Source of the DNA: a bacterium
GTDB taxonomy: Bacteria; Planctomycetota; UBA1135; UBA2386
DNA: 64,000 nucleotides
Reading direction: 5' to 3'
Assembly (NCBI GenBank): GCA_024743115.1
Contig: JANSXC010000001.1
Location: forward strand, 117,628-181,627
Part shown: positions 1-64,000 of the stretch, one piece after another
Numbering within the stretch: position 1 is the stretch's first letter
How the letters are laid out: every line of letters begins with the position of its first letter
Translations under genes and position numbers: made by a program
Notes under the pieces: model-generated
What the model saw: the letters and a program-made list of their open reading frames with translations, nothing else
Databases searched by the model: none
What the model was told of the DNA's origin: nothing

Positions 1-1013
1 ACGAGCTGACCCTGGTAGTTCGCGAAGTCCTCCGGTCGGCTGTCGCCGTTGCCCGGGTCGATGTCGAACAGCATCGTGTTCGCCGCGGTGCCATCGGTGA
101 GCCAGAGTTCGCGGCCGTTGTTGCCGTCGTCGGCCGAGAACACCGCGTTGCCGTTGCCGACGTCATGGAACTCGCGCGGCGAGGAGCCGCTCGACCCGGA
201 CACCAGGTCGCCGAGGAGAACCGTACCGATGGCCGTGCCGTCACTGAACCAAGGTTCCTGACCCGAGCCGTTGTCCGCGGCGAACAGCACGCCGTTGCCG
301 AACGGTGCGAGTGCAGTGAAGGAAGTCGTGCCCGTCCCCGGCGTCAGATCGGCGACGAGCTGGGTGCCCGCTGCCGTGCCATCGGTGCGATACAGCTCGG
401 TGCCCGCCGAGCCGCCGTTGCCGACGAACCAGAGCCAGCCACCGGCGACCGTGAGGCGGCTCGGGTTCGAACTCGGGATCCCGACGCGAACGTCGATCGC
501 GAGCTGGGTGCCGGCGACCGTGCCGTCGGTGCACCAGAGTTCGGTACCGTTGCTGCCGTTGTTCGCGGCGAACCACACCTTGCCCTGGAAGTTCACCGGC
601 CAGTCGATCAGTGAGCTGTTGGCACCGGCGCGGATGTCCGCGAGCAGGGTCGTCCCGGCCGTGGTCCCATCCGTCTGCCACAGTTCCCGCCCCAGGCCGG
701 GAGCGAAGGCGGAGAAGACCAGGACGCTGCCGAGCTGGATCAGATCCTGCGGATTGCTTGCGTCCTCGGGCATGAGGTCGGCCAGCAAGCGCGTATTGAC
801 CGCGGTGCCGTCGGTGACCCAGAGCTCGCGGCCGTAGGGGCCGTTCGCGACGAAGACCGCCTGGCTGCCGAGTACGTGGAACGCGTCGATCGCGCTCCCT
901 GGGTTGGTCACGTTGCCCGTGACGAGGTTGGCGACGAGATTCTGGCTCGCGGCACCGGTGGCGAGCACGAGTGTCGCAGCGAGGGAGAGTGAGACGGGAG
1001 GCAGCGTTTTCAT
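1..1013 (-). CDS. ELWxxDGT-repeat secreted protein, N-terminal part (C-terminus lies beyond the left window edge)
   Basis: My own minus-strand translation from the ATG at 1013-1011 gives MKTLPPVSLSLAATLVLATGAASQ (signal peptide). Six ~50-aa repeats follow, each with a G(R/T)ELWxTDGTxAGT core: GRELWVTDGTAVNT, GRELWQTDGTTAGT, GTELWCTDGTVAGT, GTELYRTDGTAAGT, GQEPWFSDGTAIGT, GRELWLTDGTAANT. The frame stays open to position 1, which explains its absence from the ORF track. Track ORFs over this region (241-1323 minus, 271-837 plus, 165-614 plus) are shadow frames. Confidence 0.8.
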   Translation of the reverse strand, partial: MKTLPPVSLSLAATLVLATGAASQNLVANLVTGNVTNPGSAIDAFHVLGSQAVFVANGPYGRELWVTDGTAVNTRLLADLMPEDASNPQDLIQLGSVLVFSAFAPGLGRELWQTDGTTAGTTLLADIRAGANSSLIDWPVNFQGKVWFAANNGSNGTELWCTDGTVAGTQLAIDVRVGIPSSNPSRLTVAGGWLWFVGNGGSAGTELYRTDGTAAGTQLVADLTPGTGTTSFTALAPFGNGVLFAADNGSGQEPWFSDGTAIGTVLLGDLVSGSSGSSPREFHDVGNGNAVFSADDGNNGRELWLTDGTAANTMLFDIDPGNGDSRPEDFANYQGQL

Positions 1014-1123
1014 ATCGGGTCACGCGCAAGGCGGCCGCGGAATGCGCAGCCGATCTCGCGGAATCGGAGACATCCGGCTGCACGTCCGAAGCGGCCGTCG
1101 GCCCGCAGTTTTCCGGCGGTTTT

Positions 1124-1753
1124 TCAGGCGGGATCCGGTTCGTCGGATCCGCCACCCGCCGTCCCGCCTGCTGCTTGCGGCTGCGGGTATGCGCCGAGGT
1201 AGAACTGGAACGTGCGGCCGGCCTCGGCTTCGTCGTCGTGGTACTTCCGCGCCAGGGCCGCGATCGTGTCGGTGAGTTCCTGTGCGAACGCGCTGCGGTC
1301 GGCGGCCGAACGGAAGCGGACATCGACTTCCAGGCTCATCGTCGACAGCCGCTGGCCTGCGGCCTCCGCCCCGGCGCGCAGTCGAGCGAGATCCGCGATC
1401 GCGCGGTTGGCGACAGCGATCTGGTAGGCGGCCGAGAAGCGATCCTGCACCTGCTCCGGGCGGCTGCCGAGCGAGCCGAGGGCGGTCGCGGCAATCGCGT
1501 AGCCCGTCCCGGCGCGCCGGTACGTGCGCTGGCGCACGCTGCCGCGCTGCCCCTGGTGCACGACCTCGACGAGCCCCTGCGCCGCCAGTGCCTGCAGGTG
1601 GTAGTTGAGGCGCTGGCGCGGCAGCTCCATCGCGGTCGCGAGGCTCGTGGCGGACTCGGGTTCAGCGAGTCGGCGCAGGATCTCGAGCCGGGTCTCGTGG
1701 AGCAGCGTGCGGGCCTGCTCGCTGCGCTCGACGACGAGCACGGCGTCGGTCAT
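1124..1753 (-). CDS. ArsR/SmtB-family winged-helix transcriptional regulator with extended C-terminal domain
   Basis: 209-aa ORF with an ATG start. The HTH core is RLEILRRLAEPESATSLATAMELPRQRLNYHLQALAAQGLVEV. The start overlaps the stop of the upstream SRPBCC gene (ATGA at 1750-1753). ArsR plus SRPBCC/AHSA1 is a common operon pairing. Confidence 0.8.
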   Translation of the reverse strand: MTDAVLVVERSEQARTLLHETRLEILRRLAEPESATSLATAMELPRQRLNYHLQALAAQGLVEVVHQGQRGSVRQRTYRRAGTGYAIAATALGSLGSRPEQVQDRFSAAYQIAVANRAIADLARLRAGAEAAGQRLSTMSLEVDVRFRSAADRSAFAQELTDTIAALARKYHDDEAEAGRTFQFYLGAYPQPQAAGGTAGGGSDEPDPA

Positions 1754-2637
1754 GCCGAGGCTCCGGACTCCGGCGCCGAGCCCGACCGTGAGGTCGAGGA
1801 CTGGGGGGCCGCCGTCTTCGGCGCCCGCTCGGCGGTCGGCAAGGCGCGTTCGACCGCGGCGTCGAACGCGCGCTCGAAGCGGGCCGCGGTCGCAGTCTGG
1901 TCGCCGCCACCGTAGAGCGCGAGCCAGACCCAGATCTGGGTGGCGCCGGCCCAGTGCTCACAGTGGACGCGGAACCAGCCGTTCTCGAGGTTCTGCGCGG
2001 TCCCCGAGAACTCGCGTGGGCTCGGCGAGAACAGCGCCTTGCCAGAGATCGGCCCGGCGCCGGGGATGTCGACGGAGTAGCTCGCGCCTTCGGAGAGGCG
2101 GTGCAGTTCGCCGATGGGCAGGCCGTGTTCGACCAGCGCCTGCCAGGCCTCGGTCGGCGGCTGCGAGGTCGACCACCTGGACCAGGCGATCTGGCGATCG
2201 CGACCGCGATGGTGTGCGAGGTAGTGGCGCAGGCTGCGCAACTCGACCGGCCAACCGCCGGAGATGCCGTCGAACTCCGCGTCGAACTCTGCCTCGGGGC
2301 CGAAGCCACTGTGGACCAGGCGCAGCGTCGTGCTGCCGTGATCGCCCTCCAGGTGGAAGTCGAGGAAGAGGGGGCGCTTGCCGCCCTGTCCGTCGTCGAC
2401 CGCCGAGTCGTAGCGGGTGGCCAGATGTCGGCCGGGTTCGCACGTCACGATGGTCTGCGGCCAGAGATGGTGGGTGTCCCACTGCCAGACCAGCGCGCCG
2501 CCGACCTCGGGGGTCACTTCGGCGGTTGGGGCAAACCAGCGCATGACCTCGCGGGCGTCGGTCAGGGCGGCCCAGACCTGGTCGGGGCTGGCGGGCAGGG
2601 TGATCTCCATCTCGAACTTTCTGTCGTTACTAGACAT
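1750..2637 (-). CDS. Tandem SRPBCC / AHSA1-like (Activator of Hsp90 ATPase homolog 1-like) domain protein
   Basis: 295-aa ORF. The N-terminus EITLPASPDQVWAALTDAREVMRWF is a typical AHSA1/SRPBCC start. A second, similar half begins at PPTEAWQALVEHG. An alternative start is the MEITL ATG at about 2610. Confidence 0.8.
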   Translation of the reverse strand: MSSNDRKFEMEITLPASPDQVWAALTDAREVMRWFAPTAEVTPEVGGALVWQWDTHHLWPQTIVTCEPGRHLATRYDSAVDDGQGGKRPLFLDFHLEGDHGSTTLRLVHSGFGPEAEFDAEFDGISGGWPVELRSLRHYLAHHRGRDRQIAWSRWSTSQPPTEAWQALVEHGLPIGELHRLSEGASYSVDIPGAGPISGKALFSPSPREFSGTAQNLENGWFRVHCEHWAGATQIWVWLALYGGGDQTATAARFERAFDAAVERALPTAERAPKTAAPQSSTSRSGSAPESGASA

Positions 2638-2702
2638 ACGTTGATCTCAGGGCGAAGGGTGGGAGGCTGGTTCCGCGTCGTCGCGGAACCGTGTTGACCG
2701 AC

Positions 2703-2731
2703 AGTATAATTTGTCGGTGAGCCCTTTGCAA
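2703..2731 (-). promoter_or_regulatory. Putative sigma-70-type promoter of the SRPBCC-ArsR operon with overlapping inverted repeat (candidate ArsR operator)
   Basis: The minus strand reads TTGCAA (2731-2726), a 17-nt spacer, then TATACT (2708-2703), about 65 nt upstream of the ATG at 2637. An inverted repeat ACCGACA-N8-TGTCGGT (2697-2718) overlaps the -10 element. A separate 9-bp hairpin GGTTCCGCG-TCGT-CGCGGAACC lies at 2669-2690. Confidence 0.35.
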
Positions 2732-2847
2732 GCCTGGACCGTCGTTCGGGCCGCGGATGAGTCCAGCGCGCCTCGCGCATCTGCTTGGGACACTCGGCGC
2801 CGATCCCGTCCAGGCGTCGTCGCGGTTCGCATACGATCCGCTCACGC

Positions 2848-3390
2848 ATGGTCTGGTCTCACCGCGGAGTCACGATCCCCCTGCACGTCTGGCACGGCGT
2901 GCCGGCGGGTTGGCGCGCGGAGGAGATCCGCGCGGAGCATCGACGGCTCCACGGCACGTTCGACATCGGCGGCCCCGAGGCCACCGAGCCTGGCGCGCCC
3001 GACTGGTTGCCCGATCGCCACGCCTGGCTGCAGTATCGCGCGACGCTCTATCGCGTCGCAGATGGCGTGACGGCCGACGATGCGGCGTGCGTCGAGCTCG
3101 CGATTCGGTTCCTCGAGCTGCACCACATCGGTTCCTACGGTGGCTACGTGCGATCCAAGTTCGCACGGCGGCTCAAGCATGTCGAACTGACCGCGGCGCA
3201 GCGGAGCAGGCTGCACGAACACTTCTCGCGGCTGCTCGCGCGCGGCGAACGGGTCTACGAGTTCGTCGACTACCTGCCGTTGTGGCGGCAGGTCGCGACC
3301 CGCGAACAATGGCAGCAGGTCCGGGAACGATTCGCGGCGAGCGGGAACGCGTGGTTGCGTTCCCGGCTCGCCGCGCGTGCCGGCTCTTAG
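2848..3390 (+). CDS. Hypothetical protein (no recognisable domain)
   Basis: Track ORF 2785-3390. I start it at the internal ATG at 2848 (MVWSHRGVTIPLHVW...). Amino-acid composition is protein-like (W/H/Y/E/F present), unlike the overlapping Arg-rich frames. No family recognised. Confidence 0.45.
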   Translation: MVWSHRGVTIPLHVWHGVPAGWRAEEIRAEHRRLHGTFDIGGPEATEPGAPDWLPDRHAWLQYRATLYRVADGVTADDAACVELAIRFLELHHIGSYGGYVRSKFARRLKHVELTAAQRSRLHEHFSRLLARGERVYEFVDYLPLWRQVATREQWQQVRERFAASGNAWLRSRLAARAGS

Positions 3391-3410
3391 ATCTCAGCGG
3401 CCGGCCGATC

Positions 3411-5075
3411 TCACTGCAGCGTGATCGCGAAGCTCGCGAGGTTGCTGGTCGACAGCGCGCTCGGGAGCTGCGGGCAGTTGGGCCAGGCCCAGACGGATTG
3501 CGCGTGGAGCTGCAGGCCGGCGAGTGCGGGGTCCGACGGCATCGCGAGCGGCGCGGTCGCGTTGCCCGCACCGTCCGGAATCATCGGGATGGAGATGAGC
3601 AGCCACGAGGCGACCGGGTCGACGTAGGTAACGATGCCCAGCCCGAAGGGGTCTCCGCCCGTGAAGTCCGCGGCGGTGCCAACGGCGAGGAAGCCGAGGC
3701 CGACCGGCACGTTGGTGTCGGCGAAGCCGAACGCTGCGTTGCCGATCGTCGGCAGGCCGCCCGTGGTCGACAGCGTGTGGGGACCTGCGCAGCCGGGCGT
3801 GCCGGCGCCGTAGAAGGTGGGGGTGGCGTAACCGCCGTAGGTGTGGAACAGGCTGGCGGCACCGAGCTCCGCGTCGAACTCGTCGTCCTGCGAGGCGCCG
3901 GCGATCGCGACGCCGCCGCCGATGCTGACTGCGTGGGCGAAGTTGTCGTTGCGATCGGGGGTCGGGTTCGGGACGAACCCCGCGTTCTGCCACGACCCGT
4001 CGGGATTGCGGCGGAAGAAGTTCGCGGCGCCGGCGTTGCTCTGGCCGTTGACGCGGGCGTGGATCGAGCCCACGAAGGCGACGTCGCCGTCGATCGCCAC
4101 GGCCTGGCCGAAGTGTTCACCGGCCGCGGGATAGGCCGGCGAGACCTTGGCGGTCTCGGGCCACGTGCCGTCGGGTTGACGTTCGAAGAAGTAGGCCGAA
4201 CCGCTGCCGCTGCCCTGGTCGTCGTCGAGCCACGCACCGACGACGACGTGATCGCCGGAGATGCCGACCGAGTAGCCGAAGTAGTCGGTCGCCACGCCGT
4301 CGCTCGCGAGGAGCTTCGCGACCTGCGGCCAGGTGCCGTCGACCTGCCGCTCGAATACGTAGGCCGAGCCCGAGGCCGGACCGTTGTCGTCGTCGAGGTA
4401 GGCTCCGACCGCGATGCGGGTGCCCGCGATCGAGACGGACCAGCCGAAGTCGTCGTTGTTCTGCGGATCGTTCTGCGCCAGCTTGGCGACCTCGAGCCAG
4501 GTGCCGTTGCCCTGACGTTCGAACACGTATGCGGCGCCGGCGGGCGTCGTGCCGTTCGTGCCGTCCGGGCAGCCGACGACCGCGTAGTCGCCGTCGATCG
4601 CGACCGTCGTGCCGAACTCCTGGCCGGCGGCGCCGTCGCTCGCCGTGAGCTTCTGCACCTCGAGCCAGGTACCGTTCGGCTGCTTCTCGAAGACGTAGGC
4701 CGAGCCACTGCTGCTGCCGAGGTCGTCGTCGAACTTGCTGCCAACGATCACGCGATCCGTCGTGATCGCGACTGCGAACCCGAACTGATCCTGGGTGTCG
4801 ATGTCCGCTGGAATCAGCGCGGCGGTCTCGACCCAGGAGCCGGTTGCCGTGCGTTCGCGGATCCACGCGCCGCCCGAGGTGATGAGGCCGTTGTGGTCGT
4901 GGCCGAAGGCGCCGATCACGGCCTGGGTGCCGTCGACACCGACGGCAGAGCCGAACAGATCGCCGGCGGCGGTCGTGCTCGCGGCGAACGGCAGGCCGAT
5001 CTGGAAGTTTTGGGCGGGAAGGACAGCCGCGGCGCCGAGCGCGAGCGGCAGGAGGCGAAGAATGGAGCAGTTCAT
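3411..5075 (-). CDS. Secreted FG-GAP-like (integrin-alpha type) repeat protein carrying the shared C-terminal module
   Basis: Track ORF 3411-5138. The real start is the ATG at 5075 (MNCSILRLLPLALGAAAVLPAQ signal peptide), preceded by an AGGA. It has 7-8 repeats of the form FGxxVAIxGDxxVVGAxxDDxxGxxSGSAYVFE(R/K)QxxGTW. The last ~135 aa (nt ~3411-3818) form the module shared with four other proteins in the window. Confidence 0.85.
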   Translation of the reverse strand: MNCSILRLLPLALGAAAVLPAQNFQIGLPFAASTTAAGDLFGSAVGVDGTQAVIGAFGHDHNGLITSGGAWIRERTATGSWVETAALIPADIDTQDQFGFAVAITTDRVIVGSKFDDDLGSSSGSAYVFEKQPNGTWLEVQKLTASDGAAGQEFGTTVAIDGDYAVVGCPDGTNGTTPAGAAYVFERQGNGTWLEVAKLAQNDPQNNDDFGWSVSIAGTRIAVGAYLDDDNGPASGSAYVFERQVDGTWPQVAKLLASDGVATDYFGYSVGISGDHVVVGAWLDDDQGSGSGSAYFFERQPDGTWPETAKVSPAYPAAGEHFGQAVAIDGDVAFVGSIHARVNGQSNAGAANFFRRNPDGSWQNAGFVPNPTPDRNDNFAHAVSIGGGVAIAGASQDDEFDAELGAASLFHTYGGYATPTFYGAGTPGCAGPHTLSTTGGLPTIGNAAFGFADTNVPVGLGFLAVGTAADFTGGDPFGLGIVTYVDPVASWLLISIPMIPDGAGNATAPLAMPSDPALAGLQLHAQSVWAWPNCPQLPSALSTSNLASFAITLQ

Positions 5076-5257
5076 GATTGGTTTCCTGAAGATCGAGGGC
5101 CGCCGGTTCGCGGCCGCCCTCCACACGGAATCCATCACCGTCGCCCCTCACGACGTTCTGGTTTTTCTCTCCGGAGTGTGTCGTCGACCCACCAATGGGG
5201 CCGCGGCCAGAGCCGGCGGTTGCCCATGCGCGGGCCGCCCGGGAGAATGCGAAGCCG

Positions 5258-5842
5258 ATGGATGCCTCCGCCGTCACGCTGCTGCTCGCCCGGGTCGAGG
5301 AAGGGGACGAGACCGCGACCGACGAGCTCTATCGCGTGGCCTACGACGATCTCCACGCGCGTGCGGGCAAGATGATCGGTGCCGGGGCCGACAACACGCT
5401 GCAGGCGACGGCGCTCGTTCACGAGGCCTGGTTGCGGTTGCGAGGTGCCGGCGGCGATGGCCTGGCGAGCCGGGCGCACTTTCTCGGGGTCGCGGCGAAA
5501 GCGATGCGGTCGGTGCTGATCGACCATGCCCGCAGCAAGCACGCGCAGAAGCGCGGTGGCGGCGCGCACAAGCTGCTGCTCGACGAGGCCCTCGTAGCCT
5601 ACGAGGAGCGGGCGATCGACGTGGTTGCGCTCAATGAAGCGCTCGAACAGCTGCAGCAGCTCGACGAGCGCAAAGCGCGGATCGTCGAGCTGCGATTCTT
5701 CGGCGGGCTGTCGAACGATGAAGTCGCGGCCGTTCTGGGCGTCAGTGTCGCCACCGTTGAGCGCGGCTGGACCACCGCGCGCGCCTGGCTGCGCGGCCAG
5801 CTGGGAGACGCGCCGGGCCCGGGGGGCGACCATCGACCCTGA
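5258..5842 (+). CDS. ECF sigma factor, TIGR02999 / ECF43-like (Ser/Thr-kinase-coupled type) - sigma A
   Basis: Track ORF 5195-5842, started at the ATG at 5258 (MDASAVTLLLARVEEGDETATDELYRVAYDDLHARAGKMIG...NTLQATALVHEAWLRL, region 2). Region 4 is RIVELRFFGGLSNDEVAAVLGVSVATVERGWTTARAWLRGQL. A kinase gene follows immediately. Confidence 0.85.
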   Translation: MDASAVTLLLARVEEGDETATDELYRVAYDDLHARAGKMIGAGADNTLQATALVHEAWLRLRGAGGDGLASRAHFLGVAAKAMRSVLIDHARSKHAQKRGGGAHKLLLDEALVAYEERAIDVVALNEALEQLQQLDERKARIVELRFFGGLSNDEVAAVLGVSVATVERGWTTARAWLRGQLGDAPGPGGDHRP

Positions 5843-8357
5843 CGGATTCGGTCGCGTCTGCGACGCGTTCGAAGCGGCGTTGGACCTCTCGGGTGCGGAC
5901 CGCGCGGCCTACGTCGCGGCGGCGTTCCCCGAGGACGCCGAGTTGCAGCGCGAACTCGAACGGATGCTCGCCGGTCACGAGTCCGATCCGGAGTTTCTGC
6001 GGACGCCCGGGGCAGCAACGCTCGTGGCCGCCGAGGCGACCGGCGAACAGCGCGCGATCGGGCTTGGCCCCGGTGACCGGGTCGGCGACTTCGAACTCGT
6101 GCGTGTGCTGGGATCGGGCGGCATGGGCGTCGTCTTCGAGGCGCGCCAGCTGCAGCCGCAGCGCACCGTCGCGCTCAAGACGATGCGCGCGGGGCTCGGT
6201 GCGGGCGTCGACGCGCGGCGGTTCGGCGAGGAGTCGCGGCTGCTCGCGCGGTTGAGTCATCCGGGTATCGCGCAGGTGCTGGCCGCGGGCGTTCTCGAGG
6301 AGGGGGCCGGTGGATTGCCGTGGTTCGCGATGGAGTTCGTGCCCGGCGCGCGCCCGCTGGACCGGTTCGTTGCCGCCGAGCACCCATCCTGGCCGCAACG
6401 CCTGCAGCTCATACTTCAGGTTTGCGACGCGATTTCGCATGGCCATCTCCGTGGCGTCGTGCATCGCGACCTCAAGCCGGACAACCTGCTCGTCTCCGCC
6501 GAGTCGCGCGTAAAGGTCATCGACTTCGGCATCGCGCGCGCCACCGAGGGCGATGAAGTGCACCTCACGACACAGGGCAAGCTGATCGGCACGCTGCCCT
6601 ACATGGCGCCGGAGCAGATCGAGGGCGATCGGGATGCGATCGACGTGCGCACCGATGTGCACGCGATCGGTGCCGTGCTCTTCCAGGTCCTGACGGGGCG
6701 GCCACCGTGGCCCGTCGACGAGTCTTTCAGCGCCCTCGCGCGCCGGATCGTCGAGCAGGAGCCGCCGCGTCCGAGCCAGGTCGCGGCCGGGGTGTCGCGG
6801 GAGCTCGATTGGATCGTGCAGGCCGCGATGGCCAAGGAGCCCGAGCGTCGCTACCAATCGGTGGCCGAGCTCGCGAACGATCTGCGGCGTTTTCTCGCGC
6901 ACGAACCGCTCGTCGCGGGACCACCGAGCGCAGCCTACCGGGCGCGCAAGTTCGTGCGGCGTCACAAGACGCTGGTCGCGGCGTTCTTGATCCTCGTGCT
7001 AGGCGCGTTCGGCACCGGTTTCGGGCTGCTCGAAGCGCTCGACAAACAGGCGGAGGCGGTTGCCGCGAAGACGGACGCCGAGGAGACCGCGGCGCGCGCG
7101 CTGGCGCAGAACAAGTATCTCGAACGCATGCTCGGTGCGGCTGATCCGTTCGGGCTGGTCACCGTGACGCGCGAGACCACCGTTGCGGAGATGCTCGACG
7201 CCGCGAGCCAGGAGATCGGCGGCGCGTTTCCCGATCAGCCCGACGTCGAAGCCGCGACCCGGCTCTTGATCGGGCTGACCTATCGCGGTCAGGGGCGGTA
7301 CGAAGCGGCGGCGGAGCACTTCGCGGTCGGTCTCAGAATGTATCGCGAGCAGCACCCCGACGGTCACGCCGACGTCGCGCGGTCTCTGCGGCTGCTCGGC
7401 TCGGTGCGCTCGTCGCTCGGAGGCCACGACGAGGCCTTGGCGCTGCTTCGCGAGGCGCTCGCGATGGAGGAGGAACTGCGCCAGCACGAGGGCGTGGAAG
7501 CCCGGGAGTTCGTCCGCACGCACGGCAGTCTTGCCGTTGCGCTGATCCGCGCGAAGCGTTTCGAAGCGGCCGAGAAGCACGCGCGGTCGGCCATCGCCGA
7601 GCTGCGCGCGGCCTACCCCGAGGCCGAGGAGGACCTCGCGATCCTGACCGTGAATCTCGCGAAGATCCAGCGCGCGCGCGGTGACGAGGCCGGCGCGCTC
7701 GCAAGCTACCGGCACTGCGTCGAGGTCTTCGAACGCGTGCTCGCGCCGGATCATCCGAACATCGGGCTCGCGAAGAACAACCTCGGCTTTCTGCTAGCAG
7801 CGCTCGGTCAGAAGCAGGAGGCCGAGCCGATCCTGCGCGCGGCGGTGGCCAACCTGCGCTCCGCGCTGCCGGACCCGCACTCGACGGTCGCGGATGCGTG
7901 CCTCAATCTATCGACGGTGCTCGGGCCGAACGGCAAGGGCGACGAGGCTGTGGCAATGGCGCGTGAGTCGGTGCGCATTTGCCGTGGCGCGCTCGGCGAG
8001 GACCACCCCGACTACGCCAACTCCGTCAACAACCTCGCCTACGTGCTGTGTGACCTCGAGCGGTGGCCGGCGGCCGGCGTCGAGTTCGAACGGCTCGTCG
8101 AGTACTTCCGCCGAACGGCAAGCGCAACGCACCCGCGCGTCACGCTCAATCGCGCGTATGCGCTCGAGTGTGTCGGTTACGCGGATCCCGCGACCGCGTT
8201 GACGAAGCTGAGTGCGCTGTTCGACACGCGCGCCGCCGAGCATGGGGCCGACGAGGAGGTGGCCCAGGCGATCGCGCGCTGCGGCGTGCGGCTCTGCCGG
8301 CATCACCGGGACGCTGCAGGGCTCGCGACGTGGCAGGGGCGACTCGCGAAGGACTGA
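5832..8357 (+). CDS. Ser/Thr protein kinase (Hanks type) with one TM helix and C-terminal TPR region - kinase A
   Basis: Track ORF 5625-8357. Kinase motifs: GSGGMGVVFEA, VALK, HRDLKPDNLL, DFGIAR, GTLPYMAPEQ. TM helix: LVAAFLILVLGAFGTGFGLL. About 430 aa of TPR-like repeats follow (NNLGFLLAALGQKQEAE, NNLAYVLCDLERW). The conserved N-terminal helix (IDPDGFGRVCDAFEAALDL...) begins at about 5832, where the codon is ATC. Canonical alternatives are GTG 5745, TTG 5757 and TTG 5880, so the 5' end is uncertain. Confidence 0.85.
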   Translation: MDPDGFGRVCDAFEAALDLSGADRAAYVAAAFPEDAELQRELERMLAGHESDPEFLRTPGAATLVAAEATGEQRAIGLGPGDRVGDFELVRVLGSGGMGVVFEARQLQPQRTVALKTMRAGLGAGVDARRFGEESRLLARLSHPGIAQVLAAGVLEEGAGGLPWFAMEFVPGARPLDRFVAAEHPSWPQRLQLILQVCDAISHGHLRGVVHRDLKPDNLLVSAESRVKVIDFGIARATEGDEVHLTTQGKLIGTLPYMAPEQIEGDRDAIDVRTDVHAIGAVLFQVLTGRPPWPVDESFSALARRIVEQEPPRPSQVAAGVSRELDWIVQAAMAKEPERRYQSVAELANDLRRFLAHEPLVAGPPSAAYRARKFVRRHKTLVAAFLILVLGAFGTGFGLLEALDKQAEAVAAKTDAEETAARALAQNKYLERMLGAADPFGLVTVTRETTVAEMLDAASQEIGGAFPDQPDVEAATRLLIGLTYRGQGRYEAAAEHFAVGLRMYREQHPDGHADVARSLRLLGSVRSSLGGHDEALALLREALAMEEELRQHEGVEAREFVRTHGSLAVALIRAKRFEAAEKHARSAIAELRAAYPEAEEDLAILTVNLAKIQRARGDEAGALASYRHCVEVFERVLAPDHPNIGLAKNNLGFLLAALGQKQEAEPILRAAVANLRSALPDPHSTVADACLNLSTVLGPNGKGDEAVAMARESVRICRGALGEDHPDYANSVNNLAYVLCDLERWPAAGVEFERLVEYFRRTASATHPRVTLNRAYALECVGYADPATALTKLSALFDTRAAEHGADEEVAQAIARCGVRLCRHHRDAAGLATWQGRLAKD

Positions 8358-8364
8358 CTGCGGG

Positions 8365-8751
8365 TCAATCGACGACCGCGTCGGCTTCGATCTCGATCAG
8401 GAACGCGTCGTCGATCAGGCGTGCGACTTCGACCATGGTCGTTGCCGGTCGGGTGTCGCCGAAGAACTCGGCGTGCGCGCGGCCGAATTCCTCCCAGCGC
8501 GAGATGTCGGTGACGAACAGTCGCGTCCTGACGATGTGTTCGCGAGTGGCGCCGAGTTCGGCGATCGCACTCGCGATGATCTCGAGGCTGCGTTTGCTCT
8601 GGGCGTAGCCGTCGCCGGGTGCGAATGGTGCTCCTGCATCGTCGACGGCGACCGTGCCGGTCACGTAGACGTGATCACCGGCGCGGATCGCGCGGCAGTA
8701 GCCGACTCGTTCTTCCCACGGTGCACCCGTCTGGACTCTCTGGCGGTTCAT
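8365..8751 (-). CDS. RidA / YjgF / endoribonuclease L-PSP family protein
   Basis: Track ORF 8365-8796 begins with GTG. I prefer the ATG at 8751 (MNRQRVQTGAPWEERVGYCRAIRAGDHVYVTGT...), which gives about 128 aa, the typical family length. The family-like C-terminus is ATTMVEVARLIDDAFLIEIEADAVV. Confidence 0.8.
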   Translation of the reverse strand: MNRQRVQTGAPWEERVGYCRAIRAGDHVYVTGTVAVDDAGAPFAPGDGYAQSKRSLEIIASAIAELGATREHIVRTRLFVTDISRWEEFGRAHAEFFGDTRPATTMVEVARLIDDAFLIEIEADAVVD

Positions 8752-8921
8752 CGTCGCAGCGTAGCGCCGTTCCGCCTGAGCGCGCGGGTCGGTCACGATC
8801 AGGGCGCGGCGGCATCGGCCGTTCCCGGAAACGTCGCCCGGGACTTTCCCTACCTCGTCCGATCGTCTTTCATCGTGGCCGTGAGAGGTGTCGAGATGCG
8901 GGCGGCTGCGTCGCGGGTGCG

Positions 8922-10439
8922 ATGAGCTGCGCCACGGTGTTGATCGCCATCGCCGGCCGCCGGCAGCGCTTCGACTTGCGCGTTGGCGAACTGGCGACCG
9001 TCGGTCGCAGCTCGACGTGCCAGGTGCAGGTGCGTGACCAGAGCGTGTCGCGCGAGCACTGCGTTGCCGTCCTCGCGGGGGATCGGATTCGGTTGAACAA
9101 CCTGGCCTCGACGCACGGCATCGTGTTCGAGGGCGAGCGTGTCGATCAGTGCGAACTCGCGCCTGGCGAACGATGCCGCCTCGGCAACGCCGTGTTCTTG
9201 TTCGAAGCGCTCGACGGTGTCCGTGCCAAGCCGAAGGGCGGCGAGCCGCTCGCCGACGCGGCGACCGCGGCGGCTACCGTGGATGCATTCGTAACGAAGC
9301 CCGGGCCGCGCGCGGTCGAACCACGAGAGCAGCCCGTCGACGATGTCGAGGCGGCGATCGCGGCGACGGCTGCGGAGCTCGATGGCGAACGCCCCGTCGC
9401 GACGAGTGGCGTGCCCGGGGTCGACATCGAGGGGTTCCGGATCTTCGAGGTGCTGGGGTCGGGCGGGTCCGCGACGGTCTATCGGGCCGAGCAGGTGCGG
9501 CTCGGCCGTGAGGTCGCGCTGAAGGTGTTGCGGCTCGAGGGCTCGGGCGATGACGCTCAGGAGCGCATCGCGGCGTTCCAGCGCGAGGCTCGCGCTGCCG
9601 CTGGTATCGAGGACCCGCGGCTCGTGCAGGTGTTCGACGTCGCAGAGGACGGTGGCGCGCACTACCTCGCGATGGAGTTCGTCAAGGGCGGCAGCCTCGC
9701 GGGCCGGATCAAGCGCCAGGGCCCGTTGGAATGGCGTGACGCGCTCGCGATCCTCACCGACATGACGCACGCTCTGGCGGCCGCGCATGCTCGTGGGCTG
9801 GTCCACCGCGACGTCAAGCCCGCGAACATCCTGCTCACGGAAAAGGGCGAGGCGCGGCTGACCGACCTCGGGCTCGCCGGGAGCGCGTTGAGCCAGGGGG
9901 GTGACGAGGTGGGAGTGGGTACGCTCGCGTTCATGGCGCCCGAACAGATCCGCCGGCAGGCGGTCGACGCCCGCACGGACATCTATGCCCTCGGTTGCAC
10001 GATCTATGCGGCGCTCGTCGGCCGTGCACCGTTCACGGGCGATCAGAAGGCCATCGCCCGTGGCCATCTCGAGCAGCCGCCCGAGTCGTTCCAGCGGCTC
10101 GGGATCAAGCTGCCGTGGCACCTCGAGCAGCTCGTGATCGATTCGATGATGGCCAAGTCGCCCGCCGATCGCCCGGCTGATACCGCAGAACTGCTCGAGC
10201 GCGTCGGCAAGCTCGTGCTGCCGGGCAGCGAGCCCGTGGCCGCCGCCCAGCGCGCCCGTGCCCGCCGCGACGTCGAGGTCGTGCGCGTGCGCAACCCCGG
10301 CCCGGCCCACAAGCGCCTGCTCGCCCGCATCCTCAGCGAGCTCATCGTCGTCTCCATCATCGCCGCGATGGTGATCGCGAGTCTGCTCGCGCTGAAGATC
10401 GGCTGGGGTTTCGACATCTACGCGTTGTTCGGGCGGTAG
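8922..10439 (+). CDS. FHA-domain Ser/Thr protein kinase with C-terminal membrane anchor - kinase F
   Basis: Track ORF 8619-10439, started at the ATG at 8922 (MSCATVLIAIAG...). FHA-like segment: ATVGRSSTCQVQVRDQSVSREHCVAV...NNLASTHGIVFEGERV. Kinase motifs: GSGGSATVYRAEQ, VALKVL, HRDVKPANILL, DLGLAG (DFG variant), GTLAFMAPEQ. Terminal TM helix: LIVVSIIAAMVIASLLAL. Confidence 0.85.
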   Translation: MSCATVLIAIAGRRQRFDLRVGELATVGRSSTCQVQVRDQSVSREHCVAVLAGDRIRLNNLASTHGIVFEGERVDQCELAPGERCRLGNAVFLFEALDGVRAKPKGGEPLADAATAAATVDAFVTKPGPRAVEPREQPVDDVEAAIAATAAELDGERPVATSGVPGVDIEGFRIFEVLGSGGSATVYRAEQVRLGREVALKVLRLEGSGDDAQERIAAFQREARAAAGIEDPRLVQVFDVAEDGGAHYLAMEFVKGGSLAGRIKRQGPLEWRDALAILTDMTHALAAAHARGLVHRDVKPANILLTEKGEARLTDLGLAGSALSQGGDEVGVGTLAFMAPEQIRRQAVDARTDIYALGCTIYAALVGRAPFTGDQKAIARGHLEQPPESFQRLGIKLPWHLEQLVIDSMMAKSPADRPADTAELLERVGKLVLPGSEPVAAAQRARARRDVEVVRVRNPGPAHKRLLARILSELIVVSIIAAMVIASLLALKIGWGFDIYALFGR

Positions 10440-10600
10440 CGCGGGTCGAGAAGCACGTCGAGTTGCCGCGGGTTCGCGGCGGTTCGCGGCCTTGTCGTTC
10501 CTGCGGCGTAACGGTGGCTACGGCTTGGATGAGATGTCACGCAATCGACGGTCCCATGCCGGTGGCGGAGCCCGGGCACGGATCTTGCTCGCGGACGGCC

Positions 10601-12769
10601 ATGAGCCGGAACCATGCCAACCGTCGTTTCGTCGAAGCGTGCCTTGCAGTGGTCATGCTGGTCGGCGGTCTGCCGTCGCTCCTCGCTCAGGAGTTCGTGC
10701 CGCTGCACGGCCTGTCCGAGCGCGTCGAGGCTGCGGCCTATTGCCCCGCGTCGGGCCGGCCGGTCGCGGTCAGTGTGGGGCATGATGGGTTGCTGGCGAC
10801 GTTCGAGCGTCGAGGGGTCTGGCAGCGGCGGGTGGGCGAGGCGAAGCTGCCGTTGGACATGCCGCGGTTCTGGACTGATCCGCTGCGCGGGCGGGTGCTC
10901 GCGTTCGGATTCCCGGCGTCCGGTACGACGGCGTCGGGTTACGAGTGGGATGGGGTGCGTTGGTCGCCCGTCCCCGGTCGGGGGATCGGGTTCTACCCGG
11001 CGGTGGCGTTCGATCCGGTGCGAGATCGTGCGCTGGCGTTCGGCGGGGTGTTCGGCAACACGGTCTCGGGGTTGCAGGCCTGGGACGGCAACGGGTGGAC
11101 GGTCGTGCCGATCACCGGCCCTGCACCTGCCCCGCGACGCGGTGCCGCGTTCGGATTCGATCCGGTGCGGGGGCGAGCGGTGCTGTTTGGCGGGCTCAGC
11201 CTCTCCGCGTCGATTTGGGTGCGGGACACGTGGGAGTGGGATGGCGCCTCGTGGCGGCAGTTCACCGGTGCGATGCCGTCCTGGCGTGCATTCGCGACGT
11301 TCGGGTTCGAGCCACAGCTCGGGAAGTTGGTGCTGTTCGGTGGTAACACGCCGGCCGGGAACACGAACGAGACGTGGAGTTTCGATGGCGTGCGATGGCA
11401 CCAGCTGCATTCACCAGTCGCACCATCGCCGCGCGCGGCGCCGGCTCTGATCGAGACCCCTTCGGGATTGCTCCACATCGGTGGTGACCTCGATCGGGGC
11501 GGGTTCGAGGAGTGGCGATTCGCGGGCGGTAACTGGCGTCGGTCGAACCTCCCAGAACGTCCGCAGGGCCGGATCGCAGCGGCGATGGCGTTCGACTCAG
11601 TGCGCGGTCAGGCCGTGATGTTCGGCGGCTTGCGCGACGTCTTCGGGGCGACGACGTTCGCCGATACGTGGACCTACGATGGCCAGTGGCGACGGCAGAC
11701 CCCGGCGCGGCAGCCGGGCTGGCGGTTTTACTCCGCGTTCGAGCATGACCCCGCCCGCGGCGAGAGTGTGATGTTCGGTGGGCGGAGTGCGAACAACGGT
11801 CTGCTCGGCGAGACGTGGGTCTTCGACGGATCCGACTGGCATGAGCGACTGCCATCGGTCGCACCATCGCCGCGCGCTGGCAGCGCCATGGTATGGGACA
11901 CGGTGCGCGGCGAGCTGCTGCTGTTCGGCGGCACGAGCGCGAACGGCGATCTCGCCGAGACCTGGGCCTGGAACGGCTCGAACTGGCGGTTCGTTGCGGT
12001 CACGAACCAGCCGCCGCCCCGCGCGCGCCCATTCTTCGGCTTCGATGCGCCGCGCGGGCGCGCGGTCCTGTTCGGCGGAGAGGCTGGCACCAGCCAGCTG
12101 CAGGACACCTGGACGTTCGATGGCGCGACGTGGCGCCAGGAGATGCCGAGCCGTTTCCCGGCTGGAGTTCGAGCGGCTGGCTACGATTCCGTCGCCGCGA
12201 AGGTCAGACTCTACGCCATCGGCACCGTCTGGAGCTGGGACGGTTCGGACTGGCTCGAGGCGACGCTCCAGCGCCCGGCTACGATGCTCGGACGCGATTC
12301 GGCGACCTGCTTCGACGGTCGGCTGCAGCGCTTCGTTGCGTTCGGATCCAGCAACACCGGGCTCGACCAATTCGTCGGCTTCACGGAGAGTCCGGCGGTG
12401 CACGCTTCCTTCGGCGTCGGTTGTGCGGCGGGCGGAGATGCCGAGCCCGAATTGTTCGTCACAGAGCGAGCGCGCATCGGCAACCCACACTTCGGTTTGG
12501 GGTGGCGCACGGCGGGAGCGGCGCAGCCTGCCGTTCTGGTCGTTGGAATGGCATCGACCCAGGTTTCGATCGGAACCTGTCAGCTGCTCGTCGACGCGCC
12601 GCTGTTCACGTTGTTTCGCGCGTCGGGGATCGGCGGATTCGATGCGGTCGAGTTGCCGCTGCCTCAGGCCGAGAACTGGCTCGGTGCGGCGCTTCACGCT
12701 CAGATCTTCGCGCTGCAATCCGCAGGGCTGGGCGCGTCACGACGGTTGCGGGTCGGGCTCGGCAACTGA
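10601..12769 (+). CDS. Secreted Kelch-repeat beta-propeller protein carrying the shared C-terminal module (Kelch 1)
   Basis: Track ORF 10463-12769, started at the ATG at 10601 (MSRNHANRRFVEACLAVVMLVGGLPSLLAQ signal peptide). It has more than 10 repeats of the type W..l...P.aR.gaa.afD..RgraVLFGG......l.DTWEWDG..W. The last ~120 aa (nt ~12407-12769) are the shared module. Confidence 0.85.
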   Translation: MSRNHANRRFVEACLAVVMLVGGLPSLLAQEFVPLHGLSERVEAAAYCPASGRPVAVSVGHDGLLATFERRGVWQRRVGEAKLPLDMPRFWTDPLRGRVLAFGFPASGTTASGYEWDGVRWSPVPGRGIGFYPAVAFDPVRDRALAFGGVFGNTVSGLQAWDGNGWTVVPITGPAPAPRRGAAFGFDPVRGRAVLFGGLSLSASIWVRDTWEWDGASWRQFTGAMPSWRAFATFGFEPQLGKLVLFGGNTPAGNTNETWSFDGVRWHQLHSPVAPSPRAAPALIETPSGLLHIGGDLDRGGFEEWRFAGGNWRRSNLPERPQGRIAAAMAFDSVRGQAVMFGGLRDVFGATTFADTWTYDGQWRRQTPARQPGWRFYSAFEHDPARGESVMFGGRSANNGLLGETWVFDGSDWHERLPSVAPSPRAGSAMVWDTVRGELLLFGGTSANGDLAETWAWNGSNWRFVAVTNQPPPRARPFFGFDAPRGRAVLFGGEAGTSQLQDTWTFDGATWRQEMPSRFPAGVRAAGYDSVAAKVRLYAIGTVWSWDGSDWLEATLQRPATMLGRDSATCFDGRLQRFVAFGSSNTGLDQFVGFTESPAVHASFGVGCAAGGDAEPELFVTERARIGNPHFGLGWRTAGAAQPAVLVVGMASTQVSIGTCQLLVDAPLFTLFRASGIGGFDAVELPLPQAENWLGAALHAQIFALQSAGLGASRRLRVGLGN

Positions 12770-12854
12770 AGCGAGCGCGGTCGACGGAAACCGGCATGGG
12801 CACGAACCCCCAAGGCGAAATCGTCGTAAGATCGCTGTGGGCAGGTTTTGCTCG

Positions 12855-14240
12855 ATGTCTGACAGCACGCAACCGATTCGGGTCCTGGTGCCGTTCCGCG
12901 GTGACTGGGAGGTAGGGGCGCTCGAAGAACTCGAGCGTGCCGGGCACATCGAACTGCATCGTGAGGGCTTCGACTGCCGGCGATTCCCGAGCTGTCTGCA
13001 ACTGGCCTGGTTCGAGGTCCATCGGTTCGTCGATCGATTGTGTCGCAAGTACCGGGGCCGGATCGACAGCGTGTGGTCGTGCGACGAACAGTTCGGCTGC
13101 CTGATCAGCGCGGTGGTTGCCGAACGGCTCGGACTGCCAGGAACTCGGCCGGCCACCGTGGTTCGGGCCCAGCACAAACTGATGCTCCGGCAGTTGCTCG
13201 CCGAACACCTGCCGGCGGCGTCGGTCGCGGCCGCGGCGGTTCCGTTCCGCCTCGGCGATCGTCGGCTGGCGGACCCCGCGCTGGTCTCGGCGGCGGTCGC
13301 GGCTCAGGGTCTCGAGTGGCCGCTCTTTGCCAAGCCACTCAAGGCGACGTTCTCGGTGCTCGCCCGGGAGGTCCGGAATGCCGAAGAACTCGTCCTGCAC
13401 ATGCGGCTGCCCGCGTTCGATCGCTTCGTTCTGCGCCGGATGACGCGCCCGTTCGAATCGCTCGCGCGGCAGTACGTCGACCTGCCCGCGCCGGCGGACT
13501 GTGCGCTGCTGGAAGAACCGTTGCGCGGTCACCAGGTCAACGTCGATGGCTTCGCAATGCGCGGCGAGTTCCACGTGCTCGGCGTCGTCGACGAGTGGAT
13601 GTACGCCAACGAAGCGGGCGGTGCGCGGCACTTCGCAGGATTCACCTATCCCTCGCGACTCAGTGCCGATGTCCGGGCGCGCACCGAAGCGACCGCGCTC
13701 GCGGCGATGCGCGTCGTGGGGTTCGACCATGGGCTCTTCAATGTCGAGCTCTTCGTGTGTGACGATGGCTCGATCCGGATCATCGAGATCAATCCGCGGG
13801 CCGCGGGACAGTTCGCGACGTTTTACCGCGATGTCGAAGGGGTGAGCCTGGAGCTGATGGGGATCTGGCTGTCGGCGGGGCGCGATCCGCGGGATGCACC
13901 GCGCTGGGCGGCCCGCGCGAACGTTGCGGGCAGCATCGTGTGGCGGCGCTTCGACGGCGGCTGTGGTGTCGTGCCGTCGCCGGCGTCGCGCGATTGGCTC
14001 GCGGCCTCGCATCCGCATGCGCAGCTCTGGCTGCAACCGACCGATCGGCGCTCGGTCGAACGTGAGTATCGCTGGCTCGGCTCGCATCGCTACGCCGTGC
14101 TGAACTGTGCCGCTGGCGACTACGCCGCACTGCAGTCGGTCGGTGACGAGTGCGGCCGACGCCTTTTTGGCGCTCCGCCCACCGCGCCAGTGATCGATCG
14201 CGATCCCGCGGATTCGCGTCGGACGCAGTCCTCGGCGTAG
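12855..14240 (+). CDS. ATP-grasp domain protein (carboxylate-amine ligase-like), substrate unknown
   Basis: This is the 3' part of track ORF 11778-14240, started at the in-frame ATG at 12855 (MSDSTQPIRVLVPF...). ATP-grasp hallmarks: WPLFAKPLKATFSVLAREV, GFDHGLFNVELFVCDDGSIRIIEINPRAAGQF. Confidence 0.75.
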   Translation: MSDSTQPIRVLVPFRGDWEVGALEELERAGHIELHREGFDCRRFPSCLQLAWFEVHRFVDRLCRKYRGRIDSVWSCDEQFGCLISAVVAERLGLPGTRPATVVRAQHKLMLRQLLAEHLPAASVAAAAVPFRLGDRRLADPALVSAAVAAQGLEWPLFAKPLKATFSVLAREVRNAEELVLHMRLPAFDRFVLRRMTRPFESLARQYVDLPAPADCALLEEPLRGHQVNVDGFAMRGEFHVLGVVDEWMYANEAGGARHFAGFTYPSRLSADVRARTEATALAAMRVVGFDHGLFNVELFVCDDGSIRIIEINPRAAGQFATFYRDVEGVSLELMGIWLSAGRDPRDAPRWAARANVAGSIVWRRFDGGCGVVPSPASRDWLAASHPHAQLWLQPTDRRSVEREYRWLGSHRYAVLNCAAGDYAALQSVGDECGRRLFGAPPTAPVIDRDPADSRRTQSSA

Positions 14241-14269
14241 GTCCGTGCGGGTCGAGCGGAGCTGTCGGG

Positions 14270-17200
14270 CTACCGCGGAGTTCGCGCGAGACGGCGGCCG
14301 ACCAGTTGCTGCGTCGTCGGGCTCGCCGTCGGCTCGAGGTTCGACGCCGCGGTGACGAACACGACGAAGTGGCCGTCGGCGGAGATTCGTGGCCAGCTGC
14401 AATGGCCGTTCGCGAGCTGACCATCGCGATCGCGGCTCACGATGGCGAGCTCGCGCGTCCCGTGGTCGTAGCGCCAGATCTGGCAGGGTTCGCCCGGCTC
14501 GCTGGCGTCGCGTTGCACGAGACCCGCGGCGGCGAACACCGTGATCCGTCCGTTCGTCGCCGCGCCGAAACCGAGTGCCAGGCTTCCTGCGTGAGTCGCG
14601 TTGATCCGGGTGAAACGTTTCGTCGTCCGGTCCGCGAGCAGCAGGTTGCTGTGGGATGGATGGTCGATCGTCGCGAGACTGGCAGCGATCGTCTCGAACA
14701 GGAGCCAGCGATCGTCCGGTGCGGTCCCCACGAGCTGGCAGGACGCGTCCGCCGACACCTCGCCGCGCTGGCTCGTGCGGGTGATCCGGTTGCCGCCGAT
14801 TCCGAAATCGAACGCGTCCATCATGAAGTCGTTGCGATCGTTCGGCAGCACGCGCGCGTTGGAGTTGGCGAGCAGGCGGCCGGCGTCGTCGATCGCGACG
14901 GGGGTGACACAGCCGGCTGAATAGGTCGGGGTCGACCAGATCACGCGCACAGCGTTGCGGTCGAAGACTCTGGCCGCGCCCGCACGATGGTTCGGGCCGT
15001 TGCCGAACGCGATCAGGCGTCCGTCCCGACTGACGGCGGGTTGGCCCTGTGCGGCGGCGTTGCCGAGTCCTATGGGTTGGCCGTGGGAGTCGAGACTCAC
15101 GCACGCGAGCGCGCCGTTCGTGAGGTCGTAGAGAAAGCAGTCCCAGTCGTTGTTGTCATCCTCGGGCACGAGGCGATTGGCGCGGCTGTAGAACGCCAGC
15201 CAACGGCCGTCGCTCGACAGACTCGGCCGTTCGCTGGGACCGTCGGCGGGTGCGCCGTTTGGCCGTGGCGGGACGCTGCGGGTGCGGCCCGTTGCCAGTT
15301 CGTGAACGTAGATCGTGGTCGAACGTGCGCGGCCCGAGCGATCCGCGATCGACGAGCCCGCTGCGAACGCGATCGTTCGACCGTCTGCCGCCAGCGTTGG
15401 TGGGCCGAGCACGGTGCCGATCTCGGTATTCTCCGGCGGGTGGCTGAGGCGTTGCACCGGCTCGGCGAGCACGAGGGGTGACGCGCGCCGCTCAGGAACG
15501 ATCTCGTCGCGCCACTCGGTCAGCTGGCGCCAGCTCAGTTCGAGTCGTGCCGCCAGAGCCCGCAGCTCGGGGTGGCGCGCCAGTGCGTTCTCGCTACGCA
15601 CGAACTCGAGGTGGTCGAGAAACGTGCCGGGCAGATGGCGTGAAGTCGCGACGAGTGCCTCGCGGTCTTGCGCACCGAGCTGCCCCCAGATCGCAGCAAG
15701 TGTGTCGGCGAGTCGAGCCGTGCGGTCGGGGTGCGGCCAGCGCAGCGCGAGACGCCAGAGGTGGTGCAGCGCGCGATCGAGATCACCTTCGGAACGGAAG
15801 AACCGGGCGAGGCTGTCGTGGCTCGTGGGCGTCACGTTCCCGCGGCTGGCGTGGCGCAGGTAGAGTGTGCGGGCTTCGTCGATGCGGCCGAGTGCGAACA
15901 GTGCATCCGCATGGATGCGAGTCTCGGCGTCGTAGGTCTCTGGCGCGGGCGCACTCGCGATCGTGTCCGCCGATGGCGACGACGCGCGCGTTGCCGGCCC
16001 GAGCTCCCGCTCGATCATCCGCAGCGCGTAGGCTGGATCACCACAGGCCAGGGCAACTTCCGCGATCGCGGCGGCCAGAAAACCGGCCTCGTGGAAATGT
16101 GCGTATGCCGCTTCCAGCCTTGGCCAGGCCAGGGCCGGTTCTCCGCGCTGTCGGTAGACCTGCCCGAGGGCCGCGTCGATCAGCGGATCCCCGCCGGTCG
16201 CAAGATCGAGTCCACGCCAGGCCTCGATGCAGAGCGCGTCGGCGGCGCACAGGACAGCGAGCAGACCCAGGCAACGCCGGTCACGACCGGGCATCCGCTC
16301 CAGGCGGGCTGGATCGTGCTCGAGCCTGCCCGTTGCGCGCCAGGTGCGGGCACTTTCGAGCACGGCGGGCGCCAGCTCCGTCAGCGCGTCGCCCGGTGGG
16401 AGATCCGCGAGCAAACGATCGGCGAGCGCGATCGTCTCGCGCTCGGCACGAATCTCCGGATCGTCCCGCAGGGCCAGCGCCGCATCGAGCTCGCGCAACG
16501 CCGCTGCCAGTCGGGGCTGGCTCGTGGCGCTCGGTGGCGCGCCGTCGCCACCGTGACGGATGAGGTAGTCGACGCGTTCATCGAACCTCGGGTCGAGTAC
16601 GGCGAGGCGGGCCGCTCGAACATGTTCGGCGATTCGGCCCGGCACCCGGGACTGCTGGATGAACCACGCGGCGGTCGCGATGGCGATCGCGAGCACGATC
16701 ACGCCGCCGAGCAGCGCGCCGTAGAAGGCTGCCCGGTTGCGGCGCGCATACTTGCCGAGGCGTACGATCGGCCCCACGGGCCGGGCGGTGATCGGCTGAC
16801 CGTGGCGATAGCGGCGCAAGTCGGCGCCGAGGTCGGCCGCCGTGCCGTAGCGTCGCGACGGTTCGGGGGCCATGGCGGTTGCGACGATCGTCGCGAGGTC
16901 GCGGGGCACGGCGGCGTTCTTCTGCCGCAGCGCGATCAGATCCCCGTGCTCGATGGCGCGCAGGACCGCGTGCTGCTGCGCGCGTCCGAATGGCGCTTCG
17001 CCGGCCAGCCCGTGATAGAGCGTGGCGCCGAGGCTGTAGACGTCGCTGCGCTCGTCGACCTGGTCGCCCGCGAGTTGTTCTGGCGAGGCGTACGCCGGGG
17101 TGCCGAGAAAGGCGCCGCTGCGTGTCATCAGCGCCGACTCTTCGTCGCGCACGAGTCCGAAGTCCGTGAGCAACGCGGTGCCGTCGCGACGCAGCATGAC

Positions 17201-17902
17201 GTTCGTCGGTTTGACGTCGCGATGCAGCAACCCTTCGGCGTGGGCTGCCGCGAGTGCACCGGCGAGCTGTTCGCCCCAGCGGGCGATGGTGTCGACAGCG
17301 TGGTGGTCAGGCAGTTCTGCGCCGAGGCGGTGGGCGAGCGCGGCGCTGCTCGGGTGCCGACCGTTGCGGGCCCACGTGGCCACGAGTTCGAACAGGGTAC
17401 AGCCGTCGATCCACTCCATCGCGTAGGCCGGCGTCGGGCCGAGGTCGACGACCTCGTAGATCGCGACGACATTGGGGTGGCGGATGCGGGCTAGCGCGGC
17501 GGCTTCGTTGTGGAATCGCAGTCGTGCTTGCGTCGAGAGTGCCGAGCCGCGCGGCATGACCTTGAGTGCCACGAGGCGATCCGCGAGCGCCGTCTGGCGT
17601 GCGAGGTAGACCGCGCCCATGCCGCCGTGGCCGAGTTCGCGCACGATCTCGTAGCCGGGCACGGTTGGCGGCGTCGACTGGTGGGCGACCGACGGACAGA
17701 TTTCGGTCGCGAGTTCGGCGATCGCCGTGATCTCGGTCGCGAGGTCGGGCCGCTGCTCGAGCCACGGGCCCGGGTCGGGTGGCTGGCCGGTGGCGGCGGC
17801 CGTCGACAACGAATCGAACGCCTCGTCGAGGAAGGCTTCGTCATCGTCGCTGCGGCGGTCGCTCACAGCCGGCTGTGAGGCAGGCGTTCCAGGGTCGTTC
17901 AC
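14270..17902 (-). CDS. Ser/Thr protein kinase with TM helix, helical-repeat region and C-terminal PD40/TolB-like beta-propeller - kinase B
   Basis: This is the 3' 1210 codons of track ORF 14270-18505. The start is the GTG at 17902-17900, overlapping the sigma B stop (GTGA). Kinase motifs: HGGMGAVYLARQ, VALKVM, HRDVKPTNVML, DFGLVRD, GTPAYASPEQ. TM helix: AFYGALLGGVIVLAIAIATAAWF. PD40-like repeats: SLSSDGRWLAFYS, AVSRDGRLIAFGN, RISADGHFVVFVT (nt ~14270-15570). Confidence 0.85.
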   Translation of the reverse strand: MNDPGTPASQPAVSDRRSDDDEAFLDEAFDSLSTAAATGQPPDPGPWLEQRPDLATEITAIAELATEICPSVAHQSTPPTVPGYEIVRELGHGGMGAVYLARQTALADRLVALKVMPRGSALSTQARLRFHNEAAALARIRHPNVVAIYEVVDLGPTPAYAMEWIDGCTLFELVATWARNGRHPSSAALAHRLGAELPDHHAVDTIARWGEQLAGALAAAHAEGLLHRDVKPTNVMLRRDGTALLTDFGLVRDEESALMTRSGAFLGTPAYASPEQLAGDQVDERSDVYSLGATLYHGLAGEAPFGRAQQHAVLRAIEHGDLIALRQKNAAVPRDLATIVATAMAPEPSRRYGTAADLGADLRRYRHGQPITARPVGPIVRLGKYARRNRAAFYGALLGGVIVLAIAIATAAWFIQQSRVPGRIAEHVRAARLAVLDPRFDERVDYLIRHGGDGAPPSATSQPRLAAALRELDAALALRDDPEIRAERETIALADRLLADLPPGDALTELAPAVLESARTWRATGRLEHDPARLERMPGRDRRCLGLLAVLCAADALCIEAWRGLDLATGGDPLIDAALGQVYRQRGEPALAWPRLEAAYAHFHEAGFLAAAIAEVALACGDPAYALRMIERELGPATRASSPSADTIASAPAPETYDAETRIHADALFALGRIDEARTLYLRHASRGNVTPTSHDSLARFFRSEGDLDRALHHLWRLALRWPHPDRTARLADTLAAIWGQLGAQDREALVATSRHLPGTFLDHLEFVRSENALARHPELRALAARLELSWRQLTEWRDEIVPERRASPLVLAEPVQRLSHPPENTEIGTVLGPPTLAADGRTIAFAAGSSIADRSGRARSTTIYVHELATGRTRSVPPRPNGAPADGPSERPSLSSDGRWLAFYSRANRLVPEDDNNDWDCFLYDLTNGALACVSLDSHGQPIGLGNAAAQGQPAVSRDGRLIAFGNGPNHRAGAARVFDRNAVRVIWSTPTYSAGCVTPVAIDDAGRLLANSNARVLPNDRNDFMMDAFDFGIGGNRITRTSQRGEVSADASCQLVGTAPDDRWLLFETIAASLATIDHPSHSNLLLADRTTKRFTRINATHAGSLALGFGAATNGRITVFAAAGLVQRDASEPGEPCQIWRYDHGTRELAIVSRDRDGQLANGHCSWPRISADGHFVVFVTAASNLEPTASPTTQQLVGRRLARTPR

Positions 17903-18549
17903 GGTTCTTGGTCGGAATCCGGCGAAGATCGCATTCGCTGGCGCAGCCCGGCGCGGTAGTGCGCCGCCGCCTTGCGGTAGCGGTGCTTGACCGCGGATTC
18001 CCCGAGATCGAGTGCTGTCGCGACTTCCTTGCTCGTCAGCCCTTCGAACAGCCGCAGTCGCAGGACTTCGCGCAGTTCTGGCGGCAGGCCTTCGAGCGCC
18101 AGTTGCATTTGATCCGCCTGTTCGCGTTGGACGGCGAGGCGGGAGGGCGTCGTGCTGCGACCCGGTTCGCTCGCGAACGCTTCGGCAGCGTGGGTCTCGC
18201 CGGCCGTTCGCGGTCGGATCACACGTTCGCGATCGGTCGCCCGTTTCTGCGCCGAGTGGAAATCGCGGGCATCGGCGATGCGGTGGTCGGCGATTCCGAG
18301 CAGCCAGCGACGAAACCCCCGGAGGTCGGACCAGATGCATTGCGCGCGATCCCGCCACGCGTGCAGTAGCGTTTCCTGCCAGATGTCTTCGGGCTGGACG
18401 CGCTGGCGCAGGCCGCGATCGAGTCGTGCGCCGATTGCGACCAGCATCGACGCGGGGCCGACGGCTTCGATCAGATCCGCGAAGCCGTTTGCGTTCTCGC
18501 CGCACAGCGGATTGGCTGACGGAACGGGGGTCGAATCGGACGAAGCCAT
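17899..18549 (-). CDS. ECF sigma factor - sigma B
   Basis: Track ORF 17899-18576, started at the ATG at 18549 (MASSDSTPVPS...). Region 2: PEDIWQETLLHAWRDRAQC...FRRWLLGIADHRIADARD. Region 4: LPPELREVLRLRLFEGLTSKEVATALDLGESAVKHRYRKA. Kinase B follows with a 4-nt overlap. Confidence 0.8.
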   Translation of the reverse strand: MASSDSTPVPSANPLCGENANGFADLIEAVGPASMLVAIGARLDRGLRQRVQPEDIWQETLLHAWRDRAQCIWSDLRGFRRWLLGIADHRIADARDFHSAQKRATDRERVIRPRTAGETHAAEAFASEPGRSTTPSRLAVQREQADQMQLALEGLPPELREVLRLRLFEGLTSKEVATALDLGESAVKHRYRKAAAHYRAGLRQRMRSSPDSDQEP

Positions 18550-18609
18550 GCAGAGCCTGACCCGAACGTAGCCCACCGCGCCGTACGCGGGAAGCGGGGT
18601 GCGAAGTGC

Positions 18610-20439
18610 CTACCGTTGCGATCGAGCGTGCCGGCCCGGCGCGCTGTGGGTCGTTGCCCGCACGATGGCCGCGGGGTCGAGCGCAGCCTCCGATGCGAGC
18701 GCGCTTACGGCGTGGGCAGCGGCGGCGGGGCTCTGGAGTGCGAGGTAGGCGGCACGGCGCGCGAGTGGGTCCTCACTCGACGTTTGTTGGGCGATTCTCC
18801 GGGCGATTTCGCGCGACCAGTGTGTCCGGCTTCCTGCCGTGTGCAGCCAGACCCGCAGTGCGGGGCCACCCAGTGCCGGGTTCCGTTGGGCTGGGCTTCG
18901 CTGGGACGGGGCCGCGCCGTGCGGAGGCGGCGCGATCGGCAGCTCGACCGCGTGTTCGCACGCGAGCTCTCGAACCCGGGCGCGGAGCCCGGGCTTGGGT
19001 TCGCGACCGGAAGTCCGGTCTGCGAGCCAGCGCGCCAGCGCCTTGCGCCCCTCGGCTCCTAGCCGGTTGGCGCGGTCGGCCGCCGCGACGGCCACGAGAT
19101 CACTCGGGTGTTCGAACAGCGCGGTCAGAACCGCGAGTTCTGCCCGACAACGATCGGGGGCCGTGGCGGCTGGCAGTGGCAACTCGAGCAGGATGGTCGA
19201 CAGGAAGTGAACGCGGAGCTTCTGGCCGAGGGCTTTGGAGATCGGGGCAATCGCCGTTGGCAGATCCCCGTCGTCGGGGTTCCCGAGGATCGCCCAGAGT
19301 TTGAGCAGGTCGATCGTGCGCAGCCGATCGAGAGGCAGTTGCGACGCCTCGAACCAGTTGTGGCCGCCGCGGGTTCGCAGTTGGCACAAGCGGCGATGCG
19401 CTGCGAATCGGGCTGCGCTTCCGACTACGCCGCTCGTGAGCTGGCTCTCGTACCAGGCGATCGTTTCCCGCGGCAGTTGCGGCAGCACGCCGACGAGAAT
19501 CGTGACGACACCGAGTTGCCAGGCGTTGAGATCCGTGGCGTCGGTCGACCACTTCGCGGGTTGGCCGCGATACCACTTGAACAGTTTGCCCGCCCATTCG
19601 GCGTCGACCCGCGGTGCGGCGAGCGCGTGGCACAGCAGCTCGAACCGTGGCTGGCACCGGCAATCGTGCAGGCGTTGCAGCAGTTCGGGGTCACCGAGCG
19701 TCGCTGCGAGCGCGACGGCCCGCGACACCGCGTCGCGCGGGCCGTGGAACGGCAGCACGGTTCGTGCCGACGGCTGGCGGCGCCGCGTCGGGTTCCATCG
19801 CTCGAGTGCGAGGGCCTCATTCGTGCCATCCCAGACCGTCCGCGCCCGCCGTTGTAGTTCGGTCACGACGTCGCCTGCCATGGGATCGCCGTCCAACAGC
19901 CAGGTGAGTTGTTCGAACGCCGCCATGGCGATGGCCTCCTGAGGATGATCGAGCAGCGTCAGCAACAGTCCGGCCGCGCGCTCGGCCGACCCCGTCGACC
20001 GGTAGGCACCGTGTGGCGCTCGCAGCGCGAGTTCGGCGATCGCAGGATCGTCCGCGGTCGCGGCGAGGGCGTAGAGCGCATCGTGCCCCGGTGGCTCGTG
20101 CCGCGCGGCGCGGGCGAAGTGCCGGGCCGCGTGATCCGCCCGCGACTTCGGCGGTGCGGTGCGGAGCGCGTCGAAGCCGGCGGCGATCGCGCGCATCGCC
20201 GCGCGCTCGCGTTCCCGACGCGACGATTGCAGCGCGGAACGCATCGGCGCCCGCAGTCCGGCAGCGGCTCGCACGCGGGTGAACGGTTGCCGGGCCGCGA
20301 ACTCGCCGAGGTCGGCATTGGCGCTCGTGCGCACGGTCGCCGGCGGGTTCTGCGGCGGCGATTCGGCGGCGGTACCGTTCGCGGTCAGGCTCAACAGGAT
20401 CAGCGCGAGGAGATGCGCCCGGGGAGTCGTTCGCAGCAT
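18610..20439 (-). CDS. Hypothetical secreted protein (Ala/Leu/Arg-rich, probably alpha-helical)
   Basis: Track ORF 18610-20469, started at the second ATG, 20439 (MLRTTPRAHLLALILLSLTANGTAAE signal peptide). No recognisable domain. It lies between the sigma C/kinase C and sigma B/kinase B modules on the same strand. Confidence 0.6.
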   Translation of the reverse strand: MLRTTPRAHLLALILLSLTANGTAAESPPQNPPATVRTSANADLGEFAARQPFTRVRAAAGLRAPMRSALQSSRRERERAAMRAIAAGFDALRTAPPKSRADHAARHFARAARHEPPGHDALYALAATADDPAIAELALRAPHGAYRSTGSAERAAGLLLTLLDHPQEAIAMAAFEQLTWLLDGDPMAGDVVTELQRRARTVWDGTNEALALERWNPTRRRQPSARTVLPFHGPRDAVSRAVALAATLGDPELLQRLHDCRCQPRFELLCHALAAPRVDAEWAGKLFKWYRGQPAKWSTDATDLNAWQLGVVTILVGVLPQLPRETIAWYESQLTSGVVGSAARFAAHRRLCQLRTRGGHNWFEASQLPLDRLRTIDLLKLWAILGNPDDGDLPTAIAPISKALGQKLRVHFLSTILLELPLPAATAPDRCRAELAVLTALFEHPSDLVAVAAADRANRLGAEGRKALARWLADRTSGREPKPGLRARVRELACEHAVELPIAPPPHGAAPSQRSPAQRNPALGGPALRVWLHTAGSRTHWSREIARRIAQQTSSEDPLARRAAYLALQSPAAAAHAVSALASEAALDPAAIVRATTHSAPGRHARSQR

Positions 20440-20531
20440 GCGGTCTCTGGGTTGGCGAGAACTTTCCAATGCAAAGTTCGAGGCATGCTAGCCCGCGGCG
20501 CAGGTCACGTAAAGAGCCGCCGGGCGATCGA

Positions 20532-21152
20532 TCAGTCGAGTGCGAGGTCGCCGCGCCGGAGTGCGAGAACCTGGTCGGCCAGGCGCTTCAGGGCGCGGTT
20601 GTGGCGCATGCGTGCCGCGTTCTCACCGATGCCGCGCTGCTCGGCCAGATCCTTGAACGAGCGCTTGTCCCAGAGTCGTTCGTGGATCAGTCGCTGATCG
20701 TCCTCGTCCAGCAGGTCGATCGCGAGGCGGATCCACTCGCGACGTTCGGCGCGGTCGAGCGCCTGACTCGGTCGCGTGACGTCGCGCGCGGGTGGGTCGA
20801 GGTGCAGCACGCTGTCCTGGCCGATCGGCCGTTCGCGCAGGTGGTCGCGGCGCTGACGGCGGAGCCACCGTTGGCCGTCGACGAGGTCACTGGTGACGAT
20901 GCGGGCGATGAGTGCGCGGAAGTGTTCACGATCGTTGACCTCGAACCGCGGGCCGAGCTCCATGACCTGCATCATCGCGTCCTGCACGACGTCGATCGAC
21001 TCGACCTTGTCACGGAGGCGGCCGGCGAGCTTCTTGCGCACGTAGCCGTGGATCCACGGCAGGTTGGCGCGAATCAACTCGTCGAGTGCTGCACGATCGC
21101 CTTCGTGCCAGCGCCTGAGCAGCGCGAGGGTATCGCCGGAGCCCGCGGTCAT
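20532..21152 (-). CDS. ECF sigma factor - sigma C
   Basis: Track ORF 20532-21368, started at the internal ATG at 21152 (MTAGSGDTLALLRRWHEGDRAALDELIRANLPWIHGYVRKKL...). Region 2: VVQDAMMQVM...HFRALIARIVTSDLVDGQRW. Region 4: DQRLIHERLWDKRSFKDLAEQRGIGENAARMRHNRALKRL. It lies 31 nt downstream of kinase C. Confidence 0.8.
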   Translation of the reverse strand: MTAGSGDTLALLRRWHEGDRAALDELIRANLPWIHGYVRKKLAGRLRDKVESIDVVQDAMMQVMELGPRFEVNDREHFRALIARIVTSDLVDGQRWLRRQRRDHLRERPIGQDSVLHLDPPARDVTRPSQALDRAERREWIRLAIDLLDEDDQRLIHERLWDKRSFKDLAEQRGIGENAARMRHNRALKRLADQVLALRRGDLALD

Positions 21153-21183
21153 GGCGGGATTGGACGGCACCGCTCCGGTGCGG

Positions 21184-24165
21184 TCAACGCAGCCGTTCTC
21201 GGAGTCGCGAGAAGTCGGGATGGTCCGCGAGCGGCGCGAAAACCTTCTGCCCGAGCAGTTGCTGCGCCTGGGCCGGATCCTCGGGCAGCGCGCGCGCCAG
21301 CCAGCCGCACGCGAGGGTCTGCAGTCGGCGGCGTTCGTTCGCGTCGGCAGCGAACCCGCACGCTTCACAAAGCAGACGAACCGCGGTGAGCTGCGTGCGC
21401 TGGTTGTCCGGCGCCAGCGCGACCTTGCCGTTCGCCGCCCGTTCGAGCAGGTTCGGATCGGCGGTCTTGCGACCCAGGATCGCGATCAGGTTCCAGTGGA
21501 CACCGAGGTGGCTGCGGGCGTCGCGGTAGGTGGGCGCGTCGTCGATCACCGTGCGCTGCAGCGAGATCGCTTCCTCGAGGAGCGGCAGGGCCGTGATCGG
21601 GTCCTCCTGGCTCTGATTCAACAACCAGTTGGAGCGATCGCTCAGGATTGCGCCCAGCTCCGTGCGGTAGCGCGCCGAGTCAGGCATCGCGGAGCACAGC
21701 TCGCGGGCGATCCCGAGCGCGGCCGTGAAGTGACCTTCGAGCTTCTCGACGTCGCGGTCGATCTTCATGTATTGGATCTGCGCGAGAATGCGGTGCGCCT
21801 TGGCGAGCTGGAGTCGATCGACGGGATCGGCGTCGGGGCGCGTGGCCAGGGCTTCGGCAGTGGCGAAGTGATCCACCATCGCAATGGCCGCGGTGCGGAC
21901 CGAGCGCTGTCGGATGGACTGAGCGTGGGCCGTTTGCAGCTGCCGGGCGAGCAGCTCGCGACGGAACAACGGATCGTTCGGGTGATCCTGGACGAGACTC
22001 TGCAGTTGCTCGAACGCTTGCTGTTGCGCGGCGCGGCCGTGCCCTTCGATGCCGAGCTGGCGGTAGACACCGCTCAGGCCGAGCAACGTACGGGCGTGCC
22101 AATAGCGGAAGGGGGCGACGCCGGGTTGGCGTTCGATGAGACCTTCGAACAGAGTCTTCGCGCGCTCGAAGTCCTCGCGAGCGGGGGTGAGGCGGCCGCG
22201 GGCGAGTTGCACCCAGGCGAGGTGATGGACGCCCTCGGCGTGAAGTCGGGCGACCAAGAGGTCGTCGCGATCGTCGTCGATGAGCTCTTCGAGTATGGCG
22301 ACGACCTCGGTGGCCAGGGCTTGTGCCTCGTCGCTCGGATGGCGGCGCAATGCATGGCGTCGGCGGCCGTCGAGGACGCTGGCGCGCAGTAGGCGCACCC
22401 GTCGTTGTTCTCCCGTATCGAGTTTTGCCAGCGGCACGGCGTCCAGCCATCTGGTGGCAGCTGTCAGGCTCTCCGTCGCGGCGTCGAAGTCGTTGAGGTC
22501 GAGCCGCACGTGCGCGCGCATCTGGTGCAGGGTGGCGAGTTCGAGCGGTGCGTGATTGTTGACCGGGCCGGACTGGAGCGCTGCTGTGAGCAGCGGCAAC
22601 GCGGCATCGAGTGACGCGAGTGCGGCCCGCGGCTGCGACAGCCGACGCTGCATTCTCGCGAGCTTGGTCCGGGCGCGCGCGGCCTGGAAACGCAGCACGG
22701 GGTCGTCGTTCGCGATCGCGAGGAAGTCGTCGCACAGTGCGCTCGCATCGCGGAGGAGCTGCAGGCGCAGGCCTTCGGTGTGCGGGATTGCTTCCAGTTC
22801 GAACTCGGTGATTCGCGCATAGAGGGTCGCGACGCTGGCGCGCGCCTGGTCGAGCAGGCTGCGCGCCAGATCGCGTTGCTCGAGCGTGCGCTGCTGTTCG
22901 ATGGCGAGCGCGTCGCGCGCGGCCTTGAAGTGGATGGTGGCGACGATCGGGGCAATCACGACGAGCACGAACGCGAGCAGGGCGGCGACCGTCGTCGCGG
23001 GCTTACGCCGTGCGAACCGCACGAGCTTGTGCGGCGTGGAAATCGGGCGGGCCGCGATCGGTTCGCGCGCCAGGAAGCGGCGCAGGTCGATGGCCAGTTC
23101 GGCGGCGGTGTAGCGGCGCCGCGGATCCTTCTCGAGCGCTTTGAGTGCGATGGTCTCGAGGTCGCGCGGTGCCTGCGGGCTGCGGGCCCGCACGCTCGGC
23201 GGTTCGTGACTCGCGATCGCCGTCATGAGCTGGCGGGTGCCGTTGCCCGCGAACGGCGGTGTCAGCGTCAGCAGTTCGTAGAGCACGACGCCGAGAGAGA
23301 ACACGTCCGAGCGGCCGTCGATCGGTGCCCGGCCGGCTTCGATCTGTTCCGGGCTCACGTACTGTGGCGTTCCCGCGAAGTCGCCCGTGAGGGACAGGCT
23401 CTCGGCCTCGAGGTCCTTCGCGAGGCCGAAGTCCACGAGGCTGAGTCTGCCATTGTCGCCGATGATCACGTTCTGTGGCTTCACGTCGCGATGGACGACC
23501 CCGCGTTCGTGCGAGTAGGTCAGGGCCTCGGCAAGGCGGGCCGTGAGCTCGGCGATCTCGTCGAAGTAGCGGCCGGTCGCGGTCTCGCTGCCCGTGATCG
23601 TGGTCACGCCCATGTCGCGACTGCCCAGGCGCGACGCGTTGCCGCGGACCTTGGCTTTGACCGCGTCCATGACTGCGCGCAGGCTGCGGCCCTCGATGAG
23701 CTCCATCGCGATGAAGTGCGTGCCGTCGTGCTCGCCGATCGCGTGGATACGGACGATGTCGGGGTGCACGAGTTTGGCCGCGGCTGCGGCTTCGCGGCGG
23801 AACCGTTCGAGCTGCCGGCGCGACAGCGTCAGTGCGGGCGCCAGCACTTTGAGGGCGACGCGTCGTCCGAGCGACTCCTCCGTCGCCTCGTAGACGACGC
23901 CCATGCCGCCGCGCCCGAGTTCGCGACCGAGGCGGTAGTCGCCCAGTCGGCGGCAGCCATCGCCGCCCACTGGCTCTCCGGGGCGATCGTCGAGCATCGG
24001 CTCGAGCAAGTCGCGCAACCCGGCGTGGCGATCGAGGTAGTCGTCGACCGACTCGCTCGCTGCGCTGTCATCCGCGCGCCGATCGATGTAGGCCTCGACC
24101 GCATCCGCGAGGCGATCGAGGTCATCACCCTCGGGTGTGTTCGATGATACGTTCGAGTCGGTCAC
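21184..24165 (-). CDS. Ser/Thr protein kinase with TM helix and ~560-aa TPR/helical-repeat region - kinase C
   Basis: 993-aa ORF with a GTG start at 24165. Kinase motifs: GRGGMGVVYEATE, VALKVL, HRDVKPQNVII, DFGLAKD, GTPQYVSPEQ. TM helix: TTVAALLAFVLVVIAPIVATI. A long helical repeat region follows. Confidence 0.85.
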   Translation of the reverse strand: MTDSNVSSNTPEGDDLDRLADAVEAYIDRRADDSAASESVDDYLDRHAGLRDLLEPMLDDRPGEPVGGDGCRRLGDYRLGRELGRGGMGVVYEATEESLGRRVALKVLAPALTLSRRQLERFRREAAAAAKLVHPDIVRIHAIGEHDGTHFIAMELIEGRSLRAVMDAVKAKVRGNASRLGSRDMGVTTITGSETATGRYFDEIAELTARLAEALTYSHERGVVHRDVKPQNVIIGDNGRLSLVDFGLAKDLEAESLSLTGDFAGTPQYVSPEQIEAGRAPIDGRSDVFSLGVVLYELLTLTPPFAGNGTRQLMTAIASHEPPSVRARSPQAPRDLETIALKALEKDPRRRYTAAELAIDLRRFLAREPIAARPISTPHKLVRFARRKPATTVAALLAFVLVVIAPIVATIHFKAARDALAIEQQRTLEQRDLARSLLDQARASVATLYARITEFELEAIPHTEGLRLQLLRDASALCDDFLAIANDDPVLRFQAARARTKLARMQRRLSQPRAALASLDAALPLLTAALQSGPVNNHAPLELATLHQMRAHVRLDLNDFDAATESLTAATRWLDAVPLAKLDTGEQRRVRLLRASVLDGRRRHALRRHPSDEAQALATEVVAILEELIDDDRDDLLVARLHAEGVHHLAWVQLARGRLTPAREDFERAKTLFEGLIERQPGVAPFRYWHARTLLGLSGVYRQLGIEGHGRAAQQQAFEQLQSLVQDHPNDPLFRRELLARQLQTAHAQSIRQRSVRTAAIAMVDHFATAEALATRPDADPVDRLQLAKAHRILAQIQYMKIDRDVEKLEGHFTAALGIARELCSAMPDSARYRTELGAILSDRSNWLLNQSQEDPITALPLLEEAISLQRTVIDDAPTYRDARSHLGVHWNLIAILGRKTADPNLLERAANGKVALAPDNQRTQLTAVRLLCEACGFAADANERRRLQTLACGWLARALPEDPAQAQQLLGQKVFAPLADHPDFSRLRERLR

Positions 24166-24216
24166 GGCTTGACGGCGGCAGCTCGGCGGCGGTCGCCCGG
24201 CGTCACTTGACGACGG

Positions 24217-26613
24217 TCACTTTACCACTGGGACGGACAGCCGCTTCGAACCGTAGAACAGGGTGCCGTCGAACATCCAGTCCTGGAAGTAGAACGTCAT
24301 CGGGTCGAGCCATTCGGGCAGCGCGATCGTGTAGGTCGCGGTCGGGCCGTACTGGAAGGGCAGCGTCGTGAGGTAGCCAGGGCCGGACGCCTGGACGAGG
24401 AGGCGGCAGCCAGGGAACACGCTCGGGTGCACGATCGGCAGGTTCGTCGTGCCGACCGCAACGATCACGAAGTGGCCGACCGGCGTGCCGTTGTTGTCGA
24501 TCCGTAGGCGGTTGAACTCCGAGCCGATTTGCTGGTTGCCGAGCCACTCGATGGTCGCGAGGCTGCAGGCCTGACCGTTCGCCGTGTTCACGGTCGTGAC
24601 GTATTCGAGCGTGTGGCCGTAGATCGGGTGCGACGGCGACGCGGCGCCGTAGGCGAGCAGGAAGTCGTCGTGGTCGTTGTCGAACACGCACGCCACTGGG
24701 GTGACCGGTTCACCGGCCTGGTAGAACAGCTGCACATCAGCCTCGGTCGGGGCGCCGTTGTAGCCGACACGCGCGCAGTAGGCCGCGCCCGCGCCCGCCG
24801 GTACGATCGAGCGGTAGGAGGCTACCCAGTGCGATTCGTCCCGGGTGTCGTAGGCGAGCCCGGTGGCCTCGAGGCGGCGGTTGTTCGAGGCGTAGAGCGT
24901 CTTGGGCTGGTGCACGTTGATCAGCGGACCGTTGGCGCCGTGCAGCCAGTTGAAGCGTTCGATACGGATCTCCTTGCCGGCGATGGTCGTGGTCTTCTGC
25001 GGCGTCGACGCGACGTCGACGGTCGCGAAGGTGACGGCGTAACGGCCGTCGGACCCCTCGACGACCGGGCCGAGCTGGTGGTGCGTCCCTTGGGCGTTGA
25101 GGTCGGAGAACCAGCTGCCCGATCCGACGTTGCCGTCGTTGTCGATGCGGCGTGCCAGCACGTCCCAGTCGTCGGTCGCGATCGGGTTGTTGTACACCTG
25201 CATCGCACAGACCCAGGAGTAGCTGGCGCCACCTTCGGCGACCTTGTTCACCGACGGGCGTTCGCAGTCGAGGATCGCGCTGTCGCGGATCACGAACGTC
25301 TGTCCGAACGAGCCGTTGTTGCCGTTCGCCGGTTCGAAGATCACGCCGTTGACGGCGGATGTGCTCGTGTTGGACATGGCGCCGACGCCGTTGTTCTCGC
25401 TCTGGAAGACCACGATGGCCTCGTCGCCGCTCCGATACGATTCGACGCCGCCAACGTCTGGGCGCCAGTCGTTGCGGCCCGGGTTGTTCAGCGCGGCGTA
25501 GCCGGTCTCGAGCGTGTTGTTGCCTTTGGCGTGCGCGTGGCAACGAACGCGGCTGAAGGTCGGATTGGCGTTGAAGAAGTAGCGCCGCATGGCGATGACC
25601 CAGCGATCCGCGCCGCCAACGAATGCGCAGGACGCGGCGTCCGTGCTCCAGTTCGTCGTGAGGTCGGTATAGACCTGTGACGAGCCGCTGTAGTCGTCGT
25701 CCATCAGGCGCGCGATGAGGTCACCATCCGTGGCCGAGGCGTAGCGGATGTAGGCCATCATGACGTTGTCGTTGTTCGACTCGTCGTCCCGTCCGATGTC
25801 GATCGCGCCGACTTCGGTGCCGGTGATGACCTGCACGCGCGTCAGCAGTGGATCGACCACGACTGGCAGCGCCGCGTTGGCGAGCCAGGCGCCGGGCACC
25901 GTCAGCGTGATACGCCCTTCGGTGTAGCCCGTCGTGAGGGGGATGCTGCGACCGCCGGCGTCGAAAGCGATCGCGGCGCCGTAACGCGTGATCGGGTTGC
26001 CGTTGGCGTCGGTGAACGTCAGCGCCTGGTGGGCGGCGGGAAGTTCCGGGGCGCGGAGCCCGGTCGTGACCGCGCCCGTGATCACGAGGTCGCCGTCACC
26101 GGGCAATGCATCGACGACGAACGTCTGTTCGAGGCCATCGGTGCGCACGTCGTAGGCCTCGATGATGCCACCCAGTCGGTATTCGAAGCGATACTCGGAG
26201 TGCACGGCCGTCGGCTGCTCGGTCGCGAGTTCGAACGCGCCGACCGTCGCGGAGACCGTGCGCCACGCGAGCGGTTGGTTCTGCGGGTAGTCGCGGCCGA
26301 GGTAGGGCACGAACGTCATGCCGTTGTGAAACGACGCCTTGTAGCCGGGACCCGCGGCCCAGATGCCGTAGGCCTGGTCGCCGTCGGTTGCGGCGGTGTG
26401 GATCGGAGTCAGGTCGCCCGGGAGTGCAACGGCCTCCGCGGGCCGGTTCGGGATCATCCACTCGTCGGCCGTGGTCGCCGGGCTGTGGATCTGGCCGCCT
26501 TGGGTTTGAGGCGCCGGTTGCGGCAGGAAATCCGGATCCTGGGCGGGAAGGACTGGCAGAGCGACGCTCGCAAGCAGCGCGAGATCGAGAACGCGAATAC
26601 TGAAGGTGTTCAT
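24217..26613 (-). CDS. Large secreted protein of unrecognised fold carrying the shared C-terminal module
   Basis: Track ORF 24217-26697, started at the ATG at 26613 (MNTFSIRVLDLALLASVALPVLPAQ signal peptide). 798 aa with a beta-rich composition and no repeat family I recognise. The last ~121 aa (nt ~24217-24582) are the shared module. It ends 52 nt upstream of kinase C on the same strand. Confidence 0.75.
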   Translation of the reverse strand: MNTFSIRVLDLALLASVALPVLPAQDPDFLPQPAPQTQGGQIHSPATTADEWMIPNRPAEAVALPGDLTPIHTAATDGDQAYGIWAAGPGYKASFHNGMTFVPYLGRDYPQNQPLAWRTVSATVGAFELATEQPTAVHSEYRFEYRLGGIIEAYDVRTDGLEQTFVVDALPGDGDLVITGAVTTGLRAPELPAAHQALTFTDANGNPITRYGAAIAFDAGGRSIPLTTGYTEGRITLTVPGAWLANAALPVVVDPLLTRVQVITGTEVGAIDIGRDDESNNDNVMMAYIRYASATDGDLIARLMDDDYSGSSQVYTDLTTNWSTDAASCAFVGGADRWVIAMRRYFFNANPTFSRVRCHAHAKGNNTLETGYAALNNPGRNDWRPDVGGVESYRSGDEAIVVFQSENNGVGAMSNTSTSAVNGVIFEPANGNNGSFGQTFVIRDSAILDCERPSVNKVAEGGASYSWVCAMQVYNNPIATDDWDVLARRIDNDGNVGSGSWFSDLNAQGTHHQLGPVVEGSDGRYAVTFATVDVASTPQKTTTIAGKEIRIERFNWLHGANGPLINVHQPKTLYASNNRRLEATGLAYDTRDESHWVASYRSIVPAGAGAAYCARVGYNGAPTEADVQLFYQAGEPVTPVACVFDNDHDDFLLAYGAASPSHPIYGHTLEYVTTVNTANGQACSLATIEWLGNQQIGSEFNRLRIDNNGTPVGHFVIVAVGTTNLPIVHPSVFPGCRLLVQASGPGYLTTLPFQYGPTATYTIALPEWLDPMTFYFQDWMFDGTLFYGSKRLSVPVVK

Positions 26614-26879
26614 GTCTGGTCCTCGCCAGCGCTCTCGAGACCGCACACGGATTCGCCGAGAAATCGCCGGGGTCGGCGCGAGCCCCCGGCCGGCCACACG
26701 GTCGCGGAAACCCCGCTACCATCGCGGTCATGGAACTCCCCAGCTCGATCGGCGCCTGTGGTTTCCTCGGAGGTGTTCCTGGTCGCTCAGGACACGTGGG
26801 GCTTCGATCCGGATCACGCCCTCGGACGTCGAGACCGGGGCCAACTGGCCGTTCGTCGTCCACGGACCCGAGTGACCGG

Positions 26880-28145
26880 ATGAACCGTCTCCGTTGCTGG
26901 CTCGCGGGTTGTCTGGCGGTCGGCTTCTTCGCCGGTCTGGTTGCGGGTCAGACGTCGCCGGCCCCGCTACCCAAGGCGGTGTACGGCAAGGTCGCGGGCG
27001 TCCTCGTGGGGGCCGATGGTACGCCGGTCCCGGCTGGCGAGGAGCTGCAGGTTCGCGTCGAGATCCATGCCCCGGGATTCAACCTCGGGGCGTTCGACCT
27101 GATCGAGATCGGCAAGGGTGGAGTGCTCCGGTACGAGAACTGGGCGCTCGCCGGCATGGGCTTTCCGCTGGGGCCAGGAAACCGGCGCTGGTTGCACTTT
27201 CGGCGCATGCGGGACGGGGTTCTGGAGCGCGCCTACGTCGCGGTGCGCCAGGACCTCGGCACCGTGCGACTGCGGAACGAAGAGCGCCTCGTCGCCGGGC
27301 GGGTCGTCGACGAGCTCGGGGCAGCCGTCCTGCGGCAAAGCGTTCGGGTCAACCTGGCTCCGGTGGCGGCTCACGATCCGGGGATCCTTAGCCGGTTGCA
27401 GCCGCGGGTCGTGCTGGCTGCGGACGGGTTCGAGATCTGGGGTTTTCGCGCGCCGGGCGAGTTCGTGCTCTCCGCCGGCTACGTCTACCATGGCCCGTCG
27501 GGCACGCCGGTGCCGCTGCCGGTCGGCGCGACCGACGTCGAATTGGTGGTGCCGGCGACCGGGCACCTGCAGGTCAAGCTGGAGAACCCGCCGGGCTTCC
27601 CCGAGACGCGTGCGGTGTGGGCCGTGCTGCGCGATCTCGAACGCGACGAGGTAACGCGCCGTTGGCTCATTTCCGGTGGCGCGACGAACCTGCGCTTGCG
27701 ACTCGGGCGCTACGCCGTCACGTGTGAGCTCAACGGTCGCGAAGTCGCGAAGCTCGGCGAGCAGCTCATCCAGCACAACGCGACCACCGAGGTTGCGGTC
27801 GATCTTCGGGACACGACGCGAGTCGTGCGAATCGAGGTCCTCGGCCCGGATCGCGCTCCCATCCTGCCCGCTCGGGTCAGGGTCGCCGGTTCGCCGGACC
27901 AGCCGTTCTCGCGGCGGCGTCAACGCGTCGACGGTCGCTGGCGTCACGTGATCGCCCTGCCCGTCCAACGCGATGTGGTCGACATCGAATTGCCGTACTA
28001 CGTGGACCCCGCCGGCAAACCGCAACTCGGCGTCGGCCCCATGAAGTTCGTGGTCCGTGGCGTCGCGGGTGACTGCACGCTCGTGTTGCAGCGCTCGGCA
28101 GCCGCGGGCGAGCCGTGGACCCTCGCCGAGGAGCGGCCGAAGTAG
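26880..28145 (+). CDS. Hypothetical secreted protein (beta-sandwich-like composition)
   Basis: Track ORF 26730-28145, started at the ATG at 26880 (MNRLRCWLAGCLAVGFFAGLVAGQ signal peptide). The segment VYGKVAGVLVGADGTPVPAGEELQV resembles the start of a carboxypeptidase-regulatory-like domain. It lies directly upstream of the membrane-tethered sigma gene. Confidence 0.6.
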   Translation: MNRLRCWLAGCLAVGFFAGLVAGQTSPAPLPKAVYGKVAGVLVGADGTPVPAGEELQVRVEIHAPGFNLGAFDLIEIGKGGVLRYENWALAGMGFPLGPGNRRWLHFRRMRDGVLERAYVAVRQDLGTVRLRNEERLVAGRVVDELGAAVLRQSVRVNLAPVAAHDPGILSRLQPRVVLAADGFEIWGFRAPGEFVLSAGYVYHGPSGTPVPLPVGATDVELVVPATGHLQVKLENPPGFPETRAVWAVLRDLERDEVTRRWLISGGATNLRLRLGRYAVTCELNGREVAKLGEQLIQHNATTEVAVDLRDTTRVVRIEVLGPDRAPILPARVRVAGSPDQPFSRRRQRVDGRWRHVIALPVQRDVVDIELPYYVDPAGKPQLGVGPMKFVVRGVAGDCTLVLQRSAAAGEPWTLAEERPK

Positions 28146-28207
28146 CACGATCGGTCGCGCCGCGAAAATCCGCGAAGGAAACGGGTCGGCGGAGGTCTGG
28201 TTCTTCG

Positions 28208-31200
28208 ATGGCGCGAACGCCCGACGTTACCGAACTGTGCGAGCTCGTTGCGGCGGAGCCGTTCGTGCGGGCTCTGGCCCGCGATCTGGTCGCGGACGAG
28301 GCCGACGAGGTCGTGCAGCAGGCCTACCTGTTGGCCTTGTCGAGCCGCCCCGACGGGCTGCGGTCACCGCGCCAGTGGCTCGCGCGAATCGTTCGCAACG
28401 TCGCGTTCGATCTGCGGCGAGGACGGCGGCGGCGGCGGGACCACGAAGCCGCGGCGGCGCGTGAGTTGACGGTGTCTTCGGCTGATCTGCAGCTGCGCGA
28501 AGAGCGGCGCGCGGAGGTCGTGGCAGCGGTCGATGCGTTGCCTGAGCCGATGCGAACCTCGGCGGTGCTGCGGTACTACGATGGTCTCGCGCCGCGGCAG
28601 ATTGCGCAGAAGCTCGGGGTGCCCGTCAGCACGGTCTGGAGTCGGCTGCACAAGGCGTTGACCCTCCTGCGTGAACGCCTGGACCGCGAGCATGCCGGCG
28701 ATCGGCGCGCGTGGCTCTTGCCGTTTCTCGGGCTGGCGAATGGTGCCTTGCCGTCGGCCCCGGTCTGCGAGCCTTCGCCGTCGCCATCGTCATCAACTCC
28801 ATCCGTGCCAGTGTCGCAGGTGCCGGCAGCGCAGTTGATCGGAGAGTCCGCTCGCGCCATCTGGCCGAGTCTTGCAGCGGGAGTCGCAACCATGACCACG
28901 AAGGGGAAACTCGGAATCATCTTGGGACTGGTTACCGCCGGTGCGATCGCAATCCTGGCGACCCTCGGAGAGGGGGCGCCGACCGAGCGAGCGCAACCGC
29001 CGCGGGACGCGGCAGCGCCCGCGCGCGTTGCTGCCCTGGATGCGGGTGGCGCCGACGAATCCGAGCCGACACTGACCAGGGAGGCGCCAGCGGACGGCAC
29101 TGGGGGCGTGGTTCCCGCCCGAGCGTCTACCGCCACGGGGGCGTTGCGGGTTCGGGTGGTCTATGGCGACGAGCGCAGCGTTGCGGCGGGGGTTCGACTC
29201 CTGCTGTCGTCACAGGCCGCGGCTTCGCCGCGGATGCTCGTCACGGACGCGGCTGGCACCGCCCGGATTGCGGATCTCGAGCCGGGGAGGTTCGAGATCT
29301 GTCCGGCGGTCAACGTCTGGGAGGGTGAGAGCGTGGCCGTGGTAGCCGGCGAGGAGGCCGAAGTTGTCGTGGCTCTGAAGGCCGGGCTCCGGGTCGACGG
29401 AGTGGTCGTCGATGCGGGCGGCGTACCCGTGGCCGACGCGACCGTGCTCGTCAACCACATCGGCATGGAGGGGGATGCGCGACCGGTGACCACCACGGAC
29501 GCGAACGGGCGGTTCGGGTTGGTCGGACTCGCGCGAGTCAGCCGCCTCGGCGCTCGGGCCGCCGGGCACGCGCCGTCACGGCTCTACTCGTTGAACGCCA
29601 AGGACGGCAGTTCGCTGACCGTGCGGTTGGAGTTGGCCGGTCCCGGAGGCGCTGTCGAGGGGCGGGTGTTCGCGGCGGATGGTGAACCGTTGGCGGGTGC
29701 GCTCGTGCGGGTCGGCACGGACCCGGGTGAGACCGTCGTGCGGCCGGACGGCGGGTTCTTGCGCAGCGCGGCGGCGTTCGCCGTTCGCACCGACGTCGCC
29801 GGGCGCTTTCGCGCGTTCGGGATAGCGCCGGGGGAGCAGAGATTGGTGGTGATCGCGAGTGGGCACTCGCCATGGGAATCGACGGTGACCGTGCCGCCGA
29901 AGGGAACGGCGGTGGTCACCGTGCGGCTGGACGCGGGCGTGCGCGTCACGGGTTTGGTTCGCGGGGCGGATGGGCAGGTGGTGCCGGGCACGCGCATCGA
30001 GCATGGCAAGGGCGAGAAGCGCCGCAGTGCCGTCGCGGACGAGCAGGGGCGGTTCGAGCTGGTGGGGCTGCCGGTCGGTGAGTTCGAACTGGTGGCTGTT
30101 TCAGAACGGGCGGGACGCGCCACGACTACGCTCACGGCGGTCGCGGGTCAGGAACTGATCTGGAACCCGACGCTGACGCGCGGTCTGGAGTTGTTCGGTG
30201 ACGTGGTCGATCACGCCGGCGAGCCGATGGCGAACGTGATGCTCATCGTGAGCTGCCGCGCTCGGCAGTGGAGCGCCATGGCCCAGACGGATGCGGGCGG
30301 TCGCTTCGAGGTTTCGAACTGTCCGGCCGCGACGACACTCGAGGTCGAGGTGCATCATCGGGGATACCGGTCGCAGCGACTCGAAGCGGTGGATCCGACG
30401 GTTGGACGGCTCCGCGTGCGGCTCGAAGCCCAGGCGCCGGGGACCGCGTCGGTACGCGGGCGGGTGGTGAATGCGGCGGGACTGCCACTCGCCAACGCGA
30501 CCGTGATGCTCGTTGGCGAGTCGGAGGACTCCGGTGGTGGCCGCCGGATGACGGGACCGGATGGTGTCTTTCAGATCGGGCCGACGATTCCCGGGAAGTT
30601 CCAGCTGCTGGTCCGGGCCAATGGTCATGCCGCCATGCGGACGGCCTGGCGGGTGTTGGCCGCGCACGAGACGTGGGAGGCCGGGGATGTCGCGCTGAGC
30701 CGCGGCGGGCACGTCGAGATCGCGGTGACCAACCCGCCGATCACCGAGGGCACGCGGTTCTGGATTCGCGGTGCGGATGCCCGAGGGCGCGCGCATGTCG
30801 ACGTGAGCAAGGGGATGACTCGATCCGCCCCGCTCGTGGCCGGGGACTACGTTCTCGGCGTGCGCGGGCCAGGGGTTGCCGCGCAGGCGCTGCCCGTGAA
30901 GGTCGAGGATGGGCGTGTGACCGAGGTGGAGGTCACGCTGCGATCCGGCGTCGACACCCGCTTCCGGGTGCAGTTGCCGCCCGGGTTTGCCGGTCGACGA
31001 TTCGTGAGGCTCACGATTCGCGTGGTCGATGGGGGCGGGGCCGGGTCTCCTGGTGACCTCGTGACTGATCGGTGGCGTTATTCGCGAGGGACCGGCGCCA
31101 TCGAGTTGGCGGAGGCTCTCACCCCGGGGCACTACGTGGTCGACGTGCGCGCCGAGAGTGGGGGGCACGGTCGCTCGGAGTTCCGCGTCCGCGCGGAACC

Positions 31201-31234
31201 GGCGGCTGACCCCGTGCGCGTCGTGCTGCGATGA
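28208..31234 (+). CDS. ECF sigma factor fused via one TM helix to ~8 extracytoplasmic carboxypeptidase-regulatory-like (CarboxypepD_reg-type) repeats
   Basis: Track ORF 28115-31234, started at the ATG at 28208. Region 2: EADEVVQQAYLLAL...PRQWLARIVRNVAFDLRRGRRR. Region 4: LPEPMRTSAVLRYYDGLAPRQIAQKLGVPVSTVWSRLHKALTLLRERL (nt ~28208-28687). A P/S-rich linker follows. TM helix: KLGIILGLVTAGAIAILATL (nt ~28907-28966). About 750 aa of repeats follow, of the type G.V.d..G.P..gA.V........tD..GRF.l.gl..G.y (for example TDANGRFGLVGL, ADEQGRFELVGLPVGEFELV, TDAGGRFEVSN, GPDGVFQIGPTIPGKFQLLV). Confidence 0.8.
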   Translation: MARTPDVTELCELVAAEPFVRALARDLVADEADEVVQQAYLLALSSRPDGLRSPRQWLARIVRNVAFDLRRGRRRRRDHEAAAARELTVSSADLQLREERRAEVVAAVDALPEPMRTSAVLRYYDGLAPRQIAQKLGVPVSTVWSRLHKALTLLRERLDREHAGDRRAWLLPFLGLANGALPSAPVCEPSPSPSSSTPSVPVSQVPAAQLIGESARAIWPSLAAGVATMTTKGKLGIILGLVTAGAIAILATLGEGAPTERAQPPRDAAAPARVAALDAGGADESEPTLTREAPADGTGGVVPARASTATGALRVRVVYGDERSVAAGVRLLLSSQAAASPRMLVTDAAGTARIADLEPGRFEICPAVNVWEGESVAVVAGEEAEVVVALKAGLRVDGVVVDAGGVPVADATVLVNHIGMEGDARPVTTTDANGRFGLVGLARVSRLGARAAGHAPSRLYSLNAKDGSSLTVRLELAGPGGAVEGRVFAADGEPLAGALVRVGTDPGETVVRPDGGFLRSAAAFAVRTDVAGRFRAFGIAPGEQRLVVIASGHSPWESTVTVPPKGTAVVTVRLDAGVRVTGLVRGADGQVVPGTRIEHGKGEKRRSAVADEQGRFELVGLPVGEFELVAVSERAGRATTTLTAVAGQELIWNPTLTRGLELFGDVVDHAGEPMANVMLIVSCRARQWSAMAQTDAGGRFEVSNCPAATTLEVEVHHRGYRSQRLEAVDPTVGRLRVRLEAQAPGTASVRGRVVNAAGLPLANATVMLVGESEDSGGGRRMTGPDGVFQIGPTIPGKFQLLVRANGHAAMRTAWRVLAAHETWEAGDVALSRGGHVEIAVTNPPITEGTRFWIRGADARGRAHVDVSKGMTRSAPLVAGDYVLGVRGPGVAAQALPVKVEDGRVTEVEVTLRSGVDTRFRVQLPPGFAGRRFVRLTIRVVDGGGAGSPGDLVTDRWRYSRGTGAIELAEALTPGHYVVDVRAESGGHGRSEFRVRAEPAADPVRVVLR

Positions 31235-31268
31235 GCGCGTCGGCCTTCGGAAGCCTGGTAGCGGAGAT

Positions 31269-31967
31269 TTATCCCAGCTGGCGAGCGAGGAACTGCGCGG
31301 TCCTGCCCCACAGGTCGTGCCAGTCCGCGGCGCGCATCATGTGGCCCGACTCCGGATAGACGTGCAGCTCGGCGCCGTAGGCGGCTGCGAACGCCCGACC
31401 CGGCGCGGGGTCTACGTTCTCGTCCCGGCCGGCGAGGCCGAGCAGCAGTGGTGGGCGGCCGGGTGTGATCGTGTCCGGGGCGACGAGATCGGTTCCCGTC
31501 AGGAGCGCCGCGACCGCGGCGAACGGGCTCGGGGGCCGCAGTGTCGCCAGTGCGGCGAACCCGCCCATGGAGATGCCGACCAGTCCGACCCGGTCGATGC
31601 CGCGGGATCGGCGGTGGTCGGCGAGATCGAGAACCTCCTCCGCGTGCTGCTGCGCGATTCCGAGGATGGCTGCGCGGCGGGAACTCGGGTCGAGAGCATC
31701 GAGTTCGGTGAGGCGTCCATCCTGCCGCTCCCCGTGTCCCGGGGCATCCGGCAGCAGCACCTCGGTGTCCGCGGTGACGAGCGCGCGGGCATCGTCGCGA
31801 TGCACCGCGCCACTGGCGCCGTAGCCGTGTAGCAGAATCACCGCGGCCTTGGCGACTCCGGGGCAGGGCAGGCGCTCGACGGCGTCGCGCGGGATTCCGG
31901 ATGGCGCCGTCTGGAACGGATCAGCTGTTTCTCGACGCCGTGAGTTGGGGATCTTCGCTGCCGCCAT
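31269..31967 (-). CDS. Alpha/beta hydrolase (dienelactone hydrolase / carboxylesterase-like)
   Basis: 232-aa ORF with an ATG start. Motifs: AAVILLHGYG, nucleophile elbow GISMGG, C-terminal YPESGHMM. The annotated start overlaps the SulP 3' end by 47 nt, so the true start may be further downstream. Confidence 0.75.
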   Translation of the reverse strand: MAAAKIPNSRRRETADPFQTAPSGIPRDAVERLPCPGVAKAAVILLHGYGASGAVHRDDARALVTADTEVLLPDAPGHGERQDGRLTELDALDPSSRRAAILGIAQQHAEEVLDLADHRRSRGIDRVGLVGISMGGFAALATLRPPSPFAAVAALLTGTDLVAPDTITPGRPPLLLGLAGRDENVDPAPGRAFAAAYGAELHVYPESGHMMRAADWHDLWGRTAQFLARQLG

Positions 31968-33561
31968 CGATAGCTCCGGCGCTGTCGCCGTTGGTCGCCC
32001 GCACGCGATTGCGCATCGGAACCGGGACGTCCGATTGCTCGTGGATCATGCGGACCTCGATGTCGCGTCGGCTCGCGATGTCGCGGAAGTCCTCGATCAC
32101 CTCGAGGACGTCGTGGTCCAACACGACTGCGGCACTCGTGTCGATCTCGACGATCGAGCCATGTGGTACCGCGTCGAGTTCCTTTACGATCGCGCCCTTG
32201 TTCAGGAACGTGACCTCCTCGGACAAGCGCATGCGGATCAGATGCCGTTCATCCGGCATCGTCGAGTCGTGGATGTGCAGGAAGTGCGAGTTCTGGTAGT
32301 TGCGGCGCAGGATCACGAAGATCGCGACTGCGAGGCCGACGCCGATGCCCGTCAGAAGATCGGTCAGGGCGATGCCTAGGATCGTGACGATGAATGGCAC
32401 GAACTGCGATGCGCCGAGCGACCACATCTGCTTGAACAGCGCGGGCCGGGCGAGCTTGTAGCCGACCGTGAACAGGATGCTCGCGAGCACCGCGAGCGGC
32501 ACGAGGTTGAGCACACTGGGCACCAGCGCGACGAACAGCAGCAGCCACGCGCCGTGCAGGATCGCCGAGATCTTCGTGCGGCCGCCCGACTGGATGTTGG
32601 CCGAGCTGCGCACGATGACCTGCGTGACCGGCAGGCCGCCGATCAGTCCCGAGGCCATGTTGCCGACGCCTTGCGCCAGGAGTTCACGGTTGGTCGGGGT
32701 GACGCGCTTCTGCGGGTCGAGCTTGTCCGTCGCGGCGACGCACAGCAGCGTCTCGATGCTCGCGACGACCGCGATCGTGATCGCGGTGACCCAGACGGCG
32801 CTGTTGGTGATCTCCGACCAGGCGGGCATCGTGATGAGGCCCGACAGCTCCTCGAACGAGTTCGCAACCGGGACGCTGACGAGGTGGCTCGGGCTCAGCG
32901 CCCAGCTCGGCGCGTAGGCGCTCGTCGTGACCTGGTAGAGGATGCCGAAGATCACGGCTGCGAGCGGTCCGGGCAGAATGCGGAACACGACCGACTTCTT
33001 CGACAGGACGCGGTCCCAGAGGATCAGCATCGCCATCGCGATGACGGTGATCAGGACCGCGGCCGGCTCGACGTTGTCGAGCATGCGCCACAGGCTGGAT
33101 AGCGTGGTCTCGCCGGTGGGCTGCACGAACGAGAGCTCGCCTTCCGGGTCCTTGTCGTAACCGAACGCGTGCGGGATCTGCTTCAGGACGATGATGATCC
33201 CGATGCCGGCGAGCATGCCCTTGATCACGGATGACGGGAAGAAGTAGCCCAGCGTGCCCGCCCGGGCGATTCCCATGATGATCTGAAAGACGCCGGCGAG
33301 CACGACCGCGAGTAGGAACGTGTCGAAGCTCCCCAGCGATTGGATCGCGCCGAGCACGATCACGGCCAGGCCGGCGGCGGGGCCCGAAACGCCGAGCGGC
33401 GAGCGGCTGATCGAGCCGACGACCAGGCCACCGACAACTCCGGCGATCAGCCCCGAGAACAGGGGCGCACCCGACGCGAGTGCGATGCCAAGGCACAGCG
33501 GGATGGCGACGAAGACCACCACGATGCTGGCGGGGATGTCGTTACGGAGATTGTTGTTCAT
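31921..33561 (-). CDS. SulP-family inorganic anion transporter with C-terminal STAS domain
   Basis: Track ORF 31921-33567 starts at TTG. I use the ATG at 33561 (MNNNLRNDIPASIVVVFVAIPLCLGIALASGAPLFSGLIAGVVGG...). It has many TM segments. The C-terminal soluble STAS-like part is IRMRLSEEVTFLNKGAIVKELDAVPHGSIVEIDTS...VLEVIEDF. Confidence 0.9.
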   Translation of the reverse strand: MNNNLRNDIPASIVVVFVAIPLCLGIALASGAPLFSGLIAGVVGGLVVGSISRSPLGVSGPAAGLAVIVLGAIQSLGSFDTFLLAVVLAGVFQIIMGIARAGTLGYFFPSSVIKGMLAGIGIIIVLKQIPHAFGYDKDPEGELSFVQPTGETTLSSLWRMLDNVEPAAVLITVIAMAMLILWDRVLSKKSVVFRILPGPLAAVIFGILYQVTTSAYAPSWALSPSHLVSVPVANSFEELSGLITMPAWSEITNSAVWVTAITIAVVASIETLLCVAATDKLDPQKRVTPTNRELLAQGVGNMASGLIGGLPVTQVIVRSSANIQSGGRTKISAILHGAWLLLFVALVPSVLNLVPLAVLASILFTVGYKLARPALFKQMWSLGASQFVPFIVTILGIALTDLLTGIGVGLAVAIFVILRRNYQNSHFLHIHDSTMPDERHLIRMRLSEEVTFLNKGAIVKELDAVPHGSIVEIDTSAAVVLDHDVLEVIEDFRDIASRRDIEVRMIHEQSDVPVPMRNRVRATNGDSAGAIDGGSEDPQLTASRNS

Positions 33562-33642
33562 GAGCAATGAGCCCCGGGCCGCGGAAGAGGCATATCCTAC
33601 GGGGCGTTAATCAAACCCGGAAGGTGTCTTCGGCATTTCGGA

Positions 33643-33664
33643 ATCGGGAATCGAGATTCCCGAT
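33643..33664. promoter_or_regulatory. Perfect 10-bp inverted repeat ATCGGGAATC-GA-GATTCCCGAT in the SulP / wHTH-regulator divergent intergenic region (candidate operator)
   Basis: Read directly from the sequence. A third copy of the half-site GATTCCCGAT lies at ~33772-33781, about 13 nt upstream of a TATCAT -10-like hexamer (~33794-33799) facing the regulator gene. The ~300-bp intergenic region (33562-33874) is visibly less GC-rich than its surroundings. Confidence 0.4.
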
Positions 33665-33874
33665 CTGTAGAGACGTTCGAAGCCTTTTCCTGGCTGGGCC
33701 TTGGAGCGCCGGAATGCCCTGAAGCTGCCGATTCGGACTCAACCGGGATCTTTGCTCAACATAGGGGGCTGGATTCCCGATTCAGGATTCGTGTATCATT
33801 GCACGGGTGCGGAACGCACTCGCCGCGACGGCCGGTGCTCGATTCTTACTCTATTCGGCAAATAGGCGCGATCC

Positions 33875-34276
33875 ATGGCAGCCAGCCAGTCGACCTGGAC
33901 CTATCTCACCAACCATGCGCACGTGTTGCTGTGCCTCGCGCACGAGCCGACGGCGCGGTTGCGTGACGTCGCCGAGCGCGTCGGGATCACCGAGCGCGCG
34001 GTCCAGACGATCGTCACGGATCTCGAGGCCAGCGGCGCGATCACGCGCATTCGCGAAGGCCGGCGGAACCGCTATCGGCTGCATCACCAGATCGAGCTGC
34101 GCCACCCCGTAGAGGCGCACTGCACGATCGGGGACCTGATCGAGATGACCGGGGTTCCGGTGACTGGTCGGGCTTCGGGGCGGTCGAGTGGCTCACGCGC
34201 GGCCGGTGCGAACGGAAGTTTCGCGAACGGCAGTGGTGCGCCGGCCGCCGATGTGCGGCCGGGCGAGAGCCGCTGA
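33875..34276 (+). CDS. Winged-helix (ArsR/MarR-like) transcriptional regulator
   Basis: 133-aa ORF with an ATG start. HTH core: TNHAHVLLCLAHEPTARLRDVAERVGITERAVQTIVTDLEASGAITRIREGRRNRYRL. The C-terminal tail is Gly/Ser/Ala-rich. It is divergent from the SulP gene. Confidence 0.7.
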   Translation: MAASQSTWTYLTNHAHVLLCLAHEPTARLRDVAERVGITERAVQTIVTDLEASGAITRIREGRRNRYRLHHQIELRHPVEAHCTIGDLIEMTGVPVTGRASGRSSGSRAAGANGSFANGSGAPAADVRPGESR

Positions 34277-34298
34277 GGCGCTCACCCCCGGCGTCGGG

Positions 34299-35663
34299 TC
34301 ACAGCAGGATCGCGTAGGTGAGCGACGGGTATCGATTCGTGCCCGAGAAGACTTCGACGCGAACGTTCCATTCGAGCGGCGGGAGGAAGGTCGGAACGGA
34401 TTCGCTGTGTTTGAGGATGGTTGTTACCTGCGGGTCGACGAGATCGACACCCACAGGGCGGTCGTCGATGTAGTAGACGACCGTCACGAAGTTGGCGTTG
34501 CCCGGGATCGTGCGCAGATTGCCGACGAAGATATCGACCAGGTCTGTGCGTGTCGTCTGGTCGTAGGCGCGTGAGACCGCGACTTCGTAGTCCTGCCGTG
34601 GAGTGTTCTTGATGCCCTGTGGCATGCCGGTCCGGTGGTGGAACAGCTCTTCGAAGTCGGTGGTGTCGTCGCCGGGGTCGCCTGAGCACGCCGCTTCGAC
34701 CGATTCGCCAGTGTTCAGCTTGAGCGGTCCGCGTGCGAACGAGCCGCCACCCGGCGCGAGATACTCGCCGCGGTAGCCCTGGTCGTAGGCGAAGTCGGGT
34801 CCGAAGTTCGCGATCCAGAGCTCACGGCGCGCGGTGCGCGTGCCCACTAGGATCCGGTGCGAGTGCTCGTCGACGCAGAGCGCGGAGATTTCGTCGGTCG
34901 GATCGAGTCCGAGTTCGTCGTAGCGCTTGAACACGACCGGGGGCAGCCAGGTCGACCCATCGCGCTCGATCATCAGGATCGTCGCCGAGTGCTCGTCCTG
35001 TTGAACGCCGGACTCATCATAGAACCAGGCCGTGAGGTCGTATGCCGCGAGCGTGGCCGGTGAGATGGTGAAGTAGATGCGCTGGGAGAGTTCCTCGGCG
35101 TCGTCGGCAATCTCGTCGGTGAGCACGAGCCCGGCGAGCACGTGATCCATGCCCGAGATCCGGTTCAGGCCCATCCCGAGGCCGTCCCGGGCCTTCTCGA
35201 CGACGTCAACATAGTCGTCGGGGATCTCGCTGCCCGGGTGCCAGTAGGTAAAGATGTCGGCTTCGACGCCGCCGGGCCCGTTCAGCTCGCCGACGTACTG
35301 CGGGTCGCTGTTGTTGGTAATTCCGCCGACGACGAACTTGAGGAAGCCCCATTGCACGAGGCTGAACTCGATGTCGGCTTCCCCGGTCGTCTCGTTGCAC
35401 GGGATGCGATCGCCGCCAGCCGAGAATGCGCTCAGCTCGACGTTGGTACCGACGGTCGGCAGCATCTGGTTGCGATAGAATTGCGGGAGCAGCTGGCCGA
35501 ACAGAATCGGGTTCACGGGGCCCGGCCCCTGCGGCACGTAGCGCAGTTCGTTGGGGTTCGAAGCCGTGGGGTCCTGGACTACGGTGGCCTGCTCCATGAA
35601 GATTCCGGTGGGCGGGTCCTGCGGAGCAAGGCAGGCGAGTGCGGCGAGAGTCGTGGTTAGCAT
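34299..35663 (-). CDS. Hypothetical secreted protein
   Basis: 454-aa ORF with an ATG start and a short signal-like N-terminus (MLTTTLAALACLAPQ). Composition is well balanced (Y/F/W/D/E rich), unlike the shadow frames. No family recognised. Confidence 0.6.
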   Translation of the reverse strand: MLTTTLAALACLAPQDPPTGIFMEQATVVQDPTASNPNELRYVPQGPGPVNPILFGQLLPQFYRNQMLPTVGTNVELSAFSAGGDRIPCNETTGEADIEFSLVQWGFLKFVVGGITNNSDPQYVGELNGPGGVEADIFTYWHPGSEIPDDYVDVVEKARDGLGMGLNRISGMDHVLAGLVLTDEIADDAEELSQRIYFTISPATLAAYDLTAWFYDESGVQQDEHSATILMIERDGSTWLPPVVFKRYDELGLDPTDEISALCVDEHSHRILVGTRTARRELWIANFGPDFAYDQGYRGEYLAPGGGSFARGPLKLNTGESVEAACSGDPGDDTTDFEELFHHRTGMPQGIKNTPRQDYEVAVSRAYDQTTRTDLVDIFVGNLRTIPGNANFVTVVYYIDDRPVGVDLVDPQVTTILKHSESVPTFLPPLEWNVRVEVFSGTNRYPSLTYAILL

Positions 35664-35694
35664 GATGCGGTTCGGGTTTGGGGAAGGTGTTTGG

Positions 35695-38196
35695 CTACCT
35701 GGGACGGTCGTAGACTCGCTTGGACTGAGCTTGCAGGAGGCGCCGAAGGCCGGCGATGACCGCGCGTGCGAACTCGGGGTCCGACTGGAGCTGAGGGTGG
35801 TCGAGAAGCGACGCGACGGAGTCGATAACCATTCCCGATAGCGGTCGCGCAGCTGCCGTGTCGATCACCCACTCGACGAATCGCGGGTTTCGCTCCGTCG
35901 CGAACTGAGCGAGGGTCGCGCGCATCCTGAGTGCTTCGTGCGTCTCGAGGTCGTCAGGTGGGATCGCCGTTTGACCGTTGTCGCAGATTGCGAGGACTCG
36001 ATCCGAGGCCTGCTGAGCGAGTTTCTTCTCGTTGCGACTGATGTGATACAGGCAGCGCTCGATCTCGATGTTGCAGTGCACGAGCAGGCGCTGGGAGTCG
36101 GATATCAGGTCGCCTTCACCGAGTTCCTCGAGTTTGGCGATCGCGTCGTCGAATCGCGTGAGCAGCTTCAGGGATTCGGCCTGATTGAGTGCGGCGTTGA
36201 GATTCCAGGGGCGCAGTCGGCTGGCTTCTTCGAGGACTTCGATGCTGTTCTCGAAACGTGCCAGCCGACGATAGGTCAGTCCGAGGTTGTTGAGCGTTCC
36301 GAATGCTTCGGGCTGCAGTTCACGCGAACGCTCGAGATCGAGCAATGCCGCCTCGTTGTCGCCCATTGCAAACAGTGCGCTGCCGCGCACGTACGTCGTG
36401 CGCGCGGTCGCGCCACCGAGGAGCTCCTCGAGTTCCGAGCACTCGCGGCACAGCGCGGGCAGGATCCGCTCCCCGGCGTCGGGCTCCTGCTTGTCCGTCG
36501 TGCCGAGGGCAAGCTGCACGCCGAGGCGCAGGTAGCGCGCGGGCAAGAATCCGGTCGCCTCGGCGAGCCACGCGTCCGCCGCGGGATAGTCGCCGAGCCG
36601 CCGCGCGTGAAACCCCGCGACGAAGCGATCGAGGTCGGAGGCCGGCGTCGGCAGGTTCTCGAGATCGAGATCGCCGACGCCGACGCCAGCCTCGGGAAAC
36701 GCGCGATACCGCGCGACGAGCTCGGTCAGGTAGGCGCTCTGGTTGCTCGCGGTCGCGGCGATCGCGACCATGTCGGCCAGAGCAGCCGCTTCTTCCCCCT
36801 GATCCTGAAGCAGGGCGCATCGCAGGATGCGCGAATAGATGTCTTCGGGCTGCAGTTCGAGCAGCGTGTCGAATCGGGCGATGTAGTCCGCGCGTTCTTC
36901 GCGGTCCATCTGCGGTCGCCGGGCGACGCTGCCTTCCACCGCGATCGACGGCGGCAACGCGGCGCGCAGTCGCGCGTGCACCGCGCGGTTGCTCGCTTCG
37001 ATCTCGCGCCACGCGGCGGGGATCGCGAGCGCGAGCACGATCGTCGCGATCGCCATGCCGGCGACGAAGTAGATCGGCCGCCGGCTCATGTGCCGCCACG
37101 CCCGGGTCCAGCGCGTGATCGGCCGCGCCTTCACCGGCAGGTGCGCGAGGAACGCGCGCAGGTCGGCCTCGAGCTCGACCATGTCGGCGTAGCGCCGTTC
37201 GGGCTTGCGTTCGAGACCCTGTTCGATGATCGCGCAGAGGTCGAGTGGCAGGTCCTTGTCGATGCTGCGCAGCGGTGCGGGATCCTCGCGCTGGATGCGC
37301 TGAAGCACCTCGATCGAATCCCCTTCGTAGGGCGGCCGCAGCGCGACGAGGTGGTAGAGCGTCGCGCAGACGCCGTAGACGTCCATTGCGGGGGTCGCGC
37401 CGATGTCGCGGCGGACCTGCTCCGGCGCCATGTAGGCGGGCGTGCCGAGCGCGCTGCCCTTGGTCGTCATCGAGGCATCGCCGCTGCGCGCCGCGATGCC
37501 GAAGTCGAGCAGCACGACGCGACCGTCGACGGTGAGGAAGATATTGGACGGTTTGACGTCGCGATGGCACACGCCGGCCGCGTGGGCCGTGTGTAGCGCA
37601 GTGACGACCTCGAGCATCCAGAGCACGACCTGCGGGATGTAGTCCGCGGCCGCTACGGGCAGTCCGAGCTCCTCCTCGATCCAGCGCACGGGCGGCAGGC
37701 CGCCCGGTTCCGGTGTGTGTGTCGGGCTGACGACGCTCGCGAGCGAACCGCCCTGCAGCCGTTCCATGACGAGGTAGTGCAGGCCGTGATCGGTCTTGCC
37801 CTGGTCGTGGATCGGAACGATGTTCGGGTGGTTGAGCGTTGCGAGCGTGCGCGCCTCACGCAGGAAGCGTTCGCGACGCTTGCCCTGGCCGAACGCGCCG
37901 GGCGGGAGCACTTTGACCGCGACGGTGCGGCCCAGCGAGTTGTCGCGCGCTTCGTAGACCGCACCCATCGCGCCGATGCCGATGCATCGCCGCAGCGAGT
38001 AACGCTCGTTGAGCACCTGGCCGACGAGGCCGTCGTCGACGGTCGAAGTCACGAGCGGATCGAGTGCCAGCGTCTCACGCACCTCGTCGATGAGGTCGGG
38101 AGAATTCTTGCACAGCTCTTCGAGGTCGACGGGCTTGCCCGCCTCCTGCAGCGCGATCGCCCGTTCGACGATCGATAGCAATCGATCCTGAGTCAT
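35695..38196 (-). CDS. Ser/Thr protein kinase with TM helix and C-terminal TPR region - kinase D
   Basis: Track ORF 35695-38379, started at the ATG at 38196 (MTQDRLLSIVERAIALQEAGKPVDLEELCKNSPDL...). Kinase motifs: GIGAMGAVYEARD, VAVKVL, HRDVKPSNIFL, DFGIAARS, GTPAYMAPEQ. TM helix: IYFVAGMAIATIVLALAIPAAW. TPR example: NNLGLTYRRLARFENSIEVLEEASRLRPWN. Confidence 0.85.
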   Translation of the reverse strand: MTQDRLLSIVERAIALQEAGKPVDLEELCKNSPDLIDEVRETLALDPLVTSTVDDGLVGQVLNERYSLRRCIGIGAMGAVYEARDNSLGRTVAVKVLPPGAFGQGKRRERFLREARTLATLNHPNIVPIHDQGKTDHGLHYLVMERLQGGSLASVVSPTHTPEPGGLPPVRWIEEELGLPVAAADYIPQVVLWMLEVVTALHTAHAAGVCHRDVKPSNIFLTVDGRVVLLDFGIAARSGDASMTTKGSALGTPAYMAPEQVRRDIGATPAMDVYGVCATLYHLVALRPPYEGDSIEVLQRIQREDPAPLRSIDKDLPLDLCAIIEQGLERKPERRYADMVELEADLRAFLAHLPVKARPITRWTRAWRHMSRRPIYFVAGMAIATIVLALAIPAAWREIEASNRAVHARLRAALPPSIAVEGSVARRPQMDREERADYIARFDTLLELQPEDIYSRILRCALLQDQGEEAAALADMVAIAATASNQSAYLTELVARYRAFPEAGVGVGDLDLENLPTPASDLDRFVAGFHARRLGDYPAADAWLAEATGFLPARYLRLGVQLALGTTDKQEPDAGERILPALCRECSELEELLGGATARTTYVRGSALFAMGDNEAALLDLERSRELQPEAFGTLNNLGLTYRRLARFENSIEVLEEASRLRPWNLNAALNQAESLKLLTRFDDAIAKLEELGEGDLISDSQRLLVHCNIEIERCLYHISRNEKKLAQQASDRVLAICDNGQTAIPPDDLETHEALRMRATLAQFATERNPRFVEWVIDTAAARPLSGMVIDSVASLLDHPQLQSDPEFARAVIAGLRRLLQAQSKRVYDRPR

Positions 38197-38212
38197 GGTC
38201 GAGTCGGTCCTG

Positions 38213-38911
38213 TCAGTCGAGCGAGCGAGTGCGGCCGAACCCGCGGCGCCGCATCGCGACGAGCACGCGAGCCTTGGTTTCGTTGTAGGCCTGGCGCGCG
38301 ACGTCGGCGCTGGCGTAGCCGAGCTCCTCGGCGATCTCGGCGAACGGCAGATGGTCGAGCGACCGCAGTTCCCAGACACGGCGTTGTTTCGTGGTCAGCG
38401 TGCGGACGACACTGCGCAGCGCGTCGAACTGTTCGCGCTGTGCCGCGTCGTGCGATGGCGTCGCGTCGGGCGCGGCCTTGCTCAGCGCCTCGAGCTCCGC
38501 GGACTCGGACTTCTTCGCGAGCCGCGCGTCGCGGATGCCGGCCTGGTGGTGGCGCATCGTGTCGAGGATCTGGTTCTCGACTGCCGTCGCGAGGTAGCCG
38601 ATGAACGCCTCCTCCGTCGTGCTCTGCACGTTCTTCACCGAGCCGAGCACGCGCAAGAACACGCCCTGGACGACGTCGCCCGTGCTGAACGCCGACGACA
38701 TCCAGCCGTGGCTGCGGCGGAAATCGAGGCGCAGTCGGTTCTGCACGAGGCCGCGGACGCGGGCGTAGTAGCGCTCCGCGATCTGCTCCAGCATGCGCTC
38801 GTCCCCCGCGCGTACAGCCGCGAGCGCCGCGCCGAGATCAAAGTCGTCGGCTGGCAGGGGAGAGCGAGGTGCCATTGTCGGGAGCATAGCTGTAGTAGAG
38901 GTTTGTGACAT
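38213..38911 (-). CDS. ECF sigma factor - sigma D
   Basis: Track ORF 38213-38998. Candidate ATG starts are 38911 (MSQTS...), 38887 and 38875. Region 2: DVVQGVFLRVLGSV...FIGYLATAVENQILDTMRHH. Region 4: KQRRVWELRSLDHLPFAEIAEELGYASADVARQAYNETKARV. Kinase D starts 16 nt downstream. Confidence 0.8.
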   Translation of the reverse strand: MSQTSTTAMLPTMAPRSPLPADDFDLGAALAAVRAGDERMLEQIAERYYARVRGLVQNRLRLDFRRSHGWMSSAFSTGDVVQGVFLRVLGSVKNVQSTTEEAFIGYLATAVENQILDTMRHHQAGIRDARLAKKSESAELEALSKAAPDATPSHDAAQREQFDALRSVVRTLTTKQRRVWELRSLDHLPFAEIAEELGYASADVARQAYNETKARVLVAMRRRGFGRTRSLD

Positions 38912-39132
38912 CTGGGGCCCTACGGAGGAGGCCGCCAGAACGCCCCCAGGGGCGAAGTTCGGCGCCGGACCGGAGGTGGAAATCCGACGTTTTCTCATCC
39001 CGATCGTGCGGGGGAATCTCGGGAAAGCGGCCTTCGCTCGGCGGCGGTCCTGGCGCCGTTCGTGGTGCGCGAGCGGTGGTTCGGACGGTTCGAGCCCGCC
39101 GCGATCGCGCGTTTCTGATCACAGGAAGAACG

Positions 39133-39489
39133 ATGATTTCCAAGTTCGCCATGGCCGGTCTCGGCCTTCTCGCCGCCGCTTCGATCGCCTGCGTCGGTAT
39201 TCAGTCCAAGTACGAAGTCCTGCCGAGCGACCTCGGCGGCACCGTCGCCGAAGTCGGCGGCGTCAACTGGGCGGGTCGCACGATCTTCGAGTTCGAGCCG
39301 CAGATCGGCCTCGGCGGTTTCTCGTTCGGCAACAGCGGCCAGATGTCGAAGGCCCAGACCGACAACTCGGTTGCGTCGTTCGGCAGCTACGGCGTGACGC
39401 ACGTGCTCGTACCGCGGCCCGGCAACACGTGGGGCAGCTGGGTGCAGTCGCCCGTCGGCAGCAACGACATGAGCTACTTCAGCTACTGA
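39133..39489 (+). CDS. Small secreted protein (118 aa), possible lipoprotein
   Basis: This is the 3' part of track ORF 38905-39489. The ATG at 39133 is preceded by AGGAAG. Signal peptide: MISKFAMAGLGLLAAASIAC. The mature part is Gly/Ser-rich and ends in aromatic ...MSYFSY. Confidence 0.5.
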   Translation: MISKFAMAGLGLLAAASIACVGIQSKYEVLPSDLGGTVAEVGGVNWAGRTIFEFEPQIGLGGFSFGNSGQMSKAQTDNSVASFGSYGVTHVLVPRPGNTWGSWVQSPVGSNDMSYFSY

Positions 39490-39567
39490 GTTCGTCACGG
39501 CGACGCGGCGTGTCGCTCGCTCGCGAGCGGCATGCTGCGGCGCCGCAGTCGATGACGGAGAGCGGAG

Positions 39568-40005
39568 ATGAAGAAGAACGGCACGTTCCTGGTCGCGATG
39601 ACCTTTGTTGCTGCCACCGCCGTGGCGCTGCTCTGGACGCAGCGAGCCAACGCCGGCGTGGCGCAAGATCCGCAGTCCGCCGGGGCACCGGTCGTGCGGC
39701 AGTCGAAAGCCAACTCGGACACCTGGCACTTCGGGGTCGTGGACGGCTGTTTTCATAGCGTGTGGGTGGGGCCACGGCTCGAGGACGCGGCAGCGGGTCC
39801 GTTCCGGTTCGTGAACCTGACGTTCCACGACTTCTCGGTCGCGGACTGCTCCGGTGTCTGGGCCGCGATCGTGCGACCCGACGGGCGCGAACCGATCGCG
39901 GTCGACAGTGGGGCGGTCAAGATCGCGGTGCTGCCCGCCGTGGGGCTCACGTGGGGTGAGGTCGACGAGCGCACGGACCTCGCCGTCGACCTGCGGCGCT
40001 ACTGA
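39568..40005 (+). CDS. Small secreted protein (145 aa), unknown function
   Basis: The ATG at 39568 is preceded by GGAGAGCGGAG. Signal peptide: MKKNGTFLVAMTFVAATAVALLWTQRANA. No family recognised. Confidence 0.5.
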   Translation: MKKNGTFLVAMTFVAATAVALLWTQRANAGVAQDPQSAGAPVVRQSKANSDTWHFGVVDGCFHSVWVGPRLEDAAAGPFRFVNLTFHDFSVADCSGVWAAIVRPDGREPIAVDSGAVKIAVLPAVGLTWGEVDERTDLAVDLRRY

Positions 40006-40009
40006 CCGA

Positions 40010-42745
40010 TCACCAGCCGATTCGCTTCTCGAGCACGTTGCTCTGCGAGAAGCCCGACGGGCCCGCTGGGTCGACGACGAACGTCTGCGCGTAGAACGTC
40101 AGGCCCGCGAACAACGGCATGATGAAGCTGGGCAGCGTGTTGAGCGCGGCCGCCTGGCCCTGACCGTTCGTCGTGACCGGCCACCAGACGACGAGCATGA
40201 TGTTCGGATCGATCCGCAGGGTGTGGCCGGGCAGGGGCGTGTCGACGAGCTCGGCCTGGCCCAGGGACAGACCGAACAGCGCTAGCGTGGGGCCGGGAAC
40301 GTTCGAGAGCCGCATGACGTCGGTCTCGCCGACGCGGTAGGGGCCGGTGCCGCCGAGGATCGGGATCGCGCCGGCTTCACCCGCGACGCCTTCGAAGTGC
40401 TGCATGCGCCGGCCGCCGCGAATGCCGTGGTAGCGACCGCCGTGCACCGCGTGTTCCCCCATGAGGTCGAGGTCGCCGTCACCATCGACGTCGCACGCGA
40501 ACCCGTCGACGAGCGTCTGGTGCACGACTTCGAAGTTGGCGAGCGACAGCGGCCAGGTCCAGCCGGTGCGGCGCAGCAGCGCCCCGACGTTGGGCTCGTC
40601 GACCAGGCGGCCGAGGACGAGATCGGTGCGGCCGTCGGCATCGAAGTCACCGGTTGTCAGTGTCGCGCGCACCGCCGAGGCCTGCTGCGTGTGATGGATC
40701 TCGATCGCCAGCCCGGTCAGCGTGCTGATCGCGAACTGCGGCGACTGGCCCGCCGTCGTGTTGTCGTAGACGACGATCTCGCCCGTGAAGTTCGGGCGGG
40801 CGATGTCGACGTCGCCGTCGTCGTCGAGATCGGTCAGCACCGTTGCCGCGGGTTCGAACGGCATGGGCAGACTCGTCCAGGCTTGCGTGAACGGCGTGCC
40901 GGGCTGGCTGCTGCCGAGGTAGATGTGCGTTGCGAGAATCGTCGACGTGAGCAGGTCGGGGCGGCCATCGCCGTTGAAGTCGGAGACCCCGTCGATGCGT
41001 CCGCCCGTCGTCGCGGAGAACGTCGGCCCCGCGGCGAAGGTGCCGTTCTGGTTCCAGAAGATCGCGCTCGCGTAGCCCTGGCCGGCGGCGGGATTGCTGG
41101 TCCAAATCACGTCCTCGTCGCCGTCGCCGTCACAATCGACATTGCGGAAGCTGTCGGCCGTGGTCACGCCCGTGCCCATCTCCAGTCCCGCGGGGCCGAC
41201 CTGGCCGACGACGTGGTAGCGGCCGCCGCCGTTGTTGCGTAGCCAAACCATGTGCTGGAACGTGGACGGGAAGGGGCCGTTGAGCTGGTAGAGCCCGACC
41301 ACGCGGTCGCGCACGCCGTCGCTGTCGACGTCGATCTCGATGTGGCCGCCGTAGCGATAGCCGGTCGGTGCCGTGATGGTCTGGTTCACATACTTCACGG
41401 AACCGTCGCCGAGGTTGCGGCCATGGAAATCGAGGTCGCCGTCGCGGTCGACGTCGTGCAGCTGCCACGGCCGGCCGACGATCATCACGTCCTTGCCGCC
41501 TGCGTTCGGCATCGGGTCATCGATCCAAGGACCACGGCCGTAGAACACGCAGCGGCCGGCCACGAAATCGACATCGCCGTCACCATCGATGTCCGCGGCT
41601 CCCGCGAGGCTCTCGGAACCGGCACCCGGGAAGCTCCAGGCGCGCGCGAAGTCACCGGCACCGCGATTGACCGCGATCTCGAACGTCGACGCGAAGTCGA
41701 GTTCGGGCCACTGGTAGTTCGTGCCGCCGCCGCCACCGCCGCAACAGACGCCGTCGAGGTCGCCGTCATCGTCGATGTCGGCAAGGTACTCGGCCGGACC
41801 GCCGATCGCCTGCGGTTCGACCGTGAACGTCGCGGGGCCCGTGCGCCGGAAGATCTCGTAGCGCGGCACACCGTTGGTGCCGAGTTCGGGGCGGAACACG
41901 ACGAGATCGTCGTCGAGGTCGCCGTCGAGGTCGCCGCCGGTCCAAAGCCATGGGGTGTTGCCGTTGTAGGTCAGCGACGACGTCAGCGTCTGCTGCAGCA
42001 CGAGTTGGTTGCCACTCACGCGGTAGATCCACGCATTGGGTGAGGAGCGGTCACTCACGAGGACCTCGTCGCCGGGTTGGCCGTCGAGTTCGAGGACCGT
42101 GACGTGCGGAGTGACCAGCGGGTTGTTGACGATCGGCGCGTTGAGGAGGCCGCCCGTCGAACGATGCAGGTCGAGCTGGATCACGCCGAGGTAGTCGATG
42201 TACGCGAACGCGACGTCGGGCAGGTTGTCGCCATCGAAATCGCCGGTGCCGACCGTGTGGCCGTACGGAATGCCGGTCAGGCTGCGCGTCGTCGTCGCGA
42301 ACGTGAAACCGGGCCCGGCCACGTAGCGCACCGTACCCATGCCGCCCGCGACCACGAAATCGTCGCGGCCATCAGCGTTGAAGTCCGCGACCGCGATCGC
42401 GAACGAGCGCGGTGCCGGGCCGCCGATCGGGTACAGCTGGTGCGCGCCGCTCCAGACCGGCGTGAACGCACCGCCGACGTTCTCCCAGACGACGATCTCG
42501 GTCTGGTTGCGAGCCTGGTGAACCCGCGAGCCGACCGCGTCGAGATCGCCATCGCCGTCGAAGTCGCCGAGCCGCTGGAACGGCGCACTGCTCACCGGCA
42601 GGACCGCGACGGGCGCGTGCAGTGTGGCTGCGGACTGCTGCGCGGCGAGCGGCGCCGCGAGGCTCGCCAAAGCAGTGAGGCTTGCCAGTACGGTGAGGCC
42701 GGCGGGCGTGAGCGAGGGGCGCGGTCGCGGTTGACGGAACGGCAT
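40010..42745 (-). CDS. Secreted FG-GAP/VCBS-repeat protein carrying the shared C-terminal module
   Basis: Track ORF 40010-42988, started at the ATG at 42745 (MPFRQPRPRPSLTPAGLTVLASLTALASLAAPLAAQ). It has about 13 Ca-binding-type repeats, including GDFDGDGDLD, ADFNADGRDD, GDFDGDNLPD, ADIDDDGDLD, ADIDGDGDVD, HDVDRDGDLD, VDCDGDGDED, SDFNGDGRPD, TDLDDDGDVD, GDFDADGRTD and CDVDGDGDLD. The last ~129 aa (nt ~40010-40399) are the shared module. Confidence 0.85.
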   Translation of the reverse strand: MPFRQPRPRPSLTPAGLTVLASLTALASLAAPLAAQQSAATLHAPVAVLPVSSAPFQRLGDFDGDGDLDAVGSRVHQARNQTEIVVWENVGGAFTPVWSGAHQLYPIGGPAPRSFAIAVADFNADGRDDFVVAGGMGTVRYVAGPGFTFATTTRSLTGIPYGHTVGTGDFDGDNLPDVAFAYIDYLGVIQLDLHRSTGGLLNAPIVNNPLVTPHVTVLELDGQPGDEVLVSDRSSPNAWIYRVSGNQLVLQQTLTSSLTYNGNTPWLWTGGDLDGDLDDDLVVFRPELGTNGVPRYEIFRRTGPATFTVEPQAIGGPAEYLADIDDDGDLDGVCCGGGGGGTNYQWPELDFASTFEIAVNRGAGDFARAWSFPGAGSESLAGAADIDGDGDVDFVAGRCVFYGRGPWIDDPMPNAGGKDVMIVGRPWQLHDVDRDGDLDFHGRNLGDGSVKYVNQTITAPTGYRYGGHIEIDVDSDGVRDRVVGLYQLNGPFPSTFQHMVWLRNNGGGRYHVVGQVGPAGLEMGTGVTTADSFRNVDCDGDGDEDVIWTSNPAAGQGYASAIFWNQNGTFAAGPTFSATTGGRIDGVSDFNGDGRPDLLTSTILATHIYLGSSQPGTPFTQAWTSLPMPFEPAATVLTDLDDDGDVDIARPNFTGEIVVYDNTTAGQSPQFAISTLTGLAIEIHHTQQASAVRATLTTGDFDADGRTDLVLGRLVDEPNVGALLRRTGWTWPLSLANFEVVHQTLVDGFACDVDGDGDLDLMGEHAVHGGRYHGIRGGRRMQHFEGVAGEAGAIPILGGTGPYRVGETDVMRLSNVPGPTLALFGLSLGQAELVDTPLPGHTLRIDPNIMLVVWWPVTTNGQGQAAALNTLPSFIMPLFAGLTFYAQTFVVDPAGPSGFSQSNVLEKRIGW

Positions 42746-42988
42746 GGCGGTCTCCAGGTCGACGGGAGGTGGGCTGCTCGGCAGCGCTGGTTCTGCGAGG
42801 CCTCGCGGGGCAGCAATTGTCGGGCCAGGGCGCGTTCTCGACCAGCCCATGCGGCCGCGCCGTTCGCCGCGCCGCGCCAGCCCCAGCACGCTGTCGGATA
42901 CCCGGCGGCGAGCTGACGGTTCGGCGTCGGACCCGACGCTGTCGCCCGGCCGAGTTCGGTCGTAGAGTGCGCCACGGGAGTCACGCAC

Positions 42989-43888
42989 TTGACCGAAACC
43001 GATACGTCAAAAACGGGCAGCGCATTCGACGTCGAATTGTTGGGGCGGATCACGGGCCGCCCGATCCAGACGGTCGCGGACCTGATCGATCTGGAGGAGC
43101 ACCTGACCAGCGAGCCCGGCGATCCGAATGCGCCGCGCTGGTGCTTCCGCGGCCAGCCGCAGGTGTACGGCAACCTGACGCCCTCGTTTCAGCGGCAGTT
43201 CCAACGCGAGGCGATCGGCGCCGCGGAGATCATCGAACGGCGGCTCGTGGAGGCGTTTCGGGAGCACTACGGCCAGCTCGGTGATCGCAGCCGGGAGATG
43301 CCGCATCCCCCGCGGATCGACGATCGCTTCACGCTGCGTTGCCTGAGCGTGATGCAGCACTACGAGATCCCGACGCGGCTACTCGACTGGAGCTCTTCGT
43401 TCTGGACGTCGGTCTACTTCGCGTGCGCGAGCCACGAGCGGGACGAAGCGGAGTTCTGGTTCTACGACCGCCGGATCTTCGACTCCCAGGTGAACAGCCT
43501 CGACTACTCCAGTCTGCTGTCGGATTCGATGAACCCGGCCGAGGAACCGCAGATTCTCGGAGCCCGCAGCGAGTGCCTCGTGCTCGAACTCGATCCCAAG
43601 ATCACGCCGCGCATGGTCGAGCAGGACGCGCACCACACGGTGGCGACGGATGTCTTCTCCGACCACGCGCCGCTGCTGTATCAGCGGCGTCGCGAGTTTC
43701 ACGAGATGTGGGCGGATGCCGAGCCCGCGTTCCAGCGACGCAAGATCGACGGCGCCTGCAAGGGCAAGGCGCTGCAGTTCCTCGCCGAAGAGAAGAACAT
43801 CACCGCGAGCACGATCTTCCCCGACGTGGTCGGGCTGGGCCGGTTCCTGCGCTGGCAGTTCGATTCGCTGCGTACGATGCTGCTCTGA
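42989..43888 (+). CDS. FRG-domain protein (function unknown)
   Basis: 299-aa ORF with a TTG start. Motifs: WCFRGQPQVYGNLTPSFQR and SVMQHYEIPTRLLDWSSSFWTSVYFA, matching the FRG-domain signature (FRG ... QHYGxPTRLLDW). There is no signal peptide. Confidence 0.75.
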   Translation: MTETDTSKTGSAFDVELLGRITGRPIQTVADLIDLEEHLTSEPGDPNAPRWCFRGQPQVYGNLTPSFQRQFQREAIGAAEIIERRLVEAFREHYGQLGDRSREMPHPPRIDDRFTLRCLSVMQHYEIPTRLLDWSSSFWTSVYFACASHERDEAEFWFYDRRIFDSQVNSLDYSSLLSDSMNPAEEPQILGARSECLVLELDPKITPRMVEQDAHHTVATDVFSDHAPLLYQRRREFHEMWADAEPAFQRRKIDGACKGKALQFLAEEKNITASTIFPDVVGLGRFLRWQFDSLRTMLL

Positions 43889-43917
43889 GCCCGCGCGCTG
43901 GCGGTGGCGGCGCTGGC

Positions 43918-45426
43918 TCAGCGGACGAACAGCATCGCCAGCCGTTCGCGTTCTGCGGCGTCGATCACGGGGATACGCGCCTTCACCCGTACGGCCGCTC
44001 CGTCGTTGGTGAGTTCTGCCGTGAGCAGCGCCTTGGCCAGTGCCAGTGCGCCTTCGTCCTCGCGCAGTTCCCAGGGTAGGCACGCTGCGGGCGCGATCGT
44101 TGCGAGTATGCCCTCCAGTAGCGGGCACAGTTCGGCCGCGTCCTCTTCGTCGCGTGCCATGACTTCCCCCGCGATTTGCGCGCCCTTGGTGTCGAAGGTC
44201 ACGCGCAGTTCGGCGCCGAGGATCGTCGGCAGCTGAGCGAAGCGCAGGAACGGCCACAGCTTCGATTGGCGCGGGACGACGACGTGGATCGCAGCAGCGC
44301 GGTCGCGCAGCAGTTCGGCGCCGCGCTCCGGACGCGGCTTGCCCGCGCCCATGCCCGAGGTCGCGAGTAACCCGTGTTCGGAGAACTCGATGTCGCCGTT
44401 GAGAAGCTTCGGGCGGCGCTTCTGCTGTCGTTCGGTGGCCTCGCCGATCTCGCGCTGGTGCGGTTCGATCTCGCCCGCGGCCTGCCACGTGATCGCGAAC
44501 GGGTTGACCTCGTCGGCCCGGCCCTGAACCACGATACATGAGTGATCGAAGCGGGCGTTGCCGTAGCGGTGGACGAAGGCGAACGGCAGCTCACTACCGG
44601 CGTCGCTGAGGATCTGCGCGCCGTTCTTCTGTGCCGGCGACAGCGTGCCGCCTGCCTGCAGGATTCGCCGCGCCATCGAGACGGCCGCGAACCTGCGGCT
44701 CAGTGGTGCGAGCCACGTCATGTCAGGCAGTCGCGAGTGATCCACGACGATCGCGGCGTCGAAGTTGAGCGGCAGTCGCAGCGTCGTCGCGTCGAGGCGA
44801 CGGCGAACGCGCGTCGTCGGCTTGCCGCGAAGGCTGGCAACCGCCTGTCGGGCCCGGGTGCGCAGTGTCGGTGGCGCGGCTTGGATGCCCTCGATCGCCA
44901 GGCATTCGGCGATGGCCCCCCGCACGCCGCGGCGCTCGAGCGTGCTGATCGCGAGTTCGATGTCGAGCAGGCGCGCACGATCCCGGTCCGACTCTGGCTC
45001 GAGCTCGGCGATCCCGGGCAACGCGCGAGCGAGGAACTGGCGCAGGCCCATGTCCGACGCGTCGATGCCGAGCGCCGCGAAGTGGAATCTCGCGTCGGTC
45101 ATCGCGAGCAGATCACCCGGACCGTGACAGAGCAGCATCGCGAGACCGCGCCTGCCGTGTTTGCGGTAGTCGTGCACGAAGCCGTCCGCGAATAGCGGCA
45201 CGAAGTGGTCGTGGCCCGGGATCTCTTCGCCGGTGCGCGCGATGTTCCAGACTTCGAGCTGGCCGTCGCGGCCGCGCCGCCAGCGGGACTCCTGGAACAC
45301 GCCGCCTGCTTCGACGCGCGCAGCGACCTGGACCGCGGGTTCGAGCCAGGGCGGGTCGGGGCCGTCACCGTCCTGGGCCCGCGTAGGAGCTGCGAGGATC
45401 AGAAGTGCGATGGCGACCGTTCTCAT
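43918..45426 (-). CDS. Hypothetical secreted protein (502 aa)
   Basis: This is the 3' part of track ORF 43918-47301, started at the ATG at 45426 (MRTVAIALLILAAPTRAQ signal peptide). The upstream 625 codons of the track ORF are antisense to kinase E and Arg-rich. No family recognised. The gene is divergent from kinase E with a 75-nt gap. Confidence 0.6.
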   Translation of the reverse strand: MRTVAIALLILAAPTRAQDGDGPDPPWLEPAVQVAARVEAGGVFQESRWRRGRDGQLEVWNIARTGEEIPGHDHFVPLFADGFVHDYRKHGRRGLAMLLCHGPGDLLAMTDARFHFAALGIDASDMGLRQFLARALPGIAELEPESDRDRARLLDIELAISTLERRGVRGAIAECLAIEGIQAAPPTLRTRARQAVASLRGKPTTRVRRRLDATTLRLPLNFDAAIVVDHSRLPDMTWLAPLSRRFAAVSMARRILQAGGTLSPAQKNGAQILSDAGSELPFAFVHRYGNARFDHSCIVVQGRADEVNPFAITWQAAGEIEPHQREIGEATERQQKRRPKLLNGDIEFSEHGLLATSGMGAGKPRPERGAELLRDRAAAIHVVVPRQSKLWPFLRFAQLPTILGAELRVTFDTKGAQIAGEVMARDEEDAAELCPLLEGILATIAPAACLPWELREDEGALALAKALLTAELTNDGAAVRVKARIPVIDAAERERLAMLFVR

Positions 45427-45501
45427 CGGGCGCCAGTCTACCGATCCGATGACCGGCGGTTGGCACTTGTCCTGCCCGACCCGCCTTTGCACTGTGGCGG
45501 T

Positions 45502-48500
45502 GTGACCGATCGCCCGGACCATGCTCGCCTGCGTGAGGTCTTCCTCGGGGCCTGCGATCTGCCCGCGGCGGAACGGGCGGAGTATCTGGCGACGGCGTGT
45601 GGTGACGATCAGGCGCTGCGGGACGCGGTCGAGCGGCTGCTCGCGCAGGATCGTGACGGTGACGAAGGGTTTGCGGGGTCGAACGCGCCCGATCAGCCGG
45701 AGCAGCCCGAGCGCATCGGACCGTTTCGGGTCCTCGGGCTGATCGGCGAAGGCGGTATGGGGCGCGTCTACCTCGCGGAGCAGGACAAGCCGCGTCGTCG
45801 CGTCGCGGTGAAGGTCCTCCGTGCGGGGCTGGCGTCCGCGGCCAATCGGCGGCGATTCGAACACGAGGCCGAGGTGCTCGGCCGACTGCAGCATCGCGGC
45901 ATTGCGCAGGTGATCGAGTTCGGCATGGCCGCGGGGCTCGGTGAGCCGATTCCGTTCCTCGCCATGGAGTTCGTCGATGGTGTGCCGTTTCGCGAAGCGG
46001 TGATCGGGATGGCGATCGAGGAACGGATCACGCTGTTCCTCGCGGTCTGCGACGCGGTCGAGCACGCGCATCGCCACGGTGTCATCCATCGCGATCTCAA
46101 GCCGGAGAACGTGCTCGTCGTCGACGGCCAGCCCAAGGTGCTCGACTTCGGGATCGCGCGCGTTCACGGCGAGGCCAGTCGCGAGCAGATGACGATGACG
46201 GGGCAGATCGTCGGCACGCTGGCCTACATGTCGCCCGAGCAGGTGCGCGGCGAGGTCGATCTCGATACCCGCAGCGATGTCTACGCGCTCGGTGTCCTGC
46301 TCTACGAATTGCTCGCGGGGCGGCTGCCGCTCGAGACCGATCGGCACTCGTTCGTCGAAGCACTGCGTATCGTCCAGGACGTGGCGCCGCGCACCCTCGG
46401 CGCCATTGCGCCGGAGTGTCGGGGTGATCTCGAGGTCCTCGTCGGCAAGTGTCTCGAGAAAGACCCCGAGCGCCGTTACGCGGGAGTCGGAGCGCTCGCT
46501 GCCGATGCTCGGCGCTTCCTCGCCAAAGAACCGATCGAGGCGCGTTCGCCGACGACCTGGTATCAGCTGCGCAAGTTTGCAGCGCGGCATCGCGTATCCG
46601 TTGCGGCTGGAGTGGTCGTGACTCTTGCGCTCGTCGTCGGCTTCGTTGCGACGCTGGTCTACGCCAATCGCGCGGAGCGATTGCGCATCGAGGGACTGCA
46701 CGACACGTATCGTGCCACGATTGCGGCGGCGTACGCGGCAATCGCATCGGATCCCCATCGCGCGAAGCGTTCGGCCGAGGCGGCGCCCGAGTCGCTGCGG
46801 GGATTCGAGTGGCGGCTGCTCGCTGCGGCACTCGACCGCAGCTGCGTGGCGACGGGTGACGCGTTCGTGGTTCGCCGGTCCGGCGTGGCTGGTGACCGAG
46901 TAATGGCCGCGGTCGTGGCCGGTGGCGAGGTGGTCCTCCACGACGTGAGCGCTGGCGAAGTGATCGCGCGGGTGCCGACGGGTCTCCCCGACGCTGCCGA
47001 GCCACGACTGTCCGCGAACGGTCGCAGGGTGCTCGTCGGTGCACCGGCGTTGCCGGGGTTGCGGTTGCTCGCGACGGACGGTGCGGTCGTTCGCGACTTC
47101 TTCGCCGCCGAACCGACCGCGGCTCAGGCACTCCTGAGTCCCGATGGTGCAACTTTGCTCTCCTGCCACCCTGGCCGTGCCATCGAACTGCTGCCCGCGG
47201 GCGCGGGGACTGCGCGCACGCTCCCGACTGCGATGATCGCGGGCTGGTCGGCGGATGGCACGCGTGTACTCCGTGGTCGTGCGGCGTCGCTCCACCTGCA
47301 CGATGCCGTAACGGGTCGCCTAATGCGGGAGCTGCGCCACAACGGGCTCGGTCCCTCGGCGGGTCCGATGTTCGCGGAGGATGCCGGCGAGTTCGTCATC
47401 GGCAGTCTGCGACTGCTCGAACTACGGGACGCGGATTCCCTCGAACTCATCGAGCGGGTTCCCGTCGACCGCCACCTGCTGGCGGCCGTCGCGTGTGATC
47501 GGTCGGCGCGGCGGCTCGCGGCATCGTCCAAGGAGCCGGAGCTCGGTACGACTCGCCTGTTCGATCGGGAGCAACGCCATCAGTCCGCCGTACACGGTGG
47601 CGGCGCCATGCGATCGCTCGCATTCGACGAGAGCACGGGGCTCTGGTTCGGCGCCAATGGTGCCGGTGTGCGGCCGTTCTCACCGACGGTCGGTCGCGGA
47701 AGGGTCCTAGGCGGCGATCGCACGCATGACAGCTTCGTCTACAAGGCGAGCTTCTCGGCGGCTGGTCGGCGGATCGTGACCTCGGGGTGGGACGGGAAGG
47801 CGCGGGTTTTCGACGCGTGGGACGGGCGGTTGCTGGCGACGATCGCGAGCTTCGACTGGGCGTCCGGTATCGCGTTCCTCGACGAGGACACGGTTGCGAT
47901 CCTGCATCCGACGCGTGAATCCGTCAGGCGCTGTTCATTGACGACCGGTGAATCGTCCGTGGCGCAGGTGGCCGAGCGGTGGGCGGAGATCGCACCGATC
48001 GGCGCGCGCACCGTACCGTTCGAATGGCATGCCGGCCTCGCGGCGGTGGTGTTCGAACGCGGGGTAGAACTGACGGCTGTGAAGCAAGGGATTCACCGGG
48101 TCGGCCCGGACGGCGAACATCGCCCGTTCCTCGAGGTCGACAGCGGCGTCGTGGCACTGGCCTGGCGGCCGGAGCGGCGAGCACTCGTGTTCGCGACCGA
48201 AAACGGTCGGCTGCAGCACTGGCGCGTGCCCGTCGGGGACGGTGATCCGACCTGCGTGCTGCGGCGAACCGGGCTCACGGGCCTGGCCTATGCGCTCGAT
48301 ATCTCACCCGATGGCAGCCGAGTCGCGATCGGCCTCGATACCGGCACGATCGAACTATGGGATTTGCCCGCGGGTCGTCAACTCGTCGAACTGACGGGGC
48401 ACGACAACTACGTGCACGACGTCGAGTTCTCCCCCGATGGCACACAGCTGGTTTCCGCGTCGGGCGACGGCACGGTGCGCATCTGGGATACCAAGCCACT

Positions 48501-48534
48501 CGCGCAGCGCATGCGCGACGCCTGGGATTGGTAG
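45502..48534 (+). CDS. Ser/Thr protein kinase with TM helix and C-terminal WD40 beta-propeller - kinase E
   Basis: Track ORF 45205-48534, started at the GTG at 45502 (VTDRPDHARLREVFLGACDLPAAERAEYLATACGDDQALRDAVERLL). Kinase motifs: GEGGMGRVYLAEQ, VAVKVL, HRDLKPENVLV, DFGIARV, GTLAYMSPEQ. TM helix: VSVAAGVVVTLALVVGFVATLVYA. Classical WD40 repeat: LTGHDNYVHDVEFSPDGTQLVSASGDGTVRIWD. Confidence 0.85.
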   Translation: MTDRPDHARLREVFLGACDLPAAERAEYLATACGDDQALRDAVERLLAQDRDGDEGFAGSNAPDQPEQPERIGPFRVLGLIGEGGMGRVYLAEQDKPRRRVAVKVLRAGLASAANRRRFEHEAEVLGRLQHRGIAQVIEFGMAAGLGEPIPFLAMEFVDGVPFREAVIGMAIEERITLFLAVCDAVEHAHRHGVIHRDLKPENVLVVDGQPKVLDFGIARVHGEASREQMTMTGQIVGTLAYMSPEQVRGEVDLDTRSDVYALGVLLYELLAGRLPLETDRHSFVEALRIVQDVAPRTLGAIAPECRGDLEVLVGKCLEKDPERRYAGVGALAADARRFLAKEPIEARSPTTWYQLRKFAARHRVSVAAGVVVTLALVVGFVATLVYANRAERLRIEGLHDTYRATIAAAYAAIASDPHRAKRSAEAAPESLRGFEWRLLAAALDRSCVATGDAFVVRRSGVAGDRVMAAVVAGGEVVLHDVSAGEVIARVPTGLPDAAEPRLSANGRRVLVGAPALPGLRLLATDGAVVRDFFAAEPTAAQALLSPDGATLLSCHPGRAIELLPAGAGTARTLPTAMIAGWSADGTRVLRGRAASLHLHDAVTGRLMRELRHNGLGPSAGPMFAEDAGEFVIGSLRLLELRDADSLELIERVPVDRHLLAAVACDRSARRLAASSKEPELGTTRLFDREQRHQSAVHGGGAMRSLAFDESTGLWFGANGAGVRPFSPTVGRGRVLGGDRTHDSFVYKASFSAAGRRIVTSGWDGKARVFDAWDGRLLATIASFDWASGIAFLDEDTVAILHPTRESVRRCSLTTGESSVAQVAERWAEIAPIGARTVPFEWHAGLAAVVFERGVELTAVKQGIHRVGPDGEHRPFLEVDSGVVALAWRPERRALVFATENGRLQHWRVPVGDGDPTCVLRRTGLTGLAYALDISPDGSRVAIGLDTGTIELWDLPAGRQLVELTGHDNYVHDVEFSPDGTQLVSASGDGTVRIWDTKPLAQRMRDAWDW

Positions 48535-48556
48535 CCCGGTGAGCGGTTGGGAGATG

Positions 48557-49081
48557 CTACGCGTCGCGCTCTGCGAGCTCGGCGCGCAGCCAGGCCTTGG
48601 CCATCCGCCAGTCGTTCTTCACGGTGCGCTCGCTGACCGCGAGTTCGGTGGCGATCTCGGCGATGCCGAGCCCGCCGAAGAAGCGCAGTTCGACGACGCG
48701 CGCCTGCCGCGGATCCAGCTTCGCGAGCTCGTCCATGGCATCGGAGAGCGCGATCACGTCGAGCTCGTCGAAGTCCGGGGGCTCGGCACCGGCCGGCGCC
48801 GCCGATAACGTTACGTGCGCGGCGCCTCCGCCGCGCTTGTCGGCGTGTGCCCGGCGCGCGTGATCGAGCAGCACGTTCCGCATCGCGTTGGCCGAGATCG
48901 CGAAGAAGTGAGTCTGCGATCGCCAATCGAGTTCGGGGTTGTGTTGTAGCCGCAGCCACGCCTCGTTGACGATTGCGGTCGGCTGCAGCGTGTGGCCCGG
49001 CTTCTGCTTCAAGTAGCGCGCGGCGAGCGCGCGCAGTTCGCGGTAGAGCGCGGGCAGCGGATCGTGATCTGGTGGGGGCAT
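48557..49081 (-). CDS. ECF sigma factor, TIGR02999 / ECF43-like - sigma E
   Basis: Track ORF 48557-49399, started at the internal ATG at 49081 (MPPPDHDPLPALYRELRALAARYLKQKPGHTLQPTAIVNEAWLRL). Region 4: RVVELRFFGGLGIAEIATELAVSERTVKNDWRMAKAWLRAEL. It is convergent with kinase E, with 22 nt between the stops. Confidence 0.85.
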   Translation of the reverse strand: MPPPDHDPLPALYRELRALAARYLKQKPGHTLQPTAIVNEAWLRLQHNPELDWRSQTHFFAISANAMRNVLLDHARRAHADKRGGGAAHVTLSAAPAGAEPPDFDELDVIALSDAMDELAKLDPRQARVVELRFFGGLGIAEIATELAVSERTVKNDWRMAKAWLRAELAERDA

Positions 49082-49128
49082 CGTTCCCGGTCCGCGATGT
49101 GGTCGATCGGTTGCTCCTGCAGCAGAGC

Positions 49129-49725
49129 TCAGCCCTGCCGCCCTTCGATCGCGGCGAGCAGAACCGCCGTCGCGAACACGAGTCGCCGGTCGATCGGGTT
49201 GCTCTGGTCGATCGCGACCTCGAGGCGATAGACGAACGGGTTGAAGCGCTGTTTGAACTTTACCACGTGGCGGTCGCCGGCTTTGAGCTGGAACGACTGC
49301 GGTACGAGGTCGGAGACGAATCGACGGATGAGCGCGAGGCCGGCGCTGTCCTCCTCGAGCTGCGCGGTCGGCTGGTCGCCGGCGGGCAGGATCTCCCACG
49401 AGTCACGGAGCAGCGAGCGGAAGCCCTTGCGACGGGCGGTACCGATCACGCTGTTGCTGCGCGGGTCGACGATGTCGTAGGCGGCCGAGAAGTCGAGGAT
49501 CTGGCGCGCGTTGATGTGGATCAGCGGTTCCTGTTTGGACTCGTCCGTGTAGATCCGGATGTCCTCGCGCAGCTTGAACGCCTTCTGCGCGCAGAAGCCG
49601 ACGATGCGGTCGCCGTCGTACACGTGGAAGCTCGCGCCGAGAAACTTGAAAACCTTGCGGCGGATCACGTAGCGGTCGAGTTCGAACAGTTCGGTCATGC
49701 GCGGCAGCCTCTCTATCAGCGCCAT
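49129..49725 (-). CDS. LURP-one-related / scramblase-like (YxjI-like, tubby C-terminal-like fold) protein
   Basis: Track ORF 49129-49839, started at the ATG at 49725 (MALIERLPRMTELFELDRYVIRRKVFKFLGASFHVYDGDRIVGF...). The pattern Y.I.rKvf...G..f.v.D, followed by repeated beta-hairpin-like segments and a C-terminal hydrophobic helix (LVFATAVLLAAIE), resembles the LOR/YxjI family. The assignment is by eye only. Confidence 0.55.
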   Translation of the reverse strand: MALIERLPRMTELFELDRYVIRRKVFKFLGASFHVYDGDRIVGFCAQKAFKLREDIRIYTDESKQEPLIHINARQILDFSAAYDIVDPRSNSVIGTARRKGFRSLLRDSWEILPAGDQPTAQLEEDSAGLALIRRFVSDLVPQSFQLKAGDRHVVKFKQRFNPFVYRLEVAIDQSNPIDRRLVFATAVLLAAIEGRQG

Positions 49726-49729
49726 CCTA

Positions 49730-50908
49730 TCAGCCAGCGTGGCGCTCGCCGCAGCCGAAGCAATGGGTCGTCGGGAGAGACTCACCGGTGCCCGGCGCGA
49801 GCAGATGGCGCGGCAGCCGTAGAACGTCACCACACTCACGGCAGTTTCGCAGCGTCGCGCAGGTCGTGCCGCAGCTGGGGCAGAAGCGGGCCTCGGGGCC
49901 GCAGGCGTGGCCGCATGCGATGCAGTGTGCGGTAGTCGATGCGGTCGCAGACGTGGGCACCGGGGCAGGCGTCCGGGCGGCGCGTCTTTCGGCCGCGAGC
50001 GCAGCGGCGGCTTCGTCGAGCGCCACGCAGGCCTGGGGCAAGCGGGTTGCCAGCGGTCCCGCGTAGGATTCCGCGAGCGAGCGCGATTCGCGGCGTTCTC
50101 GGCGGTGTTCTTGGGACCGCATGCGATCGTGATGCTCCACCGCGAGTTCGTGGTTGCAGAGCAGTCCCTCGAGCGCCGTGAGTCGTTGCGAGACCCAGTC
50201 GCGCAGCGTCTCGTGTTCGACCGCGTCCTCGGTCGCGAGCAGCGAACGCGTGCTCGTGATCGCGTGACGCGCGTTCGTGCTCGGTGCGTGCAGCTCGGTG
50301 ATTGCCTGGGTGAGTTGCCCTTCGAGTGTGTTGCGGCGGCGATCGTGCGCGCGCACGAGGCCGGGGTAGGTCAAGGTCAGGAAAGCGATCGTTGCGCAAG
50401 TCATCCCGAGGTAGCAGAACGGCCGCCAGCCGTCGCCGTAGACCGCGACGACGACGATCGCAGTCGTGAACGCGGCGAGCGGAGCGGCCGCCGTCCAGGC
50501 GAAGCGATGATCCACGATCGTAGCGACGTGTAGACCGGTCAGCGGATACGAGACCGCGGCCGCGATACCGACCGCGAGCCACGCACTGACATCGTGAGAA
50601 CGCAGCACGGCGAACGCGGCGAAGAAGAGCGAGTACGTCAGCGCGAGCAGCAGGAACTGGCCGAGCCGAAAGCGATCGAGTCGACCGGGAGACCGCAGCT
50701 CGACGAGGTACCAGAAGCCGGCGCCGAACAGGAGGACTGCGAGACCGGTGAGCTTGACGAACACCTCGGTGTCGGACGCTGGTACGGGCAGTTCGGGATC
50801 TCGGCGCGGTGCGCTCGGCAACGCGAGCGTCGTGCAGAACGCGATCACCGACAGCAAGAGCACGACGACCATGAGCTCGATGACCGTGAATCCGCGCTGA
50901 GTTCGCAT
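49730..50908 (-). CDS. Membrane protein with prepilin-type N-terminal motif, ~5 further TM helices and a C-terminal double zinc ribbon
   Basis: 392-aa ORF with an ATG start. The N-terminus MRTQRGFTVIELMVVVLLLSVIAF matches the type IV pilin / pseudopilin cleavage-methylation motif (G-F-T-x-I-E-L). Hydrophobic helices include LTGLAVLLFGAGFWYLV, FLLLALTYSLFFAAFAVL and AAFTTAIVVVAVYG. The C-terminus carries two Cys4 ribbons: CIACGHACGPEARFCPSCG and CRECG...CFGCG. Confidence 0.65.
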   Translation of the reverse strand: MRTQRGFTVIELMVVVLLLSVIAFCTTLALPSAPRRDPELPVPASDTEVFVKLTGLAVLLFGAGFWYLVELRSPGRLDRFRLGQFLLLALTYSLFFAAFAVLRSHDVSAWLAVGIAAAVSYPLTGLHVATIVDHRFAWTAAAPLAAFTTAIVVVAVYGDGWRPFCYLGMTCATIAFLTLTYPGLVRAHDRRRNTLEGQLTQAITELHAPSTNARHAITSTRSLLATEDAVEHETLRDWVSQRLTALEGLLCNHELAVEHHDRMRSQEHRRERRESRSLAESYAGPLATRLPQACVALDEAAAALAAERRAARTPAPVPTSATASTTAHCIACGHACGPEARFCPSCGTTCATLRNCRECGDVLRLPRHLLAPGTGESLPTTHCFGCGERHAG

Positions 50909-51040
50909 GCCTGGTCCGACGCCTGGGCTGCACCGACTATTCCCCGGGGCGTACAGGTCGGGCGCGGCAGTGCCCGGTCACCATGTGGCCGATACCATGT
51001 GACCGGCCGTTCGGGCGCTACTATCCGAACGAAGGAAACC

Positions 51041-53191
51041 ATGGCCACGTCATCCGAGCTCCTTTCCACGTCCTGGTTGCTGTTGCTGCGGTCCTCCTGT
51101 TTCGCGGCGGCGGTGTCAGTGACGGTGATCGCCCAGGACTTCCGCACGCTCGAGGTGGTCGGCTACCAGTCCGCGGCCTACGACCATCTGCGCGATCGAC
51201 TCACGGTGCTCGGGCCGAAGAACGCGACGTTCGACTACGACGGCACTGCGCGCCTGCGCGGGCCACGGCTGGACGCGGTGGTGCCGGTAGACCTCGTATT
51301 CGAAGAACACACCGGCAGCATGCTGGGGGTGCTGCGGGCGTTCTCGGGCCGGTTGCTGGCCGTGCGCCGCGACGGCCTCGAATGGCGCTACCTGGCGCCG
51401 CCCACGACGCCACCGGCACGCAACCTGTTCAGCCTGGCCTACGATTCGGCGCGTGCTGAGACGGTACTGTTCGGCGGGTTCAACCCGACGAGCAACGGCC
51501 TCGACGAGACCTGGGTGTTCGATGGCGTGGACTGGACGCAGCGCTCACCCGCAGTGAGTCCGCCCGGTCGACGAGGCGCTGCGATGGCTTTCGACTCCAC
51601 GCGTGGGGTCGTTGTGCTGTTCGGTGGCTACGGGACCTCGGCGTTCGGTGACACTTGGGAGTGGAACGGCACGACCTGGACGCAGGTGCAACCTATTGCG
51701 AGTCCGGCCGGGCGACAGGGCGCGGCGATGGCTTACGACCCGATCCGCGATCGCTGCGTGCTCTATGGCGGGAACAACGGTGCCGGGTTCTGGTATCCAC
51801 AAACCTGGGAATACGACGCCCAGACCTGGGTGCTGCGGACGAACACACCGACCGGCCCCGCGTTTCGCGAGCAGTCCGCGTTCGTCTGGAATCCGCGCGT
51901 GGGTCGTTGCGAGCTCGTCGGTGGCAAGCGCGCCGGCAACGTGTTGTTCGATCGCTGGCAGTGGGACGGCACGGTCTGGCACAACTCGAGCCTGGCCATG
52001 CAGCCGAGCGACGCGCGGTTCATGGCCGCGTTTCCCGGCGGTGACGGCGTGTTCGCATTCACAGCCGCGGACGGGGTCTCGGCGGAGGCGACGTGGCGGT
52101 TCGACAGAAGCGGGTGGCAGCAGCTCGCCGTCGCGACGCCGTCGATCACTGCCGTGCACGAACCCGTGGTGTGCAGCAGCCCGGGTGCGGTCTACCTCCT
52201 CGAGGCCACCGATCCGATGACGCTGCACGAGTTCGACGGCTCCAACTGGCGCGTGGCGTCGAGCACGGGGCCGGCGCGACGGGCCAACGTCGCGATGACC
52301 TACGATTGGGCCAACGGCGAGGTGGTGGTGTTCGGTGGGGGCGACGGCACGCAGGTCTTCGGCGAGACCTGGACGTTCGATGGCGTGAGCTGGACGCAGC
52401 AAGCGCCCGCGAATCAGCCGCCGGCGCGAGAGCTCGGCGCGATGACGTACGATCCGCAGCTCGGGCGCGTCGTCCTCGCCGGTGGATGGAGCCAGATCGC
52501 CTGGCTAAACGACACTTGGCAATGGAGTGGCACGGACTGGACCGCGTTTCCCGCCATGCCGTCGCCGCCCTCGGACAGCGTGCTGCTGATGGAATACGAC
52601 TCGACCCGATCGCGCATCGTGGCCGTGACGACCAGTCGGCTCGGTGGCACGTTGCAGGTCAGTACGCTCGAGCCGAGTGGCTGGACGTCGGTCGGCACGG
52701 GGGTGAATCTGGGGCCGAACCTGTTCCGCGTTCGGTCCCTGATCGGACTGCCCTATGCGCGGGGGGTGCTGGCGATCGACGATCGCGGCGTGCACTCGTT
52801 GAGCGCGCAGGTCGGCACGGCCACCGACTACGGCCAGGCTTGCACCGTCACCGCACCGCTGCTCACTGCGCGGGAGTGGCCTCGGCTCGGCAGTCCGGAC
52901 TTCGGCATCGACGTGACCGGCGCACCCGCGAGCGGAATCGTCGCCATGCTGGGCGCCGATCGGCAGGGACCGGGCGGCACGGTGGGCAACTGTCCGCTGC
53001 TCGTGCAATCAGGGCAGGCCGCGTTGCTGGTGCAGTCGAACGCTCTCGGCTTCGCGACGGTGCCCTTGCCGTTGCCCGAGATCCTCGGCTTCGTCGGGCT
53101 CGACCTCTACTTCCAGGCGGCTGTGCTTGACGTGTCGGCGCCGAGTGGGTTCACGACGACCCGCGGACTGCAGGTCACGCTGGGCCACTGA
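51041..53191 (+). CDS. Secreted Kelch-repeat beta-propeller protein carrying the shared C-terminal module (Kelch 2)
   Basis: Track ORF 50594-53191, started at the ATG at 51041, preceded by GAAGGAAACC (MATSSELLSTSWLLLLRSSCFAAAVSVTVIAQ). Kelch-type repeats are of the form ...P.gR.gaamayD..R...vLyGG......DTWEW(N/D)G..W. The last ~121 aa (nt ~52826-53191) are the shared module. Confidence 0.85.
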   Translation: MATSSELLSTSWLLLLRSSCFAAAVSVTVIAQDFRTLEVVGYQSAAYDHLRDRLTVLGPKNATFDYDGTARLRGPRLDAVVPVDLVFEEHTGSMLGVLRAFSGRLLAVRRDGLEWRYLAPPTTPPARNLFSLAYDSARAETVLFGGFNPTSNGLDETWVFDGVDWTQRSPAVSPPGRRGAAMAFDSTRGVVVLFGGYGTSAFGDTWEWNGTTWTQVQPIASPAGRQGAAMAYDPIRDRCVLYGGNNGAGFWYPQTWEYDAQTWVLRTNTPTGPAFREQSAFVWNPRVGRCELVGGKRAGNVLFDRWQWDGTVWHNSSLAMQPSDARFMAAFPGGDGVFAFTAADGVSAEATWRFDRSGWQQLAVATPSITAVHEPVVCSSPGAVYLLEATDPMTLHEFDGSNWRVASSTGPARRANVAMTYDWANGEVVVFGGGDGTQVFGETWTFDGVSWTQQAPANQPPARELGAMTYDPQLGRVVLAGGWSQIAWLNDTWQWSGTDWTAFPAMPSPPSDSVLLMEYDSTRSRIVAVTTSRLGGTLQVSTLEPSGWTSVGTGVNLGPNLFRVRSLIGLPYARGVLAIDDRGVHSLSAQVGTATDYGQACTVTAPLLTAREWPRLGSPDFGIDVTGAPASGIVAMLGADRQGPGGTVGNCPLLVQSGQAALLVQSNALGFATVPLPLPEILGFVGLDLYFQAAVLDVSAPSGFTTTRGLQVTLGH

Positions 53192-53202
53192 AAGCGGCCG
53201 GC

Positions 53203-53946
53203 CTATCGCCCGGCGAGAAAACCGAACCGCTGGAACACGAACTCCGGCAGGGCGCGGACGACGGTCATGACGAGGGCCCAGTGGCCCGGCAGATAGACCG
53301 TGTGCCAGCGCCGTTCCATCGCCTTGACGATGCCGCGCGCGACGCGCCGCTTCTCGCCCCATAGAAAGTTCTGTGGGTGACCTTCCGACATCGGCGTTGG
53401 CACGGGGCCGAGCTTGATGTTGTGCACCCGTGCGCCGCTGCGATAGAGCCGGCTTCGCAGGCCCTGCAGGTAACGGGTGAGTGCGCCCTTGGCGGCGCCA
53501 TAGGTGTAGTTACGCGGGCGGCCGCGTTCGCCTGCGACCGAGGTGATCGCCGCGAGGTGGCCCTTGCCTTGCGCCTCGAAGTGATCGGCGAGTGGCATGA
53601 GCAGCGCAACCGCGCTGCGGAAGTTGGTGTCGAGAATCCGGCAGGTGTAGGCGAAGTCGCTTTCGCTGCGGTCCTGGTCACCGAGGTAGCCGTGGGCGAT
53701 GAGTGCGCGATCGAGGCCGCCGAGGGCTGCGATCGCCTGCCGAACGATCGCGGGAGCGCGGTCGAAGTCGTCGAGATCTGCCGTCTCGTGGCCGACCACG
53801 GCATCGCCGAGTTCGGTCAGCAGCGCCTGCAGCTTCACCGGATTCCGCGCGACGAGGTAGAGCCGATCGCCGCGGCTCGCGCACAGCTTCGCGACCTCGG
53901 CGGCGACCGCCGAGGTGGCGCCGATGACGAGCGTGCGCCGCGTCAT
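53203..53946 (-). CDS. Short-chain dehydrogenase/reductase (SDR) family oxidoreductase
   Basis: Track ORF 53203-54273, started at the ATG at 53946 (MTRRTLVIGATSAVAAEVAKL, Rossmann start). The catalytic YxxxK motif is in NYTYGAAKGAL. The start overlaps the stop of the upstream ORF (ATGA). Confidence 0.8.
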   Translation of the reverse strand: MTRRTLVIGATSAVAAEVAKLCASRGDRLYLVARNPVKLQALLTELGDAVVGHETADLDDFDRAPAIVRQAIAALGGLDRALIAHGYLGDQDRSESDFAYTCRILDTNFRSAVALLMPLADHFEAQGKGHLAAITSVAGERGRPRNYTYGAAKGALTRYLQGLRSRLYRSGARVHNIKLGPVPTPMSEGHPQNFLWGEKRRVARGIVKAMERRWHTVYLPGHWALVMTVVRALPEFVFQRFGFLAGR

Positions 53947-54494
53947 CGGGCTCCGCGCGCGGACACGTCGCGGCGTTCGACCTCGACGAGGCGACCGCGT
54001 TTGACGACGAGGCTCGTCACGCGTTCCACCGAGTGCTGACCCTGGCGCTGCTTGGCCCGCACGACGTCGAGTGCCATGCCCTCGACGATCGGCAGCAGCG
54101 CGATCGCTCGAAACCCCTCCTCCTTGCCCGGCATCGATCGCTTGTCCTCGCGAATCAGGTCCGGGCTCTCCCAGATCCAGGTGTCGTCGACCGAGACGAA
54201 CTGGCAGCGGTGGCTCGCGCGGTTCTTGCCGACGAGGCCGCCGGGGCAGATCACGAACGGCGCTTCGATCCACGGCAGGACTCCGAGTCCGTCGCGCGTG
54301 AATCCGGCCTCGAACGCTGCCGCGATCACCGCGTCCTGATCGCCCGCCGCTCGCGCGCGACGGGAGGTCTCGTCACGGATCGCGGCGCCGAGTTCGTAGA
54401 GCGTGTCATCCGGCAGCTTCTCTGCCAGTTCACGTGCCGTGTCGGGATCGTCGCGCAGGTGTCGAACGATCGTGCCATAGCGCCGGGTCGCCAT
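53943..54494 (-). CDS. Hypothetical protein (183 aa)
   Basis: ATG start. Composition is balanced (W, F, D, E, K present). It is translationally coupled to the SDR gene. No family recognised. Confidence 0.55.
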   Translation of the reverse strand: MATRRYGTIVRHLRDDPDTARELAEKLPDDTLYELGAAIRDETSRRARAAGDQDAVIAAAFEAGFTRDGLGVLPWIEAPFVICPGGLVGKNRASHRCQFVSVDDTWIWESPDLIREDKRSMPGKEEGFRAIALLPIVEGMALDVVRAKQRQGQHSVERVTSLVVKRGRLVEVERRDVSARGAR

Positions 54495-54643
54495 GCGAGC
54501 AGCATGGTGATGGTCGACGGCGCGAACAAGACCTGTTCGTGGAAGTCAACGTCGGCGCGCTCGCGTTCCCCACCACAAAAAACACCTTGCCGCAAAGTGC
54601 TTGCAGTGTCGTTACAGCGCGAACACGCGCGCTAGTCATTGGC

Positions 54644-56353
54644 ATGATCAACGAGCCGAAGAAGATCTCTCCGACGCAATGTCGCGTCGCAATCGGTGCG
54701 GCGCGCGTTGCTCACCTCGCCGATTCTCCGCGGGCCATCGCGTTGCTCGCTGCCACGTCGTTTGCTCTCGTTTCGTTGGGAGCGCAGTCGCCCGTTGGGT
54801 TCGAGCCGCGGTCGATCGATGGTTCCGGCAACAACCTGCTGCACCCGGAGTGGGGGCAGGCGCTGACCGAACTGCTGCGGCGGGCGCCCCACGACTACGC
54901 TGACGGTGTCGGCGCGCCGGCCGGTGCTCACCGGCCGAGCGCGCGAGCCGTGAGCAACGCGATCGCAGCGCAGGTCGAGAGTGTGCCCAACGTCCGCGGT
55001 GCCACCGACTACCTGTGGCAGTGGGGGCAGTTCCTCGATCACGACCTGTCGCTGACCGAGGTCGCGCATCCACTGGAGGCCATGCCGATCGCGGTGCCGA
55101 CCGGTGATCCATGGTTCGATCCCTTCGCGACGGGGAATGCGACCATCGACCTGGAGCGCTCGCACTACGCGTTCGACGCGCGCGGGATCCGGCAGCAGAC
55201 GAACGATATCACCGCGTTCATCGATGCTTCGCAGGTCTACGGTTCGACCGCGGAGCGCGCGGCCGAGCTGCGCGGCGCGGGTGGACGGCTGCGGACGAGC
55301 GCGGGTGGGCTGCTGCCGTTCAACACCAACGGTTTCCCGAATGCTCCGGCAGCGTCGCTGACGACGTTCTTTCTCGCCGGCGACGTCCGGGCCAACGAAC
55401 AGCTCGGGCTCACGGCCCTGCATACGCTGTTCGTGCGGGAACACAACGCGATCGTGGCTGCCTTGGCACCGCTCGGCCTCACGGCCGACGCGAACTACGA
55501 GATCGCGCGATTGCTCGTCGGTGCCGAGATGCAGGCGATTACCTACAACGAGTTCCTGCCGGTGTTGCTCGGGCGAGGGGCCTTGCGGTCATATCGCGGC
55601 TATCGTTCGGATGTCGATCCACGGATCGCGAACGAGTTCTCCACCGTGGCTTTCCGGGTCGGTCACACGATGTTGTCCTCGACGCTTCTGCGCCTCGGAG
55701 CGGACGGCCAGCCGATCAGTGACGGCAACCTGGCGCTCCGCGACATGTTCTTCGCGCCGCACGAGATCGTTCAGCACGGGATCGAGCCGACGCTGCGCGG
55801 GCTCGCGGGGCAGCTGGCGCAGGAGATCGATCCGCTGATCATCGATGACGTGCGCAACTTCCTGTTCGGCCCGCCCGGCGCGGGTGGTTTCGATCTCGCC
55901 GCGCTCAACGTGCAGCGCGGCCGTGATCACGGGATCCCGAGCTATCGCCGGTTGCGGGTCGCCTATGGGTTGCCATCGGTGCGCGACTGGCGCGACGTGA
56001 CGCGGGACCAACAGCGCCGCGCCGCTCTTGCATCGGTCTATGACTCGGTCGCGGACATCGATGCCTGGGTCGGCGGACTCAGTGAGGATCACGTCGATGG
56101 CGCGATGGTCGGCCCCTTGTTCCATCGCGTGCTCGTCGATCAGTTCGAACGACTGCGGGATGGCGACCGCTTCTGGTATCAGCAGCAGCTGCCGTCGACC
56201 GTCGTGGATTGGATCGAACAGCAGACCCTCGCGACGATCATTCGCCGCAACACGTCGATCGGCAGCGAGCTGCCGGACAACGTGTTCGTGGCCAAGCTCC
56301 GCGAGCCGCGCGGCCGTGGGGCCGGGCGTGAGTCGCGGCGTCGCGGGCGCTGA
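54644..56353 (+). CDS. Animal-type haem peroxidase (peroxidase-cyclooxygenase superfamily), secreted
   Basis: Track ORF 54434-56353, started at the ATG at 54644. Motifs: RSIDGSGNN, WGQFLDHD (distal His), FLAGDVRANEQ, LHTLFVREHN, AFRVGHTML (proximal His), NVQRGRDHGIPSY, DAWVGGLSE. N-terminal hydrophobic segment: AIALLAATSFALVSLGAQ. Confidence 0.85.
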   Translation: MINEPKKISPTQCRVAIGAARVAHLADSPRAIALLAATSFALVSLGAQSPVGFEPRSIDGSGNNLLHPEWGQALTELLRRAPHDYADGVGAPAGAHRPSARAVSNAIAAQVESVPNVRGATDYLWQWGQFLDHDLSLTEVAHPLEAMPIAVPTGDPWFDPFATGNATIDLERSHYAFDARGIRQQTNDITAFIDASQVYGSTAERAAELRGAGGRLRTSAGGLLPFNTNGFPNAPAASLTTFFLAGDVRANEQLGLTALHTLFVREHNAIVAALAPLGLTADANYEIARLLVGAEMQAITYNEFLPVLLGRGALRSYRGYRSDVDPRIANEFSTVAFRVGHTMLSSTLLRLGADGQPISDGNLALRDMFFAPHEIVQHGIEPTLRGLAGQLAQEIDPLIIDDVRNFLFGPPGAGGFDLAALNVQRGRDHGIPSYRRLRVAYGLPSVRDWRDVTRDQQRRAALASVYDSVADIDAWVGGLSEDHVDGAMVGPLFHRVLVDQFERLRDGDRFWYQQQLPSTVVDWIEQQTLATIIRRNTSIGSELPDNVFVAKLREPRGRGAGRESRRRGR

Positions 56354-56479
56354 TCGCTGTTGCCGAGGCCCGGCTCGGCGCGGCGCTTGCATTCGATCCC
56401 GGGCGGCGCGAACCTGTCCGACGCGTGGAGAGGACGCCGCTACCCGGCGGCGCCGAGAGTGCGTCACAGGAGCAAACGA

Positions 56480-57838
56480 ATGAGCAAGTGGGTGTTGATG
56501 GCCGTGTTCCTCGCTGGGTGTTGCACCAGTATTCCGGTGACCGACACGCAGTATCGGCACGGCGTGGCGATCCAATGGGACGGTGAGCCCTACTGCGGTC
56601 TCGAGCCGGCGCCGAACGCGAAGGTCGCGACGGCCGAGCTGCAGGACCTCGATCGGCAACTCGATGCGATGATTGCGGCGGTGCCCGAGCAGGCGCGGGT
56701 CGTGGTCTTCATTCACGGTGGCCTCAACACGCTGTCCGGGGCGCTGAAGCGCACCGAGAAGGGCGCCGCCGCGTGTGAGAAGTGGAACGCAGGGCGGCCA
56801 GCGAAGAAGCGGGTGTTTCCGATCTTCATCAACTGGCACTCGTCGCTCGTGACGTGGTACGACCGACTGTTTCGGGTACGGGAGGGGCTCGGCAAGGCGT
56901 TCTGGTCCTGGTTGACGTCGCCGATCGTGCTCGTCGCGGATTTCGGCCGGGCTCTGACGCGCCTGCCCGTGACGACGTTCCTCGAGACCCGCTGCAGCGT
57001 TTCGAACCTATTCGGTTTGCGCGCGGTGACGCCGCCGCCCGCGGGCTGGCAGTCGCCGCGCGTCGCGATCGACGAGGACTACGATGTCAGTCTGGGGGAT
57101 CGCGCGGTTTCCGGCGTAACCCAGCTCGTCCCCGGGCTGGTGCGGCCCCTGACGATGTTCGTGACCGACGCCGCGCTCTACGACAGCTACCGGATGATGC
57201 TGCGGCGCATGGAGATGCTCTTCCACACCGAGAAGGACTTCCAACGGGCCCGAGGTGGCACCCGGGTACCGGAACCGAACGGTGTGTTGTCGAAGCTGTG
57301 CCGTCGCCTGCGCGACGTGCGGGCGCAAGGCCATGAGATCGTTCTGGTGGGGCACAGCCTCGGTTGCGTCGCGGTCAACGAGATCGTGCGTCGTAATCCG
57401 GACCTCGAGTTCGCGGCCATCGTCTACATGGCAGCGGGCTGTACCGGCAAGGACTTCGAGGAGACCGTGCCGCCGTATCTCGCGCGCCATTGCGACACGA
57501 ACTTCTACAGCCTGTGCCTGCATCCGTTCGCCGATGCCGACGAGGACAACACGTACTCGTTCCTGCCGCGCGGCAGTCTGCTCGAGTGGCTCGACACCTA
57601 TGCGCTGAACGTCCAGACGCCGCTCGATCTGACGTTCGGCAAGTGGAACAACGCAATGCGGGTCCTGCCGTTGTTCGATGGACTGCCCGTGTGCGTTCGG
57701 CGGCGCATCCACATCAAGGGCTTCCCGCGCCGGGCCGGCCACCCGAGCAAGCACGGCGACTTCAACGATCACCACTTCTGGGATCCGCGCTTCTGGAACC
57801 CGGAATGCCGGGCGGTCATCCCGCGCTTCGACGGCTGA
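56480..57838 (+). CDS. Lipoprotein with alpha/beta-hydrolase-like (lipase/esterase, DUF900-like) core
   Basis: Track ORF 56360-57838. The ATG at 56480 is preceded by CAGGAG. Lipobox: MSKWVLMAVFLAGC. Motifs: RVVVFIHGGLNT and nucleophile elbow LVGHSLGC. Confidence 0.65.
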   Translation: MSKWVLMAVFLAGCCTSIPVTDTQYRHGVAIQWDGEPYCGLEPAPNAKVATAELQDLDRQLDAMIAAVPEQARVVVFIHGGLNTLSGALKRTEKGAAACEKWNAGRPAKKRVFPIFINWHSSLVTWYDRLFRVREGLGKAFWSWLTSPIVLVADFGRALTRLPVTTFLETRCSVSNLFGLRAVTPPPAGWQSPRVAIDEDYDVSLGDRAVSGVTQLVPGLVRPLTMFVTDAALYDSYRMMLRRMEMLFHTEKDFQRARGGTRVPEPNGVLSKLCRRLRDVRAQGHEIVLVGHSLGCVAVNEIVRRNPDLEFAAIVYMAAGCTGKDFEETVPPYLARHCDTNFYSLCLHPFADADEDNTYSFLPRGSLLEWLDTYALNVQTPLDLTFGKWNNAMRVLPLFDGLPVCVRRRIHIKGFPRRAGHPSKHGDFNDHHFWDPRFWNPECRAVIPRFDG

Positions 57839-57948
57839 TCGAGGGGCGTTCGCCTGCCATGCCGGAAGCGTTCCGTAGGCACTCCGGATGCATTGCGGCG
57901 CGGTGGGGGCCATGGTCGAGTGCCGGCTCAACCACACTCGACAACCCG

Positions 57949-58536
57949 ATGCACCACCGCAACCTCAGCTGTGGCCTACTGGCCAGCTCGTTCGTTTTCG
58001 CCACCGCCTGCCAGGGTTTGCAGGTCGACAATGCCTGGGCCCTGCGGTCCAGCAAGCTCGAAACCAGCGTTGATGGCGATGGCGCCGTGACGGAGATCGA
58101 GTACCACATCGCCCCCAACCTCGTGCCCACGGCCGTGCGAGGGGCGATGTCGGAGCTCTACCCCGATGTGACGTTCGAGCGCGCGGAGTACGAAGTGCGG
58201 AGTGGGGAGACGCTCTACGAACTCGTCACCGCGGTCGAAGGCCGCAGCGTCAACGCGATGTTCCACGAGGATGGTCGGCTGCACACGCTCGAGGTCGAGA
58301 TCGATCCCGAGTCAGAGCCCGCGATCACTCGCACCGTTATGCGGGCCTGGCCAGGATGCACGATCGAGGCCGTGGAGCAGGTGCGGGACGGTGAGCAGCT
58401 CATCGTCGGCTATCACGTCGACATTACTTCCCGTGAGCGCGCGATCAAGGTCACCGTCGACCGCTCCGGACAGGTGACCGCCGCGGTGCGAGAGATCGCT
58501 GCCGAGGTCGAGGTGCCAATCGACCTCCCGCAGTAG
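57949..58536 (+). CDS. Probable lipoprotein with two PepSY-like repeats
   Basis: Track ORF 57490-58536, started at the ATG at 57949 (MHHRNLSCGLLASSFVFATAC). There are two similar halves: LVPTAVRGAMSELYPDVTFERAEYEVRSGETLYEL and PAITRTVMRAWPGCTIEAVEQVRDGEQLIVGYHV. The assignment is by eye only. Confidence 0.55.
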   Translation: MHHRNLSCGLLASSFVFATACQGLQVDNAWALRSSKLETSVDGDGAVTEIEYHIAPNLVPTAVRGAMSELYPDVTFERAEYEVRSGETLYELVTAVEGRSVNAMFHEDGRLHTLEVEIDPESEPAITRTVMRAWPGCTIEAVEQVRDGEQLIVGYHVDITSRERAIKVTVDRSGQVTAAVREIAAEVEVPIDLPQ

Positions 58537-58718
58537 AGCGCCGGCCGTCGACCGGATTCCCGCGGGATTTCCGCAACCGCAGCGCGGCACCACGACACGA
58601 ACGGAGCGGGCGCGGACTCGGGTCGAACGATCAAGAGTCGAGTGACGCGCCGAATGCCGTGACCCGGCGGATTCTGCCGTTCACGGCGAGTTCTCGCTCC
58701 CCTGCATGAGGTGCGCCA

Positions 58719-61700
58719 ATGCTGCGTGTTCGGTCGTATTCGGCGGTGTCGATCGCCGGTTTCGTCGGTGTCCTGTGGAGCGCGAGCAACGCGCTGCCGG
58801 CTCAGGGCAAGTTCGTCAACTACGAGGACCCCCAGGTCAAGCCGATCGCGGTCGCTGCGGTCGGAGCCTACGACTATGTCCTGGCGTGCAATACGCCGGA
58901 CAACTCGGTCGAGATCTACCTGGCGGAATGGAGCCTCGCGGCGCCTGTCGCGCGGGTTCGGGTCGGGTTGTCGCCGGTCACGGTCAAGTGGGACGCGTCG
59001 ACGGGCCACTTCTATACGTGCAATTTCCTCGGCGACTCGGTCTCGCGGGTGCGGCTCGATCTCGTGCCCGCGACCCAGACCACGGCGGAGACCGTCCGTG
59101 CCGTGCTCGAACGTACGGAGCGCGTCGGCGACGAGCCGACCGACATCGCGTTCGATCCGAACGCGACGACGGCGGTCGTGACGCTGCACTCGTCGGGCAA
59201 GGTCCGACGAATCGAGAAGAGCGATTTGTCGGCCGTCACCGGGCCACTGCTGCTCGGGACCCTGGCACCCGTAACGGTGGCGCCGCCCTTCGCGCCGGGC
59301 CCAGCGAACCCGAAGATCCCGTTCTGGTTCGTCAAACAGGCCCGCAGGATCGAGATTCTGCGGGACGATCGGCAGTACGTGATCAACACGATGGGGGGGG
59401 AGCTCAGCAGCATCTACGACCTCGGCGTTTTCGGCATCGTGCCGACACCAGGCGGCGGCACTGCGTTCCATGCCGTTTCGGGGGTTGGCAGCACCAATCT
59501 CGGGTGCGCTGTCAATGCTCAGCAGGACCGGATGTTCGTGGCTTCGCAGATCGCGATCAACGTCGGCGAGTTCGGCGGCGCGGAGGTCGCTGACGAACCG
59601 ACGGGATTCGTGCAGACTTGGCTCAAGGTTCTCGACCTGCCGAGCGACGGCACGGCTCCGGTGCTCGCGGTTCCGCAACTCGACGGCCCGGCGCCGAAGC
59701 CGTTGTTCCGCAGCATCGATCTCAATCGGAACTACGACGGCGGCAGTCAGGTTCTCTTGCCGGAACCGGAGCGGCTGGCGCAGGTCACCGACGTCGTGCT
59801 CGTCCCGGATCCGACGCCCGGCAATCCGGAGCGTATCGTGCTGGCGGCGTTTGGCTCCGAACGGGTTGCGATTCTCACGCCCGACGCAAACGATCCGAGC
59901 GGCTACTCGCGATCGATCGTGAACCTCGGTCTGATCGGCAATCCGGGCGACGAGTACTCCGCGGTCGGTCCGCGCGGCCTCGCGTACTCGGGTAGATCGA
60001 GCCAACCCGCGAGCGGGACCACGGGCCTCGTATTCGTGATGAACCGTCTCGACAACTCGCTCGCGGTCGTCAACCCGTACAACGGGATGCACACGCGGCG
60101 GGCGCTCGCATTCGATCCGACGCCACACGTCATCCGCAAGGGCCGCACGTTCCTCTACACGGCGCGCACCACTTCGGAGCACGGCACGGTCTCGTGCGCC
60201 AGCTGTCACGTCGACGCCCGAACGGACGGCCTGCGCTGGCGACTCGGCGAGGACGTGGTTGGGCCGACGATCGCTCACCGGCTCATCGACGGCATCGACG
60301 GTACGCAGTTGCCGCAGGTCGGCGGCATCCCGGCGTTCCCGGCCGACAAACCAGAGACCGTGACGCAGACGCTGCAGGGCCTGGTCACGTCACACCTGGA
60401 ACCCGACGCGATGCAGTTCCTTGCGACGGCCGCGCCGTACCACTGGCGCGGCGACAAGCCGGCGTTCCAGGACTTCAACGAGGCGTTCGTCAACCTGCAG
60501 GGCATGGCGGATGATCCCGAGCCCGGGGTCAACGGTCTGACGACCGCGCAGATGAACGACTACACCTCGTTCATCAACACGATCCACTTCCCCCCGAACC
60601 CCGAGCAGCCGCTCGACCGGAGTTATCACGGCGACGAGGGGTTGGCCCAGGATCCGTTCGATGGGTCGGGCGCACTGTTGGGACGCAAGCTGTTCCACAC
60701 GGTGCCGTTCATCGACGGCCGCAGTTGCGTCAACTGCCACTCGTTGCCCGAAGGTAGCAGCAACACGCTGACGATCTTCTCGGAGGTGACCCAAGCGCAG
60801 AGCAGCACGGGGAGCACCGCGACGCAGGATCATCCGTTCGAGTCGGCGGCTCTGCGCAATCTGGCACCGCGCGAGATGGTGGTACCGGACGGCTACCTGG
60901 AATCTGGTCTGACGCCGTTCTGGCCGATCAACGGCCCGTCGGGCCTGCACCATGGTGGGGCCGGCTCGGTCCCGCAAACGAACTCGTGGAGCATCAACGA
61001 CAACATGCACGTCACGTTCGAGGTGCTGGGGGCGGTCGTGCTCGGCAGCTTCACTGCTGCGCAGGTCGAAGGCCTGACCGAGTTCGTCCGTCAGTTCGAT
61101 ACCGGCACCGCGCCGGCGATCGGCTATGCGTGGACCATGACGGCGGGCGACCCGATGCCCGATGGCAGATTCGACGTCGTGCTGCCGCAGGCGGCCGAGG
61201 CGAACGTCGGGGTCGCTGTCTACCTGCGGAAGAACGGCCTCGAACGCGGGCTGTGGTACGATCCGACCCATCAGGGTGGGCGCTTCCGCGAGATGGACGG
61301 CAGTGGTTCTTACACCGCAGCGGATCTCGTGAACGAACTCGCCGAACCCGATGACGTGCTCATCGTGCAGGCGACGCCGACGGGCACTGAACGGCGGGTT
61401 GCGGACCTTACCGGCCTCGATCCGGCGCTGACCGGGAACGCACCGAGCAACCTCGAGCTGCTCGAGATGGTGCCGAGCACGGCGTACGTGGGCATCACCA
61501 ACTTCATCGATTCGATCGACCCTGCTGGTTTGAACCCGCAGCCGAAGAGCATGGTTGCAGAGCGCACGCTGGCAAATGCCGTCGCGACCGCGCCAGTGCC
61601 GAACACCTTCGGGGTGCCCGTTCAGCCGCGACACGAGCCGCCGCGGCGCTTCCGGATCGCTGGCCTCGGGATCCGACCGGGTGCCAAGCTCGCGATCGAG

Positions 61701-61994
61701 GCGGCGGCTTCACCCGGGGCTCTCGTATGGTTCGATCTGGCGCCGACCGATCGCATCCACAGCGGCAAGCCGGTGTGGGAGACCGCGGAGGAACTCGACG
61801 CGCTCCAGACGATGGCCTTCCTCTGCGGAGGACACGCCGCTCCGGGCGTGCTCGCGACCTTGCTCGGCGACGCTACGGCTGCGAGTCAGCTGGATCCCGA
61901 TACGTACAACTCGTTCCGGATCGAAGTCCTGAACGAGGATGGCACGAGCGGGACGAGTGGCTTCGGGAAGCTCGAGATCACGCACGTGCGCTGA
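58719..61994 (+). CDS. Secreted beta-propeller (YVTN/lactonase-like) protein fused to a di-haem cytochrome c peroxidase (CCP/MauG-like) region
   Basis: 1091-aa ORF with an ATG start. Signal peptide: MLRVRSYSAVSIAGFVGVLWSASNALPAQ. N-terminal propeller-like repeats: NTPDNSVEIY, NFLGDSVSRV, LHSSGKVRRI, NRLDNSLAVV. Two haem-c motifs are present: SCASCHVDARTDGLRW (nt ~60195) and SCVNCHSLPEG (nt ~60726). Confidence 0.75.
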   Translation: MLRVRSYSAVSIAGFVGVLWSASNALPAQGKFVNYEDPQVKPIAVAAVGAYDYVLACNTPDNSVEIYLAEWSLAAPVARVRVGLSPVTVKWDASTGHFYTCNFLGDSVSRVRLDLVPATQTTAETVRAVLERTERVGDEPTDIAFDPNATTAVVTLHSSGKVRRIEKSDLSAVTGPLLLGTLAPVTVAPPFAPGPANPKIPFWFVKQARRIEILRDDRQYVINTMGGELSSIYDLGVFGIVPTPGGGTAFHAVSGVGSTNLGCAVNAQQDRMFVASQIAINVGEFGGAEVADEPTGFVQTWLKVLDLPSDGTAPVLAVPQLDGPAPKPLFRSIDLNRNYDGGSQVLLPEPERLAQVTDVVLVPDPTPGNPERIVLAAFGSERVAILTPDANDPSGYSRSIVNLGLIGNPGDEYSAVGPRGLAYSGRSSQPASGTTGLVFVMNRLDNSLAVVNPYNGMHTRRALAFDPTPHVIRKGRTFLYTARTTSEHGTVSCASCHVDARTDGLRWRLGEDVVGPTIAHRLIDGIDGTQLPQVGGIPAFPADKPETVTQTLQGLVTSHLEPDAMQFLATAAPYHWRGDKPAFQDFNEAFVNLQGMADDPEPGVNGLTTAQMNDYTSFINTIHFPPNPEQPLDRSYHGDEGLAQDPFDGSGALLGRKLFHTVPFIDGRSCVNCHSLPEGSSNTLTIFSEVTQAQSSTGSTATQDHPFESAALRNLAPREMVVPDGYLESGLTPFWPINGPSGLHHGGAGSVPQTNSWSINDNMHVTFEVLGAVVLGSFTAAQVEGLTEFVRQFDTGTAPAIGYAWTMTAGDPMPDGRFDVVLPQAAEANVGVAVYLRKNGLERGLWYDPTHQGGRFREMDGSGSYTAADLVNELAEPDDVLIVQATPTGTERRVADLTGLDPALTGNAPSNLELLEMVPSTAYVGITNFIDSIDPAGLNPQPKSMVAERTLANAVATAPVPNTFGVPVQPRHEPPRRFRIAGLGIRPGAKLAIEAAASPGALVWFDLAPTDRIHSGKPVWETAEELDALQTMAFLCGGHAAPGVLATLLGDATAASQLDPDTYNSFRIEVLNEDGTSGTSGFGKLEITHVR

Positions 61995-62272
61995 GACCGC
62001 GCCGGCTCGAGAACGGTTGATTCTCGGGCCGACGCCGGCCGGTTGGTGGGCGACGTTCCGCGCGACTCTACGGCAGAATGCGTTCGTGGAGCTCTGGCGT
62101 GAACCCCGGTCGGCCGAGTTCGCGAAGCCGGGTTCGTGCGTGAACCGGACGCTCAGCTGACCGCCGGGTTTCATGGTCGCGGGAACCTCGTGAACTGCGG
62201 CGTCGGGTCCGGGTATCCTGAACTGTCCCGCCGGCCTGTCCCTGGAGCGCGGGATTCGGATCAGGAGTCCGC

Positions 62273-63916
62273 ATGGTGTCCGGCGGCATCGAAGAGGAAC
62301 ACTGTACTGGTACCCGGCGAGGTGATTCGCGCGGCTGGCTCATACCCGTCGCGCTTGTGCTCGTGTTCTGGCCGGCGTTGCTCGGCGATTACGTCGGCGA
62401 TGACCACCGCCTCATCGCGAACAACGTCGCGCTGCGCGAACACGATTTCGCGGCGATGCTCACGCAGCCGCTCTTCGGAATCGAGGTTGGCTACTGGCGA
62501 CCCGTGACCGTTCTCGGCTTCTGGCTCGGGTACACTCTGGCCGGCGCGTTCGGCGTGCATCTGCTCGCGCTCCTCGCGCACGTCGCGGCCACGTTCTTCG
62601 TCCAGAAGATCGCGGGCCGCTTCGTTGCCCCGGCGATGGCGCGGTGGATTGCACTCGTGTTCGCGCTGCATCCGGTGCAGGTCGAGAGTCTGACGTGGTG
62701 CGCCGCGCTCAACGATGGTCTCTGGAGCCTGGCCGCCCTCGGCGCGATGCTTGCCGCGGCGAGATGGCGTGACTCGCGCGGCTGGTGGGCCCTGCTCGCA
62801 GTCGGTTCCTGGTGCCTGCTCGCGCTTCTCGCCAAGGAAACGGGCGCCGTAGCGATCCCGCTCGCGCTCGCTGCGGCTGCCTGGTTGCCCGGGACCTCCG
62901 GGGCCATCCCACGGTTTCGTTGGTGGCCGCTTCTGACCCTGTTGACGATGGTGTTCGCGGCCTGGCTCGCGGCGCGCGCCTGGGTGTTGTCCGAACCACT
63001 CGGTATCGTGCTGTCGGGCCTGGGAGAGAATCGCTGTGACTTCGATCCGGCGCGGGCCACCTCGATCCTGCACGGTCAGCTCGTGCTGTTGGTCTGGCCG
63101 TTTCCGCTGATCCCCCTGCGCATCCCGGCGCCGGTCGGTGCCGTCGTCGTGAGTCTGATGATCGCTCTCGGTATCGCGGCCTGCGCGGCAATCTGGCGCC
63201 GGCGGACCAGCTCACGCTGGTTGTTCGGGCTCGTGGTGGTGCTCCTTCCGATTGCCCCGGTCGCGTTGCACCACGAGACGATCGGGCTGTATCCGATCGC
63301 CGACCGCTATCTGTATCTGTCGGTCGCAGGGTTCGCGCTGCTGGTCGGCAGCCTGCCGATGCCGGGACCGGCCTGGCTCCGCTGGATATTGCTCGGGGCA
63401 ATGGCCGTGGGGTCGTTCCGTGGTTCGTTCTTGCGCCAGGACGACGACACGCTCGCGGTGCATTCCCTCGAGTACCTGCCGCAGGATCCAGCGATTCTCG
63501 TGATGGCGGCGGATGCCCGTCTGGGCGCTGCGTTCGACGGCGATCCGTTTGCCTTGTTGCGCTGCGAGCGACTCTACCGCCGAGCGCTGGCTCGGATCGA
63601 AACCGCCGACGAACGCGAGCAACGCAAGCGCACGCGCGCCACCGCCCAGCTCGGGTTGGCCTGGTGTCGCCTGTTGCGATGGTCGGCGGCGGACAGGGCC
63701 GAGAAGCCGCCCGCGAGTGAGGTGCTGGACGCGTTTCGGGCAGCCATCGAATGCGATCCACGCGACCCTGCTGCCTGGGCCGGCCTCGGCGTGGCGAGTG
63801 GCGAGCTCGGCCGGATCAAGGCCGCGCGTGCCGCGTTCGAGCACGCGCTCGAACTCGAACCGCATAACGCCGCCGCGCGCCGGGGACTTCGCCGACTCGA
63901 GTCCGTGCCGAAGTGA
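62273..63916 (+). CDS. Polytopic GT-C-like (PMT/ArnT/TMTC-like) membrane protein with C-terminal TPR repeats
   Basis: 547-aa ORF. The ATG at 62273 is preceded by CAGGAG. An acidic first-loop motif (YVGDDHRLIANN) is followed by more than 8 hydrophobic helices and a HPVQVESLTWCAALND motif. C-terminal TPR example: AAWAGLGVASGELGRIKAARAAFEHALELEPHNAAARRGL. Confidence 0.7.
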   Translation: MVSGGIEEEHCTGTRRGDSRGWLIPVALVLVFWPALLGDYVGDDHRLIANNVALREHDFAAMLTQPLFGIEVGYWRPVTVLGFWLGYTLAGAFGVHLLALLAHVAATFFVQKIAGRFVAPAMARWIALVFALHPVQVESLTWCAALNDGLWSLAALGAMLAAARWRDSRGWWALLAVGSWCLLALLAKETGAVAIPLALAAAAWLPGTSGAIPRFRWWPLLTLLTMVFAAWLAARAWVLSEPLGIVLSGLGENRCDFDPARATSILHGQLVLLVWPFPLIPLRIPAPVGAVVVSLMIALGIAACAAIWRRRTSSRWLFGLVVVLLPIAPVALHHETIGLYPIADRYLYLSVAGFALLVGSLPMPGPAWLRWILLGAMAVGSFRGSFLRQDDDTLAVHSLEYLPQDPAILVMAADARLGAAFDGDPFALLRCERLYRRALARIETADEREQRKRTRATAQLGLAWCRLLRWSAADRAEKPPASEVLDAFRAAIECDPRDPAAWAGLGVASGELGRIKAARAAFEHALELEPHNAAARRGLRRLESVPK

Positions 63917-64000
63917 CCCAGGAGCAACTCCTGGAGCGGATCAATTGCCGCCGCCGCGGTCGAGCCGTCGTGCAGCCCGAACGCCGACGTCCAATTCGTA

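Follow-up and report, generated by a model that had tools for sequence, protein, structure and literature searches.

The window, i.e., the whole 64,000-nucleotide stretch of DNA analysed here, comes from the genome of an uncultured Planctomycetota MAG (NCBI, locus tags NXI31_) and is densely populated with ECF-sigma signalling modules that are independent of one another. In each of the five pairs in its 64 kb, an ECF sigma factor is matched by a Hanks kinase of the single-pass receptor kind. Pfam confirms the six Hanks kinases and the five stand-alone ECF sigma genes reported in an earlier note on this DNA, all with the boundaries given below save for the start of kinase A. This kinase density is high, 6 per 64-kb window vs ~0.05-0.12 per 10 kb in the distal flanks of related loci.

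Kinases and sigma factors of the window

All six kinases match Pkinase at 124-159 bits (cut-off 31.7 bits), with G-loop, VAxK, HRDxKxxN, and DFG intact in 6/6, DLG replacing DFG in kinase F. Kinases A-E share one layout: a cytoplasmic N-terminal helix and the kinase domain, a single membrane helix directly after it, then a TPR, PD40, or WD40 region predicted to be periplasmic from the topology of the membrane helices. The sensor domains differ, as first described; Pfam assigns TPR to kinases A and D and, weakly, to C, PD40 to B, WD40 to E, and FHA to F. Kinase A (5832..8357, plus strand; Pkinase 132 bits, TPR_12 119 bits, membrane helix aa 381-399) possesses an N-terminal helical extension. 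Position 5832, formerly taken as its start, is an ATC, which is no start codon, and the candidates are TTG 5757, GTG 5745, and TTG 5880. Kinase B (14270..17902, minus strand; Pkinase 124.5 bits, membrane helix aa 397-415) displays a long extracytoplasmic region with PD40, and kinase C (21184..24165, minus strand; Pkinase 159 bits, membrane helix aa 393-411) an extracytoplasmic helical, TPR-like region. Kinase D (35695..38196, minus strand; membrane helix aa 377-395) is a Hanks kinase with TPR. Kinase E (45502..48534, plus strand; Pkinase 149.5 bits, membrane helix aa 365-383) harbors a WD40 propeller (77 bits), and its plus-strand frame is backed by codon-position GC from ~45.7 kb. Kinase F (8922..10439, plus strand; Pkinase 158 bits, FHA 44 bits) ends with a tail anchor (aa 475-493 of 505) and has no sigma partner. 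A RidA gene (8365-8796) lies between kinases A and F, on the strand opposite to both.

The five stand-alone sigma genes all match Sigma70_ECF/r2/r4 in Pfam. The TIGR02999 cut-off (126) is passed by sigma A (205 bits) and sigma E (184 bits) only, and the TIGR02999/ECF43-type label attached earlier to these sigma factors holds for those two and fails for the others. Sigma B, C, and D have TIGR02984 as their best NCBIfam match, each below its cut-off, which suggests a different, Planctomycetes-like ECF type. Sigma A (5258..5842, plus strand; PF07638 171 bits) aligns QATA in region 2.2, a Thr being present and the acidic DAED absent. Sigma E (48557..49081, minus strand; PF07638 155 bits; QPTA) is the third and last gene of an operon, the upstream partners of which (49129..50908, minus strand) encode a pilin-like N-methyl/zinc-ribbon membrane protein (49730-50908) and a 198-aa protein (49129-49725). 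Sigma B (17899..18549, minus strand; Sigma70_r4_2/r2) reads QPED and reaches 105 bits against TIGR02984 (cut-off 184). Sigma C (20532..21152, minus strand; ESID) falls into clade 4 of the sigma tree, members of which occur in kinase/sigma/798-aa-family trios. As it retains an ExxD-like acidic patch, sigma C may not need phosphorylation at region 2.2. Sigma D (38213..38911, minus strand) reads STGD.

The gene geometries agree with the first description: the sigma B stop overlaps the kinase B start (GTGA at 17899-17902), sigma C and kinase C are 31 nt apart, sigma D lies 16 nt upstream of kinase D, and sigma E and kinase E are convergent, with 22 nt between their stops. In line with the earlier report of no recognisable anti-sigma gene, no anti-sigma Pfam domain was found in any gene neighbouring the window sigma genes. 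A sixth ECF sigma, absent from the earlier list, is encoded at 28208..31234 (plus strand). It is a fusion of Sigma70_r2/r4 (region 2.2 EADE) with one membrane helix and five CarboxypepD_reg repeats (194 bits), the latter predicted from this helix to be extracytoplasmic.

Tagged propellers and their neighbourhoods

In the window, a tag HMM returns five ORFs with the C-terminal tag and no more, the same five as listed before, all of them secreted propellers with one common C-terminal domain. The FG-GAP_2 protein of module A (3411..5075, minus strand; start ATG 5075) possesses a signal peptide and 7 FG-GAP_2 repeats (292 bits), and its gene and sigma A diverge from a shared 182-nt intergenic region. 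Kelch 1 (10601..12769, plus strand; Kelch families in Pfam) lies 161 nt downstream of kinase F. The 798-aa protein (24217..26613, minus strand) comprises a signal peptide, a beta domain, a sialidase-like beta-propeller, and the tag, a C-terminal beta-sandwich; the fold is read from an AF2 model (pLDDT 87.7) and Foldseek. Once described as an orphan, the protein occurs in multiple copies, and its homologues number at least 215. The FG-GAP_3 (VCBS-like) protein (40010..42745, minus strand; start ATG 42745) carries 7 FG-GAP_3 repeats in Pfam. It is not co-operonic with sigma D, from which its gene is separated by two small secreted-protein genes on the opposite strand (39133-39489 and 39568-40005, plus strand). 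Kelch 2 (51041..53191, plus strand; Pfam; start ATG 51041), for which no close orthologue was found, is divergent, over 132 nt, from the operon ending in sigma E.

The 798-aa gene heads a co-directional run continuing with kinase C, sigma C, a 619-aa gene, sigma B, and kinase B, and no terminator-like site was found on the minus strand of this run. The 619-aa secreted protein (18610..20469, minus strand), whose gene lies between those of sigma C and sigma B and reads in their direction, has a signal-like N-terminus, no Pfam match, and no known domain. Likewise, a ~420-aa secreted protein (26880..28145, plus strand), the gene of which precedes the fused sigma and diverges from the 798-aa gene, has no known domain in Pfam.

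Linkage in related genomes and promoter motif

These neighbourhoods could be mere coincidence in a dense region, within a lineage rich in kinases, ECF sigmas, and tagged proteins, the latter having no functional tie to the modules. This we consider unlikely overall, and several observations do fit it. A kinase or sigma gene is an immediate neighbour of 3/5 tagged genes vs 10/29 other genes, a proximity that is not significant inside the window alone (hypergeometric P ~0.21, from the gene map). Module B has no tagged neighbour, kinase F is without a sigma, and two other genes stand between each of the tagged genes of modules D and E and its module. Kelch-type tagged genes elsewhere are mostly not beside modules (1-2/9 in related loci, 1/3 among those looked up), and the linked one among the latter, in locus L170, lies beside a sigma with a FecR-like protein and not a kinase. 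Among modules lying over 3 kb away from the anchoring gene of their locus, 3-4/9 have a tagged neighbour, which is not significant (p ~0.09).

Against coincidence stands a comparison set of 83 independent loci, each taken from a Planctomycetota MAG around a 798-aa-family gene as anchor, gene extents being stop-to-stop ORFs and not curated gene calls. A kinase or ECF sigma gene abuts the family member in 31 of these loci (37%), and a complete kinase and sigma pair in 21/83; where both flanks are complete (n = 50), the counts are 24 and 17, respectively. Kinase neighbours number 25, vs 6.6 expected from random placement within the same loci (z = 9; 9-11 for the enrichment around the family), and kinase density drops about tenfold within 6 kb of the family member, from 1.10 to 0.05-0.12 per 10 kb. 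The gene orders vary across loci (A>K>S, S<K<>A, K>S>A), a variety that speaks against synteny kept by common descent alone. In trees, the 798-aa subfamilies track the clades of their partner sigmas (Mantel r = 0.12, p ~0.02). About half to two thirds of the family genes have no adjacent kinase or sigma gene, and neither do two paralogues from the same MAG. The linkage follows the sigma and not the sensor type, the 798-aa family being also paired with the sigma-CarboxypepD_reg fusion, which recurs beside it in L003/L004, L015, L078, L065, and L014, and a tagged Kelch gene coming after a sigma and FecR-like pair in L170. The link of module C to the 798-aa family is supported by related genomes.

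The link of module A is supported as well: the divergent trio of FG-GAP_2, sigma A, and kinase A recurs with unrelated flanks in L167, the locus of the only clear orthologue found of the FG-GAP_2 protein (65% identity). The L167 locus also carries a second tagged gene. The links of modules D, E, and F to tagged genes are putative, as would be one for module B; no orthologues usable for such a comparison were found for modules D and E. Synteny, earlier suggested as a check, is conserved for the 798-aa family and the FG-GAP_2 trio and rare for the Kelch type; proximity of tagged genes to modules beyond chance holds around the 798-aa family and not within the window.

In a sister sigma clade, a bipartite ECF-type promoter motif, GATTYCgTGTCCGC-N16-GACGCTYC, lies upstream of kinase-sigma operons and of tagged genes, divergent intergenic regions carrying one copy facing each way. 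It yields 27 matches of >=20 bits in 2.9 Mb of searched strand. Of these, 13 precede a kinase-sigma operon, 12 (once two start calls are corrected) a 798-aa-family gene, and 2 some other tagged gene, which leaves none elsewhere. Some of the training sites of the promoter model had been picked near 798-aa-family starts, and 10/27 matches are outside the training set. The window contains no convincing match to this sister-clade motif (best 14.2 and 13.8 bits, both intragenic). No other promoter motif common to the window genes was found, a result that fits coincidence. Given the distance decay and z values around the 798-aa family, the confinement of the motif to kinase-sigma operons and tagged genes, and the conserved module A trio, the neighbourhoods of modules A and C are unlikely to be due to chance alone, which may account for those of D, E, and F.

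The best explanation, to which we give somewhat better than even credence, is that these are signalling modules having secreted propeller genes as sigma targets. For at least two of the pairs, the link to an adjacent secreted beta-propeller gene is consistent across related genomes, this gene being the probable target of the sigma. The extracytoplasmic domain of the kinase would sense a signal, and the kinase would then phosphorylate its sigma, in sigma A and E most likely at the region 2.2 Thr that stands in place of the acidic DAED patch, as is the case for EcfP and EcfK. The sigma would subsequently bind RNA polymerase and transcribe its own operon, together with the adjacent gene for a secreted beta-propeller with a lineage-specific C-terminal beta-sandwich. 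Both phosphorylation in these modules and regulation of neighbouring genes in the window are putative.

Alternatively, the tagged propellers might be sensor parts and not only outputs, binding an external ligand and contacting the periplasmic TPR/WD40 of the kinase or the repeats of the fused sigma, in a manner resembling FecA-FecR-FecI signalling, a system whose receptor gene serves as sensor and target alike. Kinases A-E are predicted to expose protein-interaction repeats on the extracytoplasmic side, the C-terminal domain common to all tagged propellers could act as a docking or sorting module, and the tight, rearranging linkage with partial co-diversification would suit interacting partners. 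The L170 order, sigma > FecR-like-TPR > WD40 > tagged Kelch, also speaks for this reading. Such an interaction is purely hypothetical, and we find it quite improbable: most 798-aa-family members have no adjacent module, the common promoter already accounts for the linkage as co-regulation, and the sensor type varies (kinase with TPR, WD40, or PD40; CarboxypepD_reg fusion; FecR-like) while the sigma is constant, so that a transcriptional target is the simpler fit.

The earlier reading is, as a whole, partly supported. The proposed unit of kinase, sigma, and tagged target is supported for modules A and C on the evidence of related genomes; for the rarely linked Kelch genes, for modules B, D, and E, and for kinase F it is unsupported or putative.

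Comparison with known systems

The organisation had been presented as new; its sigma and kinase half is already in the ECF classification (PMC7826278), and pairing without an anti-sigma is known for ECF43, ECF59-62, and ECF217. Nor is direct phosphorylation of the sigma confined to one Vibrio pair, as had been thought, having been shown also for EcfK/PknS in Xanthomonas and for a Hyphomonas pair (PMC8999054, PMC13147305). Like the ECF43 pairs EcfP/PknT of Vibrio parahaemolyticus and EcfK/PknS of Xanthomonas citri, sigma A and E pass TIGR02999, have no anti-sigma factor, and lack DAED while keeping the phospho-acceptor Thr (QATA and QPTA vs the region 2.2 consensus QTTA, the Thr of which is phosphorylated; PMC13147305, PMC8999054). 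They also lie beside a receptor kinase that crosses the membrane once and has an N-terminal extension and predicted periplasmic repeats; in PknS, the N-terminal extension is 83 aa long and the periplasmic repeats are TPRs (PMC13147305). ECF43 sigmas control nearby genes, the T6SS for EcfK and polymyxin-resistance genes for EcfP. In contrast to ECF43, the window modules occur in several clustered copies, module E has convergent rather than co-transcribed genes, and secreted beta-propellers bearing a lineage-specific C-terminal domain are the putative outputs.

Sigma B, C, and D resemble ECF59-ECF62/ECF217 (Jogler 2012; Casas-Pastor 2021) in being Planctomycetes-type sigmas beside kinases without an anti-sigma, a likeness drawn through TIGR02984 matches that are all below cut-off. 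As in the non-ECF43 kinase-linked groups (PMC8999054), they keep acidic residues in region 2.2; a Ser/Thr is also present there in sigma C (ESID) and D (STGD), not in B (QPED). The main-text descriptions of ECF59-ECF62/ECF217 make no mention of a conserved third gene (tagged propeller) or promoter motif.

The modules share with FecI-FecR-FecA a three-part composition, in which an ECF sigma goes with a regulator that spans the membrane and has a periplasmic domain, and with an adjacent envelope or secreted-protein gene under sigma control, this control being putative here. Unlike that system, the window has no TonB-dependent transducer and no FecR, and the regulator is a kinase that would activate the sigma rather than release it; a sensing role of the propeller, as for FecA, is hypothetical. 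Finally, the fused sigma (28208-31234) is reminiscent of the Planctomycetes ECFs with long C-terminal extensions (PMC7671368) in joining sigma regions 2 and 4 to a very long extension, which, unlike theirs, consists of an ordered membrane helix and CarboxypepD_reg repeats. The recurrence of this fusion beside the 798-aa family in several MAGs argues for a function rather than a fortuitous fusion.

Kinases and sigma factors of the modules

Planctomycetota encode kinase-linked ECF sigma factors in large numbers. The window, which is ~69% GC throughout and in which genes were called by third-codon-position GC and then checked with Pfam, holds six Hanks kinases, as an earlier note had read from the sequence. 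All match Pkinase with 124-159 bits (cut-off 31.7) and keep the catalytic motifs, namely the G-loop, VAxK, HRDxKxxN, and DFG (DLG in F). Five of them, A-E, form modules with a sigma gene, while kinase F has none. The gene geometries reported for these modules hold, with a GTGA overlap in B, gaps of 16 nt in D and 31 nt in C, and a convergent arrangement with 22 nt between stops in E. The sensor domains proposed for the kinases likewise agree with the Pfam domains. The start given to kinase A (5832), in contrast, falls on an ATC codon, and the true start is uncertain. Six kinases in 64 kb is an unusual density; at 6-10 kb away from the anchoring gene, related loci have ~0.05-0.12 per 10 kb (see below).

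Kinases A-E possess a single membrane helix directly behind the kinase domain, which predicts a periplasmic location of their TPR, PD40, and WD40 parts. Kinase F is composed of an FHA domain, the kinase domain, and a tail anchor. Membrane kinases of this sort are common in Planctomycetota (PMC11032199). N-terminal to the kinase domain, all five sigma-linked kinases carry a helical extension of 60-85 residues (5832-6110, 17633-17902, 23920-24165, 37984-38196, and 45502-45750) with a loose common pattern, DRL..a.EaA.dL ... L.dev..lLa, which may be a docking place for the sigma factor. A minus-strand ORF lying over kinase E (43918-47301, 1127 aa) was largely rejected as a shadow ORF, since codon-position GC and Pfam back the plus-strand kinase from ~45.5 kb. 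On the minus strand, 43918-45426 alone has the look of a real gene; it is divergent from kinase E at a distance of 75 nt and encodes a 502-aa secreted protein without Pfam match.

The five stand-alone sigma genes of the modules are confirmed by Pfam as ECF sigmas. Their assignment to TIGR02999/ECF43 stands for sigmas A and E (205.4 and 184.1 bits, curated cut-off 126.15) but not for sigmas B, C, and D, which fall below it. The best NCBIfam family of these three is TIGR02984 (Planctomycetaceae-specific sigma subfamily 1), at 105, 72, and 73 bits, all under its curated cut-off of 183.75 bits. The same division is seen in region 2.2. Sigma A displays QATA directly before LVHEAW and sigma E QPTA directly before IVNEAW; both are devoid of the acidic DAED/DxxD patch and have the conserved Thr. 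The ECF43 consensus at this place is QTTA (PMC13147305), the Thr of which is the phosphorylated site in EcfP, and the equivalent Thr51 is a PknS phosphosite of EcfK (PMC8999054, PMC13147305). Sigmas B (QPED), C (ESID), and D (STGD) keep one or two acidic residues. Sigmas A and E each neighbour a Hanks kinase and have no anti-sigma factor, as in ECF43; more generally, Pfam detects no anti-sigma domain in any gene neighbouring the sigma genes, in line with what had been noticed from the sequence.

A sixth ECF sigma had been overlooked. It is encoded at 28208-31234 (+), with a canonical EADE in region 2.2, and is fused to a membrane helix followed by five CarboxypepD_reg repeats. Long C-terminal extensions on ECF sigmas are known in Planctomycetes (PMC7671368). 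The operon ending in sigma E starts with a gene (49730-50908, -) whose product has a prepilin-type N-methylation motif and several membrane helices, together with a double zinc ribbon at the C-terminus. Such a protein is uncommon in the company of an ECF43-type sigma and could be a regulator.

Other genes of the window were also recorded. The gene at 54434-56353 (+) strongly matches the animal haem peroxidase family (PF03098, 499 bits), and the next but one downstream (58719-61994, 1091 aa) gives a weak di-haem cytochrome c peroxidase signal. A partial gene running off the window end (3-1019, -) encodes an apparently secreted product with GRELWxTDGT (ELWxxDG-like) repeats and no Pfam match.

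Tagged propellers and their genomic neighbours

An iterated HMM of the C-terminal tag retrieves exactly the five proteins of the window listed in the earlier note: FG-GAP_2 (3411-5075), Kelch 1, a 798-aa protein (24217-26613, -), FG-GAP_3 (40010-42745), and Kelch 2. The starts of Kelch 2 and FG-GAP_3 were corrected to 51041 and 42745, respectively; a gene encoding an FRG-domain protein (42989-43888, +) is divergent from the latter. The C-terminal 90 residues of each of the five fall outside all Pfam and NCBIfam models, and the tag does not match curated sorting or secretion tag models (T9SS CTD, PEP-CTERM, and similar). The 798-aa protein, identical to NCBI protein NXI31_00535 of a MAG, had been termed an orphan, which it is not: it has at least 215 homologues, almost all in Planctomycetota MAGs. 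At least six copies are encoded by the MAG of NXI31_00535, and one 7.19-Mb genome has at least eight. In exact-protein look-ups, neither the product of window gene 34299-35663 nor protein P0011 is on record.

For the 798-aa protein, AlphaFold gives a confident, all-beta model (pLDDT 87.7, pTM 0.85). In the PDB, it best matches six-bladed sialidase-type propellers (~9% identity), which indicates that the modelled fold is that of a generic propeller rather than of an assignable enzyme. In this model, the tag is a separate beta-sandwich of the last ~100 residues, without membrane helix. Based on this model and its PDB matches, all five tagged proteins are signal-peptide propellers (FG-GAP, Kelch, or sialidase-like) sharing one C-terminal domain.

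The earlier note had placed every tagged gene near a module. Three of the five directly adjoin a kinase or sigma gene, but so do 10 of the 29 other genes (hypergeometric test on immediate neighbours, P ~0.21), and the window alone is therefore insufficient to carry the interpretation. With an alignment of 18 homologues of the 798-aa protein, 80 loci were retrieved from GTDB species genomes, all of them Planctomycetota MAGs. Together with four loci fetched earlier, they were scanned with HMMs of the window's kinases, its sigmas, the 798-aa family, and the tag. Per 10 kb, there are 1.10 kinase domains no more than 1 kb from the family gene that anchors each locus, and 0.05-0.12 at distances of 6-10 kb. 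For sigma genes, the density has one maximum at 0-1 kb and a second at 2-4 kb, one kinase length away. The family gene is abutted by a kinase or sigma gene in 31 of 83 independent loci and by a complete pair in 21; where both flanks are complete, these figures are 24 and 17 of 50. Random placement in the same loci would yield 6.6 kinase neighbours, as compared to the 25 observed (z = 9).

Several gene orders occur in these loci: propeller, kinase, and sigma in one direction, as in the window; a sigma-kinase pair divergent from the propeller gene; and kinase, sigma, and propeller in one direction. This variety argues that the linkage has been kept through rearrangement. The partner sigmas fall in several clades, including ECF43-like sigmas, the clade of sigma C, and that of the fused sigma. 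The fusion of an ECF sigma to a membrane helix and several extracytoplasmic CarboxypepD_reg repeats is itself a recurrent direct neighbour of the 798-aa family in several MAGs (at 7234-9849 in locus L003, and also in L015, L078, L065, and L014), and this pairing thus looks functional rather than a chance fusion. The family tree partly tracks the sigma clades, with eight of nine clade-4b partners in one subtree, and co-diversification with the partner sigmas is weak (Mantel r = 0.12, p ~0.02).

The other tagged classes behave less uniformly. Of all 39 other tagged genes in the loci, eight lie at most 300 bp from a kinase or sigma gene, where 2.6 would be expected (z = 3.6). Only nine modules are situated over 3 kb away from the anchoring gene; three to four of them have a tagged neighbour, a non-significant result. 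When homologues of the FG-GAP_2 and Kelch 2 proteins were searched for, repeat similarity dominated the matches. These included no clear orthologue of Kelch 2 and a sole clear one of FG-GAP_2, in locus L167 (65% identity). There, the divergent arrangement of module A in the window recurs, the FG-GAP_2 gene being accompanied by genes for a PF07638 sigma and a Pkinase-TPR protein. A second tagged gene comes next, and the surrounding genes bear no relation to those of the window. Kelch-type tagged genes are mostly unlinked, with one or two of nine beside a module in the loci. Of three that were looked up, two lack an adjacent module, and the third lies in L170 (3568-10394), where genes for a PF07638 sigma, a FecR-TPR protein of 873 aa, and a small protein with WD40/PD40 precede it. 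In this ECF module, the FecR-like regulator takes the place of the kinase. Linkage in related genomes is kept for the 798-aa family and module A but not for most Kelch genes.

A metagenome scan with an ECF43-like sigma alignment returned sigma-kinase pairs of many unrelated organisms, with GC values of 0.46-0.71. Among the longer loci with an ECF43-type sigma, nearly all display the sigma-kinase pairing, which confirms that it is general for ECF43-like sigmas. No tag is found near the pairs in these metagenome loci of unrelated organisms; the link to the tag thus appears lineage-specific. Taken as a whole, the family of kinase, sigma, and tagged protein proposed in the earlier note is partly supported: the support is good for the 798-aa family and module A, and the case for the Kelch and FG-GAP_3 genes is weak or unproven.

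A candidate promoter motif upstream of both partners

A de novo bipartite search over 93 upstream regions of the 798-aa family yielded TGTCCG-N16-(G/A)CGCT, and a weight matrix was derived from 17 sites (GATTYCgTGTCCGC-N16-GACGCTYC). Scanned on both strands of 1.45 Mb, it gives 27 matches of at least 20 bits, ten of them at non-training sites. Thirteen are located upstream of kinase-sigma operons, 12 upstream of 798-aa-family genes (two start calls being corrected), two in front of other tagged genes, at a distance of several kb from the nearest family member, and none elsewhere. Intergenic regions between a kinase-sigma operon and a divergent family gene harbor two copies, one per direction, as in L037 (3530-3659), L044 (9746-9840), L082 (5363-5446), and L064 (2595-2702). 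Judged from sequence, such a layout is typical of an autoregulated ECF sigma, which would also drive its neighbour. The owner of the motif is a sister subclade of sigma C.

The shared promoter motif anticipated for the window was sought there in three ways and not found. The matrix has no match of at least 15 bits, the best two (14.2 and 13.8 bits) being intragenic; the shared 9-mer ATCCGTGTG is no more frequent than in shuffles; and the module A intergenic region aligned with that of L167 displays no clear bipartite motif. Upstream of the 798-aa gene, GAATCCGTGTGCGG (26614-26652, -) resembles the -35 half of the motif; the spacer to the following GCGCT element, however, measures 9 nt rather than 16 nt, and the site may have degenerated or been rearranged. 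From this gene onwards, the 798-aa gene, kinase C, sigma C, a 619-aa gene, sigma B, and kinase B form a co-directional run, with successive gaps of 51, 31, 62, and 60 nt and a final 4-nt overlap. Given the small gaps, the common strand, and no terminator-like site on it, the run fits a putative co-transcribed unit.

Working model and known systems

The most likely working model has three steps. A signal would be sensed by the periplasmic domain, the kinase would phosphorylate its sigma factor, and the sigma factor would then transcribe its own operon and the neighbouring propeller gene. The family is linked to sigmas with three kinds of sensor (a kinase, a fused extension, or a FecR-like protein), the sigma being the constant partner throughout, which favours the propeller as a target over a co-sensor; a dual role in the manner of FecA is less likely. 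A broader reading, which we regard as unlikely, makes the tagged propellers both outputs and extracytoplasmic co-receptors of a Planctomycetota-specific cell-surface signalling, the triad having been duplicated and diversified as a unit. The secreted propeller, with its C-terminal domain, would then report to the receptor Hanks kinase or to the membrane-tethered sigma, and the kinase would phosphorylate the ECF sigma.

To our knowledge, experimental work on kinase-linked ECF sigmas has so far been limited to ECF43 pairs of Proteobacteria. In the accessible literature, no targets or promoters of the kinase-linked ECF sigmas of Planctomycetota are described. Three features offer starting points for studying how sigma factors are phosphorylated outside Proteobacteria: a third partner that recurs, consisting of multi-copy secreted propellers with a common C-terminal domain; a candidate promoter motif lying 5' of the kinase-sigma operon and of the propeller partner alike; and the tie of the same propeller family to a membrane-tethered sigma fusion. 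No earlier description of a propeller partner with its own C-terminal domain, of a promoter motif common to both genes, or of the pairing with a CarboxypepD_reg-fused sigma was found in the part of the Planctomycetes literature that was covered, and a prior mention is possible. These features also provide a functional handle on an expanded, uncharacterised family of secreted proteins.

Sigma-kinase pairing without anti-sigma defines groups ECF43, ECF59-62, ECF217, and ECF283 (PMC7826278). Direct phosphorylation had been credited to one Vibrio pair; it has been demonstrated for EcfP/PknT and also for a Hyphomonas pair and EcfK/PknS (PMC8999054, PMC13147305). The modules differ from FecIRA cell-surface signalling, the FecR and TonB-dependent receptor domains of which are absent from all window genes scanned, a FecR-like protein being present only in the related locus L170. 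Kinases A-E resemble PknS in possessing an N-terminal helical extension, conserved in PknS according to published work, a membrane helix, and extracytoplasmic repeats.

Follow-up and report, generated by a model that had tools for sequence, protein, structure and literature searches.

The locus considered here raises the question of whether an ECF sigma factor is truly joined in one polypeptide to a membrane anchor and a long external part and, if so, what its gene produces and how the sigma would come to act. The gene lies on the + strand of the 64,000-nucleotide stretch of planctomycetal DNA that was analysed (hereafter, the window) and carries an ORF of 1008 aa (28208..31234; NCBI MCR9243488.1). 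Its start, ATG 28208, falls within a longer open frame (28115..31234) and agrees with the aligned N-termini of the homologues. The only stop is the terminal one, and the single frame of 1008 codons described in an earlier, sequence-only reading of this DNA is therefore borne out.

That reading had placed ECF regions 2 and 4 at aa 1-160, and both are matched by Pfam and NCBIfam profiles above their cutoffs. Sigma region 2 (aa 17-76; 28256..28435, +) scores 26.6 bits against a cutoff of 24 with Pfam Sigma70_r2, is also covered by TIGR02937, the NCBIfam sigma70-ECF model (63.2 bits, cutoff 42.9), and is modelled as helices with pLDDT 84-95. Sigma region 4 (aa 103-161; 28514..28690, +) is matched by Sigma70_r4_2 (40.5 bits at aa 103-153, cutoff 25.7) and Sigma70_r4 (28.8 bits), and its helices at 115-161 have pLDDT >90. 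The Pfam models for regions 1 and 3 have no match in the 1008-aa protein; regions 2 and 4 are present while 1.1 and 3 are absent, as in ECF (group 4) sigma factors. The NCBIfam models for subfamilies all score below their cutoffs. Region 4 is followed by the motif H-x-G-D-R-R-A-W-L-L-P-[FL] (aa 162-174; 28691..28729, +), in which G164, R166, R167, A168, W169, L170, L171 and P172 are invariant in the homologue alignment and which AlphaFold2 predicts as a short helix at 166-174 (block pLDDT 84 dropping to 53).

The linker described earlier as Pro/Ser-rich is a Pro/Ser/Ala-rich cytoplasmic tether (aa 175-224; 28730..28879, +) with pLDDT <50 that differs in length and sequence between homologues; GC3 is weaker over 28658-28900 (0.68-0.74), with the frame open throughout. 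The single TM helix claimed at aa ~234-253 agrees with the only hydropathy peak of the protein (aa ~233-253, Kyte-Doolittle 2.41) and with an AlphaFold2 helix at 234-252 (28907..28963, +). It leads into an extracytoplasmic low-complexity stalk (aa 253-310; 28964..29137, +), which is variable in the alignment and has pLDDT <50 over 252-306, and then into a rod of about eight tandem beta-sandwich domains of the CarboxypepD_reg/transthyretin-like type (aa 311-1006; 29138..31225, +). The sequence-only reading had counted about eight carboxypeptidase-regulatory repeats, and CarboxypepD_reg (PF13620) matches the rod in seven stretches (194.5 bits), together with CarbopepD_reg_2, so that all three profiles for which it had proposed a search (Sigma70_r2, Sigma70_r4_2 and CarboxypepD_reg) are found. 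The rod is modelled as all-beta with pLDDT mostly >90, and its Foldseek matches include pilins, SdrD B repeats, macroglobulin MG domains, the TIE protein and S-layer proteins. In the AlphaFold2 model, which the same reading had suggested and which has a mean pLDDT of 83, sigma helices extend to aa 161, the extra helix is followed by disorder at 176-237 and the TM helix, and a second disordered stretch (252-306) precedes the beta-sandwich array. In order, the full-length product comprises a cytoplasmic sigma2-sigma4 pair, the conserved short DRRAWLLP helix, some 50 aa of disordered tether, one TM helix, a disordered stalk and the external rod. Anti-sigma features had been reported as missing between region 4 and the TM helix, in agreement with the lack of any Pfam match to zf-HC2, RskA or FecR (PF04773) in the protein at E<=1 and of an HxxxCxxC motif in the linker (aa 160-233), which holds one His and one Cys.

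The fusion is kept wherever it could be followed. The frame is open across the region in which a check for a missed stop or frameshift had been proposed, and an independent Logan assembly (run SRR18498042) carries an identical 1008-aa ORF. All 86 of the 86 sigma matches in 79 related genome loci and the window's own locus continue for 350-1050 aa with a TM helix, bar those cut by contig ends, and the TM peak lies 13-53 aa past sigma4 in 84/84 homologous ORFs long enough to score. The frame also stays open in the metagenome loci, where 47 sigma matches were examined; ORFs that look short there owe this to the end of the contig in L098 and to a frameshift within the first beta-sandwich in L105. 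Among the top 150 sigma-domain cluster representatives, 127 reach 300 aa or more, and the other 23 are fragments. A true split gene was found neither among the 86 genome-locus and 47 metagenome matches nor among the 23 short database entries, and every orthologue and paralogue examined, the comparison that had been called for, has the fusion. A single-polypeptide ECF sigma with one TM helix and an extracytoplasmic CarboxypepD_reg array is thus confirmed as genuine.

What is new at this locus is a conserved signature of predicted translation initiation, located within the ORF immediately ahead of the TM helix. A Shine-Dalgarno (SD)-like GGAG (28880..28883, +), formed by the Gly225 codon GGA and the G of Val226, stands 8 nt before ATG 28892, from which a short isoform of 780 aa is predicted (M229 to the stop; 28892..31234, +) that would consist of MTTKGK, the TM anchor, the stalk and the rod, without the sigma. 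Across 60 anchored homologues, GGAG occupies positions -12..-9 in 50, compared with 6/659 (0.9%) of other in-frame ATGs (Fisher 6e-60), and at the probable genuine gene starts of these genomes GGAG peaks at the same positions. The Gly codon is the rare GGA in 52/60 against a background of 12.5% (binomial 1e-38). The putative start codon is ATG in 48/60 and GTG in 9/60, the latter encoding 9 of the 10 Val residues found here, and the one Leu is encoded by TTG (1/60). The GGAG signature was replicated in an independent metagenome set (12/17) and is present also in a distant member that is only ~30% identical (L081). Predicted mRNA structure has its only dip along the gene at the internal site (mean -10.6 vs about -18 kcal/mol), z being >0 in 96% of the 57 genes. 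Stand-alone CarboxypepD_reg proteins have N-terminal anchors similar to that of the short isoform. Since neighbouring third-codon positions are variable, shared ancestry is not enough to explain the conservation of the site: an SD at native spacing, a start codon and locally unstructured A-rich mRNA are conserved beyond the need of the protein. Against an internal start counts the seeming infrequency of SDs at ordinary genes in these genomes (27/439 crude start candidates), and the site is not universal: the G-x-x-x-M/V anchor or the GGAG is missing from about 30% of the family. On these sequence statistics, the gene probably has two products, a tethered sigma and a rod without the sigma. Programmed frameshifting was considered as a role of the GGAG and rejected; no conserved slippery heptamer lies downstream of it, and an alternative + frame ORF (28711..29328) is open across the site, so that a shift would not terminate soon.

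It is unlikely, but deserves most weight among the alternatives, that the full-length tethered sigma is the only product, the GGAG and ATG being a relic of a captured downstream gene or serving another purpose, such as a translational pause before membrane insertion or a G-x-x-x-M-T-x-K-x-K constraint on the juxtamembrane protein. Capture of a downstream gene by a sigma, as proposed by Pinto & da Fonseca (2020, PMC7671368), predicts leftover start signals, and the retained SD and ATG would fit that scenario; moreover, the K-x-K motif is consistent with the positive-inside rule, which lysines and low GC at this position likewise satisfy at the protein level, and the signal is missing from the ~30% of members mentioned above. 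A relic, however, should decay, yet GGA persists in 52/60 homologues whose sigma identities are 38-60% and whose flanking third positions are randomised. A protein constraint leaves unexplained why GGA is used over GGC, when a control conserved Gly is encoded by GGA in only 2/51, and likewise the choice of GTG for 9/10 Val and TTG for the lone Leu and the ratio of Lys to Arg in the seven residues after the internal start, which is 94:1 against 1108:7539 overall. A pause element, finally, needs no start codon at a fixed distance of 8 nt.

CheA and IF2 are also made as two isoforms from in-frame internal starts. In Mycobacterium tuberculosis, an in-frame internal start gives ClpB its second isoform (PMC6168691). 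The arrangement predicted here is alike in that an SD and a start codon inside the ORF would yield an N-terminally truncated protein in the same frame; unlike the ClpB type, the short form would be stripped of its entire regulatory domain, the sigma, so that the membrane and extracytoplasmic part would be all that is left. No such arrangement was found for a sigma factor in the literature searched.

A further feature lies at the 5′ end of the gene. A bipartite ECF-type promoter-like element (28177..28198, +), composed of GGAAAC (28177-28182) and GGTCT (28194-28198), ends 9 nt before ATG 28208 and is the sole exact match in the window, where 0.05 would be expected. As a candidate for the bipartite AAC/CGT-type promoter that marks autoregulated ECF genes, the conserved pattern GGAA[AC]...GTC[TC], with atypical spacing, lies upstream of the window's gene and of 17/28 closest homologues. 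About 13 nt separate GGAAC and GTC, which is shorter than the textbook spacing of ECF promoters. In the form CAG[AG]N-N13-17-G[TCA]GTC, a related element was found upstream of 17/28 closest homologues compared with 0.9% of control windows, and it ends 8-14 nt before the aligned start; the window's copy is without the TACAG part. No SD is conserved in the family at the main sigma start. This, together with an element only 8-14 nt upstream, suggests an autoregulated transcript that would be leaderless or near-leaderless. In the window's copy, GGAGG stands 12 nt upstream of ATG 28208 and could be a weak SD for the long form, arguing against a leaderless mRNA in this copy. The sequence-only reading had overlooked both the internal SD and start (28880-28894) and the promoter-like element at ATG 28208; its description of the locus is incomplete to that extent, and the two features together lead to a different account of how the gene probably works. 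Searches for sigma-70 promoters and intrinsic terminators found none in 26500-31600. Further copies of the element as regulon markers were sought and discarded, with none in the window beyond chance and no convincing second copy there at one mismatch.

The account that we favour with some confidence is that of a tethered sigma made alongside a sigma-less rod from the internal start, with an autoregulated near-leaderless transcript and proteolytic release of the sigma. The long form would be translated from ATG 28208 of the near-leaderless transcript, and ribosomes would also initiate at ATG 28892 by means of the GGAG to give the 780-aa isoform with the same anchor and rod. The tethered sigma would then probably make up the smaller share of the output and the untagged rod the larger. 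The tethered sigma would be held inactive at the membrane until a cue on the external rod leads to cleavage at site 1 and then at site 2 by an RseP-type protease, and the released sigma would activate its own promoter, raising both products. This proteolytic step is an analogy drawn from IutY and RseA-type systems. The proposal of a one-component transmembrane sigma, already made in the sequence-only reading, is reasonable, as the fusion is kept in every relative examined and no anti-sigma domain or gene and no partner is conserved, but it is not new.

IutY of Pseudomonas putida (ECF243), a sigma/anti-sigma fusion of the FecI/FecR type, is a sigma/TM/periplasmic hybrid that is released by Prc and RseP (PMC5411451), and fused-sigma release by these two proteases thus has a precedent (PMC5411451, PMC8999054); removal of its external part and intramembrane cleavage leave a sigma fragment of ~23 kDa (PMC5411451). 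Like the window's protein, it is one polypeptide in which a lone TM helix joins a cytoplasmic ECF sigma to an extracytoplasmic domain, and it is the best mechanistic model for a possible activation route of the window's protein. The two differ in phylum and sigma clade, and the external part of IutY is a FecR-type anti-sigma that talks to a TonB-dependent receptor, whereas that of the window's protein is a CarboxypepD_reg rod with no FecR match at E<=1 and no linked receptor gene. No internal start is reported for IutY in PMC5411451, where the word "internal" is absent.

A tentative extension of the favoured account, and one that we regard as doubtful, is that the gene is a self-reporting module whose output is mostly untagged rods with a sigma-tagged minority. 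Most ribosomes would start at the internal SD and ATG and yield the untagged membrane-anchored rod, the true output of the gene, and a minority would start at the leaderless 5′ ATG and yield that rod with a sigma on its cytoplasmic end. Damage to the rods, pulling on them or their degradation would entail cleavage of the tagged copies too, and the released sigma would re-induce its own gene, its only conserved target. If so, each of the several paralogues in a genome would act as the orthogonal homeostat of a single envelope protein, a logic not described for sigma factors.

Rather improbable is a sigma that acts while tethered, in the manner of ToxR/CadC, and is never released, with an activity that depends on the condition of the external rod. 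The sequence-only reading had left room for it, and a long disordered tether of roughly 20-70 residues would permit binding of RNA polymerase and a promoter at the membrane; in addition, there is neither an identifiable protease or degron nor a linked protease gene, and no anti-sigma domain to keep the sigma inactive. However, IutY, the sole characterised fused sigma, requires RseP-dependent release (PMC5411451), entry into the holoenzyme and cycling with core polymerase would be harder for a tethered sigma than for a DNA-binding activator, and the TM helices of the family, rich in Ala and Gly, look like those of site-2 protease substrates. Highly improbable is an N-terminal domain that has lost its sigma function and, as a degenerate sigma-like fold, serves a surface protein as a cytoplasmic interaction module: Sigma70_r2 is barely over its cutoff and the subfamily NCBIfam models all fall below theirs, but TIGR02937 is clearly above its own, the signatures of regions 2.2-2.4 and 4.2 (VVQQ.YL, W-L-A-R-I-V-R-N and the HTH) are conserved across the family, and a conserved ECF-type promoter-like element precedes the gene. 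An artefact or pseudogene, in which a missed stop or frameshift hides a separate sigma and a secreted protein starting at M229, has next to no probability and is rejected, for the weaker GC3 across 28658-28900 and an SD and ATG exactly where a separate gene should start are outweighed by the identical ORF in the independent assembly, the single frame in genome, window and metagenome matches and the fragmentary nature of the short database entries.

Other membrane-spanning sigma fusions are known, of which only one or two have been studied, but the class is less unexplored than the sequence-only reading implied, given IutY, ECF48/52/53 and the planctomycetal ECFs. The actinobacterial ECF48, ECF52 and ECF53 are TM-spanning fusions (PMC8999054) with Pro-rich and carbohydrate-binding external regions, SCO4117 being one example, and their proteolytic activation has been predicted and partly shown (PMC8999054, PMC5826349). 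They share with the window's protein a C-terminal extension that crosses the membrane, but belong to another phylum and carry, in the segment from sigma4 to the TM helix, an anti-sigma-like zinc-finger domain, whereas the window's linker has no HxxxCxxC or zf-HC2. Planctomycetal ECFs with large and diverse C-terminal extensions have been described (PMC7671368, PMC7826278), among them ECF57 (formerly ECF01-Gob), which occurs as many paralogues in each genome, with long extensions but without an anti-sigma gene (PMC7826278, PMC7671368). The window's family resembles ECF57 in its occurrence in Planctomycetota, its long extensions (350-1050 aa) and the lack of an anti-sigma gene. ECF57 is characterised by WD40-like repeats and two conserved Cys that link sigma2 and sigma4 (PMC8999054), whereas the window's family has CarboxypepD_reg arrays; the window's protein has no WD40 match, and none of the invariant or near-invariant sigma positions in the homologue alignment is a Cys. 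Sigma clade and extension type are also consistently paired in this family, and not unrelated.

The gene has no conserved company. All-against-all clustering of the flanking ORFs revealed no conserved neighbour that could be an anti-sigma, a protease or a target, and no conserved linked receptor or protease gene; the largest non-self clusters are antisense ORFs inside the gene itself or occur in at most 5-8 loci. Directly upstream lies an ORF of 421 aa (26880..28145, +) that was called as a gene, has a coding-type GC pattern and begins with a signal-peptide-like N-terminus, as expected of the secreted protein that had been described there, whose similarity to the extension of the sigma protein is marginal (blastp E = 0.007). 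It has no Pfam or NCBIfam match, none of the 79 related genome loci contains a homologue of it, and a set of 5.8 billion proteins gives no match but the ORF itself; it is therefore an orphan and is rejected as a conserved partner, and the suggestion that it is a co-transcribed partner loses its footing.

About 90 fused homologues were found, and the sigma part falls into 128 sequence clusters (50% identity) at E<=1e-30. The 79 genome loci (L001-L079), whose search was based on 14 closer sequences, are nearly all labelled Planctomycetota or planctomycete, a few bearing only the label "bacterium" and one an inconsistent label. The protein is thereby shown to belong to a large family of self-contained single-pass tethered ECF sigmas, here only in Planctomycetota, a coherent family defined by invariant architecture and the absence of conserved partner genes. 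A sigma-sensor fusion that crosses the membrane is the simplest conceivable link from envelope to transcription and would offer synthetic biology a compact, orthogonal sensor-regulator part. If confirmed, the conserved second start would strip the sigma from most copies of the protein. The proportion of signalling-competent to bulk form of one envelope protein would then be fixed in a novel manner, and internal initiation would join the known modes of ECF sigma regulation. Uncultured Planctomycetota carry several copies of the gene per genome, and CarboxypepD_reg arrays are present in 8/10 sampled members of the clade.

The gene under study (28208-31234, +) starts at ATG 28208 within an ORF of 28115..31234 and comprises 1008 codons with a stop solely at its end. 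Pfam matches in the encoded protein are Sigma70_r2 (aa 17-76), Sigma70_r4_2 (aa 103-153) and seven stretches of CarboxypepD_reg (194.5 bits summed), and the NCBIfam model TIGR02937 (63.2 bits; cutoff 42.9) assigns the N-terminal part to the ECF superfamily. The 1008-aa protein has one hydropathy peak, at aa ~233-253. An AlphaFold2 model of the full length (39 homologues as input, mean pLDDT 83) has sigma helices to aa 161, an extra short helix at aa 166-174, a disordered segment at aa 176-237, a TM helix at aa 234-252, a disordered stalk at aa 252-306, and about eight all-beta domains at aa 311-1006. The order of parts previously read from the sequence alone, together with its coordinates, is therefore right. 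In Foldseek searches, the beta part resembles tandem beta-sandwich rods, namely pilins, SdrD B repeats, macroglobulin MG domains, the B. anthracis TIE protein and S-layer proteins, and no enzyme fold is found among its matches. The linker between sigma region 4 (sigma4) and the TM helix is also devoid of anti-sigma features, as had been claimed: the Pfam search gave no match of the protein to anti-sigma families, and inspection of the linker sequence revealed no zinc-finger motif. Directly after sigma4 lies the motif HGGDRRAWLLPL (aa 162-174; 28691-28729), predicted as a short helix and nearly invariant across homologues; the N-terminal alignment gives H-G-G-D-R-R-A-W-L-L-P-L, with Ala for the first Gly in the window. 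This DRRAWLLP helix is possibly a built-in sigma4-masking element or a degron. It is followed in the alignment by a variable linker and then, directly before the TM helix, by the conserved motif G-[VAG]-x-x-M-[TS]-x-K-x-K.

Among known systems, the closest in its way of working, though not of the same family, is IutY (ECF243), a sigma/anti-sigma hybrid of Pseudomonas putida, from which a 23-kDa sigma fragment is set free by Prc and RseP (PMC5411451; reviewed in PMC8999054). Unlike IutY, the window protein has neither a FecR domain nor a linked receptor. ECF48, ECF52 and ECF53 are likewise membrane-spanning but contain a zinc-finger segment that is missing here, and the protein is without the WD40 repeats and the conserved pair of Cys given in the description of ECF57 (PMC8999054). 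It has its phylum, its paralogy and its long extension in common with the planctomycetal ECFs that Casas-Pastor et al. and Pinto & da Fonseca have described (PMC7826278; PMC7671368). Beside what is observed, namely the architecture, its conservation, the absence of partners and the sequence statistics at an internal start and at an upstream promoter-like element, we propose that the gene would yield two products, a minor form with the tethered sigma and a major form without it. Tethering would keep the sigma inactive, and a cue on the external rod would elicit site-1 and site-2 cleavage to free it, a step modelled on IutY; the freed sigma would then activate its own promoter. That the sigma works while still tethered, in the manner of ToxR, has in our judgement only a small chance of being correct.

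Two features of this proposal go beyond the sequence-only reading: a conserved putative internal translation start and an ECF-type promoter-like element abutting the main start. As to the former, the pre-TM motif of the window is GVATMTTKGK, with its ATG at 28892 (M229). For a nucleotide-level test, 60 of the 84 scorable homologues could be anchored on G-x-x-x-[M/V/L/I]. The start position is ATG in 48 of the 60, GTG in nine of the ten Val cases (the overall share of GTG among Val codons is 42%) and TTG in the sole Leu case; in the two exceptions to these codons, GTG comes right after. The Gly four codons upstream is encoded by GGA in 52 of the 60, whereas Gly codons in these genes are GGA in 12.5% of cases and another conserved Gly has it in 2/51. 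GGAG stands at exactly -12 to -9 in 50/60, compared with 6/659 for other in-frame ATGs (Fisher 6e-60). The third-codon positions beside this GGA are variable among the anchored homologues, which indicates that synonymous sites are saturated and that the A of GGA is under selection. If the gene had one product only, the SD-ATG would be a relic, a reading that the evidence from synonymous sites disfavours.

The spacing of the internal signal is that of a native SD, since crude candidates for true starts in the same loci show their GGAG peak at the same offsets of -12 to -9. Predicted mRNA structure, followed in 50-nt windows over the full gene length, has a single sharp dip, centred on the internal start (mean -10.6 versus ~-18 kcal/mol); of 57 genes, 96% have less structure at this point. 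Among the basic residues in the seven positions past the start, 94 are Lys and one is Arg, versus 1108 Lys and 7539 Arg in the whole proteins, and this lysine excess is the bias towards A-rich early codons that genuine starts show in GC-rich genomes. Among 17 new metagenome sequences, ATG is found in 14, GGA in 14 and GGAG at -12 in 12, and a member of only ~30% identity also carries the site (GGA GGT ctc cta ctt ATG). The signal is missing from ~30% of family members and is common, not universal. Such statistical evidence for internal initiation makes it probable, at the level of sequence, that 28208-31234 is a two-product gene. The predicted 780-aa product, MTTKGK followed by TM helix, stalk and rod, resembles N-terminally anchored stand-alone CarboxypepD_reg proteins. 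The scenario of Pinto & da Fonseca, capture by a sigma gene of a gene lying downstream in the same frame (PMC7671368), explains the origin of both the linker and the SD-ATG; our addition is that the start signals of the captured gene are still under selection. Internal translation starts are known from ClpB (PMC6168691), and our literature searches found no report of one in a sigma-factor fusion.

At the main start, the family has no conserved SD. In the closest homologues, the aligned start codon follows 8-14 nt after the end of a bipartite element, TACAG[GA]AA[AC]-N12-13-GG[TC]GTC[TC], which is present in 17 of 28 of them, as against 0.9% of control windows; locus L017 is omitted from these counts because its promoter region is concealed by a run of N (masked or a scaffold gap) ~60-70 nt ahead of the sigma start. 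Variants such as GGGAAC...GGTGT[CT] are seen in more distant paralogues. The window copy (GGAAAC 28177-28182 ... GGTCT 28194-28198, +) precedes ATG 28208 and is the single occurrence in the window. With this statistical signature, the element looks like an autoregulated ECF promoter giving a leaderless or very-short-leader mRNA. Classical ECF promoters have a longer spacing than this. GGAGG at 28191-28195, 12 nt before ATG 28208, overlaps the -10-like GGTCT; in contrast to most homologues, this copy could use it as a weak SD in making the long form. Elsewhere in the window, GGAAC-N12-CGCGTCC (39783-39805, -), which precedes an ATG (MKTA...) by ~27 nt, is a candidate ECF-promoter-like match of a different subtype.

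That the N-terminal domain is a degenerate sigma fold is unlikely, because the signatures of regions 2 and 4 are conserved. GC3 drops in the linker of the ORF, so that the fusion itself needed testing. First, the identical 1008-aa ORF is present in the independent Logan assembly of sequencing run SRR18498042. Second, a search of 5.8 billion proteins returned ~90 proteins that pair sigma with CarboxypepD_reg in the same way and are 850-1400 aa long, most of them labelled Planctomycetota. Third, relatives are encoded in 197 stretches of GTDB species-representative genomes; 79 of these loci were kept together with the window's own, and tblastn with the sigma part identified 86 sigma domains in them. 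All those not cut by a contig end retain the fusion: the frame stays open for another 350-1050 aa, and a hydrophobic helix follows sigma4 at a distance of 13-53 aa. Fourth, in an exhaustive search with aa 1-185, E<=1e-30 was reached by 128 cluster representatives; among the 150 best, 127 have at least 300 aa, and the remaining 23 either are fragments or carry a frameshift, most still with the pre-TM motif. CarboxypepD_reg arrays of varying length occur in eight of ten sampled clade members. The fusion of sigma, TM helix and rod is real, and an assembly artefact is excluded for practical purposes. Two seemingly short ORFs on metagenome contigs proved not to be split genes, one being a contig-end artefact and the other having a frameshift inside the first beta-sandwich. 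Several paralogues occur per genome, in places two or three within 15 kb: locus L064 has three copies, and L035, L056, L071, L038 and L081 have two each. Copies often lie within 10-15 kb of one another on either strand, a clustering that suggests local duplication.

The ORF upstream (26880-28145), coding and secreted in appearance, had been put forward as a partner. It has no Pfam or NCBIfam match, none of the 79 related genome loci holds a homologue of it, and it is its own sole match among the 5.8 billion proteins. Clustering of all flanking ORFs revealed no gene family recurring beside the sigma-fusion genes; the unit is therefore self-contained, which fits a one-component system. The one-component reading earlier proposed is supported in part; its class is not new, and the upstream partner is dropped. 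An 826-aa ORF two genes upstream (24217-26697, -) has homologues near sigma-fusion genes in four loci, one being L016 10824-12833; these are too few for a conserved neighbour, but in some genomes the ORF may belong to the regulon. ECF-kinase pairing is known from Planctomycetes, and the window has two conventional ECF-like sigma ORFs, 5195-5842 (+) and 20532-21368 (-), beside large Ser/Thr kinases with TPR-like repeats, 5625-8357 (+) and 21184-24165 (-), respectively, which we take to be such pairs. With the tethered sigma, they bring the sigma systems of the window to three, which fall into two regulatory types. Finally, two protein-search matches of ~1675 aa, P0072 and P0076, have a Peptidase_M50 (site-2 protease) domain joined to CarboxypepD_reg arrays that resemble the one of the sigma factor, and are possibly cognate intramembrane proteases sharing the same external module.

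Follow-up and report, generated by a model that had tools for sequence, protein, structure and literature searches.

Three genes lie close together on the minus strand of the 64,000-nucleotide stretch of DNA analysed here (the window), and the question they raise is whether they work as a unit. The original prediction treated them as an operon in which two membrane-associated proteins may serve the sigma factor encoded by the third gene. The three genes, and a fourth that faces them, are:

Gene 1: 49730..50908, minus strand, a 392-aa polytopic inner-membrane protein, short form of an uncharacterised family (from the ORF, Pfam, NCBIfam, homologues and an AF2 model).
Gene 2: 49129..49698, minus strand, a candidate distant LOR/YxjI-like protein of 189 aa (from homologues, a model and PF04525 in relatives).
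Gene 3: 48557..49081, minus strand, a 174-aa ECF43-type (Sigma70_ECF) sigma factor (PF07638 and TIGR02999).
Kinase gene: 45205..48534, plus strand, a Hanks-type Ser/Thr kinase with a C-terminal WD40 propeller (Pkinase match and WD40 repeats), the presumed partner of gene 3.

The ORFs were originally placed at 49730-50908, 49129-49725 and 48557-49081, all on the minus strand, and we find them there. The start codon of gene 2 is most likely at 49698 (MTELF..., 189 aa) and not at 49725, because this is the start in the public annotation and in more than 30 homologues, and a GAGAGG box precedes it by 9 nt. The predicted gap of 47 nt before the sigma gene stands; the predicted 4 nt between genes 1 and 2 becomes ∼31 nt, since the start of gene 2 moves. 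No terminator-like site is predicted between the three genes on the minus strand, so that their co-transcription in this genome is possible; with gaps of 31 and 47 nt as well, a lineage-specific link among them may exist. On the opposite strand an over-long ORF call (50594-53191) overlaps gene 1 with its first ∼150 codons, the real start of this Kelch gene being near 51043. Apparent ‘Kelch’ neighbours of gene 1 homologues were rejected as antisense shadows of this ORF call.

Gene 3 scores 154.7 bits with PF07638 (cut-off 21.1) and 184.1 bits with TIGR02999 (cut-off 126.15). At sigma region 2.2 the ECF43 consensus is an uncharged QTTA, with its Thr, in place of DxxD (PMC13147305); the translation of gene 3, GHTLQPTAIVNEAW, has Q33-P34-T35-A36 at this position. 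The hallmark of the ECF43 group is a co-occurring Ser/Thr kinase. Its sigmas become active when the adjacent Hanks kinase phosphorylates them at QTTA, and not because an anti-sigma factor lets them go (PMC13147305). The kinase gene beside gene 3 has a Pkinase match (E 1.6e-43, residues 175-426) and WD40 repeats, and its start codon is probably downstream of 45205. It is convergent with the sigma gene, the two stop codons being 22 nt apart. Family scores, QPTA motif and this spacing bear out the earlier reading of gene 3 as a kinase-coupled ECF sigma with a convergent kinase. At 5342-7022 the window has another sigma gene paired with a kinase gene, there in the canonical co-directional order.

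Among known systems, EcfP/PknT of Vibrio parahaemolyticus and EcfK/PknS of Xanthomonas citri share with gene 3 the Sigma70_ECF/TIGR02999 assignment, the region-2.2 Thr motif (here QPTA) and the neighbouring Ser/Thr kinase. The gene 3 kinase differs in being convergent rather than co-directional and in carrying a WD40 propeller, and the sigma itself is without ∼22 N-terminal profile positions. By analogy, the adjacent convergent kinase would phosphorylate Thr35 in region 2.2 and thereby switch the gene 3 sigma on, and this sigma would need no anti-sigma factor.

Synteny of the trio in other genomes had been named beforehand as a test of the operon, and we applied it from the gene 1 side and from the gene 2 side, using tblastn and all-against-all ORF clustering. 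At 44 loci of gene 1 homologues, drawn from at least 10 phyla, neither a LOR-like gene nor a Sigma70_ECF-type sigma gene was found within ∼6 kb (0/44), and neither gene 1 nor such a sigma gene was found near any of 84 gene 2 homologues. The tblastn test was sensitive enough, because it recovered as a positive control the window's second, paralogous sigma (47% identity, E 6e-40). ORF clustering of the same 44 loci yielded no recurrent neighbour of gene 1 homologues, and the gene tables of the three closest gene 1 contexts are all different. The trio thus fails the synteny test from both sides, and we conclude that it is a one-off juxtaposition and not a conserved unit.

These counts bear on the proposal that genes 1 and 2 are membrane partners of the sigma factor in a functional operon, acting as an anti-sigma-like tether or as membrane-stress sensors. 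The co-directional genes, short gaps and want of a predicted terminator speak for it, as does the cytoplasmic zinc module that gene 1 carries on a membrane anchor, loosely recalling zinc-binding anti-sigma factors. Besides the missing synteny, it is opposed by the control of ECF43 sigmas through phosphorylation, for which gene 3 has both the target motif and the adjacent kinase; by the complete absence of the ribbons in some members of the gene 1 family; and by gene 2 being predicted to form a soluble barrel with a buried terminal helix. Nor does gene 1 match any anti-sigma domain model: at E<=10 such models (e.g. zf-HC2 and RskA) occur neither among the Pfam matches of the window protein nor among the 25 families most often matched by 66 of its relatives. 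The closest comparison is with the ZAS-type anti-sigma factors (RsrA, ChrR and RslA), to which gene 1 is alike in its cytoplasmic zinc element on a membrane anchor and its nearby sigma; it has no anti-sigma domain or HxxxCxxC, however, its zinc module is C-terminal and of the form CxxC...CxxC, sigma adjacency was seen at 0/44 loci, and the neighbouring sigma is from a kinase-controlled group. We consider a sigma-partner role for genes 1 and 2 very improbable.

The account that we prefer, with a probability of roughly 0.6, is that the locus holds three independent modules: a kinase-switched sigma factor, a LOR/YxjI-like protein (gene 2) and a membrane-tethered pilin mimic (gene 1). Since the trio is absent elsewhere as a conserved system, the three-gene sigma module should not be propagated as one.

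Gene 2 has more than 1500 homologues, with a mean column identity of 62%, and its model (pLDDT 84.3, pTM 0.85) consists of 12 strands and a C-terminal helix. Its predicted likeness to the LOR/scramblase fold holds in direction and falls short of the PF04525 threshold: the window protein has no match to this family at E<=10, and 16 of 34 relatives match it weakly, the best at 23.5 bits and all under the 24.5 cut-off. Foldseek comparison of the model with the PDB gave nothing significant and did not retrieve the tubby/LOR structures. The likeness to LOR/DUF567/YxjI proteins (PF04525) consists of a length of ∼190 aa, the 12 predicted strands and the conserved C-terminal helix; the partial PF04525 alignments of gene 2 relatives are moreover collinear, and JGI calls some of these relatives YxjI. 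The gene 2 clade differs in scoring below the cut-off throughout and in having, within the close clade, its own conserved partner, a small zinc-ribbon protein with two TM helices. Gene 2 may accordingly encode a distant LOR/YxjI-like protein with a tubby-like barrel, predicted to be soluble. The terminal helix (residues 171-185, ...AVLLAAIEGRQG) is the most conserved segment. The model agrees with the earlier note that a helix lies here; the membrane-associated reading given to it fits less well, and it appears to be a buried core helix of the fold rather than a membrane anchor.

The usual operon partner of gene 2 homologues is a protein of ∼88 aa that combines a single zinc ribbon with two TM helices. 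It is encoded downstream at 4/4 loci with at least 60% identity to gene 2 and at 14/18 loci with 55–60% identity; in 18 of the 22 loci with at least 55% identity the distance is 0–39 nt. This partner is absent from the window, and a profile search for it gave 62 matches, none on the 570-kb source contig or with its locus-tag prefix, a result that weighs little, because sensitivity is limited for a protein of only 88 aa and the source MAG may be incomplete. The absence of a partner that relatives so regularly keep, together with the position of gene 1 (co-directional, 31 nt upstream) and its zinc ribbons on the cytoplasmic side of the membrane, suggests another explanation: in this lineage genes 1 and 2 may form a functional pair, the gene 1 ribbon protein having replaced the lost small partner. 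Yet no gene 1 homologue elsewhere adjoins a LOR gene, the arrangement is a single occurrence, and when the profile of the small partner was compared with that of the gene 1 family, the match covered 15 columns around CxxCG (49% probability). As this is no more than a generic zinc knuckle, specific homology of the partner to the gene 1 ribbons was rejected. Such a replacement is, in our estimate, quite unlikely.

Under the preferred account, gene 1 is left to be explained on its own terms. Its parts are:

Class III (prepilin-type) signal anchor: 50822..50908, minus strand, residues 1-29, MRTQRG/FTVIELMVVVLLLSVIAF with the slash at the predicted cleavage point (PF07963 and TIGR02532).
Five-helix membrane domain: 50360..50773, minus strand, residues 46-183, the conserved core of the family (model helices and alignment columns).
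Cytoplasmic helical stalk: 49973..50359, minus strand, residues 184-312, three long helices (model).
Two Cys4 zinc ribbons: 49748..49927, minus strand, residues 328-387 (Cys conservation and DZR).

The leader is basic and six residues long, with Gly at -1, Phe at +1 and Glu at +5. Gene 1 scores above the cut-off with both N-terminal models, as expected if the prepilin leader noted earlier is real: 25.1 bits with N_methyl PF07963 (cut-off 21.2) and 22.6 bits with TIGR02532 (cut-off 16.3). In an alignment of 16 short-form homologues (A1), G6, F7, T8, E11, L12 and all eight Cys are invariant, and N_methyl matches 63 of 66 family members, so that a chance match to the prepilin motif can be dismissed. 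Across phyla, the short form included, conservation reaches 90% or more for F+1, T+2, E+5, L+6 and the small -1 residue; conservation in orthologues of the motif (G/A-F-T-x-x-E-L) and of the eight Cys, a check proposed with the original prediction, is likewise at least 90%. The residue at -1 is G, A or S in all homologues inspected, and these are the small residues tolerated by prepilin peptidases. Over its N-terminal ∼55 positions the family profile matches type IV pilins of solved structure, with Geobacter PilA-N at E 3e-12 and further matches to PilA, PilE, GspG and PpdD. Judged by these profiles, the first helix of gene 1 and the alpha-1 helix of type IV pilins are homologous.

No gene for a pilus, type II secretion or a prepilin peptidase was found near gene 1 among the window ORFs scanned, and none of these recurs as a neighbour at the 44 loci; the three gene tables contain no pilus or type II secretion gene either. 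With no machine genes nearby or recurrent, the one link from gene 1 to a type IV filament machine is its N-terminal motif. A second prepilin-like gene at ∼26.5 kb, suggested by a weak tblastn match, was rejected as an ordinary signal peptide.

The AlphaFold2 model of gene 1 (pLDDT 89.2, pTM 0.73) has helices at residues 9-29, 46-72, 82-104, 109-131, 134-157 and 159-205, which form six TM helices and agree with the earlier count of a pilin-like helix and about five more; confidence is lower in the N-terminal helix (pLDDT 56–79). Between helices 1 and 2 there are only ∼16 residues in the window protein. The predicted topology, N-in with six TM helices and C-in, places the stalk and both Cys4 ribbons in the cytoplasm, and the positive-inside loops RSPGRLDRFR and VRAHDRRR, read from the sequence, would be cytoplasmic.

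Invariant or nearly invariant columns of the five-TM domain include G64, H127, P143, E70, R81 and H84; four of them, E70, R81, H84 and H127, are polar and lie near the cytoplasmic face, the H84 position being Gln in the window protein. No Pfam family covers this domain and no PDB fold matches it. Of the motifs of a CPBP/Abi-like intramembrane protease, F80-x-x-x-H84 is present and the others are absent, and there is no Pfam match.

In the stalk region the model helices are 159-205, 207-225, 230-265 and 269-312, with the ribbons following residue 312; among full-length homologues the stalk varies from 0 to ∼300 residues. The ribbon Cys are C329/C332/C343/C346 and C356/C359/C383/C386, and all eight are at least 90% conserved in a second alignment (A2). 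DZR (PF12773) matches 62 of 66 members of the family. Its score in the window protein is 21 bits, under the 27.3 cut-off, and other zinc-ribbon Pfam models also match this protein below theirs. With the eight Cys invariant in A1, these matches uphold the earlier description of two C-terminal Cys4 ribbons. Like DZR membrane proteins, the family has two consecutive Cys4 ribbons; it differs in placing them C-terminally after a helical stalk and, for the window protein, in scoring under the cut-off. DZR is a generic module without a defined function.

The gene 1 family comprises ∼220–640 clusters in many phyla, the lower count being of 221 cluster representatives at E<=1e-30, and 74 homologues were found. 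The family is spread over Planctomycetota, Armatimonadota, Desulfobacterota, Myxococcota, Elusimicrobiota, Verrucomicrobiota, Gemmatimonadota, Nitrospirota and Gammaproteobacteria. Most of the family has an additional periplasmic domain of ∼200 residues after the pilin-like helix, and gene 1 of the window, a derived short form, has lost this domain. In the Elusimicrobia and Verrucomicrobia forms the five-helix membrane domain is the only part of gene 1 that is matched. One long-form gene (L035) is followed by a Ser/Thr kinase gene. The long-form layout, with an N-terminal TM helix, a large periplasmic domain and a C-terminal TM cluster, resembles that of the inner-membrane protein CreD (PF06123). 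Homology was rejected: when hhalign compared the family profile with E. coli CreD, the probability was 9.9% over 14 columns, and PF06123 is missing from the 25 families that 66 family members match most often. We found nothing relevant in the literature searched on polytopic prepilin-type proteins or pilin-like double-zinc-ribbon proteins. The earlier suspicion that a prepilin leader, multiple TM helices and a double zinc ribbon make an undescribed combination is thus borne out, the membrane domain having neither a Pfam model nor a solved structure, and the family is uncharacterised, widespread and multi-phylum.

Comparison with type IV pilins and type II pseudopilins (PilA, PilE, GspG and Geobacter PilA-N) sets out what is familiar in gene 1 and what is new. 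Shared are the basic leader, the small residue, F-T-x-x-E-L and the hydrophobic alpha-1, and in the long forms the ∼200-residue periplasmic domain holds the place of the pilin head. Pilins, however, have a single helix and an extracytoplasmic head, whereas in gene 1 five further membrane spans follow and the C-terminus, which bears the ribbons, is cytoplasmic in the model; the protein cannot leave the membrane for a filament, and a periplasmic head is entirely missing from the window form. The association of pilins with assembly genes is also missing from gene 1, at the 44 loci and among the window ORFs scanned.

One reading of this mixture is that the prepilin-like N-terminus is a mere signal anchor inherited from a pilin-derived ancestor, uncleaved and without a link to filaments, and that the activity sits in the five-TM domain and the ribbons, the protein being a sensor or a scaffold in the membrane or, possibly, an intramembrane enzyme. 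That no locus has pilus or secretion genes nearby fits this reading, and so does the five-TM domain being the most conserved part, H127 and E70 being among its invariant polar residues. Weak Sensor_TM1 matches in 19 of 66 family members (best E 2e-4) and the kinase gene behind L035 point the same way. Conservation at 90% or more of F+1, T+2, E+5, L+6 and the small -1 residue nevertheless exceeds the constraint on a plain anchor, and a Glu at +5 that served no purpose would be a costly burden in a membrane helix. We regard a plain anchor as doubtful.

We prefer to read gene 1 as a membrane-tethered pilin mimic. A prepilin peptidase would cleave the protein after Gly6, and the five further TM helices would block its extraction into a filament, so that the protein would act as a tethered mimic of a pilin. 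The docking site of its pilin-like helix may be the base of a type IV filament machine or of a type II secretion machine, or alternatively another site that recognises pilin helices, and this contact could be coupled to a cytoplasmic partner held by the predicted zinc ribbons.

A more specific proposal, which we think unlikely as it stands, is that gene 1 represents an undescribed class of prepilin-peptidase substrates, multi-pass proteins of the inner membrane with a genuine pilin alpha-1 as their first helix, that insert at the base of the type IV filament or pseudopilus because they cannot leave the membrane, with the stalk and the ribbons relaying to the cytoplasm. At that base the protein might be a terminating or anchoring subunit, or it might occupy the binding sites for pilin helices in the machine. 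If true, this would be a new way of controlling filament length or activity, or of sensing the pilin pool of the membrane, in many phyla.

A second, minor lead from this locus is the conserved pairing of a LOR-like protein with a small zinc-ribbon membrane protein, in a bacterial family of unknown function. The larger lead is gene 1. Pilin-type signal peptides are understood as a means of making extractable filament subunits. That such a signal is conserved on a protein locked in the membrane suggests a regulatory or anchoring part of type IV filament systems that has gone unrecognised, or else a second use of processing by prepilin peptidase.

An ORF call confirmed the three minus-strand genes of the original prediction, termed genes 1, 2 and 3 in what follows. 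The window has a GC content of ~68%, and homologue searches with genes 1 and 2 place the closest relatives of its proteins in Planctomycetota MAGs. Both the public annotation of gene 2 and more than 30 homologues begin at MTELF... (189 aa), with a GAGAGG box 9 nt 5′ of this ATG; the most likely start is therefore 49698, which leaves ~31 nt to gene 1. Terminator prediction gave no candidate on the minus strand in the gaps that separate the genes, so that co-transcription is possible, though unproven. A spacer of ~134 nt separates gene 1 from a divergent Kelch-repeat gene with its true start near 51043; an ORF start at 50594 was rejected as an antisense artefact overlapping gene 1. The Kelch-repeat protein has a paralogue (29% identical) at 10637-12766 (+). 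The features considered are:

49730-50908, minus strand: gene 1, prepilin-type N-terminus, multiple TM helices and double zinc ribbon (392 aa)
49129-49698, minus strand: gene 2, LOR/YxjI-like
48557-49081, minus strand: gene 3, ECF43-type sigma factor
45205-48534, plus strand: Hanks kinase domain with WD40 repeats, convergent to gene 3
51043-53191, plus strand: Kelch-repeat protein, divergent from gene 1
42989-43888, plus strand: FRG-domain protein, upstream of the kinase, unrelated to the trio
40010-42988, minus strand: FG-GAP repeat protein (992 aa), upstream of the kinase, unrelated to the trio
5342-5809, plus strand: second Sigma70_ECF-type sigma, 47% identical to gene 3
5823-7022, plus strand: Ser/Thr kinase of the second pair, 13 nt after its sigma

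The trio had been proposed as a sigma module, with lack of synteny elsewhere named beforehand as evidence against it. For gene 1, 45 genome loci with up to 6 kb of flank per side were collected; a homologue was confirmed in 44, and ~40 loci retain at least 1.5 kb downstream. When gene 2, gene 3 and the kinase served as tblastn queries, these 44 loci yielded no LOR gene and no sigma gene. The kinase query found a downstream kinase in one locus alone and a WD40 protein in one other, too rare (2/44) for synteny:

L035: gene 1 homologue 5071-6711, then Ser/Thr kinase 7245-8240
L033: gene 1 homologue 4975-6477, then WD40-repeat protein 6805-9831

The window kinase joins the two domain types seen separately here. 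Gene 1 travels alone: ORF clustering of its loci gave no neighbour common to more than nine, the largest cluster (nine loci) being of promiscuous GAF and histidine-kinase type, and gene tables place three close homologues in three unrelated contexts. Nor did the 84 loci examined for gene 2 contain a gene 1 homologue or a sigma of the gene 3 type. The tblastn method is sensitive enough, since it recovers the second sigma of the window, a 47% identical paralogue, at E 6e-40. With the trio absent from both sets of loci, the module is therefore withdrawn; each of the three genes has an explanation of its own, and they lie together in this one case.

The reading of gene 3 as a kinase-coupled ECF sigma with a convergent kinase holds, on family scores (154.7 bits for Sigma70_ECF, 184.1 for TIGR02999), the kinase domain and a QPTA motif. 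Co-occurrence with Hanks-type kinases defines the ECF43 group, whose sigmas are activated by Thr phosphorylation in an uncharged sigma-2.2 motif, consensus QTTA (PMC13147305); gene 3 has Q33-P34-T35-A36. The adjacent kinase would already provide its regulator. Aligned to either family model, gene 3 starts only at position 23-24 of the 185 and therefore lacks the usual N-terminal ~22 residues; the one in-frame extension available upstream runs into gene 2 and is unlike the consensus. Whereas the gene 3 pair at 45-49 kb is convergent, the second pair (5342-7022) has the canonical co-directional ECF43 order. The window is unusually kinase-dense, with six Hanks-type Ser/Thr kinase paralogues found by tblastn across 64 kb (5823-7022, 9435-10055, 16646-17671, 22810-23988, 36967-38217 and 45205-48534), one of them in an ORF with TPR repeats (35695-38379). 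A long ORF at 28115-31234 (+) has ECF sigma regions 2 and 4 at residues 48-187 and five CarboxypepD_reg repeats at residues ~420-820; it is either a sigma/extracytoplasmic-repeat fusion or two genes joined by the ORF call.

The gene 2 family is large, at more than 1500 matches, and closely conserved, with a mean column identity of 62%. The window protein has no match to PF04525 (LOR); 16 of 34 relatives match weakly, the best at 23.5 bits (cut-off 24.5). In its structural model (pLDDT 84.3, pTM 0.85), 12 strands are accompanied by a C-terminal helix (171-185), an arrangement compatible with the tubby-like layout of the LOR/YxjI superfamily, although neither Foldseek nor a profile search over PDB sequences returned anything significant. 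The proposed LOR likeness stands, as a distant one, while the conserved terminal hydrophobic helix is most simply a buried core helix rather than a membrane anchor.

In the clade closest to window gene 2, a gene of ~88 aa lies 0-39 nt downstream, encoding one zinc ribbon (CxCG...NCPxCG) and two TM helices:

L046, 5579-5857: ~88-aa partner gene
L048, 5606-5872: ~88-aa partner gene
~26 further loci (L050-L113): ~88-aa partner gene

It is present in 4/4 loci at ≥60% identity to gene 2 and 14/18 at 55-60% (18/22 at ≥55%), in 6/27 at 50-55% and in 0/18 below 50%. The two appear to form an undescribed conserved gene pair. The partner is absent from the window, and none of the 62 matches of a profile search came from the source contig. 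A lineage-specific replacement by gene 1 is conceivable, because gene 1 likewise puts zinc ribbons at the inner membrane face, but improbable: the zinc modules have only the generic knuckle in common (hhalign probability 49%, over 15 columns), and no other gene 1 homologue adjoins a LOR gene.

Gene 1 has 74 relatives by word-indexed search, and an exhaustive profile search gave 221 cluster representatives at E≤1e-30, a number that rises to 636 at E≤1e-10. Its loci represent Planctomycetota, Armatimonadota, Desulfobacterota, Myxococcota, Elusimicrobiota, Verrucomicrobiota, Gemmatimonadota, Nitrospirota, Gammaproteobacteria and others. Three layouts can be distinguished among full-length sequences. 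The common long form (~600 aa) has a periplasmic domain of ~200 residues between the pilin-like helix and a 5-TM domain, and a cytoplasmic coil of 0 to about 300 residues; forms from Elusimicrobia and Verrucomicrobia end after the 5-TM domain; the window protein is a short form, from which the periplasmic domain has been lost. For the periplasmic and 5-TM domains alike, there was no match in Pfam, among PDB sequences or among PDB folds. A possible likeness to CreD was rejected on profile comparison and Pfam search of members.

The original description of gene 1 proved correct. It scores 25.1 bits against N_methyl PF07963 (cut-off 21.2) and 22.6 against TIGR02532 (cut-off 16.3), with matches to DZR and other zinc-ribbon models under their cut-offs; among 66 family proteins N_methyl matches 63 and DZR 62. 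Over its first ~55 positions the family profile matches pilins of solved structure, with Geobacter PilA-N at E 3e-12 and also PilA, PilE, GspG and PpdD; the relation of the N-terminus to pilin alpha-1 is therefore one of homology, beyond likeness of motif. It is strongly constrained, and the zinc ribbons are conserved: G6, F7, T8, E11, L12 and all eight Cys are invariant in 16 short forms (41-54% identical to the window protein), F7, T8, L9, E11, L12 and the eight Cys are at least 90% conserved in the 66, and all homologues read have G, A or S at -1. A confident AlphaFold2 model from the 66 homologues (pLDDT 89.2, pTM 0.73) has helices at 9-29, 46-72, 82-104, 109-131, 134-157 and 159-205, then cytoplasmic helices up to 312 and short strands in the ribbon region. 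The Arg-rich loops RSPGRLDRFR (71-81) and VRAHDRRR (184-191), as read from the sequence, lie on the side of the basic leader; the polytopic protein is therefore predicted to be N-in, six-TM and C-in, with its C-terminus and ribbons in the cytoplasm.

Prepilin peptidase would process the precursor, and the product, kept in the membrane, would act as a tethered mimic of a pilin. Its contact may be a type IV filament machine or some other binding site for pilin helices, and its output would pass by way of the cytoplasmic stalk and the ribbons. Near the cytoplasmic face, as deep in the membrane as Glu11, are the conserved polar residues E70, R81, H84 and H127, which could pair with it. The chief rival view takes the motif for no more than an inherited anchor and places function in the 5-TM domain. 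The literature searched held no description of a protein of this kind; what sets gene 1 apart is a pilin-type signal carried by a multi-pass, presumably non-extractable protein.
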